In this document: one piece after another, positions 1 through 64,000 of the stretch | Layout: every line of letters begins with the position of its first letter | Position numbering within the stretch: the stretch's first letter is position 1 | Source of the DNA: Macrostomum lignano | Taxonomy: Eukaryota | Length of the DNA: 64,000 nt | Reading direction: 5' to 3' | Assembly (NCBI GenBank): GCA_002269645.1 | Contig: NIVC01000309.1 | Span: 62,001 to 126,000, forward strand | Notes under the pieces: generated by a model | Seen by the model: only the letters and a program-made list of their open reading frames with translations | What the model was told of the DNA's origin: nothing | The model's database searches: none | Position numbers and translations under genes: made by a program

Positions 1-993
1 GCCAACTGCGCCAGACGCTGGCTGAAAGGACCAGTTGGCTCCAACTGCTACCTCTGCTGCCCTGACCCGACTCTGGGCGATCTGATCCCCGCGATGAACT
101 GCATCAAAACTGAGGTGAAGCTCAGTATAGCCGGCGCTGACAGGGCAGCCGCAACCGCGCTGCCGCGATCCTACAACTATCCCGACTTGGCCTTCGACAC
201 GCACAACGTCTTCTCGGGCGCCTTTATGGACTTCGTGCGGCAGCTAGCGATTGATTCTAGGCAGGCCCGTCTTGAACTGGACACATTTGGCGTGTTCTAC
301 AGCCGACTTCGGCTGTTGCCGGACAAACAGAACATCACCTTGACGCCAATGGATTACAGCGACTGTCTTAGACTGCGTCCGCTTTGGCGCAACATGTTTG
401 GCGTGGCGTTGCAGCAGCTGGTTATGCGCGAGGTTGTCGCGTCAGGATCCGCCCAAGGCTATTCCAAGGACTCCGAGGCGGTTTGGCGAGCTTATTTAAA
501 CGTGGCCGACATTGCTACGCGAGCGACAATTGCGTGCAACTCCATTTCAGCTAGCAAGTCACGCAGCGTTCTCGATGTCGGTGGACCGCATAGCCGCATC
601 GCGTTGGCAGTTCTGCTGCCGATTCTGTTTCTGCTGTTTCTGGCAATTTTAATCGTGATTTTATTGCGCCGCCGACGGAAGCAACAGCGACGAAGGCGTG
701 AATTTGCTATGGATCAGCCCACTGCGGATACAGTCGATGAGCAAGGTTCCGCTGTAGCTGCCATTATAAACAGAAAAATCACCGACAATAACGAGACGAA
801 CTGCGAGGAACGCGTCAGAGCAACAGCCGATAAAGATGACATCGAGGACGGCGACGATGACGCTGACTGCGGCGACACAACGTCCAGACCATCCGCTGAT
901 GGGGCTGACCTGGGGGCGGCTGCGGCAGCAGGCATCGACAGTGTGCTCCGCCGGCCTGACGGCAGTGTGATCAATGATCCTGATGAGATGTGA
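1..993 (+). CDS. 3' part of a single-pass (type I-like) membrane protein of unknown family; frame is open from base 1, so the gene starts upstream of the window
   Basis: Frame 1 has no stop from 1 to 993 (ANCARRWLKGPVGSNCYLCCPDP... then the listed 299 aa ORF). Hydrophobic helix IALAVLLPILFLLFLAILIVILL is followed by the stop-transfer cluster RRRRKQQRRRR and an acidic disordered tail. Confidence 0.7.
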   Translation, partial: ANCARRWLKGPVGSNCYLCCPDPTLGDLIPAMNCIKTEVKLSIAGADRAAATALPRSYNYPDLAFDTHNVFSGAFMDFVRQLAIDSRQARLELDTFGVFYSRLRLLPDKQNITLTPMDYSDCLRLRPLWRNMFGVALQQLVMREVVASGSAQGYSKDSEAVWRAYLNVADIATRATIACNSISASKSRSVLDVGGPHSRIALAVLLPILFLLFLAILIVILLRRRRKQQRRRREFAMDQPTADTVDEQGSAVAAIINRKITDNNETNCEERVRATADKDDIEDGDDDADCGDTTSRPSADGADLGAAAAAGIDSVLRRPDGSVINDPDEM

Positions 994-1123
994 CTTGTGG
1001 GAGTAACGAGCCTTCAGTTTTCTAGTCAGTAGCAACAATATTTACTTTTCATTTCGCATATCGTGCATAGCTCGATTAGTTCCATTTCTAATTGTGATTA
1101 TCGCCGATTCGATGTAGATATTA

Positions 1124-2043
1124 TAGGATTTTTCGTTTGATTTCATAAAATTGTCATTTGATTTCGTCCATAGAAGTTGGCAGCGCGGCCATAGAGTCTA
1201 TGGCAATAAAGTGCGCTGTTTTCCGATTGAATTCATAACTTTGCCACTTCATTTCGACTTGACGCGCGGAGTGACTCAAACACTGCCAGAGGTGGCTGGG
1301 ATATCAGTGGGTGAATATCTATGGCCAAACCTCTCATAGAAATGAAAAGCCTATATAAACGTGTCCTCTTCTTGGGCAACAGTCACCTTCCTTGTGTGCC
1401 TAAAAATGGCTGCATACGCGTCCATTGGAAACGTATAAACGCGGCCAATCGTATTCAACTGCGAACTCTGCCACCGTACTCTCCATTTCTTAACGCCGCG
1501 GAGCAGGCACACAGTTGTCTCAAGACTTCGCTTAAACGCCAGCTAGCAACACCTGAGCTTCAACAGGAACTTAGCTATCCGCCTGATGGCATCAACCTAA
1601 CGCAGTGGAGACTCATGGTTCTTTTCCGCTGCGGCTACGTTGCACTAGAGGAAATTTCCGCCGCGAAGTGCCTTGCCTGGGAACGACATGTGATGCGGTT
1701 TCTGCCCCTGTGCATCAATGAGCAGCAGATAATGTGAAATTTGTAGCTTGTTGCAGCGAACGAGCATTAACTTTGGCGGACATAACTGATTTCACTGTTG
1801 CAACTGCCTACTTCCTCATGTGACTTAAATACACAGCTTTCTGTTTTTAACAGTTCTTTTTGTACTGGACAAGCGCATCGGCTTTTCTGTTGCCTTTCTA
1901 CTGGGTATGTCGAAATGAAGTGGCAAAGTTATGAATTCAATCGGAAAACAGCGCACTTTATTGCCATAGACTCTATGGCCGCGCTGCCAACTTCTATGGA
2001 CGAAATCAAATGACAATTTTATGAAATCAAACGAAAAATCCTA
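1124..2043 (+). mobile_element. Internally deleted IS630/Tc1/mariner DNA transposon: 135-bp TIRs, TA target duplication, transposase C-terminal remnant (1321-1737)
   Basis: 1124-1258 is the reverse complement of 1909-2043 (the ORF track gives identical peptides on both strands). TA lies at 1122-1123 and 2044-2045. LRTLPPYSPFLNAAE matches the DDE_3 motif LPPYSPDLNPIE. Confidence 0.9.
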
Positions 2044-2116
2044 TATTAAATTATTGATTAGTTGTCAGTGGGTTGTAGGTCTAGCGGCACTTAAGATTAA
2101 GAATGCTCATTCCGTT

Positions 2117-3150
2117 GATGCCACTGATGCCAGATTCCCCATCCAGGAATCCTGATGATGCCAGATCCCAATCCACTAATCCTTACGATGCCAGATCCCA
2201 ATCAAGGAATCCTAATGATGCCAGATTCCCCATCCAGGAATCCTGATGATGCCAGATTCCCCATCCAGGAATCCTAATGATACCAGATTCCCCATCCAGG
2301 AATCCTGATGATGCCAGATCTCCCATCAAGGAATCCTGATGATGCCAGATCCCAATCCACTAATCCTGATGATGCCGGATTCCCAATCAAGGATTCCTGA
2401 TGATGCCAGATGCCAATCCACTAATCCTGATGATGCCAGATCCCAATCCACTAATCCTGATGATGCCAGATCTCAATCAAGGAATCCTGATGATGCCAGA
2501 TCCCAATCAAGGAATCCTGATGATGCCAGATCCTGATTCAGGAATCCTGACGATGCCAGATCCCAATCAAGGAATCCTAATGATGCCAGATCCCGATCAA
2601 GTAATCCTGATGATGCCAGATCCCAATCAAGTAATCCTGATGATGCCAGATCCCGATCAAGTAATCCTGATGATGCCAGATCCCGATCAAGTAATCCTGA
2701 TGATGCCAGATCCCAATCCACTAATCCTGATAACACCAGATCCAAATCCAAGAATCCTGATAACACCAGATCCAAATCCAAGAATCCTGATAACACCAGA
2801 TCCAAATCCAAGAATCCTGATAACACCAGATCCAAATCCAAGAATCCTGATAACACCAGATCCAAATCCAAGAATCCTGATAACACCAGATCCAAATCCA
2901 AGTATCCTGATAACACCAGATCCAAATCCAAGTATCCTGATAACACCAGATCCAAATCCAAGAATCCTGATAACACCAGATCCAAATCAAAGAATCCTGA
3001 CAACACCAGATCCAAATCCAAGAATCCTGATAACACCAGATCCAAATCAAAGAATCCTGACAACACCAGATCCAAATCCAAGAATCCTGATAACACCAGA
3101 TCCAAATCAAAGAATCCTGACAACACCAGATCCAAATCAAGGAACCCTGA
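2117..3150. repeat. 30-bp minisatellite with two sub-types (GATGATGCCAGATCCC... then GATAACACCAGATCCAAATCCAAGAATCCT)
   Basis: Visible periodicity; the ORFs are 10-aa repeats (spurious). Confidence 0.95.
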
Positions 3151-3904
3151 CAATGCGGATCCTGATCCCAATTCTCTATTTAACCATACGTATACCGCAT
3201 CTTTAAATTAGGGTGCTAGTTTGCGTCAGGCAACATTGACTTTCTACACCGACAGTCAGATAAATTTCATTTGAACTATTTTCATTTGAAATAGATTTTT
3301 CCAATAATAACTTCGCTTATAATCAATAATACTATCAGTACTAAACTAGAGTTTTGGACTCTAAAAAACGACGAAGACTTGAAATTTCTATTGAAAAATT
3401 AAACGCAAGATGCGATCACATAAGTAAGGCGCGCCTCAAGCGAGCGTGTATATTAGTTAAAAAACGAATATATTATAACAAATACTAATATTAATAATTT
3501 TTAAACATCAAAGCGGCAAGGTAAAACGAGTGAGCCAGCATAATTTTCGGAATGTTGAAACAGCGAATAAAATAATAATAAACTTACTTTCAGCTGAATG
3601 GCTCAAGTATTATGTAAATATTATATGAATAAGATGCTTTAGAAGACTAGGGTGAAACCATAAATGAACAGACTAGGGTGACGCAAGCATGATTGCTTAT
3701 TAAAACTACTACTAGTACTATCTTTAGCACAAAAATTAAAACACAATTTAAGAGCAACACGATAATCGCTACAATATTAACACAAATAATAAGGTAGACT
3801 TTGCCGTGTGAGTGTGAATCGAAAACCAATAAAAAATGAAAACAATACAATACTACTAATAGCAGACAGATATTCACTCAGCCAACAGCTTTCTAAAGCT
3901 TTTT

Positions 3905-4695
3905 GATGCTAATCGTTTGGCTGTTGAATTAGCTAATCATTTGGCTGTTCACTTAGCTAATCATTTGGCTGTTGAATTAGCTAATCATTTGGCTGCTCAA
4001 TAAGCTAATCATTTGGCTGTTCACTTAGCTAATCATTTGGCTGTTCACTTAGCTAATCATTTGGCTGTTCACTTAGCTAATCATTTGGCTGTTCACTTAG
4101 CTAATCATTTGGCTGTTCACTTAGCTAATCATTTGGCTGTTCACTTAGCTAATCATTTGGCTGTTCACTTAGCTAATCATTTGGCTGTTCACTTAGCTTT
4201 GGCTGTTGAATTAGCTAATCATTTGGCTGTTCACTTAGCTAATCATTTGGCTGTTCACTTAGCTAATCATTTGGCTGTTCACTTAGCTAATCATTTGGCT
4301 GTTGAATTAGCTAATCATTTGGCTGTTCACTTAGCTAATAATTTGGCTGTTCACTTAGCTAATCATTTGGCTGTTCACTTAGCTAATCATTTGGCTGTTG
4401 AATTAGCTAATCATTTGGCTGTTGAATTAGCTAATCTTTTGACTGTTGAATTAGCTAATCATTTGGCTGTTCACTTAGCTAATCATTTGGCTGTTCACTT
4501 AGCTAATCATTTGGCTGTTGAATTAGCTAATCATTTGGCTGTTGAATTAGCTAATCATTTGGCTGTTCACTTAGCTAATCATTTGGCTGTTGAATTAGCT
4601 AATCATTTGGCTGTTGAATTAGCTAATCATTTGGCTGTTCACTTAGCTAATCATTTGGCTGTTCACTTAGCTAATCATTTGGCTGTTGAATTATT
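3905..4695. repeat. 24-bp minisatellite (GCTAATCATTTGGCTGTTCACTTA)
   Basis: Visible periodicity; ORF is an 8-aa repeat LANHLAVH. Confidence 0.95.
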
Positions 4696-5337
4696 GAGCT
4701 ATTAATTACTAATCACGCTGTGAATTTGGTGGAAGCTTAAGTGAGTGAGTGCTTTAGGAAGACAAAGAAAAAGGAATATAATTGGAATTAAAAACTGCGT
4801 GCAATAGCACAATATAGTTAGATAATATATACCATAGCTAGATCTACAATAGACTAGCAAAGTTCTGGCACAAGTACAACAATAAGTACGAATAGATTCC
4901 GTGAATAGTAAATCTATCCGAAACAGGGAAAAAATAGCTCAAGTGTTTTAAATATCTGCTTCACAAGACACACAGAATGCAATAAGAACTCAGTGAACAA
5001 AAATCTACGCAAAGTAAACTCGTTGGAACCTGGAAGTGACATAAAAGTAAATACTATATACTAAGGTGTATAAAAAAGCAATTGACGGTGATGCAAACAA
5101 AAGCAATGCAGCAAGGTAAAAAAGGCTGAAGTGTGAAGACTGCAGACAAAGTGTGCAGCATTACAACACAGCCGAATCTGAAGTACGTAATTGCAGGAAA
5201 TCAAGGCCTGTCGAAAAACAACTGCTTTACAACGTAGAATTAAACCAAAAAATATATACGACAAAAAAGAAATTTCCGAATATATTTAACATGAGACAAA
5301 CCGTTGCGAGGAAACACTTGCACTGACACATGCACTC

Positions 5338-6485
5338 CTGAGAATCTCACCCCACTTATGTAGTAGTCTAGGTGAGAATCTCACCCCACTTATGTAGTAG
5401 TCTAGGTGAGAATCTCACCCCACTTATGTAGTAGTCTAGGTGAGAATCTCACCCCACTTATGTAGTAGTCTTAGTAAGAATCTCACCCATTGATGTAGTA
5501 GTCTAGGTGAGAATCTCACCCCATTGATGTAGTAGTCTAGATGAGAATCTCACCCCACTTATGTAGTAGTCTAGGTGAGAATCTCACCCCACTTATGTAG
5601 TAGTCTAGGTGAGAATCTCACCCCACTTATGTAGTAGTCTAAATGAGAATCTCACCCCACTTATGTACTAGTCTAGGTGAGAATCTCACCCCACTTATGT
5701 ACTAGTCTAGGTGAGAATCTCACCCCATTGATGTAGTCTATAGGTGAGAATCTCACCCCATTGATGTAGTCTATAGGTGAGAACCTCACCCCATTGATGT
5801 AGTAGTCTAGGTGAGAATCTCACCCCATTGATGTAGTCTATAGGTGAGAACCTCACCCCATTGATGTAGTAGTCTAGGTGAGAATCTCACCCCATTGATG
5901 TAGTAGTCTAGGTGAGAATCTCACCCCACTTATGTAGTAGTCTAGGTGAGAATCTCACCCCACTTATGTACTAGTCTAGGTGAGAATCTCACCCCATTGA
6001 TGTAGTAGTCTAGGTGAGAATCTCACCCCACTTATGTACTAGTCTAGGTGAGAATCTCACCCCATTGATGTAGTCTATAAGTGAGAATCTCACCCCATTG
6101 ATGTAGTCTATAGGTGAGAACCTCACCCCATTGATGTAGTAGTCTAGGTGAGAATCTCACCCCATTGATGTAGTCTATAGGTGAGAACCTCACCCCATTG
6201 ATGTAGTAGTCTAGGTGAGAATCTCACCCCATTGATGTAGTCTTAGTAAGAATCTCACCCCATTGATGTAGTAGTCTAGGTGAGAATCTCACCCCATTGA
6301 TGTAGTCTTAGTAAGAATCTCACCCCATTGATTTAGTCTAGGTGAGAATCTCACCCTATTAACGTACTCTAGGTGAGAATCTGACCCCATTGATGTAGTC
6401 TATAGGTGAGAATCTCACCCCATCGATGTAGTCTAGGTGAGACTCTCAACACATTGATGCAGTCTAGGTGAGAATCTCACCCTCA
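5338..6485. repeat. ~35-bp minisatellite (GAGAATCTCACCCCACTTATGTAGTAGTCTAGGT and variants)
   Basis: Visible periodicity. Confidence 0.95.
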
Positions 6486-6600
6486 ATGTTTAGCACTATT
6501 AAGAAACTCAACGATCTCCCAAAAAATTGCACTCTGAGATAAATTTAAAACAGTAAGATAGCCGGCACACACGGGCTACACAGCTATAGCCATACGATGG

Positions 6601-9592
6601 TCAGAATAGCAAATCTGCCGAGTTGGCAGCCGACCAGGCCTCAGACGGGTCGGAGGCAAGCAGGCTGTCATTCGATTTTTTATCGGCAAGCGGGGGACCA
6701 GCTGAAGCGGCTGTAGCGGGCGAAGCTGCGCCAATGTTTGCGCCCCAGACAAATTCGTCGGCATTGTTGATTAAGCTTGTTTGATAGTTTGCCATGGATG
6801 CTAACGGACTGCTCAATGGTACAGCTTCCGGCATCTGATTTGGCTGCTGCAGAGCCTGCTGTCGATGCTCAAGTATGCTCTGGTCGCTTTGGTAGACGAA
6901 AGTCTGCTCAAGAGACGCCTCGCTAGCGAAAGCCAACTGTGGGAAAATTATTATTATTATTATGCAACGAGACGATGTACTTTAAAAAAGTACAAAAAAT
7001 TGGCAAGAGTGCATTAAGCAAACCAATTGGAATATCAACTTTTTTAGCAAAGTAAACTTATTTGTGTAGCACTTGTCTTTAAGCTAAGCTGAGTTCGTTT
7101 GGTTAGTATGCGTCTGGATAGGCCTATGTCACCTCAGACAGTTATCGTGAGCAAATATGGCGAATATAAAGGTTCACCCTGCTGTGATTGAGCAGCAGCT
7201 CTGGGCTTGACAATGTCAAAAGTCCTTAGTTAAGTATTAAGTCAAAAGATTTAATAATTTGATGGCTTTAACACCTCACCTTCTTTCGTCTAACCTCAGC
7301 GCCAGTTACTTTAGAATGCTCCGTTGGCGTTTCTGCTTTCGCTTCGGCCAATAGACGCTTAGCCTCTTCGGCGAGCTGAGGATCTGCTCGACTATCCAAA
7401 TGGCTGTGAGCCTCTGCGCTTCGAATATGATCCCAAACTGTGCTCTGGGCAAGCCAGCTGTGCTCATCAGCGGATTCGCTGTCAAATTTATTCCCTAAAG
7501 AGAATAGTTGCGGCTTGTTTACTGGCGACTTAACGCACTGGCCAACTCGGACAGGCGTTACACCATCGGGTATGCCTAGCTTAACAGCTGCTTCATCCGT
7601 TGATTCAGCAAAAAAGTACCAAGACTTGCCAGCCTTTCTAATACTGGCTAACTCAGTTGAGCTTAGGGGTACTCGACGAGCCCTGCTGGTACTGTCGACT
7701 TTTGCTACTCCAGCATTACGCTGGGTAGTATCTACGCTGCTCTGTCTTTTAGACGAACTTTTAGGCGCTGTGGCATTGATAATAGGTGGAGTTTTATTGT
7801 TTTTTTGTTGTTGAACTACCTCAATGCTACTCGGTCTCATGCCTATGCCTTTATGTACTGCGGCATCCGCTGGAAAACTTTGCTTTTCTTCGCGTTGGAC
7901 AACTACTACGCTGCTTGGTCTCTCGTGAGCGTTATTAGAAGCCGGGCTAGCGGCCGTCGGTTGCCTCTGAAGAGCAATGGACGACCAAGTCTTAAACTGG
8001 CCGCTACTGCCGCTGTCTTGATTAAGGCGAGATCTGGACAGCTGACTGGCAGCGGGTTTGACTGAAGCTAACGAGCCAGACTGACGAATAGACTCTGGTC
8101 TTTTTCTCACAGGCCTAACCTGATCTTCGAACTGATATCTGCCATTGTTCTTTGTTTTAACAGGTTCAGTATTAATAATGCTTGCTGAGCTTCTTTGCGA
8201 AACTTTGCCGTCACTCGAGTCAGAGGAAACAAAACGAATTGACGAAGACTGCCGCCTTGGATCGCTTTTCATTTCGTCTTTGATGACAGAAGCGGATACA
8301 GAGGAAACCGAAGTGGCTCTCTTCGTGTACTCTGACTTTTGAGCACTGAAATTATGCCCGGCAGGCACCGAGTGTCTTACTGAATCTTTAGGACGAATGG
8401 AGTTGATCTGCTGTGTTTTTGAAACACTGGATCGATCAGATTTGTCAGCATAGTCGCGCCTAATGGCAGTTATACCTTTCTTGATGGAATCATCCCTGGA
8501 CAAGTTAGAAGTAGCATTGCTGCTAAGCACTGACGGCTTCATTAAGTTTCTTAATGAGTCAGGAAAAGCGCCACTAGAGGAACTTTCCATCTGTCGTACA
8601 GGATCCTTGACTCCAGCTTGACTGACAGACTTTGATAATTGGCTGCTTCGATTTTCGGATGTCTGAGAACTGCCACTAGCAACATAAATCGACTGTCCGA
8701 TTGTTTCTTTGGCTTGATCGAGACTTCGGGTGTCATTTGGCCCTGAATCGTTTCTTGGACTATGCGTTGCTAATTTCTTTGATTCTTCAGGGCTAGCAGT
8801 AGCTTGACTAACAATTGTAGGCTTAGCGGAACCAGTTGAATGACTAAATGAAGCTTTAGCCTGCTGCAATATTGACGGCGTAGTCGATGTCTTATTTGCG
8901 CGAATGATAGTTGGTTCGTTGCGTTGCATTATTTTTAAATCGCTCTTATTACTATTGAGATGACCTCCATCTTTATTATCTGCTACTTTCTGGTGCTCGG
9001 TCGGATTGGCTTCAAAAATTGATCGTACATTCTGTACTATGTTTTTAATTGGAAGCGACACATCACTGGGTATTGGCACGAAACTCTCAGTTTGGTTAGC
9101 TTTCTTATTAGTCGCAGCTTCACTGCTCTTTGAAGCAGCGGGTGTTGTGGATATTACTGACTGTGCTGGCTGCTGAACAGGTGTGATATCTGTCTGTTTC
9201 GATTGATTTTTTGTTACTACAAGATTATGCTGCTTTTTCTGCTTGACAAATACGACAGACTGCTGTTTGGCGGCCCCAGTTTGAGCAGGTGCAGAGGACA
9301 TTGGCGGTAGTGCAGCGGTGCCATTCTGTGAACCACAGCCAGCACCGCTCGCCTGCCCGAATCGGTTAAGCAACTGGCTGACAAATCCAGGCTGGAATGG
9401 CAACTCCGTGTCCGACTGTATGCTGTAGCTCTGGCCGCCTGCCCATGGCTGACGTTCGAGCTCTTTGGATCGTTGCAGTTGGACTTCCAGCAGCACGCGA
9501 TCGATGGCCGACTGTGGGGGCGCGGTGTGACTAGCCGAGTCCATCTGGTGGAATGCTATAGAGCGTTGATCAGGTAAGCAGTCAGCCAGCAG
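6601..9592 (-). CDS. Last two exons of an uncharacterised Ser/Lys/Gln-rich, largely disordered protein: join(9592..7280, 6936..6601); upstream exons not identified
   Basis: 781-aa ORF entered by an acceptor (ttctgcag, 9593). Donor AAG|gtgagg at 7280/7279 joins in phase 0 to acceptor ttttcccacag|TTG at 6936. Stop TGA at 6601. Confidence 0.75.
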
Positions 9593-10838
9593 CTGCAGAA
9601 TATGTGGAGACAAAAAACTACTTACATAAACTAATAAAAATCATTTGTCTCACTTACAACCCTAAACAAAAATACTATTTGGAGACTAAGGATTGCAACA
9701 ACTTCAATATGAAATTGATTAAAGAACCATTAACATTACTGCACCTTACTATAAATGATCCTAGTTTATCACAACATAGCAACAAGTTGACTTAGTTTGC
9801 ATGGGTGTGTGCACCTGAGCAAACTGGCTTTAGTGATCAGTCAAGGTGCATTCTCTTTCCTCACATTATGAGGCAATCTACTTTGCTCATAAAATTGCTT
9901 GTGCTCATTCTTTGCAAGATGGGCATGTTAATTTGAAGCAGTGCCATGGTAGGCCTAACCTAGCCACAGTGATTCAAGGTAAGCATTACTGCCTTCTTAG
10001 CACCAATTTTGTTGTTTATTGATTTATTATCCTAAATTTGGATCCTGAATGCCAAATTGGCAAACACTTTTCAAGCTAGGAGGCATTTATTTTAAATCTA
10101 CCTATACTAAATATCTTAAGTTCTATTCTATCTATGCAGCATTAGCTGCCCATGGTTGCCAGGGGTTAGCAAAATGGGCAGCAATACCTCCTCGCTGTTT
10201 CCAGACACATAGAGCCCCTACAGCTAAGCCATTAAGTCATGTATTGTATTTTCTAAAATTTATATTTTATTTAAAGTATTATTTCAAAACAATTTTAATA
10301 TCTATTCTAGAATCAAGACAGACAAGAGTGATTAATAACTCACCTATGCTTAATAGACTGGCATAACTAGGTTATACTTCAGGCTTTTTAAAAAATAATC
10401 AAATATGCATACAAAATTAGATATAGATATTTAAGCCTTAGGGGGAGATAGATGCTATAATAGAATTATATTACATTAAGAACATTCCCTTTGGCTTGGC
10501 CTAGCTTTTATTATAGCCTGACTAATATATATTTATCCACTGAATAAAGCAAGTAACCTAGCACAAAATGAATACCTTATAGGATATTTATTCTAACTTT
10601 TTGTATAGTATTATCACTAGCAATGGTGTCTTATTAAACAAAAAATTAATATTACAATAGCTGGGCTTCTTGAAGTTTATGTTGATAAAATACTTCCGAT
10701 TTTCCAATTTTTCTGAAACTTGTGGTGGACACTTATGGGACACCAAAAATCTCAAAAATGCAAATAAAACAGCAGAAAGTTACCTATATGGTTGACGCAA
10801 TCACAATTTACTCAATTTCTTATTCTCTTAATGAGGTT

Positions 10839-11204
10839 CTAAAACCCCCCATTCCCCCTGCCCCAGTGGTTGGTTTTAAGCTACAACCCCCTCCACCTAT
10901 TAGGATTGAAATAAATCAACACAATCTTCAATAGGTCTCCATGCCTTTATTGAAGTTTATGTTGATAAAATCAATCCTTATGACGAATCTCCCCACCCTA
11001 AAACCCTTCATTCCCCATGCCCCAGTGGTTGGCTTTAAGCTACAACCCCCCCCCACTTATTAGGATTGGAATAAATCAACACAATCTTCAATAGGTCTCC
11101 ATGCCTCTATTGAAGTTTATGTTGATAAAATCAATCCTCATAAAGAATCTCCCCACCCTAAAACCCCCTATTCCCCATGCCCTGGTGGTTGGCTTTAAGC
11201 TACA
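10839..11204. repeat. ~160-bp direct tandem repeat, about 2.3 copies
   Basis: CTAAAACCC...CCAGTGGTTGG..TTAAGCTACA recurs at ~10839, 10998 and 11158. Confidence 0.85.
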
Positions 11205-14200
11205 TATAATTGGGTTAAAGCTACCAAAAAATGGAGCTCAAATTTGAAATCCGCACTATCAAAAACCCCTATAGAGATGGAATTATGATCTTATCAAAAT
11301 TGCAACTATTTTATCAACATAAACTTCAAGAAGCCCCAATAGCTACATGTACTATGCATGGCATACACACTATTTTCTTAAGAGTGATGCATGCCAACAA
11401 GGCTAATGCATGCCTAATTTTTCAGGTGTATTTGAATATTGCATTATTTAAAGTGTGGACTTGCAGAAAAAAATTTGGTAATCATTGTTTAAGTGTAATC
11501 ATTAGTTGGTTTTTTTAAATGCAAATATATAGACTTATACTTATAATAAGGTTCTCAAATTGCACAAATGTAATATCAGTTAGTAATAACAATTAGAATT
11601 AGCTAGATTAGTTATATAATAGTTAAGTTCAATTCAAACTTATTTACTCTTTACTAAGTTTTAATTATTGCAATTTTACTTTAATTTCACTTAAAGAGTA
11701 GAATATTTATTCATTGGATAACTAATTAGATGATGAAGCATTTTAATTACTTAAAAATATCATAGTTACTTCCACTATTCAGCTTTTACTTTTTGCTTAC
11801 ATTTGGAAACACATTTGAATAGTAGACTTAAGGCTAGCTTATTTGGTTTTGGATTTAGAATTTTTTGTACGTTTGGATTTGGTTTAAGAAACTTACATAT
11901 AATGCAGTTGGTGTACAAATAAAATTTCCCTATTGTGCATTCCAGATTGCACTCAACATGATCTATAGTAGACAATATACTCACTTTTATACTTACCTAG
12001 TAATGTGTTACATTGTAATAACAATCATCTAGACATAAGGTTTACTTAGGCCTACAGAATAAGCCTAAAAGATTCTCAAAAGAAGTTTATATCTAGCTTC
12101 ATTAATGAATAGGCCTATTCTCAACTAGTCTTAGTCTTGGGGGATTGAAAAAATGCCTTATTTGTTATTTAGTAATAATATCTATCATTCTATTGATTTC
12201 AAAATATAATAGATAATAAAATTAGGATTCCTTTTGTATCTTACAAGATATTCTGTTGCAACAATTGGTCTTTAAATTGATGTCTATTCTTGTATTCAAT
12301 AAAAATCTAGAGCTGGGTCCAAATTGGCAAATATGATATCAATATTAGCTTATTTTAATTGTAAGTTTATACGCTAGACTTAGGGTCCGCACCAGGTTTT
12401 TTTATGCAAATAGGGTGTAATTTACTCCCTGAAATTTGGATTTGCACCCACTTTTTTGGCACTGGATGCAACTGCAGCAACTCGTGCATCTGCATTTTTT
12501 GAGATCAAGATGCATGCAAGTCATTTTTTTAGCAAAAGTTACATACAAAACATCATGCATAGATATATTGTTTCAACACTTTCAAATATTCATTAAATAC
12601 ATACTTTCCCTAAATTTCTACTTGTTTTTCTTCTATAATTAAAATGCATTGAAATAAAATTTTATAAGAATAGGCATGTCGTTGTCATCAATTCTAATTA
12701 ATTATTCATCCCAACAAAATTGGCAAATTTAAACCTAGATGCAAGTTCCTAGTTTTCACATTTGTATCCATTTTTTAAGCTTGAGATGCAAGCTTACATC
12801 CACATTTTTGGCAGAAAAAAACCTGGTCCGCGCCGGCGGCGCCCGCACTACGTGTACGCTGCCGGTGGTTCTCCATCATTTAAATTTGCCGCTGGAAATT
12901 ACAGGAATGTTTAGATCTATTCAAACAAAGTTAACGAAAACTGTGGCTGCTAAGTTTCTTAGCCTCAATGGCGGGGTAGTTTTGGTTGTACCTGGGCAGT
13001 CGAAGTAAAGAAATTTCTCTGAATGACTTGCAGATCGGTTGTACAAAAGCTGACCGGGGTGATTCAAGCTCGTCTTCAAATGAAATGCATTGAAATTTAA
13101 CTTGTACTTTTTCGCTAATATATTTTGCACCGTACTCGTATATACTATTAGTAGTATTCTGCTGCCACACCGTGGAATAGCGCAATTTACCCTCAGAACT
13201 CTTCCTTAGTTAGATCACTTAATTGGGTCTTAATCATTACGATCTCCGAGAGTCAAAAAATTTAATTTTAAAGGCGCCCTTACTAGCACTGGTGGGAAGC
13301 TGTTAAGTTACGAAGCATATTTTTCTGATCAATCTTTAATGCTTGTCACAAAAGCGAAACTGAATAAATACTAATGACGTAACTAGCTCGTAATCAACCG
13401 CTAAATATGCATGATAGTTATTGGTCGGGATTTGAAAAGTTTGTGATTACAATTTAGGGGGCCTTTCTAGTTTTGGAAATTTCAAAAGAATTAGGGAGTA
13501 TGCTTCACTGGCAGAGATTCCTACTTCACTGATTCCTACTTCACTGGCAGATAGATGGCCATGAGCTACCGGGTGATGAAACAGAGACACCGAGTGGAAG
13601 CGGTCGAGCTGTGGGAGCCGCAAAATTATACTGAATGGAAATAATTAAGGGCGTAAGAGATATACAGCTGTATACTCACGATCCAGTAAGCCAATAGCTG
13701 TACATGTATGTAAACATAATCACAGGTAGCTAGGTAGTAGACGAGTTAGAATAATGAAGTGACTAATTACTGCTCGTAGTGCATGTAACATAAAATCCGC
13801 AAAAATCTAAAACCGCATTCAATATTCGCATCGATAAAAACTGAACCAAGTTGATTTCGCACTCTTGACTACAATGGACATGTACAGTGTACACTCATAT
13901 TCATGTACATGCATACGGTGCCCTAAAATTCTAAACGCTTACCCTATGATTTTCTGCAGATGTCATTTCTTACATGTAAGTGCTTACAGTTCATCCAAAA
14001 TTAAATCAAATTTTAATATTTCTCTTACATGTAGACGTAACTGACTTGACCATGAGCCTGCGTTTTAAATATTAATGTCTGAATTGTATGTGCATGTATA
14101 GCCTTATAAAATGAATGAAATTTGCATGCATCTCACCGCTTTTGTTCGTCAGAGTTGATTGCTCGATTGATGGGTAATTTGAATTGACACAAGTCTTACA

Positions 14201-14227
14201 TTTACAATGTACATTCTTTGGTTGGGG

Positions 14228-14807
14228 CAGGGGCGTAGCCAGGAATTTTGATTGGGGGGGGGCCGTGAGTTAGGGGGCGCCAGCTTCTTATAGGGGGCGC
14301 TAGTTTCTTTTAGGGGGGCGCCAGTTTCTTATAGGGGGGGGACGCCAGTTTCTTTTAGGGGGGGGGCGCCAGTTTCTTATAGGGGGGGGGGCGCCAGTTT
14401 CTTTTAGGGGGGGGGGGCGCCAGTTTCTTATAGGGGGGGGGGCGCCAGTTTCTTTTAGGGGGGCGCCAGTTTCTTTTAGGGTGGGCGCCAGTTTCTTATA
14501 GGGGGGGGCGCCAGTTTCTTTTAGGGTGGGCGCCAGTTTCTTATAGGGGGGGGGCGCCAGTTTCTTATAGGGGGGGGGCGCCAGTTTCTTTTAGGGGGGC
14601 GCCAGTTTCTTTTAGGGGGGGGCGCCAGTTTCTTATAGGGGGGGGGGCGCCAGTTTCTTTTAGGGGGGGGGCGCCAGTTTCTTTTAGGGGGGGCACCAGT
14701 TTCTTATAGGGGGGGGGCGCCAGTTTCTTTTAGGGGGGGCGCCAAGGCCAGAGTTGGTGATTGGGGGGGCCACGGCCCCCCTTGCCCCCCCTCTGGCTAC
14801 GCCCCTG
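14228..14807. mobile_element. hAT-type MITE with an internal ~24-bp G-rich tandem array
   Basis: Perfect 15-bp TIRs CAGGGGCGTAGCCAG / CTGGCTACGCCCCTG. Perfect 8-bp TSD GGTTGGGG at 14220-14227 and 14808-14815. Confidence 0.92.
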
Positions 14808-15282
14808 GGTTGGGGAGCACGGAGATTACCCTCCGAGAGATTTGCCCCCCTCAATGCTTAGTACTTTTTAAAATCAGAGAATTAATTAGGGGACAAAGCG
14901 ACATGGCATCTGCATGAATTAATAGCTCACCGATGTACCCTAGCATGCATATTTTGATCGGGTAAATCTCTTTATTAAGACCTACTAAACATTGGGGGGC
15001 GGCAATGCAGATAAAATCTGCCGCAGGAAAAAAGCTTATTAAGTTTGGCGGGTAAATCTCCTGCGGCCAAATCTTGACGGGCAGTTCGTCTACGGGCAAT
15101 TCTCATGGACCCTTTTGGTTGATGCGTGTACATTTGTACATTTTGGACAAATACTTAAACAAAGACAATGTAGTTTCAACTTAGTTTCAATTCTGACTTG
15201 AGTTAAGTCGGTCACGGAATTATTTTTTCCGGTTCAGCCTTTTCTAAACAATTTTCAAAAATTAGATATGAATCCACCGTTT

Positions 15283-17256
15283 CTAACTAAGGTGCTCGCG
15301 CTGGATTCGCTTCACTTGGGCAATTGTGGACCCGGGTTTGTCCGGAATATCCCGGTAGGGCGGATCCTGAGTTCCGTGGATGACCAGCGTCCAGTCCGTA
15401 ATCAGTCCGTGTTGCGTGTAATTTGCTGAACTGGCACTCATTTCTGCACGCAAGGTCCACTGGCCTGCCGCGAACTCGCCCCACATGTGTGTAGTCATAA
15501 ATGGCCAGTCGGTGAATCCTTTCTTTGAGTCACTATCCATAGGTCGCCTCCCCAACAGCATTGATGTTGTATTGCTTGGTGACGTCAAGAACAAGAGGAC
15601 GTCACCTCGACGACTTGCTCGCAGCGTGACAAAAGCCTGGACGTGCTCGATGAATCTTACTCTCGAATTTGAATCGAAATCGCAACCGTTTGAGTCAATA
15701 GTCAGTTCCACCTCTTGGCGAACGTCAAAGTAGACTGGTTGAGCCACCCGGCCCGCGGTGCATTCAAACCGTTCAGGCAATGGGCGCCAAATTTGGGCCA
15801 TCTCGACCATTGCACCGGCGTCCAGCACCCCAAAGCCGTACAAATGGTGGAACTTCAGCCCAGCTGCGTTGCGCTCCCACTTGTGTCCACGGCTTTCATC
15901 CTGCAGGCCTCTCTTTTGAGAGGTGAGCACCACCAGGTGTTGCATGTCTCGCCACGTCAGCCGAGGATTCGCCTCCAACGCCAGGGCGAACACTCCCGCT
16001 GCCTCAGGGGCAGCCGCACTGGTCCCAGAATGGTAGAGGGTGCAAAAGCCGTACAGGTCTACGGTAGCGACGCCAGCATCAAGGCCCGCCCCTCGACCGC
16101 TAGAAAACGTCGATGCCAGAGTCGACGAGCAAGACTCGCCATAGATTGCCGGACTGCCATCATTAGTAACTGAGTTGATGCTGATTGTCCACATGCTCCC
16201 CGTGTAGCCATCGCAGTTGCAATCGTCCTTTGGGCCGCCATTGCCGCTGGCCCACACAAATATGCTTCCAAGGCCGCCGCGTCCGAGAGTGATTCCGTCC
16301 CTCAGGACGCGGGATGTCTCTTTGAGAGGCCCATCAAGGGTCTTTCCATCATCGGTGGGGCCCCAGCTGGCCGAGTAAATATCGATAATGTCCCTTCGGT
16401 GAGACATGGCAGCCGCTTCTAGCAGGTCGGTCACGTAGAGCTGGTCCAGAATGCGCAGGCCGGCCACTCGGCTTCCGGGAGCCACGCCGACACTACAGAT
16501 GCGATTGTTACGTTTAGCCGACACCTCACCGGCGCAACGAGTGCCGTGGCTGTTGAACCGATAGTCTGCATACTTCGGAAAAGGATAAGGATCGTTGCTA
16601 TTGAAATCGAAGCTGGCTTCTGCGTTGTAGCTTTCGGCCAGGTCAGGGTGCAAGTAGTCAATCCCGTCGTCCACGATAGCGACGGTAACGTTGCGGCCGA
16701 TGTAGCCCGCCTCCCAGACTGGCAGGACGTTCAAGTCGAGGCCAGGTGTACCCCAGGATTGTCCAGTATTCTTGAGAAACCACGCTTTTTCGAATAGTGG
16801 ATCATTCGGCTCCGGGAGCTGCTGCTCTGTTCTGTTGGTAGACCCGCCCATTGTTGCTGTTGTATTATTCCTCCCATTGGGATTCGAAACAGCAATGTTT
16901 TTCACCTTAGAACTGCTTGAACGAAAGCCGCGCTTGTTCCGACGGAATCCCTGCTGCTGAGTGGCACTCTTCACGTCGGGATGCTGAGCGATGGCGTTGA
17001 TGATGTCATCTCTGGCATTGCTGTCCGCTTCCGGTATATCATCGTGTACAGCATGGAACTCCAGATCTTCTCCCAGGTGCCGGCGCACCAGCTGTAGACC
17101 GTTAATGTCGGCAGTCACTCGCCTTGCAGCCGCCTCGCCATCGGGGTCGCCGGCGCTTGTCTTCACAACCAAGTGGATGTCTTTGGTGTAGACGGCACTG
17201 TTTGCTCGAACTGCAGTTGTGCCAACAACAAGTAGGCACAAGCAGAGGCGTAGCAT
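15283..17256 (-). CDS. PCSK2: Proprotein convertase 2-like (neuroendocrine convertase), 657 aa, single coding exon
   Basis: Signal peptide; prodomain ending RRNKR; NDPLF..W.L.NTGQ..GTPGLDLNV; catalytic D (VDDG), H (FNSHGTRCAGEVSA), S (HSGTSAAAPEAAGVFALALEAN); DIYSASWGPTDDGKT; DDCNCDGY..SMWTISINS; P-domain with RRGD and WPFMTTH.WGE. These closely follow recalled vertebrate PC2. Confidence 0.93.
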   Translation of the reverse strand: MLRLCLCLLVVGTTAVRANSAVYTKDIHLVVKTSAGDPDGEAAARRVTADINGLQLVRRHLGEDLEFHAVHDDIPEADSNARDDIINAIAQHPDVKSATQQQGFRRNKRGFRSSSSKVKNIAVSNPNGRNNTTATMGGSTNRTEQQLPEPNDPLFEKAWFLKNTGQSWGTPGLDLNVLPVWEAGYIGRNVTVAIVDDGIDYLHPDLAESYNAEASFDFNSNDPYPFPKYADYRFNSHGTRCAGEVSAKRNNRICSVGVAPGSRVAGLRILDQLYVTDLLEAAAMSHRRDIIDIYSASWGPTDDGKTLDGPLKETSRVLRDGITLGRGGLGSIFVWASGNGGPKDDCNCDGYTGSMWTISINSVTNDGSPAIYGESCSSTLASTFSSGRGAGLDAGVATVDLYGFCTLYHSGTSAAAPEAAGVFALALEANPRLTWRDMQHLVVLTSQKRGLQDESRGHKWERNAAGLKFHHLYGFGVLDAGAMVEMAQIWRPLPERFECTAGRVAQPVYFDVRQEVELTIDSNGCDFDSNSRVRFIEHVQAFVTLRASRRGDVLLFLTSPSNTTSMLLGRRPMDSDSKKGFTDWPFMTTHMWGEFAAGQWTLRAEMSASSANYTQHGLITDWTLVIHGTQDPPYRDIPDKPGSTIAQVKRIQREHLS

Positions 17257-18416
17257 TGGATTATTGTACTACTGGATTCTACCAGGTAGGGATTAGCGTT
17301 TTGTAGCACCTGATTTAGAATTTTTACTTCAGATCTTTGACAATCAGTTTCATACAGCCAAAGCAAGTTGTGTTCCCGCTGTTGCTCTCCTAATCTACTA
17401 GTTTCTTGCCATATTATGCAAAAGCTAAAATTTCCGAAATGCGATTTCATTCACATTCCAGAGGAACAGTTTTGAGTGGAAGCAGAAATTCATGTTCGCA
17501 TTCGAAGCAAATTCTGTTAGCGTTTTTTTTCTCGTAAAATAATCCCAACGGTTCACCTCTTTCCGCCTCGAACGATAATTTTAGCTACTGATCGTGGATT
17601 TCGATATTTTTTACAATCGATTTTTCGGCAGCTAACAGTCGGGAAATTGTGAAATCGCTTTTTTCATAGTTTGCTACACCCTAAGCGAAGAATGCTTGCA
17701 AGCAGGCCATGTCCATATCAGCCCCCCCCTTCAGAATGACAGCTGCAAACCAGACAGCTTCGATGCAAAGAAAAAAAACGAAACAAAAATGAACGGATAA
17801 AAATGTAAATTACTTTTGGAGTCTGGCTGTCTGGCTGTCTGCAGGCTGTGGCCTGGTGCTACAGAGGGTAGCAATCTGTAGAGCAAGTGAGGGGGGCGCA
17901 TGCAGTCGCGCCCTAAACCATCTGCTCTTCAATTTTTCTTATGCCCGTAGTCTCAGACTCGGTGCTCAAACGACTAAAAAAATCCATTGAGCAGGCCTTG
18001 CTGCTGCAAAAACCGAGGAGTCTCAGGGCCCCCCCTACCGCGGTTCACCTGGAGCCCATTGTCTGTGTGCTCAGCGGGGGGGGGGTGCGGGTGTCTGCCT
18101 GCAAGTGCTGCCAAGTATTTTGGTTGGGGTGGAGTGCATCGCTTCTGCGCTGCTGTCGCTTCTGCCAGGGGGGGGGGCTTCTTCTATTGACAATTGGGCC
18201 TCGCATTATTTGACACAGAGCCACACTGCAGAAGGACTGGGGGTTCCAGACGAAGCTGAACTGAGAAAATAGGCTTGAGCATGGAGTTCTAGAACTTACA
18301 CCCGGAGTCGCAGGAATAGAAAATGGTAATAATTTTTTGTTTTAATAACTTTCTGTCTAGAATAGGATTCTGAGGCTCGAACATCGACACTTTAAAAGCA
18401 GCTTTAGCCTTTAAGA

Positions 18417-18560
18417 CAGGCGTTGGCAAACCCCTCGTCCTCGGGTCCTTTGAAACTTCATCATTGCAATCCGGCCCGCTCAAGGCTTGTGTCTCATCCC
18501 CGCTTTCTTCTCTCTAATCTCCTCTCTTTTCTCTTTTCTCTCCTCTTGTCTCCCTTTTAG
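18417..18560 (+). mobile_element. Truncated hAT-like element end related to the MITE at 42083
   Basis: Starts CAGGCGTTGGCAAAC. Shares TCCGGCCCGCTCAA.GCTTGTGTCTC (18470 vs 42098) followed by CT-rich sequence. No matching right end or TSD found. Confidence 0.45.
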
Positions 18561-19204
18561 TTAGCGATAAGTTGAGTGTATACTGAAAAACCTCAGCCTC
18601 TCAATAAGCCTACGGCTAACTGAAATACGAGTAGTGTGGTTTGAGCAAAGAGTAGCCACTCCAAGCTTTGGTTTCAGATCTCCATGGCTCGAGCTGAGCA
18701 TGAGTCATTGCAGCAAACAAAAGTGGTCGCTCGGACAACTGCATGGTCTCCCACTCCACAGCTCACACACCTCTCTTCTGAGCCTCTGTGCCGCATCTCT
18801 TAACTAGCCCCCCCCCACCCTCCACTTGGCAACCAGTTCGGCCATAAAACCTTGGACAATTCTTCTCTTTCTTACTGTCTTCTCTCCAACTGCTTGGCCT
18901 TGGCTTAGCAGAGTCGTTCTGAGAGCAGTTCTAAACTACTGGGAAGTTTCGAAAGTCCAGAGCGGAGTGACAATCTGGTGTATGGCGACCTCAGCTTGAT
19001 AAGCTAACAAATTAGCCATGACTAGATTGCTACTTCTCACTGGCTATCGATCGGTCATCGCTGTCGGATAGTTGTCATGTGCACGTGTGATTTACAATGG
19101 CGTTCGAGTCTGAACCTCCAGTACTGACTCGTGTTCTTAACGTGTTTATTTAACTCTTGGTTCGTTGAAGTTTTAGTGCCTGTGCGAAATAGGTTGAGGA
19201 GAGC

Positions 19205-19897
19205 GGCACTTACAGGTGTTTCATGTGCATTGAGGACACGGGAGCTTACAGGTGTTTCATGTGCATTGAGGACACGGGAGCTTACAGGTGTTTCATGTGC
19301 ATTGAGGACACGGGAGCTTACAGGTGTTTCATGTGCATTGAGGACACGGGAGCTTACAGGTGTTTCATGTGCATTGAGGACACGGGAGCTTACAGGTGTT
19401 TCATGTGCATTGAGGACACGGGAGCTTACAGGTGTTTCATGTGCATTGAGGACACGGGAGCTTACAGGTGTTTCATGTGCATTGAGGACACGGGAGCTTA
19501 CAGGTGTTTCATGTGCATTGAGGACACGGGAGCTTACAGGTGTTTCATGTGCATTGAGGACACGGGAGCTTACAGGTGTTTCATGTGCATTGAGGACACG
19601 GGAGCTTACAGGTGTTTCATGTGCATTGAGGACACGGGAGCTTACAGGTGTTTCATGTGCATTGAGGACACGGGAGCTTACAGGTGTTTCATGTGCATTG
19701 AGGACACGGGAGCTTACAGGTGTTTCATGTGCATTGAGGACACGGGAGCTTACAGGTGTTTCATGTGCATTGAGGACACGGGAGCTTACAGGTGTTTCAT
19801 GTGCATTGAGGACACGGGAGCTTACAGGTGTTTCATGTGCATTGAGGACACGGGAGCTTACAGGTGTTTCATGTGCATTGAGGACACGGGAGCTTAC
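19205..19897. repeat. Highly homogeneous 36-bp minisatellite (GAGCTTACAGGTGTTTCATGTGCATTGAGGACACGG)
   Basis: Near-perfect periodicity; ORFs are 12-aa repeats. Confidence 0.97.
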
Positions 19898-19921
19898 ACT
19901 TAAATGCTTTGAGTATTAATG

Positions 19922-20452
19922 GCAGGAGCACTTGCAGGTGTGCAGAATGAAGACAGGAGCACTTGCAGGTGTGCAGAATGAAGACAGGAGCACTTGCAGG
20001 TGTGCAGAATGAGGACAGGGGCACTTGCAGGTGTGCAGAATGAGGACAGGGGCACTTGCAGGTGTGCAGAATGAGGACAGGGGCACTTGCAGGTGTGCAG
20101 AATGAGGACAGTAGCACTTGCAGGTGTGCAGAATGAGGACAGGAGCACTTGCAGGTGTGCAGAATGAGGACAGGAGCACTTGCAGGTGTGCAGAATGAGG
20201 ACAGGAGCACTTGCAGGTGTGCAGAATGAGGACAGGAGCACTTGCAGGTGTGCAGAATGAGGACAGGAGCACTTGCAGGTGTGCAGAATGAGGACAGGAG
20301 CACTTGCAGGTGTGCAGAATGAGGACAGGAGCACTTGCAGGTGTGCAGAATGAGGACAGGAGCACTTGCAGGTGTGCAGAATGAGGACAGGAGCACTTGC
20401 AGGTGTGCAGAATGAGGACAGGAGCACTTGCAGGTGTGCAGAATGAGGACAG
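19922..20452. repeat. 31-bp minisatellite (AGGAGCACTTGCAGGTGTGCAGAATGAGGAC)
   Basis: Visible periodicity; ORFs repeat every 31 aa (3 units). Confidence 0.97.
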
Positions 20453-21153
20453 AACTATTTTTTAACTTTCCGCACAAAGTATACTGTACAGCTATAAAGT
20501 TTACACGTAATAAATATGATTGATAAAGAATGAGCTCTGAGAACTACTTAATCTAATGGTTAATGTACGAGAACTCTTACATGCACAAATAAATGACGGA
20601 GAGACCTATACTGGTCACTTTCATGGACAAATAAATGGAGCAGTTTAGAACAGTCATGTCAGTATATATTTAATCCAAGACATATATAGTGGTATGCAAC
20701 ACTCAGGTTCAATGCATCAAAAGCATCAGAAAAGCAAAATAATATTTGAAGCAGTTATACTACTGGCCCGAGCTCCTCCTTGTCATGCATAGTTGATAAT
20801 ATTACAACAAAGGTCACACTACAAAGGGATTAAACTCTTTGCTCAGAGATTCCCTTGCAATACAAATTTGCACTCGGAGTGAAATTTTTACTCAGTTGCA
20901 CAAAAAAATTCGTTTCAGCGTTTCCTTTTTCCTACTGTAAGTAGAAACATGCGATTTTTTTCAACTAAGAATGTGCCATTTCTACAAAGCCTGGGGCGCT
21001 TGTTGCAATCGAATTTTTTTCCCCTAATAAACTTTGGTTCGAAGAGTAGAACAGATGTGTCATGCTTACATAAGAAGCCGGTCAAGACAAAAAGCACAAC
21101 TGGTTTTAACAAAGGTCAAAGGTCACGATTTGGTGGGGAGTCGTCGGGAGGAC

Positions 21154-21706
21154 TTATACAAAGTTCACGGATACCAAATTAGTCTTGTCGCCCGCCTGCT
21201 GCCCGCGCTGCTGCCGTCTCAGCAGGCGCTTCCTATGGTGCCTCGGCGCCCAGCGCCCGATGCAGGAGGCCAGATCGTCGTCTGTGGTGGCGCCGGCGCG
21301 CTCCTCCGCCAGCTGCTGCGCCCGCTCCCTCAGCAGGCGAGCTCTGACCGGCCGTCTGGTCACGTAGCGGCTGCCGTCAGCTCGGCGCTTCACCACCCAC
21401 TCCATTGCCGATGCTTCACCACCTGCGGCAGCTGCCGGCTCTTCTGGCAGTGCCGCTGCTGCTGCTGCTGCTGCTGCTGCTGCCGAATGCTCTTGAAGCT
21501 GATGCTGCTGCTCCGGTTGTTGCTGCGGCTCTTCCTCGATTGTCTGGCAGCGGTGCGGCTGCGGCTGCGGCTGTTGGAGCAACTTCGGCGGCGGCGGCGG
21601 CGCCTGCTGCAGGCTGAGCAGATTTGTCTGCGGGTTCAGAGTCAGCTGGGGACCGCCGCGGATGCGGGTGCCCATCCTTGGCACGTTTGGTCTCTGCTGC
21701 TGCAGT

Positions 21707-21748
<42 letters not shown>

Positions 21749-24700
21749 GGATGCTGCTGGAACGACGCCAGGAGAGCAGCGGCGAGCTCCTCCACTTCCT
21801 GCTCTGAGCTCTGAGTGCTGCTCACTCCAGAATCCTGATGAGCTTCCTCCTCTTCTTCATCCTCTTGTTCTACGGCGTCGTCGCGGCGACCCTCCTCGGC
21901 TTCGGCAGTGGACATTTCGAGCAGTTCGACGTGCAAATCGTCGAGGCCGCTGCCGGCTCCCCCGCCGCCGCCGAGGTGTCGGTCGCTGGCCGACGAAGAC
22001 GGCGGAGTTGCCGACAAGGCCAGCTGGACGGCCCGGGCGATCAGCAGCGTCACGGAGGTCTCGGCTGAGCCGAACAGCCGGACGGCCTGCTCCCGGCTGC
22101 GCACCGCGGCGCCGTTGACGCGAAGGATCTGGTCGCCTTCGCGGATCCGACCGCACCTGCCGGCTATGCTGCCCGGTTCCACCTGCGGATTGGGGGGGGG
22201 GGCATCGGAAGCGGCTTTGATTTGAATTGGTCGGATTTGAAGGGTACCCTCGTGTTATCTGAGTTGTTAGGGGTTGAAGGGAGCGGGGTTGAAGGGATCA
22301 GGGTTGAAGGGATCGGGGTTGACGGGATCGGGGTTGAAGGGATTGGGATTGAAGGGATTAGTGTTGGAGGGATTAGGGTTGAAGGGATTGGGATTGAAGG
22401 GATTGGGGGTTGAAGGGATCGGGGTTGAAGGGATCGGGGTTGAAGGGATCGGGGTTGAAGGGATCGGGGTTGAAGGGATCGGGGTTGAAGGGATCGGGGT
22501 TGAAGGGATCGGGGTTGAAGGGATCGGGGTTGAAGGGATCGGGGTTGAAGGGATCGGGGTTGAAGGGATTGGGGTTGAAGGGATTGGGGTTGAAGGGATT
22601 GGGGTTGAAGGGATTGGGGTTGAAGGGATTGGGGTTGAAGGGATTGGGATTGAAGGGATTGCGGGTTGAAGGGATCGGGGTTGAAGGGATTGGGATTGAA
22701 GGGATTGGGATTGAAGGGATTGGGATTGAAGGGATTGGGGTTGAAGGGATTGGGATTGAAGGGATTGCGGGTTGAAGGGATCGGGGTTGAAGGGATTGGG
22801 ATTGAAGGGATTGGGGGTTGAAGGGATTGGGGTTAAAGGAATCGGGGTTGAAAGGGTCGAGGTGGAAGGGATTAGAGTTGAAGGGATCGGGGTTAAAGAG
22901 ATCGGGGTTGAAGGGATCGGGGTTGAAGGGATCGGGGTTGAAGGGATCGGGGTTGAAGGGATCGGGGTTGAAGGGATCGGGGTTGAAAGGGTCGAGGTGG
23001 AAGGGATTAGAGTTGAAGGGATCGGGGTTGAAGGAATCGGGGTTGAAAGGGTCGAGGTGGAAGGGATTAGAGTTGAAGGGATCGGGGTTAAAGGGATCGG
23101 GGTTGAAGGGATCGGGGTTGAAGGGATCGGGGTTAAAGGGATCGGGGTTGAAGGGATCGGGGTTGAAGGGATCGGGGTTGAAGGGATCGGGGTTGAAGGG
23201 ATTGCGGGTTGAAGGGATCGGGGTTGAAGGGATTGGGATTGAAGGGATTGGGGGTTGAAGGGATCGGGGTTGAAGGGATTGGGATTGAAGGGATTGGGGG
23301 TTGAAGCGATCGGGGTTAAGGGGATCGGGATTGAAGGGATCGGGGTTGAAGGGATCTGGGTTGAAGGGATGGGGGTTGAAGGGATTGGGATTGAAGGGAT
23401 TGGGGGTTGAAGGGATTGGGGTTGATTGGGGTTGTTGGGAAGATTTGAGACGGGTTAAGTGTTCGAAAAGGTTCAACATCAAGGTTAAGGGTTGCAGTAT
23501 TGAAGATCAAGTTGTACTAAATCGGCAAAAATCAGCACAAAGCAACCGGGAACCAACCTCTCCAACAAACACGTCTGTGGCCATTTCGGGGCTGCCGCTG
23601 TCGGCGCAGCTGTAGCAGAGGGTGAGACCCAGCTTCTCCCTCGCTGAGCTCCGGTGCAGCGTCACCTCCTGTGGGAAGGAAGACGCGGTTTGGTCTGCAT
23701 ATGGGGTCAGTTTGTTCATCTACAGACCCATCTATGGCATCAGTTCATTCATCTACAGACCCATCTATGGCATCAGTTCATTCATCTACAGACCCATCTA
23801 TGGCATCAGTTCATTCATCTACAGACCCATCTATGGCATCAGTTCATTCATCTACAGACCCATCTATGGCATCAGTTCATTCATCTACAGACCCATCTAT
23901 GGCATCAGTTCATTCATCTACAGACCCATCTATGGCATCAGTTCATTCATCTACAAACCCATCTATGGCATCAGTTCATTCATCTACAGACCCATCTATG
24001 GCATCAGTTCATTCATCTACAGACCCATCTATGGCATCAGTTCATTCATCTACAGACCCATCTATGGCATCAGTTCATTCATCTACAGACCCATCTATGG
24101 CATCAGTTCATTCATCTACAGACCCATCTATGGCATCAGTTCATTCATCTACAGACCCATCTATGGCATCAGTTCATTCATCTACAAACCCATCTATGGC
24201 ATCAGTTCATTCATCTACAGACCCATCTATGGCATCAGTTCATTCATCTACAGACCCATCTATGGCATCAGTTCATTCATCTACAGACCCATCTATGGCA
24301 TCAGTTCATTCATCTACAGACCCATCTATGGCATCAGTTCATTCATCTACAAACCCATCTATGGCATCAGTTCATTCATCTACAGACCCATCTATGGCAT
24401 CAGTTCATTCATCTACAGACCCATCTATGGCATCAGTTCATTCATCTACAGACCCATCTATGGCATCAGTTCATTCATCTACAGACCCATCTATGGCATC
24501 AGTTCATTCATCTACAGACCCATCTATGGCATGAGTTCATTCATCTACAAACCCATCTATGGCATCAGTTCATTCATCTACAGACCCATCTATGGCATCA
24601 GTTCATTCATCTACAGACCCATCTATGGCATCAGTTCATTCATCTACAGACCCATCTATGGCATCAGTTCATTCATCTACAGACCCATCTATGGCATCAG

Positions 24701-27700
24701 TTCATTCATCTACAGACCCATCTATGGCATCAGTTCATTCATCTACAGACCCATCTATGGCATCAGTTCATTCATCTACAAACCCATCTATGGCATCAGT
24801 TCATTCATCTACAGACCCATCTATGGCATCAGTTCATTCATCTACAGACCCATCTATGGCATCAGTTCATTCATCTACAGACCCATCTATGGCATCAGTT
24901 CATTCATCTACAGACCCATCTATGGCATCAGTTCATTCATCTACAGACCCATCTATGGCATCAGTTCATTCATCTACAGACCCATCGATGGCATCAGTTT
25001 GTTCATCTACAGACCCATCTATGGCATAAGTTTGTTCATCTACAGACCCATCTATGGCATCAGTTTGTTCATCTACAGATCCATCTATGGCATCAGTTTG
25101 TTCATCTACAGACCCATCTTTGGCATCAGTTCATTCATCTACAGACCCATCTATGGCATCAGTTCATTCATCTACAGACCCATCTATATGGCATCAGTTC
25201 ATTCATCCATCAAATGACGATTAATTTGGACAGACAAACTACAGAAAAAGGCTCATAAAAGCGAAAAGTGCTTTGCGTAGAAGCAGGCTACATAAAACTT
25301 CATCCGTTGGAAAAGGTGAATCAGTGAGTCTGCCAGCAACGCAGTTGGCGAGGCAGTTCGCCCTTGACATTTTGCAACACTTCTAGCAACCTGCTGTCTA
25401 AAGTGAAATCTAGGAATTCCAGTCCAGTCCACCCATTGCTTCCCATAGAGCCATTGGCCGTTAATTTCAAGGGTATCTAGCAATAAGTAAGTGGCCCAGA
25501 TGCTGCAGATCTGCATAAACACGCTAGCTCCAGCCTCCACTCGCTCCGTCTCGTCTTCTGCATTCCACAGAGCTGCAGCGAAAGCGAACAAAGAATGCGA
25601 AACAGCCTCCACGCCAGAACAACGCCAGTAACGCGGTGCAGGTGCGCCAACTACGGCACCGCACGAACTTAGGAAGGCAAGCGTAGCAATTTCTATTCCG
25701 TTATTTTTCACTAATCAGAGTTGAACTAGCAGTTATCCCTCCGCTAGCCTCCCCCCTCCCCCAATCTCTCTCTCAACCCCCTCGCCTGGGCATTCGGGCA
25801 GCTGACATTTGATTGATGGCGTCGGCACTGAGGCGGATCTTCACCGCATTCAGCCTCAGCCGGCGTGTCCTATGCCGACGAAAGGTCGGTAAAGTGCAAA
25901 GGCACTGGATGGCTGGTTTGCTTAACAACCCAGCAACAACAGGTTCCTCGCAGCAGGTCGTCGCTATCTCCTGCGACCGATCTGCTGTCCTTATTAACTC
26001 GCTTTTCTGCTGCTTTCAGGTCTTCTGCCAGCGTGTTTATTGTGGCTTTCTTTTTTGTCAAAGTTTCCGATCTCCCGACCGTTGGGGGGGGGGGTCAAAT
26101 TGATGGCGAACATTGGGATCTGAGGTAACAACACCACGGCGGGATGTCATCGAGTAGAGATTCGGCAAGTGCAACCTCAGGTCACAGGAAGGAAATGCCT
26201 GTCACTGCCAGGCAAGCAATGGAATTTGCATTCCAGGTGTGCGAGTGCAGTTTCCAAATTAATAACGGGAAGCATTTGCAAAACTGTTAAACTGGGTGAC
26301 ACCTGGATTAGGCATAGGAGTGACACCTAGATTAGTGACTAAAGTGATACATGGATTTAGATATCGGAGTGACACCTGGATTAGGTATCGGAGTGACACC
26401 TGGATCAGGGATCAGAGTGACACTTGGATTAGGGATCGGAGTGACACCTGGATTAGGTATCGGAGTGACACCTGGATTAGATATCGGAGTGACACCTGGG
26501 TTAGGTATCGGAGTGACACCTGGATTAGGTATCGGAGTGACACCTGGATTGGGTATCGGAGTGGCACCTGGATTAGGTATCGGAGTGACACCTGGATCAG
26601 GGATCAGAGTGGCACCTGGATTAGGTATAAGAGTGACACCTGGATTAGGTATCGGAGTGACACCTGGATTAGGTATCGGAGTGACACCTGGATCAGGGAT
26701 CAGAGTGGCACCTGGATTAGGTATCGGAGTGACACCTGGATTAGGTATCGGAGTGACACCTGGATTAGCGATCAGAGTCATATCTGAATGAAGGACCAAA
26801 AGGAAAGCACACGCACTCTCAGGATGCCCCTAACAAGTTTCCACCCCCAGCCCGCTCGAACCTCATAGTCAAACTCGTCCACGGCATTGTAGAAATTGTC
26901 ATCGAACGCCGCGTTGATGGCTCCGCACTCGAGATCTGTGAGCACCAGGTCCTGACTGCCGGACAGGCAGAGCGGCTGACGGGTGCCCGGCCGCTGCAGC
27001 TGGCAGCTGGACGAAGGGAGGTGGGATTTCAGTATAGGATCAAATTGGGATTTCAGTATGGGATCTGATTGGTATTTCAGTATTGGATCTGGTTGGGATT
27101 TCAGTATGGGACTGATTGGGATTTCAGAATGGGATCTGATTGGGATTTCAGTATAGGATCTGGTTGGGATTTCAGTATGGGATCTGGTTGGGATTTCAGT
27201 ATGGGATCTGATTGGGATTTCAGTATGGGATCTGATTGGGATTTCAGTATGGGATCTGGTTGGGATTTCAGTATGGTATCTGGTTGGGATTTCAGTATGG
27301 GATCTGGTTGGGATTTCAGTATGGGATCTGATTGGGATTTCAGTATGGGATCTGATTGGGATTTCAGTATGGTATCTGGTTGGGATTTCAGTATGGTTTC
27401 AGTATGATTTCAGTATACTCACAATCCATTACTACTGCCGCCTGCGGCTCCGACAGGAAGGAAGCCTTGGTGATGGTAATGAAATTCTGGTTGCATGACA
27501 GCCTGTGGCAGTGGCGGCGGTGGCGGCGGCGGCGGCGGCGGCGGTGGTGGAGGTGCCACGGTGGGGCAGCGCCATCCGCCTCCTTCGCTGCCAGCGAAGC
27601 TGCTGCCGCTGTCCTGGAAGCTCGGCGACACGCGCGATCCCGACCCCGAGCCTCGGCGTTGCACCGGCGACGTCTTCTTGGCGGCGGCGACTGAAGGCGG

Positions 27701-29936
27701 CGGTGGCGGTGGCGAGTTCCTGGAGGGCCCGGTTGGCACCTGCGGCAGAGGCTTCAACGGAGGCGGCGGAATCCGCAGGGGCTGCTGAACCGCTTGCTGT
27801 TGGTGCTGGCGTTGGTGCTGCTGGTGGGGGCTGTCTGGCTGTCGAACGACCTGCACGATGATTGGCTCGCGAGCGCAACGGAACGCCTCGACGGCCTCCT
27901 CGTGAGTTGCATTGCTCAAGTCTTGCCCGTTCACCTGGGGTGGGAGCGAAGATTTTGAAACTCATCAAATGGGATGCTGAGTCTCATCGGGATCTGCTTC
28001 CGATTGGCAAAGAAAAAGTCGGCTTCGATTCTAAATTTTGTCACTCTGGAACCCTAATAAACTCTCCTGTGATTATTTGTCACTCTGGAACCCTAATGAA
28101 CTCTCCTGCAATTGTTTGTCACTCTGGAACCCTAATGAACTCTCCTGTAATTATTTGTCACTCTGAAACCCTAATGAACTCTCCTGTAATTATTTGTCAC
28201 TCTGGAACCCTAATGAACTCTCCTGCAATTATTTGTCACTCTGAAACCCTAATGAACTCTCCTGCAATTGTTTTTCACTCTTGGAACCCTAATGAACTCT
28301 CCTGCAATTATTTGTCACTCTGGAACCCTAATGAACTCTCCTGCAATTATTTGTCACTCTGGAACCCTAATGAACTCTCCTGTAATTATTTGTCACTCTG
28401 GAACCCTAATGAACTCTCCTGCAATTGTTTTTCACTCTTGGAACCCTAATGAACTCTCGTCTAAGCTCGAGTTTTGTTGATCACTCGGGAACTCAATTTG
28501 ATTTTTCGTTCACTCTGGAACCCCAAAAAAACTCACCTCTGCACTTAGTGTTTGTTACTGTTATCTGAAAACATAAACTATATAATTTACAATCTCGATA
28601 AGTTATTAATCAACAGATCTGCCAGAGATACCGGACAGGCCATTAGATACTGTTATACAAGAGATCAAACAGACAAATCTCATTAAATTTTAGCTTTAAT
28701 TTAAACTTCAACTCGTACTATAGCCGCAAACATTATTACACATCCATGGTGCAACCGAGTGTAGAGGCAAAGTTTAGCCAAGATATGATGAAGAATAAAA
28801 CGTATTCATTGAATATGTGAACCCCCCCCCCCATGCAAAGGTGGAGGCGGCATCGCCTTTGAAGAATCTTGAGGGGGGGGGCTTGCCTGCCTGCCTGCCT
28901 GACTGACTGGCTGGCTGACTAGAGGGACCGCTTGTTCGAGCGGGTGTGCAAGCATTGTTACGTAATCAGTGGGACTGGCGGCACAGCCATGCCATCGGGG
29001 CAGACACGGCGAAAAAAACTGCTTTCACAGGGGCCGGCAAGGAGGGCCTCTGCCTAGTCAATATCGATTCACCTGCCTGCCAGCGGGATAGGGGAAAGAA
29101 TTACAAGTTATGGTGTGGGAATGCGCCCATCTGCCAGGAAGAACAGAGAGAATCGCACTTGCTCCCCGCAGATACTGTAGCTAATATTCGATCTGGGCTA
29201 TGCTGCATCATTGAACTCGTCCCACCTGTAACTTGCCTATCTGCCAGTACAGTAGACTACACGAATACAGATTCCAGGGACTGCTAAGGGAAGGTGCCGC
29301 AACTCTCTAGTCTGGGCCATCCGCAGCACTGCATGGTGGGGAGATAAGTTTAAATCTTCTGCGGAAATTTACCCGACGAAGGCCCCGGAATCGTCCGGAG
29401 AATTCGCTATCCGCTCCGACTGGTCCCACAGCCCCCTACCTGAGGCCCGCACTTTTTCTGTTTACCGCCGCCTCTCTCCCGGCTACAGGCTGGCAGGTGA
29501 TGGTGGATGAGGGGGGGGGACTGCAGAATTTCTGCTAGCTATTGCTGGAAAAATGCCCCCCCCCCGACAGCCTCTAGAGGATAGCAGCGGTAGTAATTAC
29601 TACAGAGGGAGGAAGGTAGCTGGATTTCTGCAGAAGCGAACGGGCAGTCCTGGCGATAATGAAGCCGACCGCTAGGGGCCAAGCGGTGTAGCAGACTGTA
29701 GCCCGCAGATTCTTTGCCTTCCCTCCGCTGGCTTGCGGCCATAGACAGTTGGTGAGGGAGCGGCCGACGCGGCTCGTAGATTAAATTTAACAATTCGGCG
29801 GCTTGGTGAATTTATTGGGGATGTTCGGGTGGTCTGAGGACTGTGGCTGGCTTGACAGCTAAATTCATGGCGCCAGTCTGCTGAGGAATCGCGACAGCTG
29901 CGGTAACTATCTATCTATCTATCTATCTATCTATCC

Positions 29937-30018
<82 letters not shown>

Positions 30019-30019
30019 A

Positions 30020-30065
<46 letters not shown>

Positions 30066-33000
30066 ATCTATCTATCTATCTATCTATGTATCTATCTATC
30101 TATCTATCATCTATCTATCTATCTATTTAAGCTCTGTATTCTAATTAATTCAACATTCATGTGTAGTCGTAAAAGAAATGAATCAAAATAAAGGTCAGCT
30201 GAGTTCACTAGGGCCCAGGCCCAGCAACTGCAGCCGGGCCTGTGTCTCCGCCCCCTCTTCTGCCATAGCTTCAGCTGCATAGGATAGGGCATGCTACGTC
30301 GATTGAATCGAATTACGTAACTGATTGGATCGAAAGAGGCGGCCAAGCGGGCTGGAACAGCTGTGCTCCTACAGTTCGAATCGAATAGTTGCTCAACTAC
30401 TACAGGATTTGCTCAGTTGACTCGGCCGCTGTTACAAGAGATTGCTCATGTCATGCTCTGTCCGGGATGCGGTCGCGCGCGAGCTTAAATAACAAGCCGC
30501 TATGCACCAATTGGCGCTGAGCTCATATTGAGTGTGAGTCATGGACGCACCGGTGAGGGCGAGACCATTGGGACTGTGGGGTCAATTTCGCCTATGCATG
30601 GGTCTTCTCAATATTTACTGTTTCAAAAGTAATCCAGCAGATTACAATTGCAATTTAAATATATTGTGTAATATAGTATATAAGTATATATAGACAACTA
30701 AAATTTTAGTATATAGGACTAGCAATCTGCGCCCCCTGTGGGGGGGGATAATAAATGAGGGAATAAATATTATTTAATTTTAACTTCAGCATCAGCTCTG
30801 AAAGACAGCTAACCAGCCTAAGATATCAGCATTTCCCTGTGAGCTTTGACATCAAAGCCTCCCTTTAAACCGTGGCCTTACCATAACTCTTACACTGTTC
30901 TTGGTGCTTGGATGAGATGGGACTCTGCTACTATCATCTTGGATGAGATGGGACTCTGCTACTATCATCTTGGATGAGATGGGACTCAACTACTATCATC
31001 TTGGATGAGATGGGACTCAACTACTATCATCTTGGATGAGATGGGACTCAACTACTATCATCTTGGATGAGATGGGACTCAACTACTATCATCTTGGATG
31101 AGATGGGACTCAACTACCATCATCTTGGATGAGATGGGACTCAACTACTATCATCTTGGATGAGATGGGACTCAACTACTATCATCTTGGATGAGATGGG
31201 ACTCAACTACTATCATCTTGGATGAGATGGGACTCAACTACTATCATCTTGGATGAGATGGGACTCAACTACTATCATCTTGGATGAGATGGGACTCAAC
31301 TACTATCATTTTGGATGAGATAGGACTCAGCTACTATCATCTTGAATGAGATGGGACTCAACTATCATCTTGGAAGAGATAGGATTCAGCTACAATCATC
31401 TTGAATGAGATAGGACTCAAATTTCTAAAACTTGTCAGTCTGAGTTTTGGAAAATCCGGGCCTTCAAAAAGAGATCTCCAAGAAAAAAAGCATGTTGTTT
31501 ATTTGCTTCTGGTTGTGATTTGGTCTTGAGCGAAGAAGCAGCATCTGATCTAAAATAAATAAAATATTACCTTCAGAATTATGAAGTCCATTGTGTGCTT
31601 GAAATTGTTAAATTATCACCGAGAGCTGCGCTGTCGAAATCAAAGATGAAGCCTCTTTTAATTGCTTGAAATTTCGGACATTATTTCCGGTGATTATTCT
31701 ATGTCGGAACTGGACTTAGCAGGAATAAAGTGACTAGTCTACATGCCAACTTCGATATTCTGTTTTGCTGCAACAAGCCTTCTAGAAGTAAGTTGTTCAT
31801 CGACCCCCACCCCAGCTATATGCCCGACCCATTCGACCAGCTTCAGTTTTTCATTGGCTGCATCAGGCCTTCCTCGTGTATTTCTGACAGTTTCTGCAAT
31901 CTTTACATCAGTATATTTTATGGCTTAACTTGCTTTACTTTCTACTGCACACCAGATTAGTCAGTAGCTTAATCGACCGTGGCAAGTATTTCTTTCCAAA
32001 TGAAAAACAAACAAAAAATCGGAAACGGGGCGCTTGGCTGATTCCGAATCGGGGCAGACAGACAGACTGACTGACTGATTTAGAGAAATTTTGCCTCCAG
32101 AAATTTCTTCTGACGGGCGAACTTCTCTCGCAGGGGGTGAGCTTAGAGGGAGGCGCGTGCAGTGACTCATCTTGAGTTGCCGAAGTCCCCGAGACTGTTA
32201 TTAGCTAGCTGATTCACTGAATCGATCCAAAGCGAACCGAACCCGATGAGCTCTGGCCAGACAGACTTATTCAATTAAACATAAATTTCTCGGGAATTCT
32301 TTCGGCTCCCCGAATCCTACAGGAAATTTCTCCTTTAATGGAAACTCGCTGCGAGCCCAAAAGTCCTTGAACTGAACCTAACAGCACAGACAGAGAAGGA
32401 GATCATTTGAAAAGTTGAATTAGAATTATTTGCATCCGGGAATGGCCTCCGGTTATCGGGGATCTTCCCAAACTGCGGGCGGCTGAACTTCCCTCTTCCA
32501 TCTCAGAGTCATTACTCGACAGGCCTGCTCTCGAGCTGCACTGACTCACGCATAACATTATCGGGGAAGTGAGCCTTAAAATCCTTCCCTATAGTCGAAG
32601 GCAGGATAATCCCGCGGGAACATTGGGGATTTTCCGGTAAAGAAACGGACTAAAAAGAAGGCAAAGAGCTGGGAGCCGATCTCAGCTGCCTCATCTACAT
32701 TCTGGTTAAGCCTGCATTTAAAATGAGCAACAACAACAGGGCATAGACCTTCAGATTCAATTTCCTGAGCATAGCAAATTCAACTCTGGCAGCATGTGAC
32801 TGGCTATTTGTCACCCGCTTCCTCAGTCTTGGCTACTCAAGCTCAGCAAACCGGACATTCCTTCCGCAGTGCAGCTCAGCGCGTACAGTCAGCTAAGGCC
32901 ACGCCCTGAGTGACGATTTTGATTGACAGGTGAGGAGCCGCTCACGAACCCACCCACTCACCCAGCCCTAAATGCTGTCTGAATGCACAGCCGCTTATGA

Positions 33001-36000
33001 AACAGAAGGAGTGACTGAGCAGAGAGGGCTAGCTCATTGGCACTGTGGACTGCGACTCAACGGTTGAGAGAAAAAGTGCAATGCTAGCGTCTAATGAACG
33101 CTGAGCTGCCATTCTCAAAGGAAAATATTCCCAGAGAAGGGACTCTCACAGGACAGGAAAGAGACTCTCACGGGACAGGGGAGAGACTTTCAAAGGACAG
33201 GGGAGAGACTCTCACAGGATAGGGGAGACTCACAGGACAGGGACAGACTCAAAGGACAAGGAAGAGACTCTCACATGATAGGGGAAGGGGGAGATTCTCA
33301 CAGGGCAGGGAAGAGACTCTCACAGGACAGTGGAGAGACTCTCACAGGGCAGGGGAGAGACTCTCACAGGACAGGGGTGAGACTCTCACGAGACAGGAAG
33401 AGACTCTCACAGGACAAGGGAGAGACTCTCACAGAACAGGGGAGATAGAGACTCTCACAGGACAAGGGAGAGGCTCCACAATACAGGGGAGAGACTCTCA
33501 CGGGACAGGGGAGAGACTCTCAAAGGACAGGGGAGAGACTCTCACAGGATAGGGGAGACTCACAGGACAGGGACAGACTCAAAGGACAAGGAAGAGACTC
33601 TCACATGATAGGGGAAGGGGGAGATTCTCACAGGACAGGGAAGAGACTCACTGGACAGGGGAGATAGAGACTCTCACAGGACAAGGGAGAGACTCTCACA
33701 GAACAGGGGAGATAGAGACTCCCACAGGACAAGGAAGAGGCTCGCACAATACAGGGGAGAGACTCTCACGAGACAGGAAGAGACTCTAACAGGACAGGGA
33801 AGAGACTCACTGGACAGGGGAGATAGAGACTCTCACAGGACAAGGGAGAGACTCTCACAGAACAGGGGAGATAGAGACTCTCACAGGACAAGGGAGAGGC
33901 TCGCACAATACAGGGGAGAGACTCTCACGAGACAGGAAGAGACTCTCACAGGACAGGGGAGAGACTCTCACAGGACAGGGGATAGAGACTCTCACAGGAC
34001 AGGGAAGAGACTCTCACAGGACAGGGAAGAGACTCTCACAGGACAGGGGAGATAGAGACTCTCACAGGACAGGGGAGATAGAGACTCTCACAGGACAGGG
34101 GAGAGACTCTCACAGGACGGGGGAGATAGAGACTCTCACAGGACAGGGGAGATAGAGACTCTCACAGGACAGGGGAGAAGAGAATCTAAAGGACAAGGAA
34201 GAGACTCTCACATGATAGGGGAAGGGGGGGATTCTCACAGGGCAGGGAAGAGACTCTCACAGGACAGTGGAGAGACTCTCACAGGGCAGGGGAGAGACTC
34301 TCACAGGATAGGGGAGACTCACAGGACAGGGACAGACTCAAAGGACAAGGAACAGACTCTCACATGATTTTTTTTTATTAGAGGCATGGGGGTTGTGTGC
34401 ACCCTGGCGCACTTTAAGCGACATAGGCACACAACCGGCGAGAGGCATTAGTGCCCATTCCGCCGACTCCCCTGAGCAGGCATACAAGCGCGCGGATACG
34501 TACGCAGGCACACACTCACACAGGAGTGTACAGCGGCCCTAACTTTATATTATCGTTAGGCATGTACACTTCACTGCGCCTTGGGGGGTTGGCTCTCAAG
34601 GCCGTTAATTGCACGAGCAGAGCCAAGCCGAGATTCCAATTCAGCCCCAAATTAATGTGACTGCACTTGGAATCGAGCCTGGGTCGCTGGCACACCAGAG
34701 CAGCTGCGCTACCGCTGGGCTACGGCCCCCCTCACTCTCACATAATAGGGGAAGGGGGAGATTCTCACAGGGCAGTGGATAGACTCTCACAGGGCAGGGG
34801 AAAGACTCTCACAGGACAGGGGAGAGACTCTCACAGGACAGGGGAGATAGAGACTCTCACAGGACAGGGGAGAGACTCTCACAGGACAGGGGAGAGACTC
34901 TCACAGGACAGGGGAGAGACTCTCACAGGACAGGGGAAAGACTCTCAGAGGACAGGGGAGATAGAGACTCTCACGAACAGGGAAGAGACTCTCACAGGAC
35001 AAGGGAAAGACTCTCACAGGACAGGGAAAAGACTCTCAGAGGACAGGGGAGATAGAGACTCTCACAGGACAGGGAAGAGACTCTCACAGGACACGGGAGA
35101 GACTCTCACAGGACAGGAAGAGACTCTCACGAGACAGGAAGAGACTCTCACAGGACAGGGGAGATAGAGACTCTCACAGGACAGGAAGAGACTCTCACAG
35201 GACAGGGAAGAGACTCTCACAGGACAGGGGAGATAGAGACTCTCACAGGACAGGGAAGAGACTCTCACAGGACAGGGGAGATAGAGACTCTCACAGGACA
35301 GGGGAGAGACTCTCGCAGGACAGGGGAGATAGAGACTCTCACAGGACAAGGGAGAGACTCTCACAGGATAGGGAAGAGACTCTCACAGGACACGGGAGAG
35401 ACTCTCACAGGACAGGAAGAGACTCTCACGAGACAGGAAGAGACTCTCACAGGACAGGGGAGATAGAGACTCTCACAGGACAGGGGAGAGACTCTCACAG
35501 GACAGGGGAGATGGAGACTCTCACAGGACAGGGGAAAGACTCTCAGAGGACAGGGGAGATAGAGACTCTCACAGGACAGGGAAGAGACTCTCACAGGACA
35601 GGGGAGAGACTCTCACAGGACAGGGGAGAGACTCTCACAGGACAGGGGAAAGACTCTCAGAGGACAGGGGAGATAGAGACTCTCACAGGACAGGGGAGAG
35701 ACTCTCACAGGACACGGGAGAGACTCTCACAGGACAGGAAGAGACTCTCACAGGACAGGGGAGATAGAGACTCTCACAGGACAGGGAAGAGACTCTCACA
35801 GGACAGGGGAGATAGACTCTCACAGGACAAGGGAGAGGGTCGCACAGAACAGGGGAGAGACTCTCACAGGACAGGGGAGAGACTCTCACAGGACAGGGGA
35901 GATAGAGACTCTCACAGGACAGGGGAGAGACTCTCGCAGGACAGGGGAGATAGAGACTCTCACAAGACAAGGGAGAGGCTCGCACAGAACAGGGGAGAGA

Positions 36001-39000
36001 CTCTCAAAGGACAGGGGAGAGACTCTCACAGAACAAACTCAACTGAATCTTCAATAATCTGTCGGTAGCTGACTTGGCCCTGTTATCAATGGATAATGGG
36101 ATAATTCTGAGGCAATAAATCCCGAGGCCAAATTACTACTACCCAGCAAGACTAGGCCCTCATTTGTTAGGCTTTAATTTTACGATTATGCTGCTAAAAA
36201 ACCTTAGCGGACCTATCGATGTTAGCTTTGCTTCTTAAACCGAGTTTTACGAGGGCATTATTACCCAGGCCCTCAACCTCTCTCCTGGGGGTGTCAAGTC
36301 ATCTTTCAGCTCTTTATCGCGGTGGAAAGGGAGTGGATAGCGGTTGTTCCCAAAACTGGCCTTTCGAAAGGAGGGGGCACAGATGGCCCGCGGATTTGGG
36401 ATTATCGGGGTGTGCGACTCTGTGTGTCTTTTTGACCCGACGGAGGAGGCGGCATCCTCTGTGATGCGTGTTGGTCCTCCGCTGCCGCCCAAGCCTCGGC
36501 GGCAAACATCAAAGAGAATCGGCGGCGGTCCCTTCCCCCAGCATCTTTCCCTGCCATTGGGCTGGTTCCTCTTCAGCTCGGGCAGCTGCCGGGTCAAAAG
36601 CCAAGGCCCTTTTTGTTTAGGCCATATATCTATCTATTAGTTAGCTTGCATAGCCGGGCTGCTTTAGTTGATGGCTTCACACGCCTGCGACTGTCAGCGC
36701 ATTGCTAAGAGGGTTGGAGGGACATTGCGGACTCTGCCGCGGCCTGGAGCGAATGGAATGCAGAGAATTTCTTTCACCCAGGCCATTGCAACGGTTCTTC
36801 TTCAGCAAGCGGTGTCAGTCATACTCCTGCCGCCTATTAATACTGCCGAATAGCAGAGGGCTGGGCTGGATGCGTGACAAAAAGATTTATAATAAAACTG
36901 TGTAATTATCATTGGGCTCGTTTGAAGCTGTACAGTTTATGGGCATGATGTCGTGGACTTCGTTTTCTACTAGAAGCCTGGACTGGAAGCCAAGGAGAGA
37001 AACTTGAAACTTGAGCAGAATTCGAAATTTCGAAAATAGATTATTTAACTCTCGTAGTGCGTCCAGCCCCAGGCAGATTTTTTCAGGAAACATGGCACCA
37101 GACATGACTGAATCTCTCCCCTGTCCTGTGAGTCTCTTCCCTGTCCTGTGAGAGTCTCTTCCCTGTCCTGTGAGAGTCTCTCCCTTGTCCTGTGAGAGTC
37201 TCTTCCTGTCCTGTGAGTCTCTTCCCTGTCCTGTGAGAGTCTCTCCCTTGTCCTGTGAGAGTCTCTTCCTGTCCTGTGAGTCTCTTCCCTATCCTGTGAG
37301 AGTCTCTCCCTTGTCCTGTGAGAGTCTCTTCCTGTCCCGTGAGTCTCTTCCCTGTCCTGTGAGAGTCTCTCCCCTGTCCTGTGAGAGTCTCTCCCCTGTC
37401 CTTTGAGAGTCTCTCCCCTGTCCTGTGAGAGTCTCTCCCCTGTCCTTTGAGAGTCTCTCCCCTGTCCTGTGAGAGCTCTCCCCTGTCCTGTGAGAGTCTC
37501 TCCCCTGTCCTGTGAGAGTCTCTTCCTGTCCTGTGAGTCTCTTCCCTGTCCTGTGAGAGTCTCTCCCTTGTCCTGTGAGAGTCTCTTCCTGTCCTGTGAG
37601 TCTCTTCCCTGTCCTGTGAGAGTCTCTCCCCTGTCCTGTGAGAGTCTCTCCCCTGTCCTTTGAGAGTCTCTCCCCTGTCCTGTGAGAGTCTCTCCCCTGT
37701 CCTTTGAGAGTTTCTCCCCTGTCCTGTGAGAGTCTCTCCCCTGTCCTGTGAGAGTCTCTTCCTGTCCTGTGAGTCTCTTCCCTGTCCTGTGAGAGTCTCT
37801 CCCTTGTCCTGTGAGAGTCTCTTCCTGTCCTGTGAGTCTCTTCCCTGTCCTGTGAGAGTCTCTCCCCTGTCCTGTGAGAGTCTCTCCCCTGTCCTTTGAG
37901 AGTCTCTCCCCTGTCCTGTGAGAGTCTCTCCCCTGTCCTTTGAGAGTCTCTCCCCTGTCCTGTGAGAGTCTCTTCCCTGTCCTGTGAGAGTCTCTCCCCT
38001 GTCTTGTGAGAGTCTCCCCTGTCTTTCACCTCCTGCTTTCCCACTTGCTCCCTGAAATGTACCGAGATAAAGTTGAAAATCCCATTTAAATGACGACAAC
38101 CTACATTTTTTGTTATTCGTTTCTCCCAGTCCAGGCTGAATCCCAGACATCCGCGGTTCACTTCAAACAGACCGGCAGTGCATCGGGCGAGGAGGGGATT
38201 AAATTAATTTTTTTCGAACTCTTCACCCAGGTTTTTGGTTGATATAAACATTTTCCCAATGCCTCCTAGGGAAGTGATAAACATCCCCACTTTCGAGACA
38301 CAGCTACTGGGCCCTGTAAACTTGCGGTCTCTGGTGATCTATGACTGACTGACTGGCTGGCTCCATGGACTAACCAATGGGGCTTTGTCCTGGGACTGAT
38401 GACACCTGGAACCAATGCTTTGCATCGATTCTGGAAAACGACACATCATCATCATCATCCCACGGGAGTCTGGGACAGAACCGGTCTGTCTAAGAAAATT
38501 GTTTATACAGTCCGCTCAGCTCTGTTTAGCCGCAGAGGGCCATTAAAAGCGGCATCTCCCTTTTCAGTGGCTATGGGAGTTTTGCAACAGTTGAGCCCAC
38601 AGTATGAATGAGATTATGGAGCAAGCCGAGTCAAATAAAATTTTATGGGATGAGATAAAAATAGGGAATAAAACCGCGAGGTAGATATCGGATGGTAGAA
38701 CTGCTACAGGATATCTTGGAAACGTTTTTGTTTACCCGTCATTTTTGCTTAAATTATCATCAATCCACCTCGATCCGCCCCCGATCCGCCCCCGATCCGC
38801 TCCCGATCCGCTCCCAATCCGCTCCCGATCCGCTCCCGATCCCCCCCGATCCGCTCCCGATCCGCTCCCGATCCGCTCCCGATCCGCCCCAGATCCGCTC
38901 TCGATCCGCCCTGATCCGCCCCAGATCCGCTCTCGATCCGCCCTGATCCGCCCCAGATCCGCTCTCGATCCGCCCTGATTCGCCCCCAATCCGCTCCCGA

Positions 39001-41296
39001 TCCGCTCCCGATCCGCCCCCGACAAGCGGCCACTCACGCAGAACAGCAGGTCACCCTGTCGCATGCCGGCAGCCCAGGCTGGCGAGTCGCGGTCCACCTT
39101 GGCAACAAACACCAGGCCGAATACGGCCGCGGCAGCGGCGGTAGTTGAGTCCTGAACGCGACGGGGAGGCCAATCGGCGATTCAGTTTATGAGCGAACAA
39201 GGACTGGGAAAAGCTTATGGGAGGAACAACTATTTAGGAAAGCAAAGAATGAGGTTCAGATTGAGATAAGAATGAGATTTAAAACGAGAAGAATGAGATA
39301 AGAATGAGATTCAGGAAGAGATAAGAATGAGATTCAGGAAGAGATAAGAATGAGATTCAGGAAGAGATAAGAATGAGATTCAGGAAGAGATAAGAATGAG
39401 AGTCAGAAAGAGATAAGAATGAGATTTAAAACGAGAAGAATGAGATAAGAATGAGATTCAGGAAGAGATAAGAACGAGATTCAGGAAAGAGATAAGGATG
39501 AGATTTAAAAAGGGAAGAATGAGATAAGAATGAGATTCAGGAAAGAGATAAGGATGAGATTTAAAAAGAGAAGAATGAGATAAGAATGAGATTCAGGAAA
39601 GAGATAAGGATGAGATTTAAAAAGAGAAGAATGAGATAAGAATGAGATTCAGGAAAGAGATAAGGATGATATTTAAAAAGGGAAGAATGAGATAAGAATG
39701 AGATTCAGGAAAGAGATAAGGATGAGATTTAAAAAGAGAAGAATGAGATAAGAATGAGATTCAGGAAGAGATAAGAATGAGATTCAGGAAGAGATAAGAA
39801 CGAGAGTCAGAAAGAGATAAAGATGAGATTCAGAAAGTGATAAGAACGAGATTCAGGAAGAGAGTTAGAGTGAATCACAAACAAGCACTCGAGTGACAAG
39901 AGGATAGACTGGAGTGACAAGAGTAGAGTGAACCAAGAGCTCCACAGTGATGCAACCAACCATCCTGGAGAGCTCAGCAGCCTGCAGCCGACCTCCGGCG
40001 AGGGTGACGCCCCATTGAACGGCTGCATCCGCGCGGCGCAAGATGAAAGTTTTCTGCCAAGCGGCGCTCAGCACCGCGCTCGGCGTTACTTTTGTAGGAA
40101 AAGTCTGAAATTTAAGAAAAAATTAAAACAAAAAATAGACTTTCTAATTAGTGCTTTCAAGCTGTCGACCCTGGGTAGGGGCTTAAGTGGAATCAAACGA
40201 TAGAATAACATTCCAGCAGAGAGTCAAACAGCAGTCACCGCGGCCCCGCCCGCCCGACAGCAACAATTCTCCCCTTTGTCCTCATTCAAATTCCATATTC
40301 TCCCCTCCCAAATTGAGGAGGAAAAGGCACGATTTTAGCAGACAGCAAAAACAGCCTCTCTCTCTCTCTCAGCTGCTTTCTCTTGTCACTTCCGCAGATG
40401 CCCGCCCACCGCCCGCTGTGTGCACCGCATGGGGTCGCGCTGAAGTCCTCCGAAGCCCATGGATACAATCAATCTGAAGGCAGCTAAGGATCTCAGAGTC
40501 TTTATCACAGCCCCCCCCCCCCGAATAGTGAGGCATTCCAGTGCAAGTATAACAAGAAGCGAAAAGTTGAAAAAAAGCACAAGCAAAACTAACAAAGCGC
40601 CCACTCTCAAGGGCTGTTCAGCAGCTGGGCTACAATGGACTGGGAGCAGAATTTCTACGCAGACACGGTCGATGGGAGTTCAACAGGCAGACAGAATGGC
40701 AGGCAACCCTGAACAATACGCAACTCGTGCTCATGTGGTGCAGGTCATGGGAGCGAGCCATCTGCTATCCATCTGCAGTTATCGACGCGGAGTTACGCAA
40801 GACCAACTCGACCCTTCATTCAACAGCTCAAAAAAGAACGAAAAAGCAACGATTTATGGCCTGCTGGAGACAGAGCCTTTTGTATTCCTGTCAAGTGTTG
40901 TTGGGCTTCTGTCGAAAGCCACTAAAACTCTTCGTTTCTTCTTTCCATGCAGTTTGTGGCTCCATACAGCGACCCGTTTTCGGCAATAGAAGCACAAAAA
41001 GCTGTTTTTATGACAACCAAGACTTGCGTTTAATGACCTCCATCTGACCTCCAACAGCTGTCGCCAAAAAGGATGTGAAACAAAGCGGCAGCCATAGTCA
41101 GCTCAATGAGTCCTATTCAGGATGATCAAGGATGCAGTTGAAGAAGTCAACTTGACCTCAAGTCCTATAGTCCCGTGCTCGACATATCTATTGTTTCTTT
41201 TTTTTCTGTTGAAGATGCTCAAGAGTTTCACGTAATATCCGGGCAAGTGGAGACTGGAACCTGTTTTACCTGACTTTGTGAATCATACTGACTCAT
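21154..41296 (-). CDS. PDZRN3: PDZRN3/PDZRN4 (LNX3/4; Drosophila Slip1-like) two-PDZ protein, ~693 aa: join(41296..41270, 40104..39961, 39151..39038, 27934..27423, 27006..26862, 23668..23558, 22182..21154)
   Basis: PDZ1: [16 protein letters not shown] / [25 protein letters not shown] / [34 protein letters not shown]2: EFDYE|[24 protein letters not shown]|[24 protein letters not shown]. Family C-terminal motif [40 protein letters not shown]; ends LVSVNFV. All introns GT-AG with consistent phases; total 2082 nt = 694 codons. The 27-nt first exon is the least certain, and orthology within the family is unresolved. Confidence 0.88.
22268..23425. repeat. 15-bp G-rich minisatellite (GGGGTTGAAGGGATC) filling PDZRN intron 6
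   Basis: Visible periodicity. Confidence 0.95.
23712..25205. repeat. 33-bp minisatellite (TTCATCTACAGACCCATCTATGGCATCAGTTCA)
   Basis: Visible periodicity; ORFs are 11-aa repeats. Confidence 0.97.
26295..26780. repeat. 24-bp minisatellite (GTGACACCTGGATTAGGTATCGGA)
   Basis: Visible periodicity. Confidence 0.95.
27023..27415. repeat. 24-bp minisatellite (GGGATTTCAGTATGGGATCTGRTT) filling almost all of PDZRN intron 4 (27007-27422)
   Basis: Visible periodicity. Confidence 0.95.
28035..28458. repeat. 39-bp minisatellite (CACTCTGGAACCCTAATGAACTCTCCTGCAATTATTTGT)
   Basis: Visible periodicity. Confidence 0.95.
29908..30125. repeat. (CTAT)n microsatellite
   Basis: Direct reading. Confidence 0.98.
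30908..31420. repeat. 31-bp minisatellite (TTGGATGAGATGGGACTCAACTACTATCATC)
   Basis: Visible periodicity. Confidence 0.95.
33140..36034 (+). repeat. ~22-bp purine-rich minisatellite (GGACAGGGGAGAGACTCTCACA), interrupted by a SINE
   Basis: Visible periodicity with length variants. Confidence 0.95.
34369..34733 (-). mobile_element. tRNA-derived SINE with A-tail and target-site duplication
   Basis: Minus strand reads GGGGCCGTAGCCCAGCGG (A box) ... GGCTCGATTCC (B box) and ends TCTAATAAAAAAAAA. Flanked by ACTCTCACATGAT (34356-34368) and ACTCTCACATAAT (34734-34746). Confidence 0.8.
37110..38022 (-). repeat. Same ~22-bp minisatellite as 33140-36034, in opposite orientation
   Basis: TGTGAGAGTCTCTCCCCTGTCC is the reverse complement of the unit; the ORF track shows the same peptides on opposite strands. 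Confidence 0.95.
38765..39020. repeat. 11-bp minisatellite (CCGATCCGCTC)
   Basis: Visible periodicity, ending ~18 bp from the donor of PDZRN exon 3. Confidence 0.9.
39285..39865. repeat. 23-bp-based purine-rich minisatellite (GAGATAAGAATGAGATTCAGGAA)
   Basis: Visible periodicity. Confidence 0.9.
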
Positions 41297-41906
41297 GGCA
41301 GTACGAACTGGACTGCTAACGGATTTTTTCAATTGACAATAAAATAAATTGCCACCCCCGACTGCAAACAGGGCTCTGTTCGGATTGCGTAACCAGCGCC
41401 TTGCCCTCGGGCCACAGATGGGCCACAGATGGATCTGCCGAGGAAACACAGAGCGACAGTTAGCGGAAGAGGGACTCATAATTAGATTTCGACGTGTGGC
41501 ATATTTGATGAGGAACAGAGCTGGCCTCCTCCCCTGAGGGGAGGAGGGAAGAAAGAGAAAGAGAGGGTGTCAGTTGTCACTCCGGGTCTTTGTGCGTTAA
41601 ATTTGTTACGTCATACATTGACACAACCGACCCACGCTTTACTCTGCGACACTTCGTCACTCACCGAATTCTGACGCCCGTTGAAGGCGACCAAGTCGAT
41701 TTGGTCCAGTAGAACCATGACTCTCACAGCGGGTTGGTTGGTTCCGCCCTCTCGTACTCGAGTGATGAAGCGGATTGCTCCAGGAGTGGTCTCAGACTGC
41801 CAGTCTGTGGGAGAGACTGTCGGAGCAACTGCGGCTTTTATAATAACCGCCTCGACGTTCCAGGGTCTGCGTCGCGGGTCTCCCCGCCTCTCCCCTCCAT
41901 CGAGCG

Positions 41907-41942
41907 ATTGGGGACGGGTGGGGACCCCGCCCCCCAACCAAT
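41907..41942. promoter_or_regulatory. Candidate bidirectional promoter core: ATTGG (41907-41911), GC box CCCCGCCCCC (41925-41934), CCAAT (41938-41942)
   Basis: Oppositely oriented CCAAT boxes flank a GC box in the ~1.55-kb gap between the divergent PDZRN (ATG 41296) and channel 1 (ATG 42851) genes. Motif match only. Confidence 0.4.
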
Positions 41943-42082
41943 AGGAAGTGCTTTGACTTGCTTCTGGTCAAACATTCGCTCTCAGCAATGTGAATGTAAA
42001 AACCCTTAGCGCTTACTATTAGTAGGCGAATCAGCATGTTAAAATACAGTGACAGTGATGTTGTGGGAATGTCCTCCTAAAA

Positions 42083-42432
42083 CATGGCTCGGCAAAGTCC
42101 GGCCCGCTCAAAGCTTGTGTCTCTTCTTTCCTCTCTCTCTCCTCTCCCTCCCTTCTCTCCTCTCTCCTTTTCTCTCCTCTTCTCCCTCTCCTCTTTCCTT
42201 TCCTACCTCCTTTCTTTTCTCTCCTCTCCTCTCACTTCATCGATTGCATCCCTCCTCTTCTCTTTTATACCCTTACCTCTACTTTCTCCTATCCCTCTTC
42301 TCTCTTCTCGCTTCTCTCTTCTCTCTTCTCTCTTCTCTCTTCTCTCTTCTCTCTTCTTTCCCCCTCATCCGGCCCGAAGTCTGCTCTGGGTTCTCTATTT
42401 GGCCCTTGTTATAAAAAGCTTGCCGACCCCTG
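42083..42432. mobile_element. hAT-type MITE with a CT-rich interior
   Basis: Imperfect TIRs CATGGCTCGGCAAA / CTTGCCGACCCCTG. Perfect 8-bp TSD TCCTAAAA at 42075-42082 and 42433-42440. Confidence 0.85.
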
Positions 42433-42850
42433 TCCTAAAACTATAGCAAACCATGCGGGAGGCCCACAAATCATCCATATTAGCAGCTTGAGTTCAGTAG
42501 AGCAGCATCGTAAACAGTGCTCATACCAGTTTATCTTAAAATAAATTGCTTTGTTTTCCCCATAAAGCTGTAATTGCGTCAGCCAATATTGCTCCCAGCA
42601 GCTACCTATCTGAGGCTAACTGACTTCAGTTGTAGGCTATGGGGCCGCTTGGTTGAAATTAATTATTCCAGGCTCAACCGTTGTTGTTTGCCTCCGATGA
42701 AAAATGGCCAACAATCTATATTTATATATACTGCTTCCCACACAGAGGTCATAATCCGCTATTGTTTGAGTATCTGTGAGCTCCGCTAAAAACTAGCCAA
42801 CGTCCTCAGTAAAGTATATTTACTGATAGTGGCCTTTGTTGCGATCTCAA

Positions 42851-45800
42851 ATGGCAACGAGTCTCGGCAGTTGGATAAAGGAGAAGTTTAAAAAGGCTGG
42901 GAGCTGCGCCGGTTGCTACAAGCGAATGTACTCTGCCAGCAAGTCCTCAGCAGAATCGGTCAGGCCAGCGGAGCCAGCCGAGATGCAGGAAGCTCAAAAA
43001 GCCAACATCGGCGACACTGACGAAAAGGACGACAAAAGCGACAAGTCGATTTTGATGTCGCTGATGAGCTTCGCAGATTCCACCACTGCTCACGGGTTCT
43101 CTCGGCTGGCCGGCTCCTCAGGTCGAACTGGCAGCGGCCTGTGGCTGCTGTTTCTTCTGGCGGCCTACGCGGGCCTCTGCTACCACACTGCCACGCTGGT
43201 CCTCAAGTTCCAGAGCCACCCGGTGTCCACCAGCCTGATTGCGGAGGTTCCATTCCAGTATCCGGATATCTACCTGTGCAGCGCCAATCCTGTAGGCTAC
43301 AGCCGCATCACCAAGTCCATCCAGAAGACGGCCGACTACGCCTACCTGTACGAGACCAATGTGACGGCTTACAACTTGAAGCTGCAGAGTGACGTCATCA
43401 ACAACAGTGCGGCAGATGTCAGCCTAGGAATCCACACCGCTTGGCTTAACTGGCAGACGGAGATTCTGTCTAGCAGGGTCAATCTGTCGAAAGGTGCGTC
43501 GAATTTTAAAAATTACATTACTGGTTGAGATTGACGAAATATGGAGTTTTTTTTCAAAAAAATCACTTTCCACAAAAATACAGACTTTTTCAACAGCTGC
43601 AGGATCTCTCTGCAAGGGGAAGAGTTCACAGGAAACTACACCACAGCGCTTACCTACAACCAGAGCCTGCAACCGATCCGAGTGCCCTGCGTCACCTGGT
43701 CTGAGGCCCGATCGCTCGTTTGCAACATCTCATCCACCATAGGAAACTTTGTGCCCAACCTGAATCACTCTTCCTGCCTGTACAACTCGAAGTTGGACGT
43801 TTTGATGACAAAGACTGTTCTGGGCAAGTGCAGCTCCTTAAACATGATTCTTAATCTGACGTCCAAGGATGCACTATTACTAAAAATTGCTTTCTGCCTA
43901 AAAACATTTGTAGGTGTTCCAAAATTAGACAGCAACTACACGATTGGCAAAGTAGTGCAAGGTCCGTTCTGCTTCCACAGATCTGGGAGTAGCGACAGCG
44001 GACTGGACATCAACTACTGCGGTGTGCCGTATTGCAGTGAGTTTTCTGTGCTTTTTTTGAGCTGAAAATTTTTCTTGTTTAACAATAGAACTACCAAGGA
44101 GGATTCCTCCTGACAGTGTACTCGTATTTTTGCACCGGAAGGGAGCATGGCTCTCGAAATTCTAAAACACGGGTTGAATTTTTGTTGCGCTCCTTCTGAA
44201 ACATGAATGAAGTCGCCAGCCCTCCAGACGGTCGAGATATTCAACGATTCTGCCAGAAGGTCGGATTTTTCCCATAAGCGCCAGTGTATTCAATACAACC
44301 TGTGCGCCAATTAGCACTGCGCCTCAGTGCAGCCTTGCCAAGCCTCCAAATTTCATGAGCATGTCGACCACATGTGTCTGCATCAGTTCGGACTTCGTTG
44401 GTCGCTGGCCTTCACCCAGACAGAGCTTCTGTCTGTAGACTTTACTAGACTAGATTATACTAGATTAGAACCAGACTAGAATAAGAATAGACTATACTAT
44501 ACTAGACTAGACTAGACTAGACTAGAATTAGACTAGACTAAAATAGAAATAGACTAGAACTAGACTAGACTAGGCTATACTAGACTAGACTAGACTAAAC
44601 TAGACTAGACTAGACTAGACTAGACTAGATTAGAATTAGACTAGACTAAAATAGAAATAGACTAGAACTAGACTAGACTAGGCTATACTAGACTAGACTA
44701 GACTAGACTAGATTAGAATTAGACTAGACTAAAACAGAAATAGACTAGAACTAGACTAGACTAGGCTAGACTAGACTAGACTAGACTAGACTAGACTAGA
44801 CTAGACTAGACTAGAATTAGACTAGACTAAAATAGAAATAGACTAGAACTAGACTAGACTAAGCTATACTAGACTAGACTAGACTAAACTAGACTAGACT
44901 AGACTAGACTAGACTAGATTAGAATTAGACTAGACTAAAATAGAAATAGACTAGAACTAGACTAGACTAGGCTATACTAGACTAGACTAGACTAGACTAG
45001 ATTAGAATTAGACTAGACTAAAACAGAAATAGACTAGAACTAGACTAGACTAGGCTAGACTAGACTAGACTAGACTAGATTAGACTAGACTAGACTAGAC
45101 TAGACTAGACTAGATTAGACTAGACTAGACTAGACTAGATTAGAATTAGACTAGACTAAAATAGAAATAGACTAGAACTAGACTAGACTAAGCTATACTA
45201 GACTAGACTAGACTAGACTAGACTAGACTAGACTAGACTAGATTAGAATTAGACTAGACTAAAATAGAAATAGACTAGAACTAGACTAGACTAGGCTATA
45301 CTAGACTAGACTAGACTAGACTAGATTAGAATTAGACTAGACTAAAACAGAAATAGACTAGAACTAGACTAGACTAGGCTAGACTAGACTAGACTAGACT
45401 AGACTAGACTAGACTAGACTAGACTAGAATTAGACTAGACTAAAATAGAAATAGACTAGAACTAGACTAGACTAAGCTATACTAGACTAGACTAGACTAA
45501 ACTAGACTAGACTAGACTAGACTAGACTAGATTAGAATTAGACTAGACTAAAATAGAAATAGACTAGAACTAGACTAGACTAGGCTATACTAGACTAGAC
45601 TAGACTAGACTAGATTAGAATTAGACTAGACTAAAATAGAAATAGACTAGAACTAGACTAGACTAGGCTATACTAGACTAGACTAGACTAGACTAGACTA
45701 GACTAGACTAGATTAGACTTGACTAGACTAGACTAGATTAGAATTAGACTAGACTAAAATAGAAATAAACTAGAACTAGACTAGATTAGGCTATACTAGA

Positions 45801-48800
45801 CTAGACTAGACTAGACTAGACTAGACTAGACTAGACTAGATTAGACTAGACTAGACTAGACTAGATTTGACTAGACTAGACTAGACTAGATTAGAATTAG
45901 ATAGACTAGACTAGATTAGAATTAGATAGACTAGACTAAAATAGAAATAGACTAGAACTAGACTAGACTAGAAAAGACTATACTAAATTAAAAATAGACT
46001 AGACTAGCGATTTGAAATTCCTACTGTAAAACCTTGCTGCAGGAAAACCCCCATCGGAAAATTCTCACAGACCCTTTCAAACGGTACTCAACCAAAAAGT
46101 TCCTAGAAATTTTCAATCCAGAATTAAAGTACACCCTGTCACGGTTTAGAGTAGAAAACCATAAACTGGTCCGCAAAGCAATCAAGGACTGCGAGACCAA
46201 GGATCCCTTACGAGAACCTACCCAATGTGGGAGTGGAAAGTGAAGTTCACTTCCTGTTAAATTGTAGTTGGAACTTACATAGGGCTCCCTGTGATAAATT
46301 CTTGAATAAACTTTCAAATTAAAAAACGTTACAGCAGACGGCAAAGTATTTTATCTAATAAAAATATAAAAAAATAAAAAATAAAAAAAAAATATTTGAT
46401 TACACTTGCCCCGATTGGGCCAGATGTGTAACCGACAGCTCAGCCGCAGCTATCTGAAGGCTGCGTACGGCTGTTCAGTCCAAGGACTGGGGGGTCGCCA
46501 CACGCACCCTCAATTACCCCAGCTAATGCTGGCACTTATTTTACAGCTGGGTGAACTGAAGCAATGCAGAGTTAAGTGTCTTGCTCGAGGACACTAAGTG
46601 TTCCAGTGAGATTGAGAATCGAACCCCCGACCTTCAAGTCGTGAGTCAGACGCTCTAACCACTTGGCTACAGTCCCCTTTTAGTTAATGACTCAATAAGA
46701 TCGAGACATATTGAAAATTTTAGCTAAGTTCATCAAATACCCGGTAAATGACACAGGCCGGAAGGCAACTGCCCTGAGGCTTTATATTGGTAGAGCAAAA
46801 ATATGCTCGAATTGCTCTGTTAGCGCACGAGATTTCGAAGGCTCCTACACCGCAGCTCCTCAATGAACTGTAAAACCGTCCCGCAGGCAAGGCCGAAAAC
46901 AATCTCGCCGACTGCTCAGCTCGCATCACCAGCGGCAGCTCAATCAGCACAACCTACATGGGCTCAGAGCAGACGTCGCGTTCTGGAAAATCCTGCCGAT
47001 CGTGGGAGGCCCTGGCGAATGGCAGCCTGGCTGCAGAGTTTCAAAATCTGAACTCCAGCTTCGAGTATCGCGTGTTCCTGCCCGACCCAGACTCGGTTGC
47101 CAGCGTTGGCAGCGGCTGTCGGAGCGCAGTCGTGATGTTCAAGGACCCCAGCAGTGGCCTGGGCTGGCAGTCCATCTACAAACTCATCATTGACAGCGAC
47201 GTTGAAAATGAGTCTTGGTGTCTGGTTGCAAAGCCGAATTATAAAAACCTCACGCTTGAGGGCTGCGCTGTTCCTGACTGCTGTGAGTAAGGCGTGGCAA
47301 AGTGGGGAGAGTGAAGTATACTCGTACATTATGCATATGTATACTCGTACTTTGTATAGAATATAGATATATGTCTAACTCGCTGGGCTGTAAACTGCTT
47401 GCATGACTTATTAAACTTATTAAACCTGTCTTACAGCAATGACGCAAGCAGCCTATTCAGCTATGTGTAGTGAGTGAAACAAGGCTAGAGTGCTTGTTGT
47501 AGTCGATAGTTGCCGAAAGCTGGCGATCAGTATGAATAGCGAATAGCGATAGCTGAATAGCGATCAGTATATTTATTGAATTAGTGAGCTGAGTCAGGGT
47601 GGTGGCTAAAGTCACACTATGCACATTTAATACCGTACGCACAAGGGTAGAGCTAGCAAAGTCACGCGGCGCAGCCGCTAACAACTACCCCAACACACAC
47701 GATAGTAGGCGCTGCCTACACTATTTACTAACCGCGGCTAACTTTGCTTAACTTGCAGCGCTAAACTAAACTGAGACTGACGTCCTAATATGAAATTACA
47801 ATGGCATAGAATGTCTACAAACAACATTCTGATTTGAAAACATCCTTTCAGCAACCTCGCTGAAGTGCATCTCAGGCCTGCTGCACCAGAAGTACGGACC
47901 TCACGTGCTCTCCAAGCTGGTCGGCCCGAGCTTGGACGTCACCCTGCTCGACTGCAGCTTCGGTGACAAGAAGTGCACACCGGCTGACTTCACTGCGCTG
48001 CACCATCCCTACTACGGCGCCTGCTACAAGTTCAACAGCGCTCCGTTCCTTCGAGATCTGACGCCGATGCAGCACGGTTTGCGTCCGCTCAGCCTGAAGC
48101 TGTTCGCCGACGATCACGACTACATGGGCAACCGGCGTCCGGACACCTTCACGGCCGTCCGAGCAGTCATGGGCGGCCCGTACAACACCGGAGACGTGAG
48201 CGAGCCGGCAGGTTTTCGCCTGTTCGTGATGCCGCCGGGACAGCATCCAAGCTCCCCGAATGCCATCATCATCTACACTGGGGCCCAGTCAACGGTCCAA
48301 ATTAAATTTGTTGAGAACACGGACCACACAACGAGAGGCCTGTGCAACCCCGTTGAGTCAACCATTGACTACAGCATCCACAGCTGGAGCCCGACTGTAC
48401 GTCGACCGAGGAACGAACAAAACTTCTCGTCACTAGATCCCTACTTTTTGTGAGTCAGACTCACACTTCTGACAAGAAACACTCGTACCATCCGTCAGAC
48501 TCAATCTGAAACACAGTTCTTATCAATTTTGCAAAACTTTAAACTCCAACTTACTCACGAAAATTTCAGTGAGTTCAACAATAGCTGGACGTTTGTAAGC
48601 GACCAGGAGTCTTGCGCCAACCACATTGTTATCGACGAATTTATTAGGAACTGCGGCTGTCTGCCCTACCTGTTGCCAATTCCGACCAAATACAGAAACA
48701 TCCCAGACTGCTTCTATCTGAACAGCTCCGACCCCGCTGGTATTGAAAAGTTGCAGCTGAGCGAGTTCTGCGCGGTCAAACTTTTCACAAGGATGGAGAC

Positions 48801-49962
48801 GCTCATAGAGAAGCATTGGGCTGCGTGCAAGCCCAACTGTCGAAAGCCTCACTACTCGGTGCAGCTGGTGAGCATTCGATGTTGCTTGGCATTGAATTCG
48901 AAAGACAATAATTCAAGAGCTTGGTAGTGAAGTCGTGTGGCTTGGATACGTTTAGATACGCTTGGACTACGATGTGCCCTAACGTCTATGACTCAAATTG
49001 TTACAGTTGTGGTTGCGTCTTGTTCAGGCCACAGATACTAAACTATAATTCGTTATATAGTATCTGTGATTCAGGCTTTTTGTATAGAATAACACGCCAT
49101 TCAATTCACATTCTACGAGCGTATGTTAATCCATCAGCTAGACAAATATACAATCGAGCTCATATTTCCGAAAGTCCGTTCTCTGAGTTAGCTTGTCCAT
49201 GCTACATCCAAGAACTACTTAAGTTGTCCATGCTACATCTACTCTACGTTCAGGATTTTTGGTTCTGCGGTAAAACCCATTGCTGATTTTATCAAATCAA
49301 TTTTTATCGACATTCAACCTTCTAGACGACTCAGCCGTGGCCCGACGCGTCCCATGGTTGCCACCCACTGGTTAAATCCAAGTGGTGACAATTACAAAAT
49401 GTCTATAAGAAGCTTGTTGCGACAACAGAACCAAAATTTGAATACTTCCAGTTGAGAACACCCAGTTATGTTTCCAACCTTCCAGACGACTCAGCCGTGG
49501 CCCGACGCGTCCCACGCCGCTTACAACGCGACGCTGCAGTCGCTCACTTCGCTGATCGGCTTCCCGAAGCAGGTGAGCCCCGACCAGGGCCTGACCATGC
49601 TCTACTACTCCTACCTGCAGGGTGAGCAGCTGATCCAGCCCAGCTCGGTGCAGCGCTTCGGCCAGTCGCTGGCCATGCGAGAGGCGGCTCGCAGCAACCT
49701 GGCCTGGATCCGGGTCGAGGCCGAGTACCCGATCGGGTCCGGCAGCGCCCAGGCCGACGGATATCCGGTGGAGAATCTGCTGGCCGAGATGGGCGGCATT
49801 CTGGGTCTGTACTGCGGCGTCTCGGTGCTGACCATCTGCGAGCTGATGGACCTGGTGGGCCGCCTGCTGCACCGGGCCGCACTGCGATCGCTTCGAGGAA
49901 GACAAGTTGACAGCATCGGTGACTCGTCGAGTAATTCGAAAGTCGCTTCAACCACAGTTTAG
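42851..49962 (+). CDS. DEG/ENaC channel subunit 1 with two kringle domains, ~924 aa: join(42851..43493, 43584..43823, 43914..44036, 46887..47282, 47852..48449, 48570..48867, 49486..49962)
   Basis: FADSTTAHGF (HG motif) + TM1; FQYPDIYLCSANP; LLDCSFGDKKC...DF...HPYYGACYKFN; Cys-rich thumb (SCANH..NCGCLPYLLP..CKPNCRKPHY); TM2 LLAEMGGILGLYCGVSVLTICEL. Exons 2-4 encode kringles. Phases are consistent (2775 nt = 925 codons); intron 2 is GC-AG. Confidence 0.9.
44444..46006. repeat. (CTAGA)n microsatellite with higher-order variant cassettes, in channel 1 intron 3
   Basis: Direct reading; the cassette CTAAAATAGAAATAGACTAGAACTAG...GGCTATACTAG recurs. Confidence 0.97.
46396..46677 (-). mobile_element. 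tRNA-derived SINE with a CORE/Meta-like central domain
   Basis: Minus strand: GGGGACTGTAGCCAAGTGG (A box), GGTTCGATTC (B box), then GTGTCCTCGAGCAAGACACTTAAC...CAGTTCACCCAGCTGTAAAAT, resembling recalled conserved SINE central domains. Confidence 0.8.
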
Positions 49963-51018
49963 CGACCGTATACCGAGATCCCGAAAACTCTGGGTTTGGG
50001 CCATAGACTCTACCGGGTAGCTGCTGCCAGTGCTTGAGAGCATTAGAAGCTACTGTCTATGGCCTTAACACCGCGGGGTTTTTCCTCTGCGACCTCGGAT
50101 GACCCTCAGAAAATAGCACGAGAGCGTCAAGGTGAAATCAAGCAACAACTGTACAAATTTCCCTAAAGGCATCTTGCTTTTGTATTGTAGCTAAACTTTG
50201 ATTCTTTGATTGAAGTTTGTGACATTTGAGTTATGAATCAAACTCAACTTTTTTGTACATTGTACGTGTTGTAATTAGCACCTAATTTGTAATTGCACTT
50301 ATTTCCGTTTTTTTTAAATTGCTTAAGAAAACTAAAGAATCCAAGTAAAATATGTATTATTCTTAGCTGCTATTTGAAATCACATATACAGGACAGCAAC
50401 TTTTGTGATCGTTTGCAATTTTTTATAAGCTGCCTTCTTGAGTTTTGCTGCGCGATATGCTTAATCAAACTTTTAATTGCTTTTGTCTTGCCTAGAAATG
50501 TGCTAAATATTTTAATTGTTGTTGTAAAATAAACTAGCTACGCAAAAATGTGTATTCCTGGCATATTGTTCGTAAACAATATAATATTGACTACTAGAAA
50601 AGTTCTTTAATAATTTGATTGTCGTTAACTTGATCAATGAAAGAAAATTCCGGGTGATAATGTAGAAATTGGCGGGCTCTATGTTGGGGACAGGCTGGGT
50701 GTTTGAGCTGAGCAGAATGTCTATGGTAGAACGCTTCATTTTGTTTCTGATTCGCTGATGGAGTTCAGTGTTGATTAGGAGTTGTCAAAAAATGAAGCGG
50801 ACTTTTTGGGTACACATAATGATGGTAAAATGATGGAAAAAATAAATTCTATCAATGCTCTTCTATCAACTAACGACAACTAACGGAATTTTCCAGCCAA
50901 ATTGAGCCTTGCAATTGAGTAGTTGAAGACTTGCTGTTCATTGTCTATTTGAAAAATTCTAAAATATGTGATCCTATTTTAGTATCATAGCTAGTTCCTA
51001 ATCAGCTTAGTCTCGTTA

Positions 51019-53276
51019 ATCAGCTAGTATCAGCTAGTATCAGCTAGTATCAGCTAGTATCAGCTAGTATCAGCTAGTATCAGCTAGTATCAGCTAGTAT
51101 CAGCTAGTATCAGCTAGTATCAGCTAGTATCAGCTAGTATCGGCTAGTATCAGCTAGTATCGGCTAGTATCAGCTAGTATCAGCTAGTATCAGCTAGTAT
51201 CAGCTAGTATCAGCTAGTATCAGTTAGTATCAGCTAGTATCAGCTAGTATCAGCTAGTATCAGCTAGTATCAGCTAGTATCAGCTAGTATCAGCTAGTAT
51301 CAGCTAGTATCAGCTAGTATCAGTTAGTATCAGCTAGTATCAGCTAGTATCAGTTAGTATCAGCTAGTATCAGCTAGTATCAGCTGGTATCAGCTGGTAT
51401 CAGCTAGTATCAGCTAGTATCAGCTAGTATCAGCTAGTATCAGTTAGTATCAGCTAGTATCAGCTAGTATCAGCTGGTATCAGCTGGTATCAGCTAGTAT
51501 CAGCTAGTATCAGCTAGTATCAGCTAGTATCAGTTAGTATCAGCTAGTATCAGCTAGTATCAGTTAGTATCAGCTAGTATCAGCTAGTATCAGCTAGTAT
51601 CAGCTAGTATCAGCTAGTATCAGCTAGTATCAGCTAGTATCAGCTAGTATCAGCTAGTATCAGCTAGCATCAGCTAGTATCAGCTAGTATCAGCTAGTAT
51701 CAGCTAATATCAGCTAGTATCAGCTAGCATCAGCTAGCATCAGCTAGTATCAGCTAGTATCAGCTAATATCAGCTAGTATCAGCTAGTATCAGCTAGTAT
51801 CAGCTAATATCAGCTAGTATCAGCTAGTATCAGCTAGTATCGGCTAGTATCAGCTAGTATCAGCTAGTATCAGCTAGTATCAGCTAGTATCAGCTAGTAT
51901 CAGCTAGTATCAGCTAGTATCAGCTAGTATCAGCTAGTATCAGCTAGTATCAGCTAGTATCAGCTAGTATCGGCTAGTATCAGCTAGTATCAGCTAGTAT
52001 CAGCTAGTATCAGCTAGTATCAGCTAGTATCAGCTAGTATCAGCTGGTATCAGCTAGTATCAGCTAGTATCAGCTAGTATCAGCTAGTATCAGCTAGTAT
52101 CAGCTAATATCAGCTAGTATCAGCTAGCATCAGCTAGTATCAGCTAGTATCAGCTAGTATCAGCTAATATCAGCTAGTATCAGCTAGTATCAGCTAGTAT
52201 CAGCTAGTATCAGCTAGTATCGGCTAGTATCAGCTAGTATCAGCTAGTATCAGCTAGTATCAGCTAGTATCAGCTAGTATCGGCTAGTATCAGCTAGTAT
52301 CAGCTAGTATCAGCTAGTATCAGCTAGTATCAGCTAGTATCAGCTAGTATCGGCTAGTATCAGCTAGTATCAGCTAGTATCAGCTAGTATCAGCTAGTAT
52401 CAGCTAGTATCAGCTAGTATCAGCTAGTATCAGCTAGTATCAGCTAGTATCAGCTAGTATCAGCTAGTATCGGCTAGTATCAGCTAGTATCAGCTAGTAT
52501 CAGCTAGTATCAGCTAGTATCAGCTAGTATCAGCTAGTATCAGCTAGTATCAGCTAGTATCAGCTAGTATCAGCTGGTATCAGCTGGTATCAGCTAGTAT
52601 CAGTTAGTATCAGCTAGTATCAGCTAGTATCAGTTAGTATCAGCTAGTATCAGCTAGTATCAGCTAGTATCAGCTAGTATCAGCTAGTATCGGCTAGTAT
52701 CAGCTAGTATCAGCTAGTATCAGCTAGTATCAGCTAGTATCGGCTAGTATCAGCTAGTATCAGCTAGTATCAGCTAGTATCAGCTAGTATCAGCTAGTAT
52801 CAGCTAGTATCAGCTAGTATCAGCTAGTATCAGCTAGTATCAGCTAGTATCAGCTAGTATCAGCTAGTATCGGCTAGTATCAGCTAGTATCAGCTAGTAT
52901 CAGCTAGTATCAGCTAGTATCAGCTAGTATCAGCTAGTATCAGCTAGTATCAGCTAGTATCAGTTAGTATCAGCTAGTATCAGTTAGTATCAGCTAGTAT
53001 CAGCTAATATCAGTTAGTATCAGCTAGCATCAGCTAGTATCGGCTAGTATCAGCTAGTATCAGCTAGTATCAGCTAGTATCGGCTAGTATCAGCTAGTAT
53101 CAGCTAGTATCAGCTAGTATCGGCTAGTATCAGCTAGTATCAGCTAGTATCGGCTAGTATCAGCTAGTATCAGCTAGTATCAGCTAGTATCAGCTAGTAT
53201 CAGCTAGTATCAGCTAGTATCAGCTAGTATCAGCTAGTATCAGCTAGTATCAGCTAGTATCAGCTAGTATCAGCTA
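51019..53276. repeat. 10-bp satellite (ATCAGCTAGT)n, ~2.25 kb, between channel genes 1 and 2
   Basis: Direct reading. Confidence 0.98.
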
Positions 53277-53894
53277 AAGTCCAAAGTAAAACAGTCCAGC
53301 TACATTCCAAAGCCACGATCTACAACAATAGCCAGGGAGAATCAAATGGATTACAATTCGCCAGAGTCAGAGTAAAGGATGCTCAAGAGTCCTTGTAGCA
53401 TCCAAATTGTGGCCGCAACGCTGATTTATTAATAAAATGAAGCCATAAGCCCACTCATCAGAAACCTTTCCAAGAATAAACAATCGATGCTGAAAATATG
53501 AAGAGACAAAATTGGCACATAACGAATTAATTGACATTGTCACCCTGACGAAGAGGAAGTACGTGCCCCATGAAAATCAACTTCTCCCATTATTGACGCT
53601 CCTAGGAGTAACCGGCCCTGCTGGTATGAAAAAATTCTATCAGGAAGAGAGGAGGGGGGAGAATCATAACTGTAATTTATGCACCTCTCCTTTCCCCAGT
53701 GTGTTCGCCGTCGCTTTTCAACTTCTCTCTCAGTGATTAACTATTCCGGTTGCCAATGACAACTCTTCAAACAATTGGGCAACGGCAGAGAGAGGGCATT
53801 TAAAACGGGTACCAGGAGCCAGACTGCTGCAGCACAAACATAGAAGAAAGCAAGGGAGCCCCTGTCTGAGTCTGCAAACTTCAGTGAGGCAGCG

Positions 53895-56800
53895 ATGTCT
53901 GATAAAAAAATGAGCAAAGAAGAAGAAGTCCATCAAGACAACCGAGACGAAAACGACGAGGAACGCAAAGCGTCGGTCTCGGTGTCGCTGTTGAGCTTCG
54001 CAGATTCCACCACTGCTCACGGGTTCTCTCGGCTGGCCGGCTCCTCAGGTCGAACTGGCAGCGGCCTGTGGCTGCTGTTTCTGCTGGCGGCCTACGCGGG
54101 CCTCTGCTACCACACCGCCACGCTGGTCCTCAAGTTCCAGAGCCACCCGGTGTCCACCAGCCTGATTGCGGAGGTTCCATTCCAGTATCCGGACATCTAC
54201 CTGTGCAGCGCCAATCCTGTAGGCTACAGCCGCATCACCAAGTCCATCCAGAAGACGGCCGACTACGCCTACCTGTACGAGACCAATGTGACGGCTTACA
54301 ACTTGAAGCTGCAGAGTGACGTCATTAACAACAGTGCGGCGGATGTCAGCCTAGGAATCCACACTGCTTGGCTTAACTGGCAGTCACTAATTCTATCTAC
54401 CAGGGTTAACATGTCACCGGGTGAGGCAGTGCTTTGGTTGTTCATTGTATGCCATTTTCACTGAAGATTACACTATTCATTCAGGCAGTTTAACAGTTTG
54501 ATTGATGCACCTTGAAGATGTTGATTTGATCTCGTGGTGCACGAAAGTAAGAATTCATCATTTAAAGACAATTATTACTCATGTTGTCAATTGGTAGCTT
54601 TTGATTTAAGTTGCTACTTATTGCAAAACCAAAAACATTGCACCTGATCGTGCTAAAATTGTCTGATTTACAGTGGGTAAAATGTTAGTTTTCCAAGTAA
54701 ATAATTTGATTCAATCAGTTCCGCACGCTTCCTTGTTTGAGCAGCTTGAGCCATAGGGGCTGAGCACACTGCTTGTTGAGTGATCTGTTGACGCTTAAAA
54801 AACTAAATTTGCAGGGCTACCTGCAGAGGGGAGCATAATTTCTGCTACAGTTTTTTGGTCTCAAGCGAACAGGAAATTTCAACTCACAGCAGATGCGATT
54901 AACAGTAGTTAAGGTCCGACTGTGAATTTTTCATAAAGTTTGCCGGGCGCTACCCAAAAAGTTTTCGATGTCTTATTCAAACTAGAAGAGGTCTCAGGAA
55001 AGTCTGCTCAGCCCGTACCTTGCCTAAAAAGTCAAGTTGTTTGTCAAAGTTCTTATGCTACTTTCTGCTGCATTACATTTCAAATTTGACTTATTAATAA
55101 CTTACTAAACAGAGTTGCGTCTCCTTACTTTGAGCACAATACCATAGCATATTGGGTTTCACTAGATCAAGCATCTATATACCTGCAGACCTCCTCAACA
55201 GCTGTCGGATCTCTCTGCATGGCCAGGAGTTCACAGGAAATTACACCACAGCGCTAGCCTACAACCAGAGCCTGCAGCCGGTCCGAATGCCCTGCGTCAC
55301 CTGGTCGGAGGCCCGATCGCTCCTGATCAATATTTCATCCTATATTGGCAACCTGGTGCCCGACCTCAGCCACTCCTCGTGTCTGCACAACTCCAGTGTA
55401 AACATCTCGCTGATCAAGGCTGTGTTAGGCAAGTTCTTAAGCTAAAGTTTCTGTTATTTGTTCGTTAAAAATGCTCCGATTCAATAATTAGCGATCAGAA
55501 ATTCAATCGAATCACACAGGCTCCTACGACGGTGACCAGAGTAGCTACACCATTGGCAGAGTCTTTCAAGGCCCGTTCTGCTTTCACAGATCCGCTAACA
55601 GCAGCAGTGGACTGGACATCAACTACTGCGGCGTGCCGTATTGCAGTGAGTTGCTAACTGGATAATCTGCCTGAAGCTTGCATGGCTTCCTATGAAATTG
55701 CAGTGGTAGCCTGTGAGTTTCTCTAGCTTAGTTTCTTAAACAATGACAAATGGCTCTCAGTAGTAATCAAATGGCCAGGTGCAGCAGTTCCCATGTCTAT
55801 AATTCAGATGCAGATTCAAGTGTAGATTAGTTGGATTTCATTCTCGCAAATACAGATGCTATGAACTCTTATACCCGGATATCCTTGACTTGCGCAGACA
55901 AGGCCAACAACACTCTATCCGGCTGCACCTCATTCAACTCGAACATATCCGTGAACACGGTTTTCATGGGCAGCGTGAGGACGTCACGATCCGGCAGAAC
56001 CTGTCAGCCCTGGCAAGCCCTGGTTAACGGCAGTCTCAGCACACAGTTCCGCAACCTCGATCCGGTCATGGAGTTCCGCGTGTTCCTGCCCGACCCTGAA
56101 TCTGTTGCGAATGTTGGAAGCGATTGCCGCAGCGCCGCAGTGATGTACAGGGACCCCAGAAAGGGACTGGGCTGGCGACCCATCACTGAGCTCATCATTG
56201 ATGGACAGGTGACCCAAGAGCCTTGGTGTCTAGTTGAGAAGCCAGGCTACAAGAATCTGACAATGGAGAGCTGCAGCGTGCCCGACTGCTGTGAGTTCCT
56301 AATGACTATTTTAAAGGGACAGCACGGTCCTCATATTCTAAAAGTACGTAGAAAAACTTACTTTTTAAAAATCCAAATTGCAGCATCTTCGCTGAAGTGC
56401 ATCTCAGGCCTGCTGCACCAGAAGTACGGACCTCACGTGCTCTCCAAGCTGGTCGGTCCGAGCTTGGACGTCACCCTGCTCGACTGCAGCTTCGGTGACA
56501 AGAAGTGCACACCGGCTGACTTCACTGCGCTGCACCATCCCTACTACGGCGCCTGCTACAAGTTCAACAGCGCTCCGTTCCTTCGAGATCTGACGCCGAT
56601 GCAGCACGGTTTGCGTCCGCTCAGCCTGAAGCTGTTCGCCGATGATCACGACTACCTGGGCAACCGGCGTCCGGACACCTTCACGGCCGTCCGAGCAGTC
56701 ATGGGCGGCCCGTACAATCTCGGAGAGGCGAGTGACCCGGCTGGATTCAACTTGATCCTGATGCCGCCGGGAGCGTATCCGGGCACCTCACATGCCATTC

Positions 56801-59643
56801 CAATTTACACGGGGGCTCGGTCCACTGTTCGTATGAGCTACTTCGAGGACACGGACAACACAACAAGAGGTTTTTGCAACCCTCTGAAGTCAAGCACCAA
56901 CTACAGTATCTACAGCTGGAGCCCGACTGTGCTTCGACCGAGATACGAGCAGAGCTTTTCGATGCTGGATCCGTACTTTTTGTGAGTTTGGGCAACTTTT
57001 GCTCTAAAAATGTTATTTTTGAGTCATTGCTGGTAAAAAACCTACCGTGTAAATGTAAAAAGCCGTTTTACTTTTTATATGTTGTGAGATTGTATTTCCG
57101 TTGATTTGTTTAAAAAATGAAAATGCAAATTCTTTCTTTTCGCAAATGATATCGATATCGCTTTTGACGAGCTAAATGGGAATTTGGACAATCAAAACGG
57201 GACGCAATAGACATTCAAGCCAGGCCAGAGACTACACAACCATAGAATGTGAAATGGACAATCAAAATGAAAAAAAGCCATTCAAAACGCGAATTCGCCC
57301 AATGTAATGTATTTTTTATATCTCGGGCCACTGGAATATTTAAAAGTGAAGAAAGTGCTACAGGAATTGGTGGCGCCATTGAATGGGATCGCTTTCAGGC
57401 CAAAGACGAGCAAGCAGGGGATGGAGGGACAGAGAGCTATAAAATCTCAGTCCAATTCCCGTTTTGAATCACTTTTTACCATATTGAAGGTCCAAAGTTA
57501 TAGTCTATGGCCAAGCCTCCCTCAGTAGACTCTGCTAAACTGTTTAAGTCCATGACTAGGGTGTGATCTGTGGCCTGGCTTGAATGTCTATGGCGTCCCG
57601 TTTTGATTGTCCAAATTCCCATTTATATCGCCAAAAGCGATAATACGAAGCTCATTGTCTAGCAATTTGACGATCATTGTTTATTTGTTACAATATCGCT
57701 TACAATAGTCGTTTTTAATCACTGCCTTCAACTTTCTACTTCGACATTCCAGCGAATTCAACAGCAGCAGCTGGGTCTTCGACGACAACCAGGAGTCTTG
57801 CGCCAATCTCGCCGTTGTCGAAGAGTTCGTTGGAAAGTGCGGCTGCCTGCCGTATCCGCTGCCAATTCCGACAAAGTACATCAACATTCCCGACTGCTTT
57901 ACTTTGGAGAACTCCAGTTCAGCCGGCATCGACCAGCTGTTGACAACCGAGGCCTGTGCCATAAACTTGTTCAACCAGTTTGAGACGCTCACTGAAACCT
58001 TCTGGGCGAAGTGCAGGCCGAACTGCAGAAAGCCAAAATACTTGACGCAGCTGGTGAGTCAGGCTTAAGACCAGTTGCCCAGAGATTCTAACAAGAAAGA
58101 AACAAACAAGAAAGCAACTGACGAGGTGACTAGGTAGTGTATAGGTTTTTTTAGGTAATTATTTTTACTATGGTGCTTTCAATAATTTGATATGACTTGG
58201 CCTTTTCTTATAACCCTGTTGATATTCGTAGAGCCTTTGTTTAAAAACTCAGGGTTCTCTGTTAATTCAAAATTCCACATGCATGTCCGGTGCCTAAAAA
58301 TCATAAAATTGGCATACGATCGTATATTAGCCTTTTGTTCTAAACGAAAAGCTCTACGAATATCGATAGAGCTACAAGAAAGGCAAATCATGTCAAAAGA
58401 TGAACTTCGGGTCTGCTTCCAATAAAAATCAATTACAATTTTTTGTGCTGAAAAAATTAAATCCTCCATTCTCCGTAATGTTTTTTTCGGTAAAACCTGC
58501 CTCTTGAACATCTCCTTCTTCTCCATCTCGTCCTTCTACTTGAGAATTTACACTTATAACTAGATGATTGATGAATGCTTCGTGTTAAGACTGACCAAGG
58601 TAAGAAAGAACTTTTGAGTCAAGAATCGCTTGAGAAGTTTGTTTAACGTCACGAACATCAAACAATACGTGTTCGACATTCATTTCAGTGCAAAAGTGCA
58701 TTCTTACTTTGACTTAGCACCAGGGGGTTCTGGGAATCCGGATACAGCGGGGAGGCGTTGTCGCCCATTCCGCTAACCCCTGGCAACCACAGGCAGCTGG
58801 TGCTGCGGTGTCGCGCAGGGAGATCCGGTTGTGCCGGTGTTCGCTGCGCGGTCCCCCTCCGGTCCCCTCGCTCGCCCGGCTGCCCTAGGCTAGCGGATGA
58901 GCTGGCAGAGATTCTCGGGCCTGAAAACGGGTCGAGGTAGATGAGCCTGTCCTGAGTAGAGGCGGGGCATTCTCAGATGAAGTGCTCTGCATTTTCAACA
59001 ATGGAAAGGCGCTAGGAGGGCGCTAGCACACTTCTCCCTGTGCTTGGTTGCCACCTACTGGTTAAATCCAAGTGGTGACAATTACAAAATGTCTATAAGA
59101 AGCTTGTTGCGACAACAGAACCAAATTTTGAGTATTTCCAGCTGAGAACAACTAGTTTTGTTTCCAACCTTCCAGACGACTCAGCCGTGGCCCGACGCGT
59201 CCCACGCCGCTTACAACGCGACGCTGCAGTCGCTCACTTCGCTGGTCGGCTTCCCGAAGCAGGTGAGCCCCGACCAGGGCCTGGCCATGCTCTACTACTC
59301 CTACCTGCAGGGTGAGCAGCTGATCCAGCCCAGCTCGGTGAAGCGCTTCAGCCAGTCGCTGGCCATGCGAGAGGCGGCTCGCAGCAACCTGGCCTGGATC
59401 CGGGTCGAGGCCGAGTACCCGATCGGGTCCGGCAGCGCCCAGGCCGACGGATATCCGGTGGAGAATCTGCTGGCCGAGATGGGCGGCATTCTGGGTCTGT
59501 ACTGCGGCGTCTCGGTGCTGACCATCTGCGAGCTGATGGACCTGGTGGGCCGCCTGCTGCACCGTGCCGCGCTGCGGTGGATGCGCCGCAGTCAGGTTGG
59601 CAGCTCCAACGCCAAGCTGAAGGAGCCGTCAACGAATTTATAG
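53895..59643 (+). CDS. DEG/ENaC channel subunit 2 with two kringle domains, ~883 aa: join(53895..54420, 55189..55428, 55520..55645, 55898..56290, 56384..56981, 57753..58053, 59176..59643)
   Basis: Same motifs and exon structure as gene 1. Phases are consistent (2652 nt = 884 codons); intron 2 donor AG|GCAAGT; ends EPSTNL. Confidence 0.9.
57158..57640. mobile_element. TA-flanked MITE (Tc1/mariner-like) with ~82-bp imperfect TIRs, in channel 2 intron 5
   Basis: TCGCTTTTG...AAATGGGAATTTGGACAATCAAAACGGGACGC.ATAGACATTCAAGCCAGGCCA (57158-57240) matches the reverse complement of 57559-57640. TA at 57156-57157 and 57641-57642. Confidence 0.85.
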
Positions 59644-60497
59644 CAATCAGATGCTATCAAAACTCGGTAGCATCAGCTATGAAGACTAAAGATGCGTGTA
59701 TTTTTTTTCATTCTAACCCCTCTTTTCTTCTCACTCGCACGTCGAGGTATAACATTTTAACCAACGTGAATCCAGCACTTTTAAGCTGACTATCTGATTT
59801 CACAAGCATGTGATCATGTATCTCGTCTATAACATTTTCACCGGTACTCGTAACGGATCTAGAAGTTACCATTGCATCAGGTTTTAATATTCGCATTCTA
59901 CAGTAAATTATTTGAGTGCCTATGATCTGTTGCCGAGGGGCTTCATGAGTTTGTGGGCTTTGCGTGGATGCGCTTTGCATGTTTGTGCTGTGTCACCTTT
60001 GCCATAACCTTATAAAGAAACTTGATTTTTCTGCCCGAAGCCGCACCTGTCAGTTACTGATTGCTATAAAACTTCTTCTTTGCTTGTATGATTGCACTAT
60101 ACAACTAGGAAGATGCGTAAAATAAAGGAACAAACATTCTCTTTGAATAAAATTATCGTTTGGTGTATTAGCTACTGGGCACCGATCTCAAATATGCTGC
60201 AAATGCTTATCCAGCTATTCTAAAGCTACTATAGAGCTTTGCATAGATTTAGTGGGATGGAAGAAGTTCGTGGGGGGGGGGCATTGGGAAAGCTAAGGCC
60301 AATGAAAAAGGAAACCAGCTCTTGTGTTTTCTTCCCTCAGCATCTCTGTGGGACTTACAAGCGGCTACACTATTCTGTAGTCAATGGCAACCAGCCGCCT
60401 ACTCAACTTTGGCTCCTAAATAAAGGATAAATTTAAGAGTTAGCCCCCGCCGTCGAAAGGCCCCTCACCGAAAAAGTAAAGCAATAAAAGCATCGAA

Positions 60498-62541
60498 ATG
60501 AGAGAAGATAAAATGCCAGACACGCCTCAAGTTGAGAATAGCGGCAAACAACGAAGCGATTCCTCAGAAGCCGACAAGACAGACGAACGCGACGCGTCGG
60601 TCTCGGTGTCGCTGCTGAGCTTCGCAGATTCCACCACTGCTCACGGGTTCTCTCGGCTGGCCGGCTCCTCAGGTCGAACTGGCAGCGGCCTGTGGCTGCT
60701 GTTTCTGCTGGCGGCCTACGCGGGCCTCTGCTACCACACTGCCACGCTGGTCCTCAAGTTCCAGAGCCACCCGGTGTCCACCAGCCTGATTGCGGAGGTT
60801 CCATTCCAGTATCCGGATATCTACCTGTGCAGCGCCAATCCTGTAGGCTACAGCCGCATCACCAAGTCCATCCAGAAGACGGCCGACTACGCCTACCTGT
60901 ACGAGACCAACGTGACAGCTTACAACTTGAAGCTGCAATTCGATGTTGAAAACAATTCGGCTGCTGAAGTAAGCCGGGGAATATATACTGGTTGGTTGAA
61001 CTGGCAGTCAGTGATATTGTCCAGCAAGATTGACTCGGCTCGAGGTAAGGGTACAGAATTTGTGTCTTTATACGTAGTACTCATAGCATATTGCAGTCAG
61101 TTTAAGCTTGGAAGCAGTTGACTTTATTCCAGAGTGGCGGAAATTTATAGTACACGCATACAATAGAACAATATAGAACACTGGAATGGCTACATGTAGT
61201 TCAGGATTAATGAAAAGTTCACAAAATAAAATTCAGTCTGCAAAGGTATCTGATCACTGATCCTTCTCTATGCTTCTCTATACTTCATACCTATCTTCCT
61301 CTTCCAAGCTCATGTCGGTCCTTTTTGTCGGTACTTCCTAGAAGGATAAAAAGGTCTTGAAGACGCAGGAGATTGAGCAACAACAGGTCTGTACTGCCCT
61401 GTTCGGGGTCGATGATTAGCATTTGGTAGCTACGGAAAGGATTTTGTTATGGCTCCACCAGTCCAACCTTTGGGCCATAGACTATAGATAGCAATAGTAG
61501 AGAGTAGCGTTTTGTCTCTCTGGATTAAAGTGAACTCCTTCTTGCTCCTTAAATTGTAGCTCGTAACATGTAACACATTGTGCCCTAACTTGCATGTACA
61601 GAGGACTATGTTTATAGATCAATGTTCATAGAGAAGGGCCTAGCCTACACTAATAAACGCAGTAACTTTAGATAAAACTTTCAAAGGAAAAACTTTATGA
61701 TGTTTACCAAAGAATACTGAGGTTACAATGGGATAAACGGAACAACAGATCACACAAAGTGCGCCAAGTGTAACCTTTTTTATACAAAAATGTTCCTCGA
61801 AATACATGAAAAAAAATTTATGTTTCACATTTATCGTCATTACTATATTTTGCAGACCTTCTGAACAGCTGTCGGATCTCTCTGCATGGCCAGGAGTTCA
61901 CAGGAAACTACACCACAGCGCTCACCTACAACCAGAGCTTGCAGCCGGTCCGAGTGCCCTGCCTCACCTGGTCGGAGGCCCGATTGCTTGTGAACAATAT
62001 TTCATCCGCCATTGGCAATCTGGTGCCCAAACTGAATCACTCTTCGTGCGTCTACAACTCCAGTCTAAACATCTCGCTGATCAAGGATGTGTTAGGTAAG
62101 TTCCGTTTCTCTGGAAATGTTCAAAGTCCAAGAACACCGGGCGGCTTTTACAGAAGCAGTCAACATCGCTTTAGTTGGTTTGCTCAAAGGCTTTAAACAA
62201 CTGATTTCCTATTACTTCAACGTCCCGCTCTTCTGATGCTAATTATCGGCAGTGGCAACAGGCTAATTAATATTTGATTTTGTTTCATATGCTCACCTTC
62301 TTGTCATTTGGCAGTCTCTTTTTCAACCCCAATCTCGCTTCTCCACTGCATCGCTTTGTCACACAACTAAAAAAATTCTGCGCTCTCATTCACAGTAAGA
62401 AAACGTTTACATTCTCAGGTTCCAGCATCTCAGACAACAGCTACATCATTGGCAGCGTGCTGCAAGGCCCGCTCTGCTTCCACAGATCTGCCAGCAGCGG
62501 CAGCGGACTGGACATCAACTACTGCGGCGTTCCGTATTGCA
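60498..62541 (+). CDS. DEG/ENaC channel subunit 3, 5' part only (N-terminus, TM1, first kringle): join(60498..61044, 61856..62095, 62419..62541); expected to continue beyond the window
   Basis: Homologous to exons 1-3 of genes 1 and 2 with the same phases. Exon 4 is not found before 64000. Confidence 0.85.
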
Positions 62542-62715
62542 GTGAGTGAAAAAAATGTCTGTTGTTCAGGTTTAGTTTGACTATTTTTAGGCGGCAGCTA
62601 GCAAAGAGACAGCAAAAAGTATAGCATTTTGCAAGCTAGTAGAGACTATGAGCAAGCAATTTAATCCAAGATAGCAAAGCACATGCATTTTGAGCCTCAC
62701 TGCTGGTTCTCTATG

Positions 62716-63626
62716 GTGTGTCAAACCATAGACAATGTGTGTCAAAGTGTGTCAAACCATAGACAATGTGTGTCAAAGTGTGTCAAACCATAGACAATAT
62801 GTGTCAAAGTGTGTCAAACCATAGACAATGTGTGTCAAAGTGTGTCAAACCATAGACAATGTGTGTCAAAGTATGTCAAACCATAGACAATGTGTGTCAA
62901 AGTATGTCAAACCATAGACAATGTGTGTCAAAGTGTGTCAAACCATAGACAATTTGTGTCAAAGTGTGTCAAACCATAGACAATGTGTGTCAAAGTGTGT
63001 CAAACCATAGACAATGTGTGTCAAAGTGTGTCAAACCATAGACAATGTGTGTCAAAGTGTGTCAAACCATAGACAATTTGTGTCAAAGTGTGTCAAACCA
63101 TAGACAATATGTGTCAAAGTGTGTCAAACCATAGACAATGTGTGTCAAAGTGTGTCAAACCATAGACAATGTGTGTCAAAGTGTGTCAAACCATAGACAA
63201 TGTGTGTCAAAGTGTGTCAAACCATAGACAATGTGTGTCAAAGTGTGTCAAACCATAGACAATGTGTGTCAAAGTGTGTCAAACCATAGACAATGTGTGT
63301 CAAAGTGTGTCAAACCATAGACAATGTGTGTCAAAGTGTGTCAAACCATAGACAATGTGTGTCAAAGTGTGTCAAACCATAGACAATGTGTGTCAAAGTG
63401 TGTCAAACCATAGACAATGTGTGTCAAAGTGTGTCAAACCATAGACAATGTGTGTCAAAGTGTGTCAAACCATAGACAATGTGTGTCAAAGTGTGTCAAA
63501 CCATAGACAATGTGTGTCAAAGTGTGTCAAACCATAGACAATGTGTGTCAAAGTGTGTCAAACCATAGACAATTTGTGTCAAAGTGTGTCAAACCATAGA
63601 CAATGTGTGTCAAAGTGTGTCAAACC
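62716..63626. repeat. 31-bp minisatellite (CCATAGACAATGTGTGTCAAAGTGTGTCAAA)
   Basis: Visible periodicity. Confidence 0.97.
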
Positions 63627-63785
63627 CAGGGACAACTAAAACCCTCGGGACGCGAAACGAGCCAATTCATGGCAAAAAGTCTGAGGGGCTCGCTTAAAAG
63701 TATTGTTCTATGGCTTTTTCAAGTCTTCTCTGCTATCAGGCATTAACGGTTAGATTAAATAGTAAAGCGAGGCAATGTCGAGTAT

Positions 63786-64000
63786 TTAATTTAAAGAATA
63801 GGAACCTTTCGTCAAAAGTTTGTACATTTCGTCAAACATAATTACGCAGTTTCGCTGAGCTCCTGATAGACTAGCAAAAACTGACTGGATCACATCGGCT
63901 GCGTCGGTTTCTGTGCCAACTTCTCCTGTACCTGCTAGTTGCAGCTGCAGCGTTCGGGGATGAGGCAATTGCAATAGCTTCCGTAGGTAAGAGTAAGCCG
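63786..64000 (-). mobile_element. Fragment of a P-element/THAP9-type transposase
   Basis: QLPHPRTLQ...VFASLSGAQRNCVIMFDEM resembles the P-element transposase pattern LPS.RTL....C.L.FDEM (first catalytic D). Degenerates after that and is cut by the window edge. Confidence 0.55.

What the first reader, a model, noticed from the sequence alone, without database searches (positions are those of the whole stretch)
42851..62541. Kringle-domain DEG/ENaC channels: a tandem family with a candidate new extracellular sensor module
Seen: between the post-TM1 motif (YPDIYLCSANP) and the palm motif (LLDCSFGDKKC), exons 2-4 encode two six-cysteine units. Unit 1: CRISLQGEEFTGNYTT...PCVTWSE...NHSSC...GPFCF...NYCGVPYC. 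Unit 2: C...FMGSVRTSRSGRTCQPW...DCRS...EPWC...ESCSVPDC. Established: these follow the kringle pattern C..G..Y.G..S.T.SG..CQ.W...NYCRNP...PWC...YC.IP.C (plasminogen, HGF, ROR, Kremen). This position is the finger domain, which holds the peptide-binding site in FaNaC and the protease-released inhibitory tract in ENaC. I know of no described kringle-bearing DEG/ENaC (novelty needs a database check). Inference: trimeric cation channels gated or modulated by protein ligands or proteases via up to six kringles, expanded as a receptor family.
Basis: partly seen in the sequence, partly recalled or inferred. Interest (0 to 1): 0.92.

Follow-up and report, generated by a model that had tools for sequence, protein, structure and literature searches.

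The report
Flatworm sodium channels carrying two kringle-like modules
Three neighbouring genes of the flatworm Macrostomum lignano encode DEG/ENaC-type ion channel subunits with two much-altered kringle modules built into the extracellular "finger". No paper I could find describes this domain combination, and its function is untested.

Summary
The window (Macrostomum lignano, contig C309) carries three tandem, same-strand, seven-exon DEG/ENaC genes. g1 (924 aa) and g2 (883 aa) are complete. g3 (894 aa) continues past the window end. Exons 2-4 encode two six-cysteine units (250 aa) between TM1 and the palm, where FaNaC has its finger and ENaC its GRIP domain.

**Unit 2** is a real but divergent kringle:
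- A profile search of PDB returns only kringles.
- hhalign gives 97% probability and score 59, against a maximum of 20.5 for shuffled controls.
- It stays below Pfam's cut-off (25.6 vs 34.3 bits), and the fold match is not significant.

**Unit 1** reaches kringle only transitively, through a sister M. lignano clade that has a WSC domain nested inside unit 1.

Both units are about 120 aa from first to last cysteine, against about 80 in a normal kringle. They evolve under purifying selection (dN/dS 0.2-0.34) and are bounded by phase-1 introns. The lysine-binding pocket is not conserved, and there are no conserved furin sites.

No paper found describes the architecture. UniProt already auto-names fragments of these genes "Kringle domain-containing protein". 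All homologues found with the insert are from M. lignano.

Verdict: a new variant of a known channel family. The ligand- or protease-gating idea is untested.

The parts
42851..49962 (+). Gene g1: complete 7-exon DEG/ENaC subunit gene, 924 aa. Exons: 42851-43493, 43584-43823, 43914-44036, 46887-47282, 47852-48449, 48570-48867, 49486-49962 (stop included).
   Evidence: Hand-built splice model. Pfam ASC scores 160.7 bits in two stretches. UniProt fragment A0A1I8G9S9 (P0004) joins exons 1-4; its exon 2/3 junction differs slightly from mine. The start codon is uncertain: P0004 starts at the Met of codon 45.
43584..44036 (+). g1 unit 1 (K1). It spans exon 2 (43584-43823), a 90-nt GC-AG intron and exon 3 (43914-44036). 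It has six cysteines in kringle order, plus one extra.
   Evidence: hhalign of the unit 1 family against kringle: 90.7%, score 39.1. Clade A alone gives only 17.6%, score 22.9. Clade A against clade B unit 1 gives 98.8%. There is no Pfam hit.
46887..47282 (+). g1 unit 2 (K2), encoded by the single exon 4.
   Evidence: Pfam Kringle scores 22 bits against a cut-off of 34.3. All hits listed for the profile search of PDB are kringles. hhalign gives 97%, E 9.6e-11.
53895..59643 (+). Gene g2: complete 7-exon DEG/ENaC subunit gene, 883 aa. Exons: 53895-54420, 55189-55428, 55520-55645, 55898-56290, 56384-56981, 57753-58053, 59176-59643.
   Evidence: Pfam ASC scores 147 bits. UniProt fragment A0A1I8GPM0 (P0002, 99% identical) joins exons 4 and 5 with the same junction.
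55189..55645 (+). g2 unit 1 (K1). It spans exon 2 (55189-55428), a 91-nt GC-AG intron and exon 3 (55520-55645).
55898..56290 (+). g2 unit 2 (K2), encoded by exon 4.
   Evidence: Pfam Kringle scores 25.6 bits against a cut-off of 34.3. The AF2 model has pLDDT 75. The top five Foldseek PDB hits are all kringles, but with E 0.12-0.9.
60498..62541 (+). Gene g3, first three exons: 60498-61044, 61856-62095 and 62419-62541. These encode TM1 and unit 1. Exons 4-7 lie beyond the window at contig C309:130595-134116. The full protein is 894 aa.
47852..48449 (+). g1 exon 5 (palm/beta-ball, starting with ...LLDCSFGDKKC). It marks the downstream edge of the insert. The g2 equivalent is 56384-56981.
   Evidence: Pfam ASC profile positions 145-295. 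It aligns to FaNaC 199-252 and ENaC gamma 252-292.

Best explanation
**What it is (largely shown).** These are three tandem paralogues of a Macrostomum lignano DEG/ENaC (ASC-family) cation channel subunit. The core has what a working channel needs:
- the cytoplasmic HG motif;
- TM1;
- palm, beta-ball and cysteine-rich thumb;
- TM2 with a G-V-S selectivity-filter triplet.

Inside the finger subdomain sit two tandem, kringle-derived, disulfide-rich modules, K1 and K2. Together they span 250 aa and carry 9-10 N-glycosylation sequons. Each module has the six cysteines of a kringle in the usual order. Each also has an extra ~23-residue structured excursion between Cys3 and Cys4, and longer N-terminal loops.

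The modules are bounded by phase-1 introns, the usual mark of shuffled extracellular modules. They have been kept under purifying selection since the paralogues split.

**How it most likely works (inferred).** A trimeric channel would display up to six of these modules at the top of the extracellular domain. That is next to the finger-thumb interface, which controls gating in ASIC, FaNaC and ENaC. I propose that they are a built-in docking surface for an extracellular macromolecule, either protein or glycoconjugate. Occupancy would shift the finger-thumb coupling and so gate or tune the pore.

The paralogues share almost identical pore, TM and palm exons, which are homogenised by gene conversion. 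They differ most in K2 and in the thumb exon. That pattern fits subunits with one common pore and different recognition surfaces.
For: **Channel identity**
- Pfam ASC scores 160.7 and 147 bits.
- phmmer against PDB hits FaNaC, ENaC and ASIC only.
- HG motif TTAHG and TM2 ...GGILGLYCGVSVLT... are present.

**Position of the insert**
- g2 19-122 aligns to FaNaC 57-160, and g2 452-507 to FaNaC 199-252.
- For ENaC gamma the matching stretches are 31-111 and 252-292.
- The insert therefore falls where the finger/GRIP domain lies.

**Kringle origin of K2**
- The K2 profile against PDB gave 69 matches at E<=10. The 60 shown are all kringles (HGF 6.6e-7, tPA K2, prothrombin, ROR1/2, apo(a), plasminogen), with both the N- and C-terminal motifs matched in order.
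- hhalign against eight Pfam-validated kringles gives 97%, E 9.6e-11, over kringle columns 5-78.
- The shuffled-control maximum is 20.5 against an observed 59.4.
- WSC and thumb negative controls score 12 or less.
- UniProt names fragments of these genes 'Kringle domain-containing protein'.
- The top five Foldseek hits for the AF2 model are kringles.

**Kringle origin of K1**
- Family profile against kringle: 90.7%.
- Clade B alone: 93.4%.
- Clade A against clade B: 98.8%, score 97, shuffle maximum 22.7.
- 12 of 13 weak PDB hits are kringles.

**Real coding exons**
- dN/dS is 0.20-0.34, at dS 0.33-1.5.
- Splice phases are conserved.
- Independent gene models join the same exons.

**Mosaic divergence**
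- dS is 0.01-0.02 in exon 7, 0.8-1.5 in K2, and above 1.9 in exon 6, the thumb.
Against: - Neither unit reaches Pfam's Kringle gathering score: K2 gives 25.6 and 22 bits against 34.3, and K1 gives no hit.
- The K2 model matches kringles only at E 0.12-0.9 and TM <= 0.46.
- The K1 model was unusable, with pLDDT 45.7.
- K1 of the window genes alone gives only 17.6% hhalign probability.
- The kringle lysine-binding trough is not conserved. In the alignment, R71/W72/Y74 equivalents are T/L, M/L and S/G.
- No ligand is known and nothing here tests binding or gating.
- The K2/thumb divergence could simply reflect where gene conversion stopped, rather than selection for diverse recognition.
- There is no transcript evidence for g1-g3 beyond database gene models.
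- Three M. lignano DEG/ENaCs tested in oocytes gave no response to the FMRFamide-type and other neuropeptides applied (PMC9234716). I could not establish whether they are these genes.
Confidence: 0.55

Rival explanations
1. Built-in extracellular tether for mechanosensation. The kringle modules, and in the sister clade the nested WSC domain, would anchor the finger to extracellular matrix or glycocalyx. Force on the tether would then gate the channel. This would be a one-polypeptide version of the MEC-4/MEC-10 complex with its separate matrix partners.
For: - The sister clade carries a WSC domain above Pfam's cut-off, nested inside K1.
- From my own knowledge, WSC domains occur in the yeast Wsc1 wall-stress sensor and in polycystin-1.
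- Kringle plus WSC is the Kremen ectodomain pairing, and Kremen is among the weak K1 hits.
- DEG/ENaCs include well-known mechanosensory channels (general knowledge).
Against: - The window's own genes lack the WSC domain.
- No matrix partner has been identified.
- Nothing in the sequence separates a tether from a soluble-ligand receptor.
Confidence: 0.2
2. A lineage-specific structural elaboration of the finger with no ligand of its own. The modules would only stabilise, glycosylate or sterically tune the finger. That could set pH or peptide sensitivity, assembly preferences or trafficking. The real stimulus (protons, small peptides, or constitutive activity) would act on the conserved core.
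For: - Finger regions are the most variable part of DEG/ENaC ectodomains. The gap between aligned blocks is about 40 aa in FaNaC, 140 in ENaC and 330 here.
- The canonical kringle binding pocket is degraded (alignment).
- There are 9-10 N-glycosylation sequons in the insert.
- dN/dS of 0.2-0.34 shows constraint but no sign of diversifying selection.
Against: - Keeping about 250 aa of disulfide-rich sequence under purifying selection in at least four clade A gene types and several clade B types suggests more than padding.
- The clade B copies also gained a second binding-type domain.
Confidence: 0.2
3. An ENaC-like autoinhibitory insert released by proteolysis. The kringle region would play the role of the GRIP inhibitory tract and be clipped by a convertase or serine protease to open the channel.
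For: - The insertion site is the same as the ENaC GRIP domain.
- A furin/kexin-type convertase gene lies 25 kb upstream in the window.
- Minimal RxxR strings occur in K2 of g2 and g3.
Against: - No R-x-K/R-R site occurs anywhere in the inserts.
- The RxxR strings are absent from g1. They sit inside the conserved kringle core motif (S-R-S-G-x-x-C), not in flanking linkers.
- Disulfide-locked modules would not leave after a single cut.
- The convertase is separated from the cluster by other genes, and its proximity may be coincidental.
Confidence: 0.05
4. Not a real feature. Either the cysteine pattern resembles a kringle by chance, or exons 2-4 belong to another gene or are an annotation artefact.
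For: - Both units are below Pfam's threshold.
- The Foldseek matches are not significant.
- I had no RNA data.
Against: - Profile-profile scores lie 11-21 sd above the shuffled controls.
- Only kringles are retrieved from PDB.
- The exon order, strand and phases are conserved in three tandem genes, in a 36-40% identical paralogue, and in a 20-30% identical clade B.
- Independent gene models join TM1, the units and the palm in one protein, for example PAA82974.1 at 1052 aa.
- dN/dS is below 0.35.
Confidence: 0.03

Closest known systems
DEG/ENaC channels with solved structures (FaNaC 7yvb/8on7, ENaC 6wth/9blr, ASIC1 2qts/6vtk)
   Same: - Pfam ASC is well above its cut-off.
- The HG motif, TM1, post-TM1 motif, palm (LLDCSF...), cysteine-rich thumb and TM2 with a G-x-S filter are all present.
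   Different: About 330 residues lie between the two aligned blocks that flank the finger. FaNaC has about 40 and ENaC about 140. 250 of these residues are two kringle-derived modules.
ENaC GRIP domain (finger insertion with furin-excised inhibitory tracts)
   Same: A large lineage-specific insertion at the same place in the ectodomain. The position would allow control of finger-thumb coupling.
   Different: The fold type is different. No conserved furin sites are present. Proteolytic release is not supported.
[quoted passage not shown]
   Same: A precedent for a DEG/ENaC subunit fused to an extra cysteine-rich extracellular module. EGAS is likewise functionally uncharacterised: no currents were seen in the oocyte acid screen.
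   Different: The module type differs (EGF against kringle). I did not compare the EGAS sequences or the position of their extra module.
Canonical kringle domains (plasminogen, HGF, tPA, prothrombin, ROR1/2, Kremen; PF00051)
   Same: - Six cysteines in the same order.
- The Y-x-G...S-x-S-G-x-x-C-x-x-W, C-R and P-W-C motifs, and the terminal C-x-[VI]-P-x-C motif.
- Significant profile-profile similarity.
- Phase-1 flanking introns.
   Different: - 117-122 residues from Cys1 to Cys6, against about 78-82.
- About 23 extra residues between Cys3 and Cys4.
- The CRNPD motif is degenerate: CRS in K2 and C-[LV]-[YH]-N in K1 of the window genes.
- The lysine-binding trough is not conserved.
- Both are below Pfam's gathering score.
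- The host protein is an ion channel rather than a protease, growth factor or receptor kinase.
M. lignano sister clade (PAA82974.1, PAA47210.1, PAA86857.1, A0A1I8IV52 and others)
   Same: The same layout: TM1, K1, K2, palm, TM2. Unit 1 is homologous at 98.8% hhalign probability.
   Different: - A WSC domain (PF01822, 39-43 bits in three of the proteins, near or below the 27.8-bit cut-off in two others) is nested between Cys3 and Cys4 of K1.
- K2 is split over several exons.
- Identity to the window genes is 20-30%.
- These genes lie on other contigs.
Kremen1 ectodomain (kringle-WSC-CUB)
   Same: The kringle and WSC domain types are combined in one ectodomain. Kremen is among the top weak hits for K1.
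   Different: - In Kremen the domains are sequential, not nested.
- Kremen has no channel moiety.
- The pairing applies only to the sister clade, not to the window genes.

Membership tests
DEG/ENaC (Pfam ASC, PF00858) | Profile match above the curated cut-off, spanning TM1 to TM2 | tested here: met
   160.7 bits (g1) and 147 bits (g2) against a cut-off of 23.6. The best stretch reaches profile position 454 of 455, and exon 1 covers positions 1-112. The match is split by the insert.
DEG/ENaC (Pfam ASC, PF00858) | N-terminal HG motif and a G/S-x-S selectivity filter in TM2 | tested here: met
   TTAHGFSRL and GGILGLYCGVSVLT are present in all three genes. They align to FaNaC AHG and GISVLT.
DEG/ENaC (Pfam ASC, PF00858) | Trimeric, amiloride-sensitive cation conductance | not testable with these tools
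   Needs heterologous expression and electrophysiology.
Kringle (PF00051 / PROSITE kringle) | Pfam profile match at or above the gathering score (34.3 bits) | tested here: not met
   K2 scores 25.6 bits (g2) and 22 bits (g1). K1 gives no hit at E<=10. None of these exons appears in the genome-wide PF00051 scan at E<=0.01, while 51 canonical kringle exons elsewhere in the genome pass the cut-off.
Kringle (PF00051 / PROSITE kringle) | Homology to kringles detectable by profile methods and specific to kringles | tested here: met
   - K2: all 60 PDB matches shown are kringles, best E 6.6e-7. hhalign gives 97% and score 59.4, against a shuffle maximum of 20.5.
- K1 family: 90.7%, score 39.1, against a shuffle maximum of 19.0.
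- K1 of the window clade alone: only 17.6%, score 22.9, against a shuffle maximum of 17.0.
- Negative controls (WSC, thumb): 13.9 or less.
Kringle (PF00051 / PROSITE kringle) | Six conserved cysteines; disulfides 1-6, 2-4, 3-5 | tested here: inconclusive
   The number and order of the cysteines are met in both units, and they align to the kringle cysteines.
Kringle (PF00051 / PROSITE kringle) | Compact triple-loop fold of about 80 residues | tested here: inconclusive
   - Size is not met: 117-122 aa from Cys1 to Cys6.
- AF2 model of K2: pLDDT 75, pTM 0.69.
- The top five Foldseek PDB hits are kringles, but with E 0.12-0.9, TM <= 0.46 and rmsd 7-10 A.
- AF2 model of K1: pLDDT 45.7, unusable.
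Kringle (PF00051 / PROSITE kringle) | Lysine-binding pocket: an anionic pair, a cationic residue and an aromatic trough (W62, F64, W72). This is present in ligand-binding kringles only. | tested here: not met
   In the hhalign alignment, W62 and one Asp are kept. F64 becomes L, R71/W72 become T/L and M/L, and Y74 becomes S/G. The residue numbering is from my own knowledge of plasminogen kringle 4.
WSC domain (PF01822) | Profile match above the cut-off (27.8 bits) | tested here: not met
   There is no WSC hit in g1 or g2. The feature is met only in three sister-clade proteins: P0007 at 39.1, P0027 at 41.4 and P0015 at 43.0 bits.
ENaC-type proteolytic activation (GRIP) | Conserved furin/convertase sites flanking an inhibitory tract in the finger | tested here: not met
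   There is no R-x-[KR]-R in any insert. The RxxR strings are not conserved across g1-g3 and lie inside the kringle core motif.

The most novel reading that the evidence does not exclude
These subunits would form receptor-channels in which a macromolecule opens a DEG/ENaC pore directly. The macromolecule (a protein, a glycoconjugate or the matrix itself) would bind the finger-embedded kringle modules, or the kringle-plus-WSC modules in the sister clade. That would be a gating modality not known in this family. The tandem paralogues would share one gene-converted pore and carry different K2/thumb recognition surfaces, giving a small chemosensory or adhesive-contact receptor repertoire.
Probability: 0.25. 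Interest if true: 0.85.

Novelty: new variant of a known kind. Interest (0 to 1): 0.6.

Why it matters
DEG/ENaC channels are gated by protons, small peptides, force or proteolysis. In each case the stimulus acts through the finger-thumb region of a single conserved ectodomain. Here a binding-type protein module has been spliced into that region and kept under selection. A sister clade has gone further and nested a second domain (WSC) inside the first.

If the modules bind something, this would be a natural experiment. It would show how a foreign recognition domain can be coupled to a DEG/ENaC gate, and it could serve as a template for engineered ligand-gated channels.

If they do not bind anything, the genes still show three things:
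- exon shuffling of phase 1-1 modules into an ion channel;
- how far a kringle can be expanded and still be recognisable;
- a clear mosaic of gene conversion, with pore exons homogenised and K2 and thumb exons old and divergent.

M. lignano is a transgenic, regenerating laboratory model, so expression mapping and knock-down are feasible.

Tried and rejected
- **Word-indexed homologue search, g2.** The search with full-length g2 found nothing. Known fragments fall outside the length filter and share few 5-mers with the query.
- The representative search and the structure predictor do not accept spliced proteins. I used contiguous exon translations and exact substrings instead. The unit 1 model therefore started from the UniProt g1 fragment (P0004), which differs from the window at about 10 residues.
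- **Exhaustive phmmer.** The query was K2, the read-through intron and exon 5. It gave 22 hits. Every hit that carries the insert is from M. lignano. The hits I inspected from the rest (P0017-P0023) are ordinary short-finger DEG/ENaCs, and P0012 is an unrelated repeat protein.
- **Word-indexed homologue search, sister clade.** A second search with a sister-clade protein also gave only M. lignano hits. Their precomputed Pfam domains are WSC and ASC, with no Kringle.
- **MAFFT with exon-level partial rows.** The first attempt misaligned the clade B half-domains. It was replaced by full substrings, which still misplace Cys3.
- **AF2 of unit 1.** pLDDT was 45.7, so I did not send the model to Foldseek.
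- **Foldseek of the unit 2 model.** Kringles rank first but the matches are not significant. I treat this as weak support only.
- **PDB hmmsearch with the unit 1 profile.** Best E was 0.052, which is not significant on its own.
- **Considered and rejected:** a separate gene nested in a channel intron, pseudogenes, chance cysteine patterning, and ENaC-like furin release. Reasons are given under the rival explanations.
- **Oocyte-tested genes.** I could not map the three M. lignano genes tested in PMC9234716 (Mlig049925.g2, Mlig051885.g1, Mlig041003.g1) onto these loci.

Full report
**Where the window comes from.** The window is eukaryotic. It corresponds to contig C309:62001-126000 of a 764-Mb assembly in 5269 contigs. 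The best database matches to its proteins are all from the flatworm Macrostomum lignano. One example is UniRef100_A0A1I8GPM0, which is 99% identical to part of gene 2.

**Checking the observation.**
- Stop-to-stop ORFs on the + strand show a repeated series of conserved coding blocks.
- I enumerated donor/acceptor pairs that keep the frame, and kept those that agree in all three copies. This gave two complete seven-exon genes: g1 (42851-49962, 924 aa) and g2 (53895-59643, 883 aa).
- It also gave the first three exons of g3 (60498-62541). I fetched the next 14 kb of the contig and found g3 exons 4-7, for a protein of 894 aa.
- All introns are GT-AG, except intron 2 of g1 and g2, which has the usual GC-AG variant donor (GCAAGT).
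- The finding's start is the first ATG of g1, and its end is the last base of g3 exon 3.
- Every quoted peptide is present. Unit 1 is encoded by exons 2+3, and unit 2 by exon 4.
- Independent gene models support several junctions. UniProt fragment P0004 joins exons 1-4 of a g1-type copy. P0002 joins exons 4 and 5 of g2 at exactly my junction.

**The channel.**
- Pfam ASC matches g1 and g2 at 160.7 and 147 bits against a cut-off of 23.6. The match falls in two stretches separated by the insert.
- phmmer against PDB sequences finds only FaNaC, ENaC, ASIC and a related thermal receptor.
- The HG motif (TTAHG) and a TM2 with a G-V-S triplet at the selectivity-filter position are present in all three genes.
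- g2 residues 19-122 align to FaNaC 57-160, and residues 452-507 to FaNaC 199-252. With ENaC gamma the blocks are 31-111 and 252-292.
- The extra sequence therefore sits where FaNaC has its short finger and ENaC its GRIP domain.

**Are the units kringles? Unit 2.**
- Pfam's Kringle model matches only weakly, at 25.6 and 22 bits against a gathering score of 34.3.
- A profile of four unit 2 sequences searched against all PDB sequences matched 69 sequences at E<=10. The 60 shown are all kringles (HGF 6.6e-7, tPA kringle 2, prothrombin, ROR1/2, apo(a), plasminogen, urokinase).
- In those hits the N-terminal Y-x-G...S-G-x-x-C-x-x-W block and the C-terminal P-W-C...C-x-V-P-x-C block match in the right order.
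- I wrote eight kringle sequences from memory and confirmed each one against Pfam (up to 113 bits). Profile-profile comparison with them gave 97% probability, E 9.6e-11 and score 59.4, over kringle columns 5-78.
- Two hundred column-shuffles of the kringle alignment gave mean 10.9, sd 2.3 and maximum 20.5. The reversed alignment gave 12.4.
- Unrelated cysteine-rich controls (the WSC domain and the channel's own thumb) gave 12.3 or less.
- AlphaFold2 on a 10-sequence alignment gave pLDDT 75 and pTM 0.69, with the inserted segments predicted confidently.
- The top five Foldseek PDB hits are kringles. However, E is 0.12-0.9 and TM is 0.46 or less, so the fold test is only weakly supportive.
- UniProt's automatic name for fragments of these genes is 'Kringle domain-containing protein'.

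**Are the units kringles? Unit 1.**
- Unit 1 has no Pfam hit.
- The exhaustive phmmer search uncovered a second M. lignano clade that is 20-30% identical. Examples are PAA82974.1 (1052 aa, full length), PAA47210.1 and PAA86857.1. It has the same TM1, unit 1, unit 2, palm layout.
- In that clade a WSC domain (PF01822, 39-43 bits in three of the proteins) is nested between Cys3 and Cys4 of unit 1.
- That clade keeps the kringle C-R-x-P motif (SRCRSPPG, ARCRTPPG), which g1-g3 have lost.
- With the WSC segment cut out, clade B unit 1 matches the kringle profile at 93.4%, score 42.8, against a shuffle maximum of 19.3.
- The window's unit 1 matches clade B unit 1 at 98.8%, score 97, over its whole length, against a shuffle maximum of 22.7.
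- On its own, the window's unit 1 reaches only 17.6%, score 22.9, against a shuffle maximum of 17.0.
- The combined family profile gives 90.7%.
- Twelve of thirteen weak PDB hits are kringles (neurotrypsin, Kremen1, tPA, plasminogen, ROR2), but the best E is 0.052.
- The AlphaFold model of unit 1 was unusable, with pLDDT 45.7.
- I conclude that unit 1 is a degenerate kringle, shown by transitive homology and not directly.

**How the units differ from a textbook kringle.**
- Cys1 to Cys6 spans 117-122 residues, against about 78-82.
- Both units have 34-36 residues between Cys3 and Cys4, where kringles have 11-12.
- The two units match each other at 82% hhalign probability. This fits a tandem duplication after the loop had expanded.
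- Part of the lysine-binding pocket survives: the PWC tryptophan, one invariant Asp, and a second acidic residue in three of the four sequences. The aromatic and cationic residues near the C-terminus are replaced (alignment; residue roles are from my own knowledge). No lysine-type ligand can be inferred.

**Are the exons real and functional?**
- Introns 1-4 are all phase 1 in all three genes. Unit 1 and unit 2 are therefore symmetric 1-1 modules, as expected for shuffled extracellular domains. Skipping them would keep the reading frame.
- Nei-Gojobori estimates between the paralogues give dN/dS of 0.20-0.33 for unit 1 (dS 0.33-0.82) and 0.20-0.34 for unit 2 (dS 0.82-1.49). Both are clearly under purifying selection.
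- Synonymous divergence differs about 100-fold between exons of the same gene pair. It is 0.01-0.02 in exon 7 (TM2), 0.13-0.33 in exons 1 and 5, and above 1.9 in exon 6 (thumb).
- The simplest reading is that gene conversion keeps the pore, TM and palm exons nearly identical, while unit 2 and the thumb stay old and divergent.

**Family size and spread.**
- The genome holds three copies each of the g1, g2 and g3 types, on C309, C1668, C2460 and C2758. There are also two copies of a paralogue whose unit 2 is 38% identical (C1816/C1862, protein P0003), and one copy with stop codons on C190.
- The repeated near-identical copies fit the known polyploid nature of this genome (my own knowledge).
- Clade B genes lie on other contigs and have unit 2 split over several exons.
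- Every homologue found with the insert is from M. lignano. This held in the search of 1.84 billion representative proteins and in a word-indexed search of 5.8 billion.
- The genome has at least 51 canonical kringle exons elsewhere, so donor domains were available.

**Comparison with what is known.**
- Full-text searches returned no paper describing such a channel. The term pairs were kringle with ENaC, degenerin or acid-sensing ion channel, and WSC domain with amiloride-sensitive.
- M. lignano DEG/ENaCs were included in one phylogeny. Three were tested in oocytes and did not respond to the FMRFamide-type and other neuropeptides applied (PMC9234716). I could not tell whether they are these genes.
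- The ENaC-style protease idea has no sequence support. There is no R-x-K/R-R site in any insert, and the minimal RxxR strings are neither conserved nor exposed.

**Verdict.**
- The genes are bona fide DEG/ENaC subunits carrying two expanded, degenerate kringle-derived modules in the finger.
- This is a new variant of a known channel family. It is visible in automatic database annotation but undescribed, and so far seen only in M. lignano.
- The mechanism I favour is a built-in docking surface whose occupancy acts on finger-thumb coupling. This is an inference from position, module type and the divergence pattern.
- A matrix-tether role and a purely structural role remain live alternatives.

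Noticed in passing
window 15283-17268 (- strand): A single 661-aa open frame encodes a furin/kexin-type proprotein convertase: S8 pro-domain, Peptidase_S8 at 170.6 bits and a P-domain at 70.2 bits. It lies about 25 kb upstream of the channel cluster. This is noteworthy because ENaC is furin-activated, but the channel inserts have no conserved furin site.
   Followed up: partly
g1/g2/g3 coding exons (window 42851-62541 and C309:130595-134116): Synonymous divergence between the paralogues ranges from 0.01-0.02 (exon 7, TM2) to above 1.9 (exon 6, thumb) within the same gene pairs. This points to exon-specific gene conversion of the pore, TM and palm exons, while unit 2 and the thumb escape it.
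   Followed up: yes
other contigs of G000 (e.g. C440:489841-497706, C2218, C665, C632); proteins PAA82974.1, PAA47210.1, PAA86857.1: A sister clade of M. lignano DEG/ENaCs has a WSC domain nested between Cys3 and Cys4 of kringle-like unit 1. The domain pair (kringle plus WSC) is otherwise known from Kremen. Precomputed Pfam lists these proteins as WSC + ASC only.
   Followed up: partly
window 43824-43913 (g1 intron 2) and 56291-56383 (g2 intron 4): Both short introns (90 and 93 nt) are in frame and free of stop codons. Retention would insert 30-31 residues without truncating the protein. The g1 insertion would include two cysteines. g2 exon 4, intron 4 and exon 5 read as one 384-aa ORF (55831-56985).
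   Followed up: no
window 43824, 55429 vs 62096: Intron 2 uses a GC-AG donor (GCAAGT) in g1 and g2, but a GT donor (GTAAGT) in g3.
   Followed up: no
window 44436-46007, 51019-53276, 62716-63626: There are three large satellite arrays inside or between the channel genes. TAGAC x ~305 lies in g1 intron 3. ATCAGCTAGT x ~226 lies between g1 and g2. A 31-mer x ~29 lies in the 6-kb intron 3 of g3. Many further arrays lie upstream, at about 2.3-3.2, 4.0-4.7, 19-20.5, 22.1-25.3, 26.2-27.4 and 33-38.2 kb.
   Followed up: partly
G000 C1668:211521-244808, C2460:10562-10951, C2758:12515-12904, C190:239711-240025: Near-identical extra copies of the g1, g2 and g3 types exist elsewhere in the assembly. On C1668 they appear to form an inverted pair of g1/g2 copies. 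They are probably homeologous or haplotype copies. One more distant copy on C190 has in-frame stop codons and is probably a pseudogene.
   Followed up: no
window 21154-22254 (- strand) and 1315-1737 (+): One open frame encodes a PDZ domain (PDZ_6 at 42.8 bits) followed by a long poly-Q/poly-A tract. Another gives a weak, sub-threshold DDE_3 transposase-like match (21.6 against 28.6 bits).
   Followed up: no
window 42851 vs 42983: The g1 start codon is uncertain. The UniProt fragment of the g1 type starts at the internal Met (MQEAQKAN...), 44 codons downstream of the first ATG. g2 and g3 have much shorter N-termini.
   Followed up: no

Follow-up and report, generated by a model that had tools for sequence, protein, structure and literature searches.

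Three predicted DEG/ENaC channel genes that stand in tandem in the flatworm Macrostomum lignano are mosaics. Three tracts in them are 98–99% identical between copies at the nucleotide level (98% for exon 1), while the silent sites of the surrounding exons are close to saturation. The best explanation of these tracts is interlocus gene conversion among old tandem duplicates, to which we give a probability of roughly 0.85. Conversion between tandem duplicates is a well-known, ordinary process; as far as the searched literature shows, what is new is the gene family affected.

The window, by which we mean the whole 64,000-nt stretch of DNA analysed, contains the three genes, here called A, B and C (Table 1), in direct orientation, with gene starts 11.0 kb (A to B) and 6.6 kb (B to C) apart. 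No further paralogue was found by tblastn in window positions 1–42000. Gene A has a closed reading frame with GT/GC-AG introns, and its junctions match those of the M. lignano UniProt models P0001, P0165 and P0164; those of gene B match P0163 and P0168, and a C-type protein is represented by P0167. The least certain junction is that between exons 2 and 3 of gene A, which uses a GC donor; the intron there (intron 2) is 90 bp long, in frame and without stops. Minisatellites are abundant across the window. Outside the part that belongs to tract 3, the introns of A and B cannot be aligned and gave no match in self-BLAST. Comparisons were made among A, B, C and M. lignano protein models, all from one species.

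Table 1. Genes, near-identical tracts and associated features; positions count from the first letter of the window.
Feature	Position	Strand	Remarks
Gene array	42.8-62.5 kb		three DEG/ENaC genes (A, B, C), all on the same strand; Macrostomum lignano
Gene A, predicted DEG/ENaC subunit	42851..49962	+	924 aa, 7 exons, complete
Exons of gene A	42851-43493, 43584-43823, 43914-44036, 46887-47282, 47852-48449, 48570-48867, 49486-49962
Gene B, predicted DEG/ENaC subunit	53895..59643	+	883 aa, 7 exons, complete
Exons of gene B	53895-54420, 55189-55428, 55520-55645, 55898-56290, 56384-56981, 57753-58053, 59176-59643
Gene C	60498..62541	+	exons 1-3: 60498-61044, 61856-62095, 62419-62541; remainder past the window end
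Tract 1 in A	43065..43456	+	matches B 53992-54383; first 322 bp match C 60616-60937
Tract 1 in B	53992..54383	+	from alignment
Tract 1 in C	60616..60937	+	from alignment
Exon 4 of A	46887..47282	+	kringle-like module, six invariant Cys, enlarged loops; in B, 55898-56290
Tract 2 in A	47857..48185	+	exon 5, 5' half (ASC ectodomain core); matches B 56389-56717
Tract 2 in B	56389..56717	+	from alignment
Relic in gene A intron 6	49313..49356	+	acceptor region and first 31 nt of exon 7, present here a second time
Tract 3 in A	49357..49886	+	final 129 bp of intron 6, and exon 7 as far as the first cytoplasmic residues past TM2; matches B 59047-59576
Tract 3 in B	59047..59576	+	from alignment

The original prediction that these are channel paralogues agrees with the database matches. 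The protein of gene A scored 160.7 bits against Pfam ASC (PF00858; cut-off 23.6 bits, E=8e-47), its best PDB matches were FaNaC, ENaC and ASIC, and direct reading found TTAHGF (the HG motif before TM1) and LYCGVSVLT (TM2) in all copies. Judged by the Pfam and PDB matches, A, B and C are DEG/ENaC paralogues. Like FaNaC, ENaC, ASIC and BASIC/ASIC5 (PDB 7yvb, 9blr, 6wth, 6ave, 9mky), they have an ASC domain across the whole protein, and they share with DEG/ENaC channels the HG motif, a TM2 with G-x-S (here GVS) and, preceding TM2, a region rich in Cys. The labels 'palm' and 'thumb' come from the ASC profile alignment and are plausible.

Self-BLAST and alignments reproduced every near-identical tract of the original prediction, with coordinates within a few bases. 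Over tract 1, which holds the HG motif, TM1 and the proximal ectodomain, A and B differ at 6 of 392 bp (98.5% identity). In the 322-bp part shared with C (A 43065-43386), A and C have 3 differences and B and C have 4. A–C identity falls to 60% past 43386 and A–B identity to 62% past 43456; at the 5' end, B–C identity reaches ~20 bp beyond A's share of the tract. Tract 2 had been credited with three differences and then an abrupt divergence, and both descriptions hold exactly: 3 of its 329 bp differ between A and B, and the following 264 bp are 72% identical, with 73 differences. Tract 3 has 14 differences in 530 bp, divided into 8 of 129 in the intron (94% identity) and 6 of 401 in the exon, with none across the 214 bp around TM2 (49661-49874); immediately past it A–B identity is 55%. 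For the HG-TM1-palm tract, the differences had been called a few synonymous changes. Differences in the tracts are few, but not all are synonymous: A and B are separated by one replacement in exon 1, two in exon 5 and four in exon 7.

Silent sites set the tracts apart from the rest of the genes. By the Nei-Gojobori method, A–B dS was 0.038, 0.052 and 0.029 in tracts 1, 2 and 3 (0.04–0.08 in tract 1 over the gene pairs), compared with 0.80–1.73 in exons 2–4 and 6 and in the part of exon 5 outside tract 2, values so close to saturation that ratios are approximate. The step occurs even within exon 5, from 0.052 inside tract 2 to 0.99 past it, and exon 4 belongs to the diverged region (dS 1.46, dN 0.30). 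The original prediction had turned on dS varying along the genes, and it does vary, at 0.03–0.05 in tracts versus 0.8–1.7 elsewhere. Of shared four-fold degenerate sites, 7/203 differ between A and B in the tracts, compared with 69/148 in the remaining sequence (Fisher p=1.9e-23). Identical four-fold sites run for up to 74 in a row, and none of 20,000 permutations gave more than 59; the three longest runs together make 152, where the permutations reached at most 95. This was a purpose-written permutation test of the GENECONV type, not GENECONV itself. Whole-gene identity thus blends two histories, with dS of ~0.04 and ~1, so that the tracts need masking in annotation and phylogenetics; left unmasked, they mislead trees and duplication dating of flatworm DEG/ENaC genes. 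GC3 was also higher in the tracts, at 0.84 versus 0.67–0.70 outside (p=8e-9). This is consistent with GC-biased conversion, and codon or amino-acid usage of the conserved domains could be a partial source; GC12 is likewise raised in exon 7.

The relationships among the three genes switch along exon 1. At 43387-43456, where tract 1 continues in A and B alone, informative sites split as 23 AB|C, 0 AC|B and 1 BC|A, whereas exons 2-3 gave 16 AB|C, 25 AC|B and 48 BC|A (Fisher p=1.3e-12). Along the genes, site patterns do not all fit the tree (A,(B,C)).

At the 5' edge of tract 3, intron 6 of gene A holds a relic of an exon start. Its acceptor reads TAG, not CAG, and it has 2/44 mismatches to A 49473-49516 and likewise to B 59163-59206. 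Its 3' end is the exact point where A–B homology starts, and gene A sequence upstream of it has no alignment to B; a simple local insertion was rejected on this last result. As we read the sequence, the relic implies that a B-like segment was pasted into A at the DNA level, and the polarity, from B-like to A, would apply to tract 3 alone. Because the relic sits at the tract edge, the left junction would be non-homologous and the right junction homologous. Because it is only 2/44 off the current exon start, exon 7 of A would have been B-like by the time of the last event, which needs either repeated conversion or a relic that arose by separate local duplication. Such an acceptor offers a rare direct look at the joining of an ectopic repair event.

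The claim that identity at silent and intronic sites exceeds what protein constraint would give is upheld by the low tract dS, the four-fold contrast, the relic and the site-pattern conflict. Gene conversion, the reading put forward with it, is the best supported, by the dS contrast, the permutation runs, the relic and the site-pattern switch. We envisage the following. A, B and C would be old direct-orientation tandem duplicates with almost saturated silent sites, in which at least three short segments of 320–530 bp were lately overwritten by interlocus (non-allelic) conversion, a break in one copy being repaired with a neighbouring paralogue as template. Exon 1 would have been homogenised across all three genes, with a further 70 bp common to A and B alone, and the 5' half of exon 5 and the TM2 exon between A and B (the comparison there is of A and B, as C ends after exon 3). 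At tract 3, a B-like segment beginning 129 bp inside the intron would have been joined to A just past nt 31 of the former exon 7, leaving the acceptor and first nucleotides of that exon behind in the intron of A; one-sided invasion, or SDSA with end joining, could produce such a joint. Conversion would depend on long near-identity; it could happen again only in places that protein constraint or previous conversion had kept alike, and would halt at the family-variable loops. Two other routes to a mosaic were rejected: cDNA-mediated conversion, since tract 3 holds intron and tracts 1 and 2 end within exons, and unequal crossing-over, since both edges of each tract are intragenic.

The original prediction went further, to a constant/variable design. 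Under selection for such a design, the tracts would be kept because all three subunits need the same pore and assembly core, for instance to form heterotrimers, while kringle, thumb and termini would be driven apart. The tracts do span HG-TM1, the ectodomain core and pre-TM2/TM2. In solved DEG/ENaC trimers (ASIC and ENaC structures) these regions form the pore and subunit contacts. That tract 1 is common to all three genes and that the 214 bp around TM2 lack any difference also fit such a design. Yet the variable exons have dN/dS of 0.16–0.24, which is purifying selection on old divergence; at about 0.2, and at this resolution, there is no measurable diversifying selection, and the claim that sensor domains are diversifying finds no support here. 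Nor are the tracts much more conserved in the wider family than exons 2, 3 and 6 (identity to distant paralogues is 27–32% in tracts and 14–35% elsewhere), and the intron part of tract 3, with the relic, argues that the repair event, and not the borders of domains, determined how far a tract reaches. Homology-limited conversion accounts for the pattern equally well, and we consider selected design unlikely; selection for a common pore and assembly core would be a possible addition to conversion, not a needed one. Somewhat more doubtful is the specific proposal that A, B and C co-assemble, with selection keeping conversion for the shared TM1/TM2 pore and interface and the varied parts giving ligand or partner specificity. 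If true, the genes would make up a combinatorial array of sensors on a shared chassis, with kringle modules (WSC in relatives) recruited as extracellular binding domains.

The mosaic could also run in reverse: A and B may be very recent duplicates that took their diverged exons and introns from more distant paralogues. The family offers many possible donors in M. lignano, with 252 library matches at E<=1e-3, five of them reaching 1e-10. However, this would take several long replacements that together cover ~80% of each gene and every one of its introns, which differ in length and in repeat arrays. In database searches, including those of a 5.8-billion-protein index, the only sequences close to the variable exons were of A-, B- and C-type; the next relatives are ~40% identical over exon 1 and 14–35% across segments, and one such distant relative, P0004, maps outside any tandem array (L001, GCA_002269645.1). 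The relic, moreover, points to the tract as the inserted piece, and we hold this reverse course to be very improbable.

An assembly or polishing artefact, in which reads of one paralogue correct another or copies are partly collapsed, would be favoured by a window crowded with minisatellites. Genomes of M. lignano are rich in repeats and carry recent duplications. Against this, the tracts are not identical, carrying 3–14 private differences with replacements among them, and cross-mapping cannot raise identity from 72% to 99%. Private differences stand, for example, at 43156, 43189 and 43267 in tract 1, at 47925, 48111 and 48124 in tract 2, and at 49555, 49594, 49651 and 49660 in tract 3. Independently built UniProt models of A-, B- and C-type have the same tract residues and break points at the protein level, including the diagnostic Leu of B in DYLGN, and the relic junction is a biological footprint. 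An artefact is thus slightly less probable again, although some polishing-driven homogenisation within the tracts may have occurred.

Least probable of all is nucleotide-level constraint, in which silent sites would stay fixed because the DNA also encodes an RNA element or a splicing code, or because codon bias is extreme: tract GC3 is very high (0.77–0.91) and tract 1 is open in alternative reading frames, but such frames are expected of GC-rich coding sequence, dS falls 20- to 40-fold, in sharp steps, at three separate places, which is unlike known constraint, tract 3 extends into an intron whose conservation has no source among Rfam families (none in a scan of the whole window), and the exon 1 tree conflict is unaccounted for.

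Interlocus conversion has been described between tandemly duplicated GOT1 paralogues in Tigriopus, with 'islands of divergence' (PMC3728101), among Caenorhabditis paralogues (PMC3966223) and, over long periods, in mammalian gene pairs (PMC2720389). The M. lignano genes resemble the islands-of-divergence cases in having short tracts of silent-site near-identity amid diverged paralogues, close copies in direct orientation, abrupt edges, tree conflict along the gene and raised tract GC. They differ in family (DEG/ENaC) and host (a free-living flatworm), both new for this process as far as the searched literature shows, and in a relic acceptor and exon start that show the junction and suggest the polarity. 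In clustered protocadherin genes, conversion reportedly (Noonan and colleagues, 2004) makes certain ectodomain and cytoplasmic segments uniform and leaves others diverse. The likeness is region-restricted homogenisation in tandem membrane-protein paralogues, read as constant and variable parts; unlike those clusters, the array here has three genes only, without shared constant exons.

Less expected than the conversion is the kringle-bearing channel architecture. Unlike other DEG/ENaC channels, A and B carry ~290 extra residues at the finger region (exons 2-4), forming two six-Cys modules, the second of them kringle-like. 'Kringle exons' had been predicted, and the term suits exon 4 on the PDB profile search and not exons 2-3, where the same search found no kringle match. 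All 60 listed PDB matches of the exon 4 family profile were kringles (best E=8.7e-8; tPA kringle 2, 9e-6). Exon 4 has the motifs of kringles such as those of plasminogen, tPA, HGF, ROR1/2 and prothrombin, namely a YxGxxxxTxSGxxCxxW start, an NFCR-like centre, PxC and a CxIPxC end, with six Cys in kringle order; unlike them, its Cys2-Cys3 and Cys3-Cys4 loops are much longer. Pfam Kringle (PF00051) matched exon 4 below threshold, at 21.8 and 21.6 bits against a cut-off of 34.3 (E=2.5e-4), over profile positions 7-32 of 79 only, and was absent at E<=0.01 from the whole-protein scan. An AlphaFold2 model of exon 4 from a 2-sequence alignment (pLDDT 42.8) was too poor for use. A kringle-bearing DEG/ENaC subfamily appears in automatic database labels only and is absent from the searched literature; with its ectodomain insertion, it may respond to new gating ligands. 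Relatives in M. lignano that are more distant have a WSC domain at the finger-region site.

Three plus-strand genes of the amiloride-sensitive sodium channel (DEG/ENaC) family, here A, B and C, lie in the last third of the window. Their exon ORFs match Pfam ASC (160.7 bits, E=8e-47 for the assembled gene A protein), and the closest solved structures are FaNaC, ENaC subunits and ASICs. Reading frames, splice sites and alignments between the paralogues were combined into exon models, whose junctions were confirmed by M. lignano UniProt protein models of the A type (P0165, P0166, P0164), B type (P0163, P0168) and C type (P0167). Splice junctions are GT-AG throughout, apart from a GC-AG intron 2 in A and B. 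The predicted intron 2 of gene A is 90 bp long, in frame and without a stop; model P0165 reads through it and P0001 takes a different junction. A library search with exon 1 returned UniProt A0A1I8G9S9 of M. lignano, which by comparison with the translated model is nearly the same as the N-terminal half of gene A; the score given by the search, with exon 1 of gene B as query, was 87% identity. More distant M. lignano relatives were ~40% identical over exon 1. The A type is represented by three slightly different models (P0001, P0165, P0166), which suggests that the earlier assembly contained further copies of gene A, either allelic or homeologous. No further paralogue copy was found at 1-42000.

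Channel genes, near-identical tracts and related features (window positions unless a contig is named)
Feature	Position	Strand	Description
Gene A	42851-49962	+	7 exons, 924 aa
Gene B	53895-59643	+	7 exons, 883 aa
Gene C	60498 to at least 62541	+	exons 1-3 only; window ends before the remainder
Intron 2	A 43824-43913; B 55429-55519; C 62096-62418	+	donor G|GCAAGT in A and B, GT in C
Tract 1	A 43065-43456	+	392 bp, 6 A-B differences
Tract 2	A 47857-48185; B 56389-56717	+	329 bp, exactly 3 differences
Tract 3	A 49357-49886; B 59047-59576	+	530 bp, 14 differences
Relic in gene A	49313-49356	+	44 bp: copy of exon 7 acceptor (TAG for CAG) and first 31 nt of exon 7; 2 mismatches
Locus of the P0004 gene (distant relative)	L001, NIVC01000440.1, 477451-512859		gene spans 15.4 kb; not adjacent to a paralogue

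Every near-identical tract described in the original prediction was present in self-BLAST and alignments, and differences within each were counted. The first 322 bp of tract 1 are common to C (3 differences A-C, 4 B-C), past which C drops to 60% identity; A-B identity falls to 62% past 43456. Past tract 2, the next 264 bp of its exon are 72% identical. Of the 14 differences in tract 3, 8 fall in its 129 bp of intron and 6 in its 401 bp of exon (none in 49661-49874), and identity past it is 55%. Outside the tracts, introns of A, B and C gave no BLAST matches to one another.

Silent sites follow the same steps. Nei-Gojobori dS between A and B was 0.038, 0.052 and 0.029 in tracts 1, 2 and 3, versus 0.80 in exon 2, 0.86 in exon 3, 1.46 in exon 4, 0.99 in the rest of exon 5 and 1.73 in exon 6. 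Where A and B share an amino acid at a four-fold site, they differed at 7 of 203 such sites within tracts and at 69 of 148 beyond them (p=1.9e-23). The longest identical four-fold run was 74, and the three longest totalled 152, against maxima of 59 and 95 in 20,000 permutations. Together these contrasts make dS far from uniform along the genes, contrary to the uniform dS named in the original prediction as counting against it; the observation was accurate, and the statistics behind it are overwhelming. GC3 was also raised in tracts (0.84 versus 0.67-0.70 elsewhere, p=8e-9), which is compatible with GC-biased gene conversion but not proof of it, because GC at codon positions 1-2 is somewhat higher too in exon 7.

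Tracts and flanks also disagree on genealogy. Site patterns in exons 2-3 grouped B with C at 48 sites, A with C at 25 and A with B at 16, supporting (A,(B,C)). By contrast, in the 70 bp at 43387-43456 the respective counts were 1, 0 and 23 (p=1.3e-12). B-C identity 5' of tract 1 also extends ~20 bp beyond A's. Exon 1 alone therefore needs two or more distinct exchange events.

The relic, an extra exon 7 acceptor and exon start in intron 6 of gene A, ends exactly where homology with the B intron starts; further upstream, A cannot be aligned with B. The simplest reading of this junction sequence is a three-step paste: the old intron 6 of gene A would have ended at the relic, a B-like segment beginning 129 bp inside the intron would have been joined there without homology, and the other end, near 49886, would have been resolved by homology. 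The polarity of tract 3 would then be most simply from a B-like donor to A, and intron sequence would lie within the tract because the pasted segment began inside the intron. Because the relic differs so little from today's start of exon 7, that exon had probably been homogenised already earlier, which points to recurrent conversion. Such a junction is hard to reconcile with selection or assembly error. If the relic TAG acceptor were used, translation would stop after ~20 codons (49313-49390) and the product would lack TM2; an isoform of this sort may be prone to NMD.

Gene conversion, as originally proposed, is well supported by the dS step, the tree conflict, the intron-spanning tract and the relic, and would be of the interlocus kind, acting between tandem duplicates of old origin. 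A reverse mosaic, with A and B as recent duplicates that imported their divergent parts, would have most of each gene replaced, by donors absent from the searched databases. An assembly or polishing artefact is an unlikely source of the tracts: private differences, replacements among them, are retained within them; the break points particular to each of A, B and C recur in independently derived UniProt models, as does the B Leu in DYLGN; and a 72%-to-99% step cannot come from cross-mapping. The step-like edges, intronic stretch and tree conflict, together with the lack of any Rfam match in the window, likewise make nucleotide-level constraint on silent sites unlikely. cDNA-mediated conversion is excluded by the intron content of the tract, and unequal crossing-over because both edges of each tract lie inside a gene. 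Conversion is itself a known process; the DEG/ENaC family and the flatworm host are new, no description of it in this family being found in the literature searched, and the relic junction is unusually informative.

The further proposal, that conversion keeps a pore and assembly core constant while sensor domains diversify, fits the location of the tracts, which cover HG-TM1 with the proximal part of the ectodomain, the core of the ectodomain, and pre-TM2/TM2. Diverged exons, however, have A-B dN/dS of 0.16-0.24, which indicates purifying rather than diversifying selection. Tracts are only slightly better conserved than other regions against the distant relatives P0004, P0151 and P0155 (27-32% versus 14-35% identity), and their ends coincide with gapped, variable stretches of the family alignment. 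Conversion needing uninterrupted homology would halt at variable stretches and perpetuate itself in conserved ones, giving the same pattern with no need of design. Selective design is a possibility without support in the available data.

Some of the diverged exons had also been called kringle exons, a label that profile searches support for exon 4 and not for exons 2-3. Pfam Kringle matched the exon 4 module over its first 25 positions only, under the cut-off. However, a profile combining A and B with four distant relatives shows six invariant cysteines in kringle order, and all 60 PDB matches listed for it were kringles (HGF, tPA K2, ROR1/2, plasminogen, prothrombin, apo(a); best E=8.7e-8), with N- and C-terminal motifs included in the alignment. 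Loops of canonical kringles are much shorter. An AlphaFold2 model of the module was unusable (pLDDT 42.8). By eye, six Cys are arranged similarly in the exon 2-3 module, but its PDB profile search returned no kringle. In P0002, P0004, P0005 and P0151, more distant M. lignano family members of 1,000-1,360 aa, the ectodomain insertion contains a WSC domain (PF01822); A, B and C have none. We found no description of kringle-bearing DEG/ENaC channels in the literature searched, and the channel domain architecture is a more unusual element than the conversion.

A single 661-aa ORF (15286-17268, minus strand), ~26 kb upstream of A, B and C, encodes a furin-like proprotein convertase with S8 pro-domain, Peptidase_S8 (E=6e-50) and P domain. 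ENaC-type channels are known protease targets, but the sequence gives no connection between this ORF and the channels. Another minus-strand ORF (21157-22254) has a PDZ domain (E=4.5e-11) and lies beside long low-complexity Ala/Arg/Pro-rich frames. An ORF at 1315-1734 that weakly matches DDE_3 transposase sits between perfect inverted repeats of 137 bp (1122-1258 and 1909-2045), probably a small Tc1/mariner-type remnant. Minisatellites are very dense (2125-39863, 44436-46007, 51019-53276, 62716-63626), with more than 17 arrays of 4-56 bp units, among them a 10-bp unit repeated 226 times between A and B, 1.57 kb of (TAGAC)n in A intron 3, and a 31-bp unit repeated 29 times in C intron 3; arrays in paralogue introns differ between genes. 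One 22-bp unit forms two arrays in opposite orientation ~1 kb apart (33132-36035 and 37113-38023), making a large interrupted palindrome.
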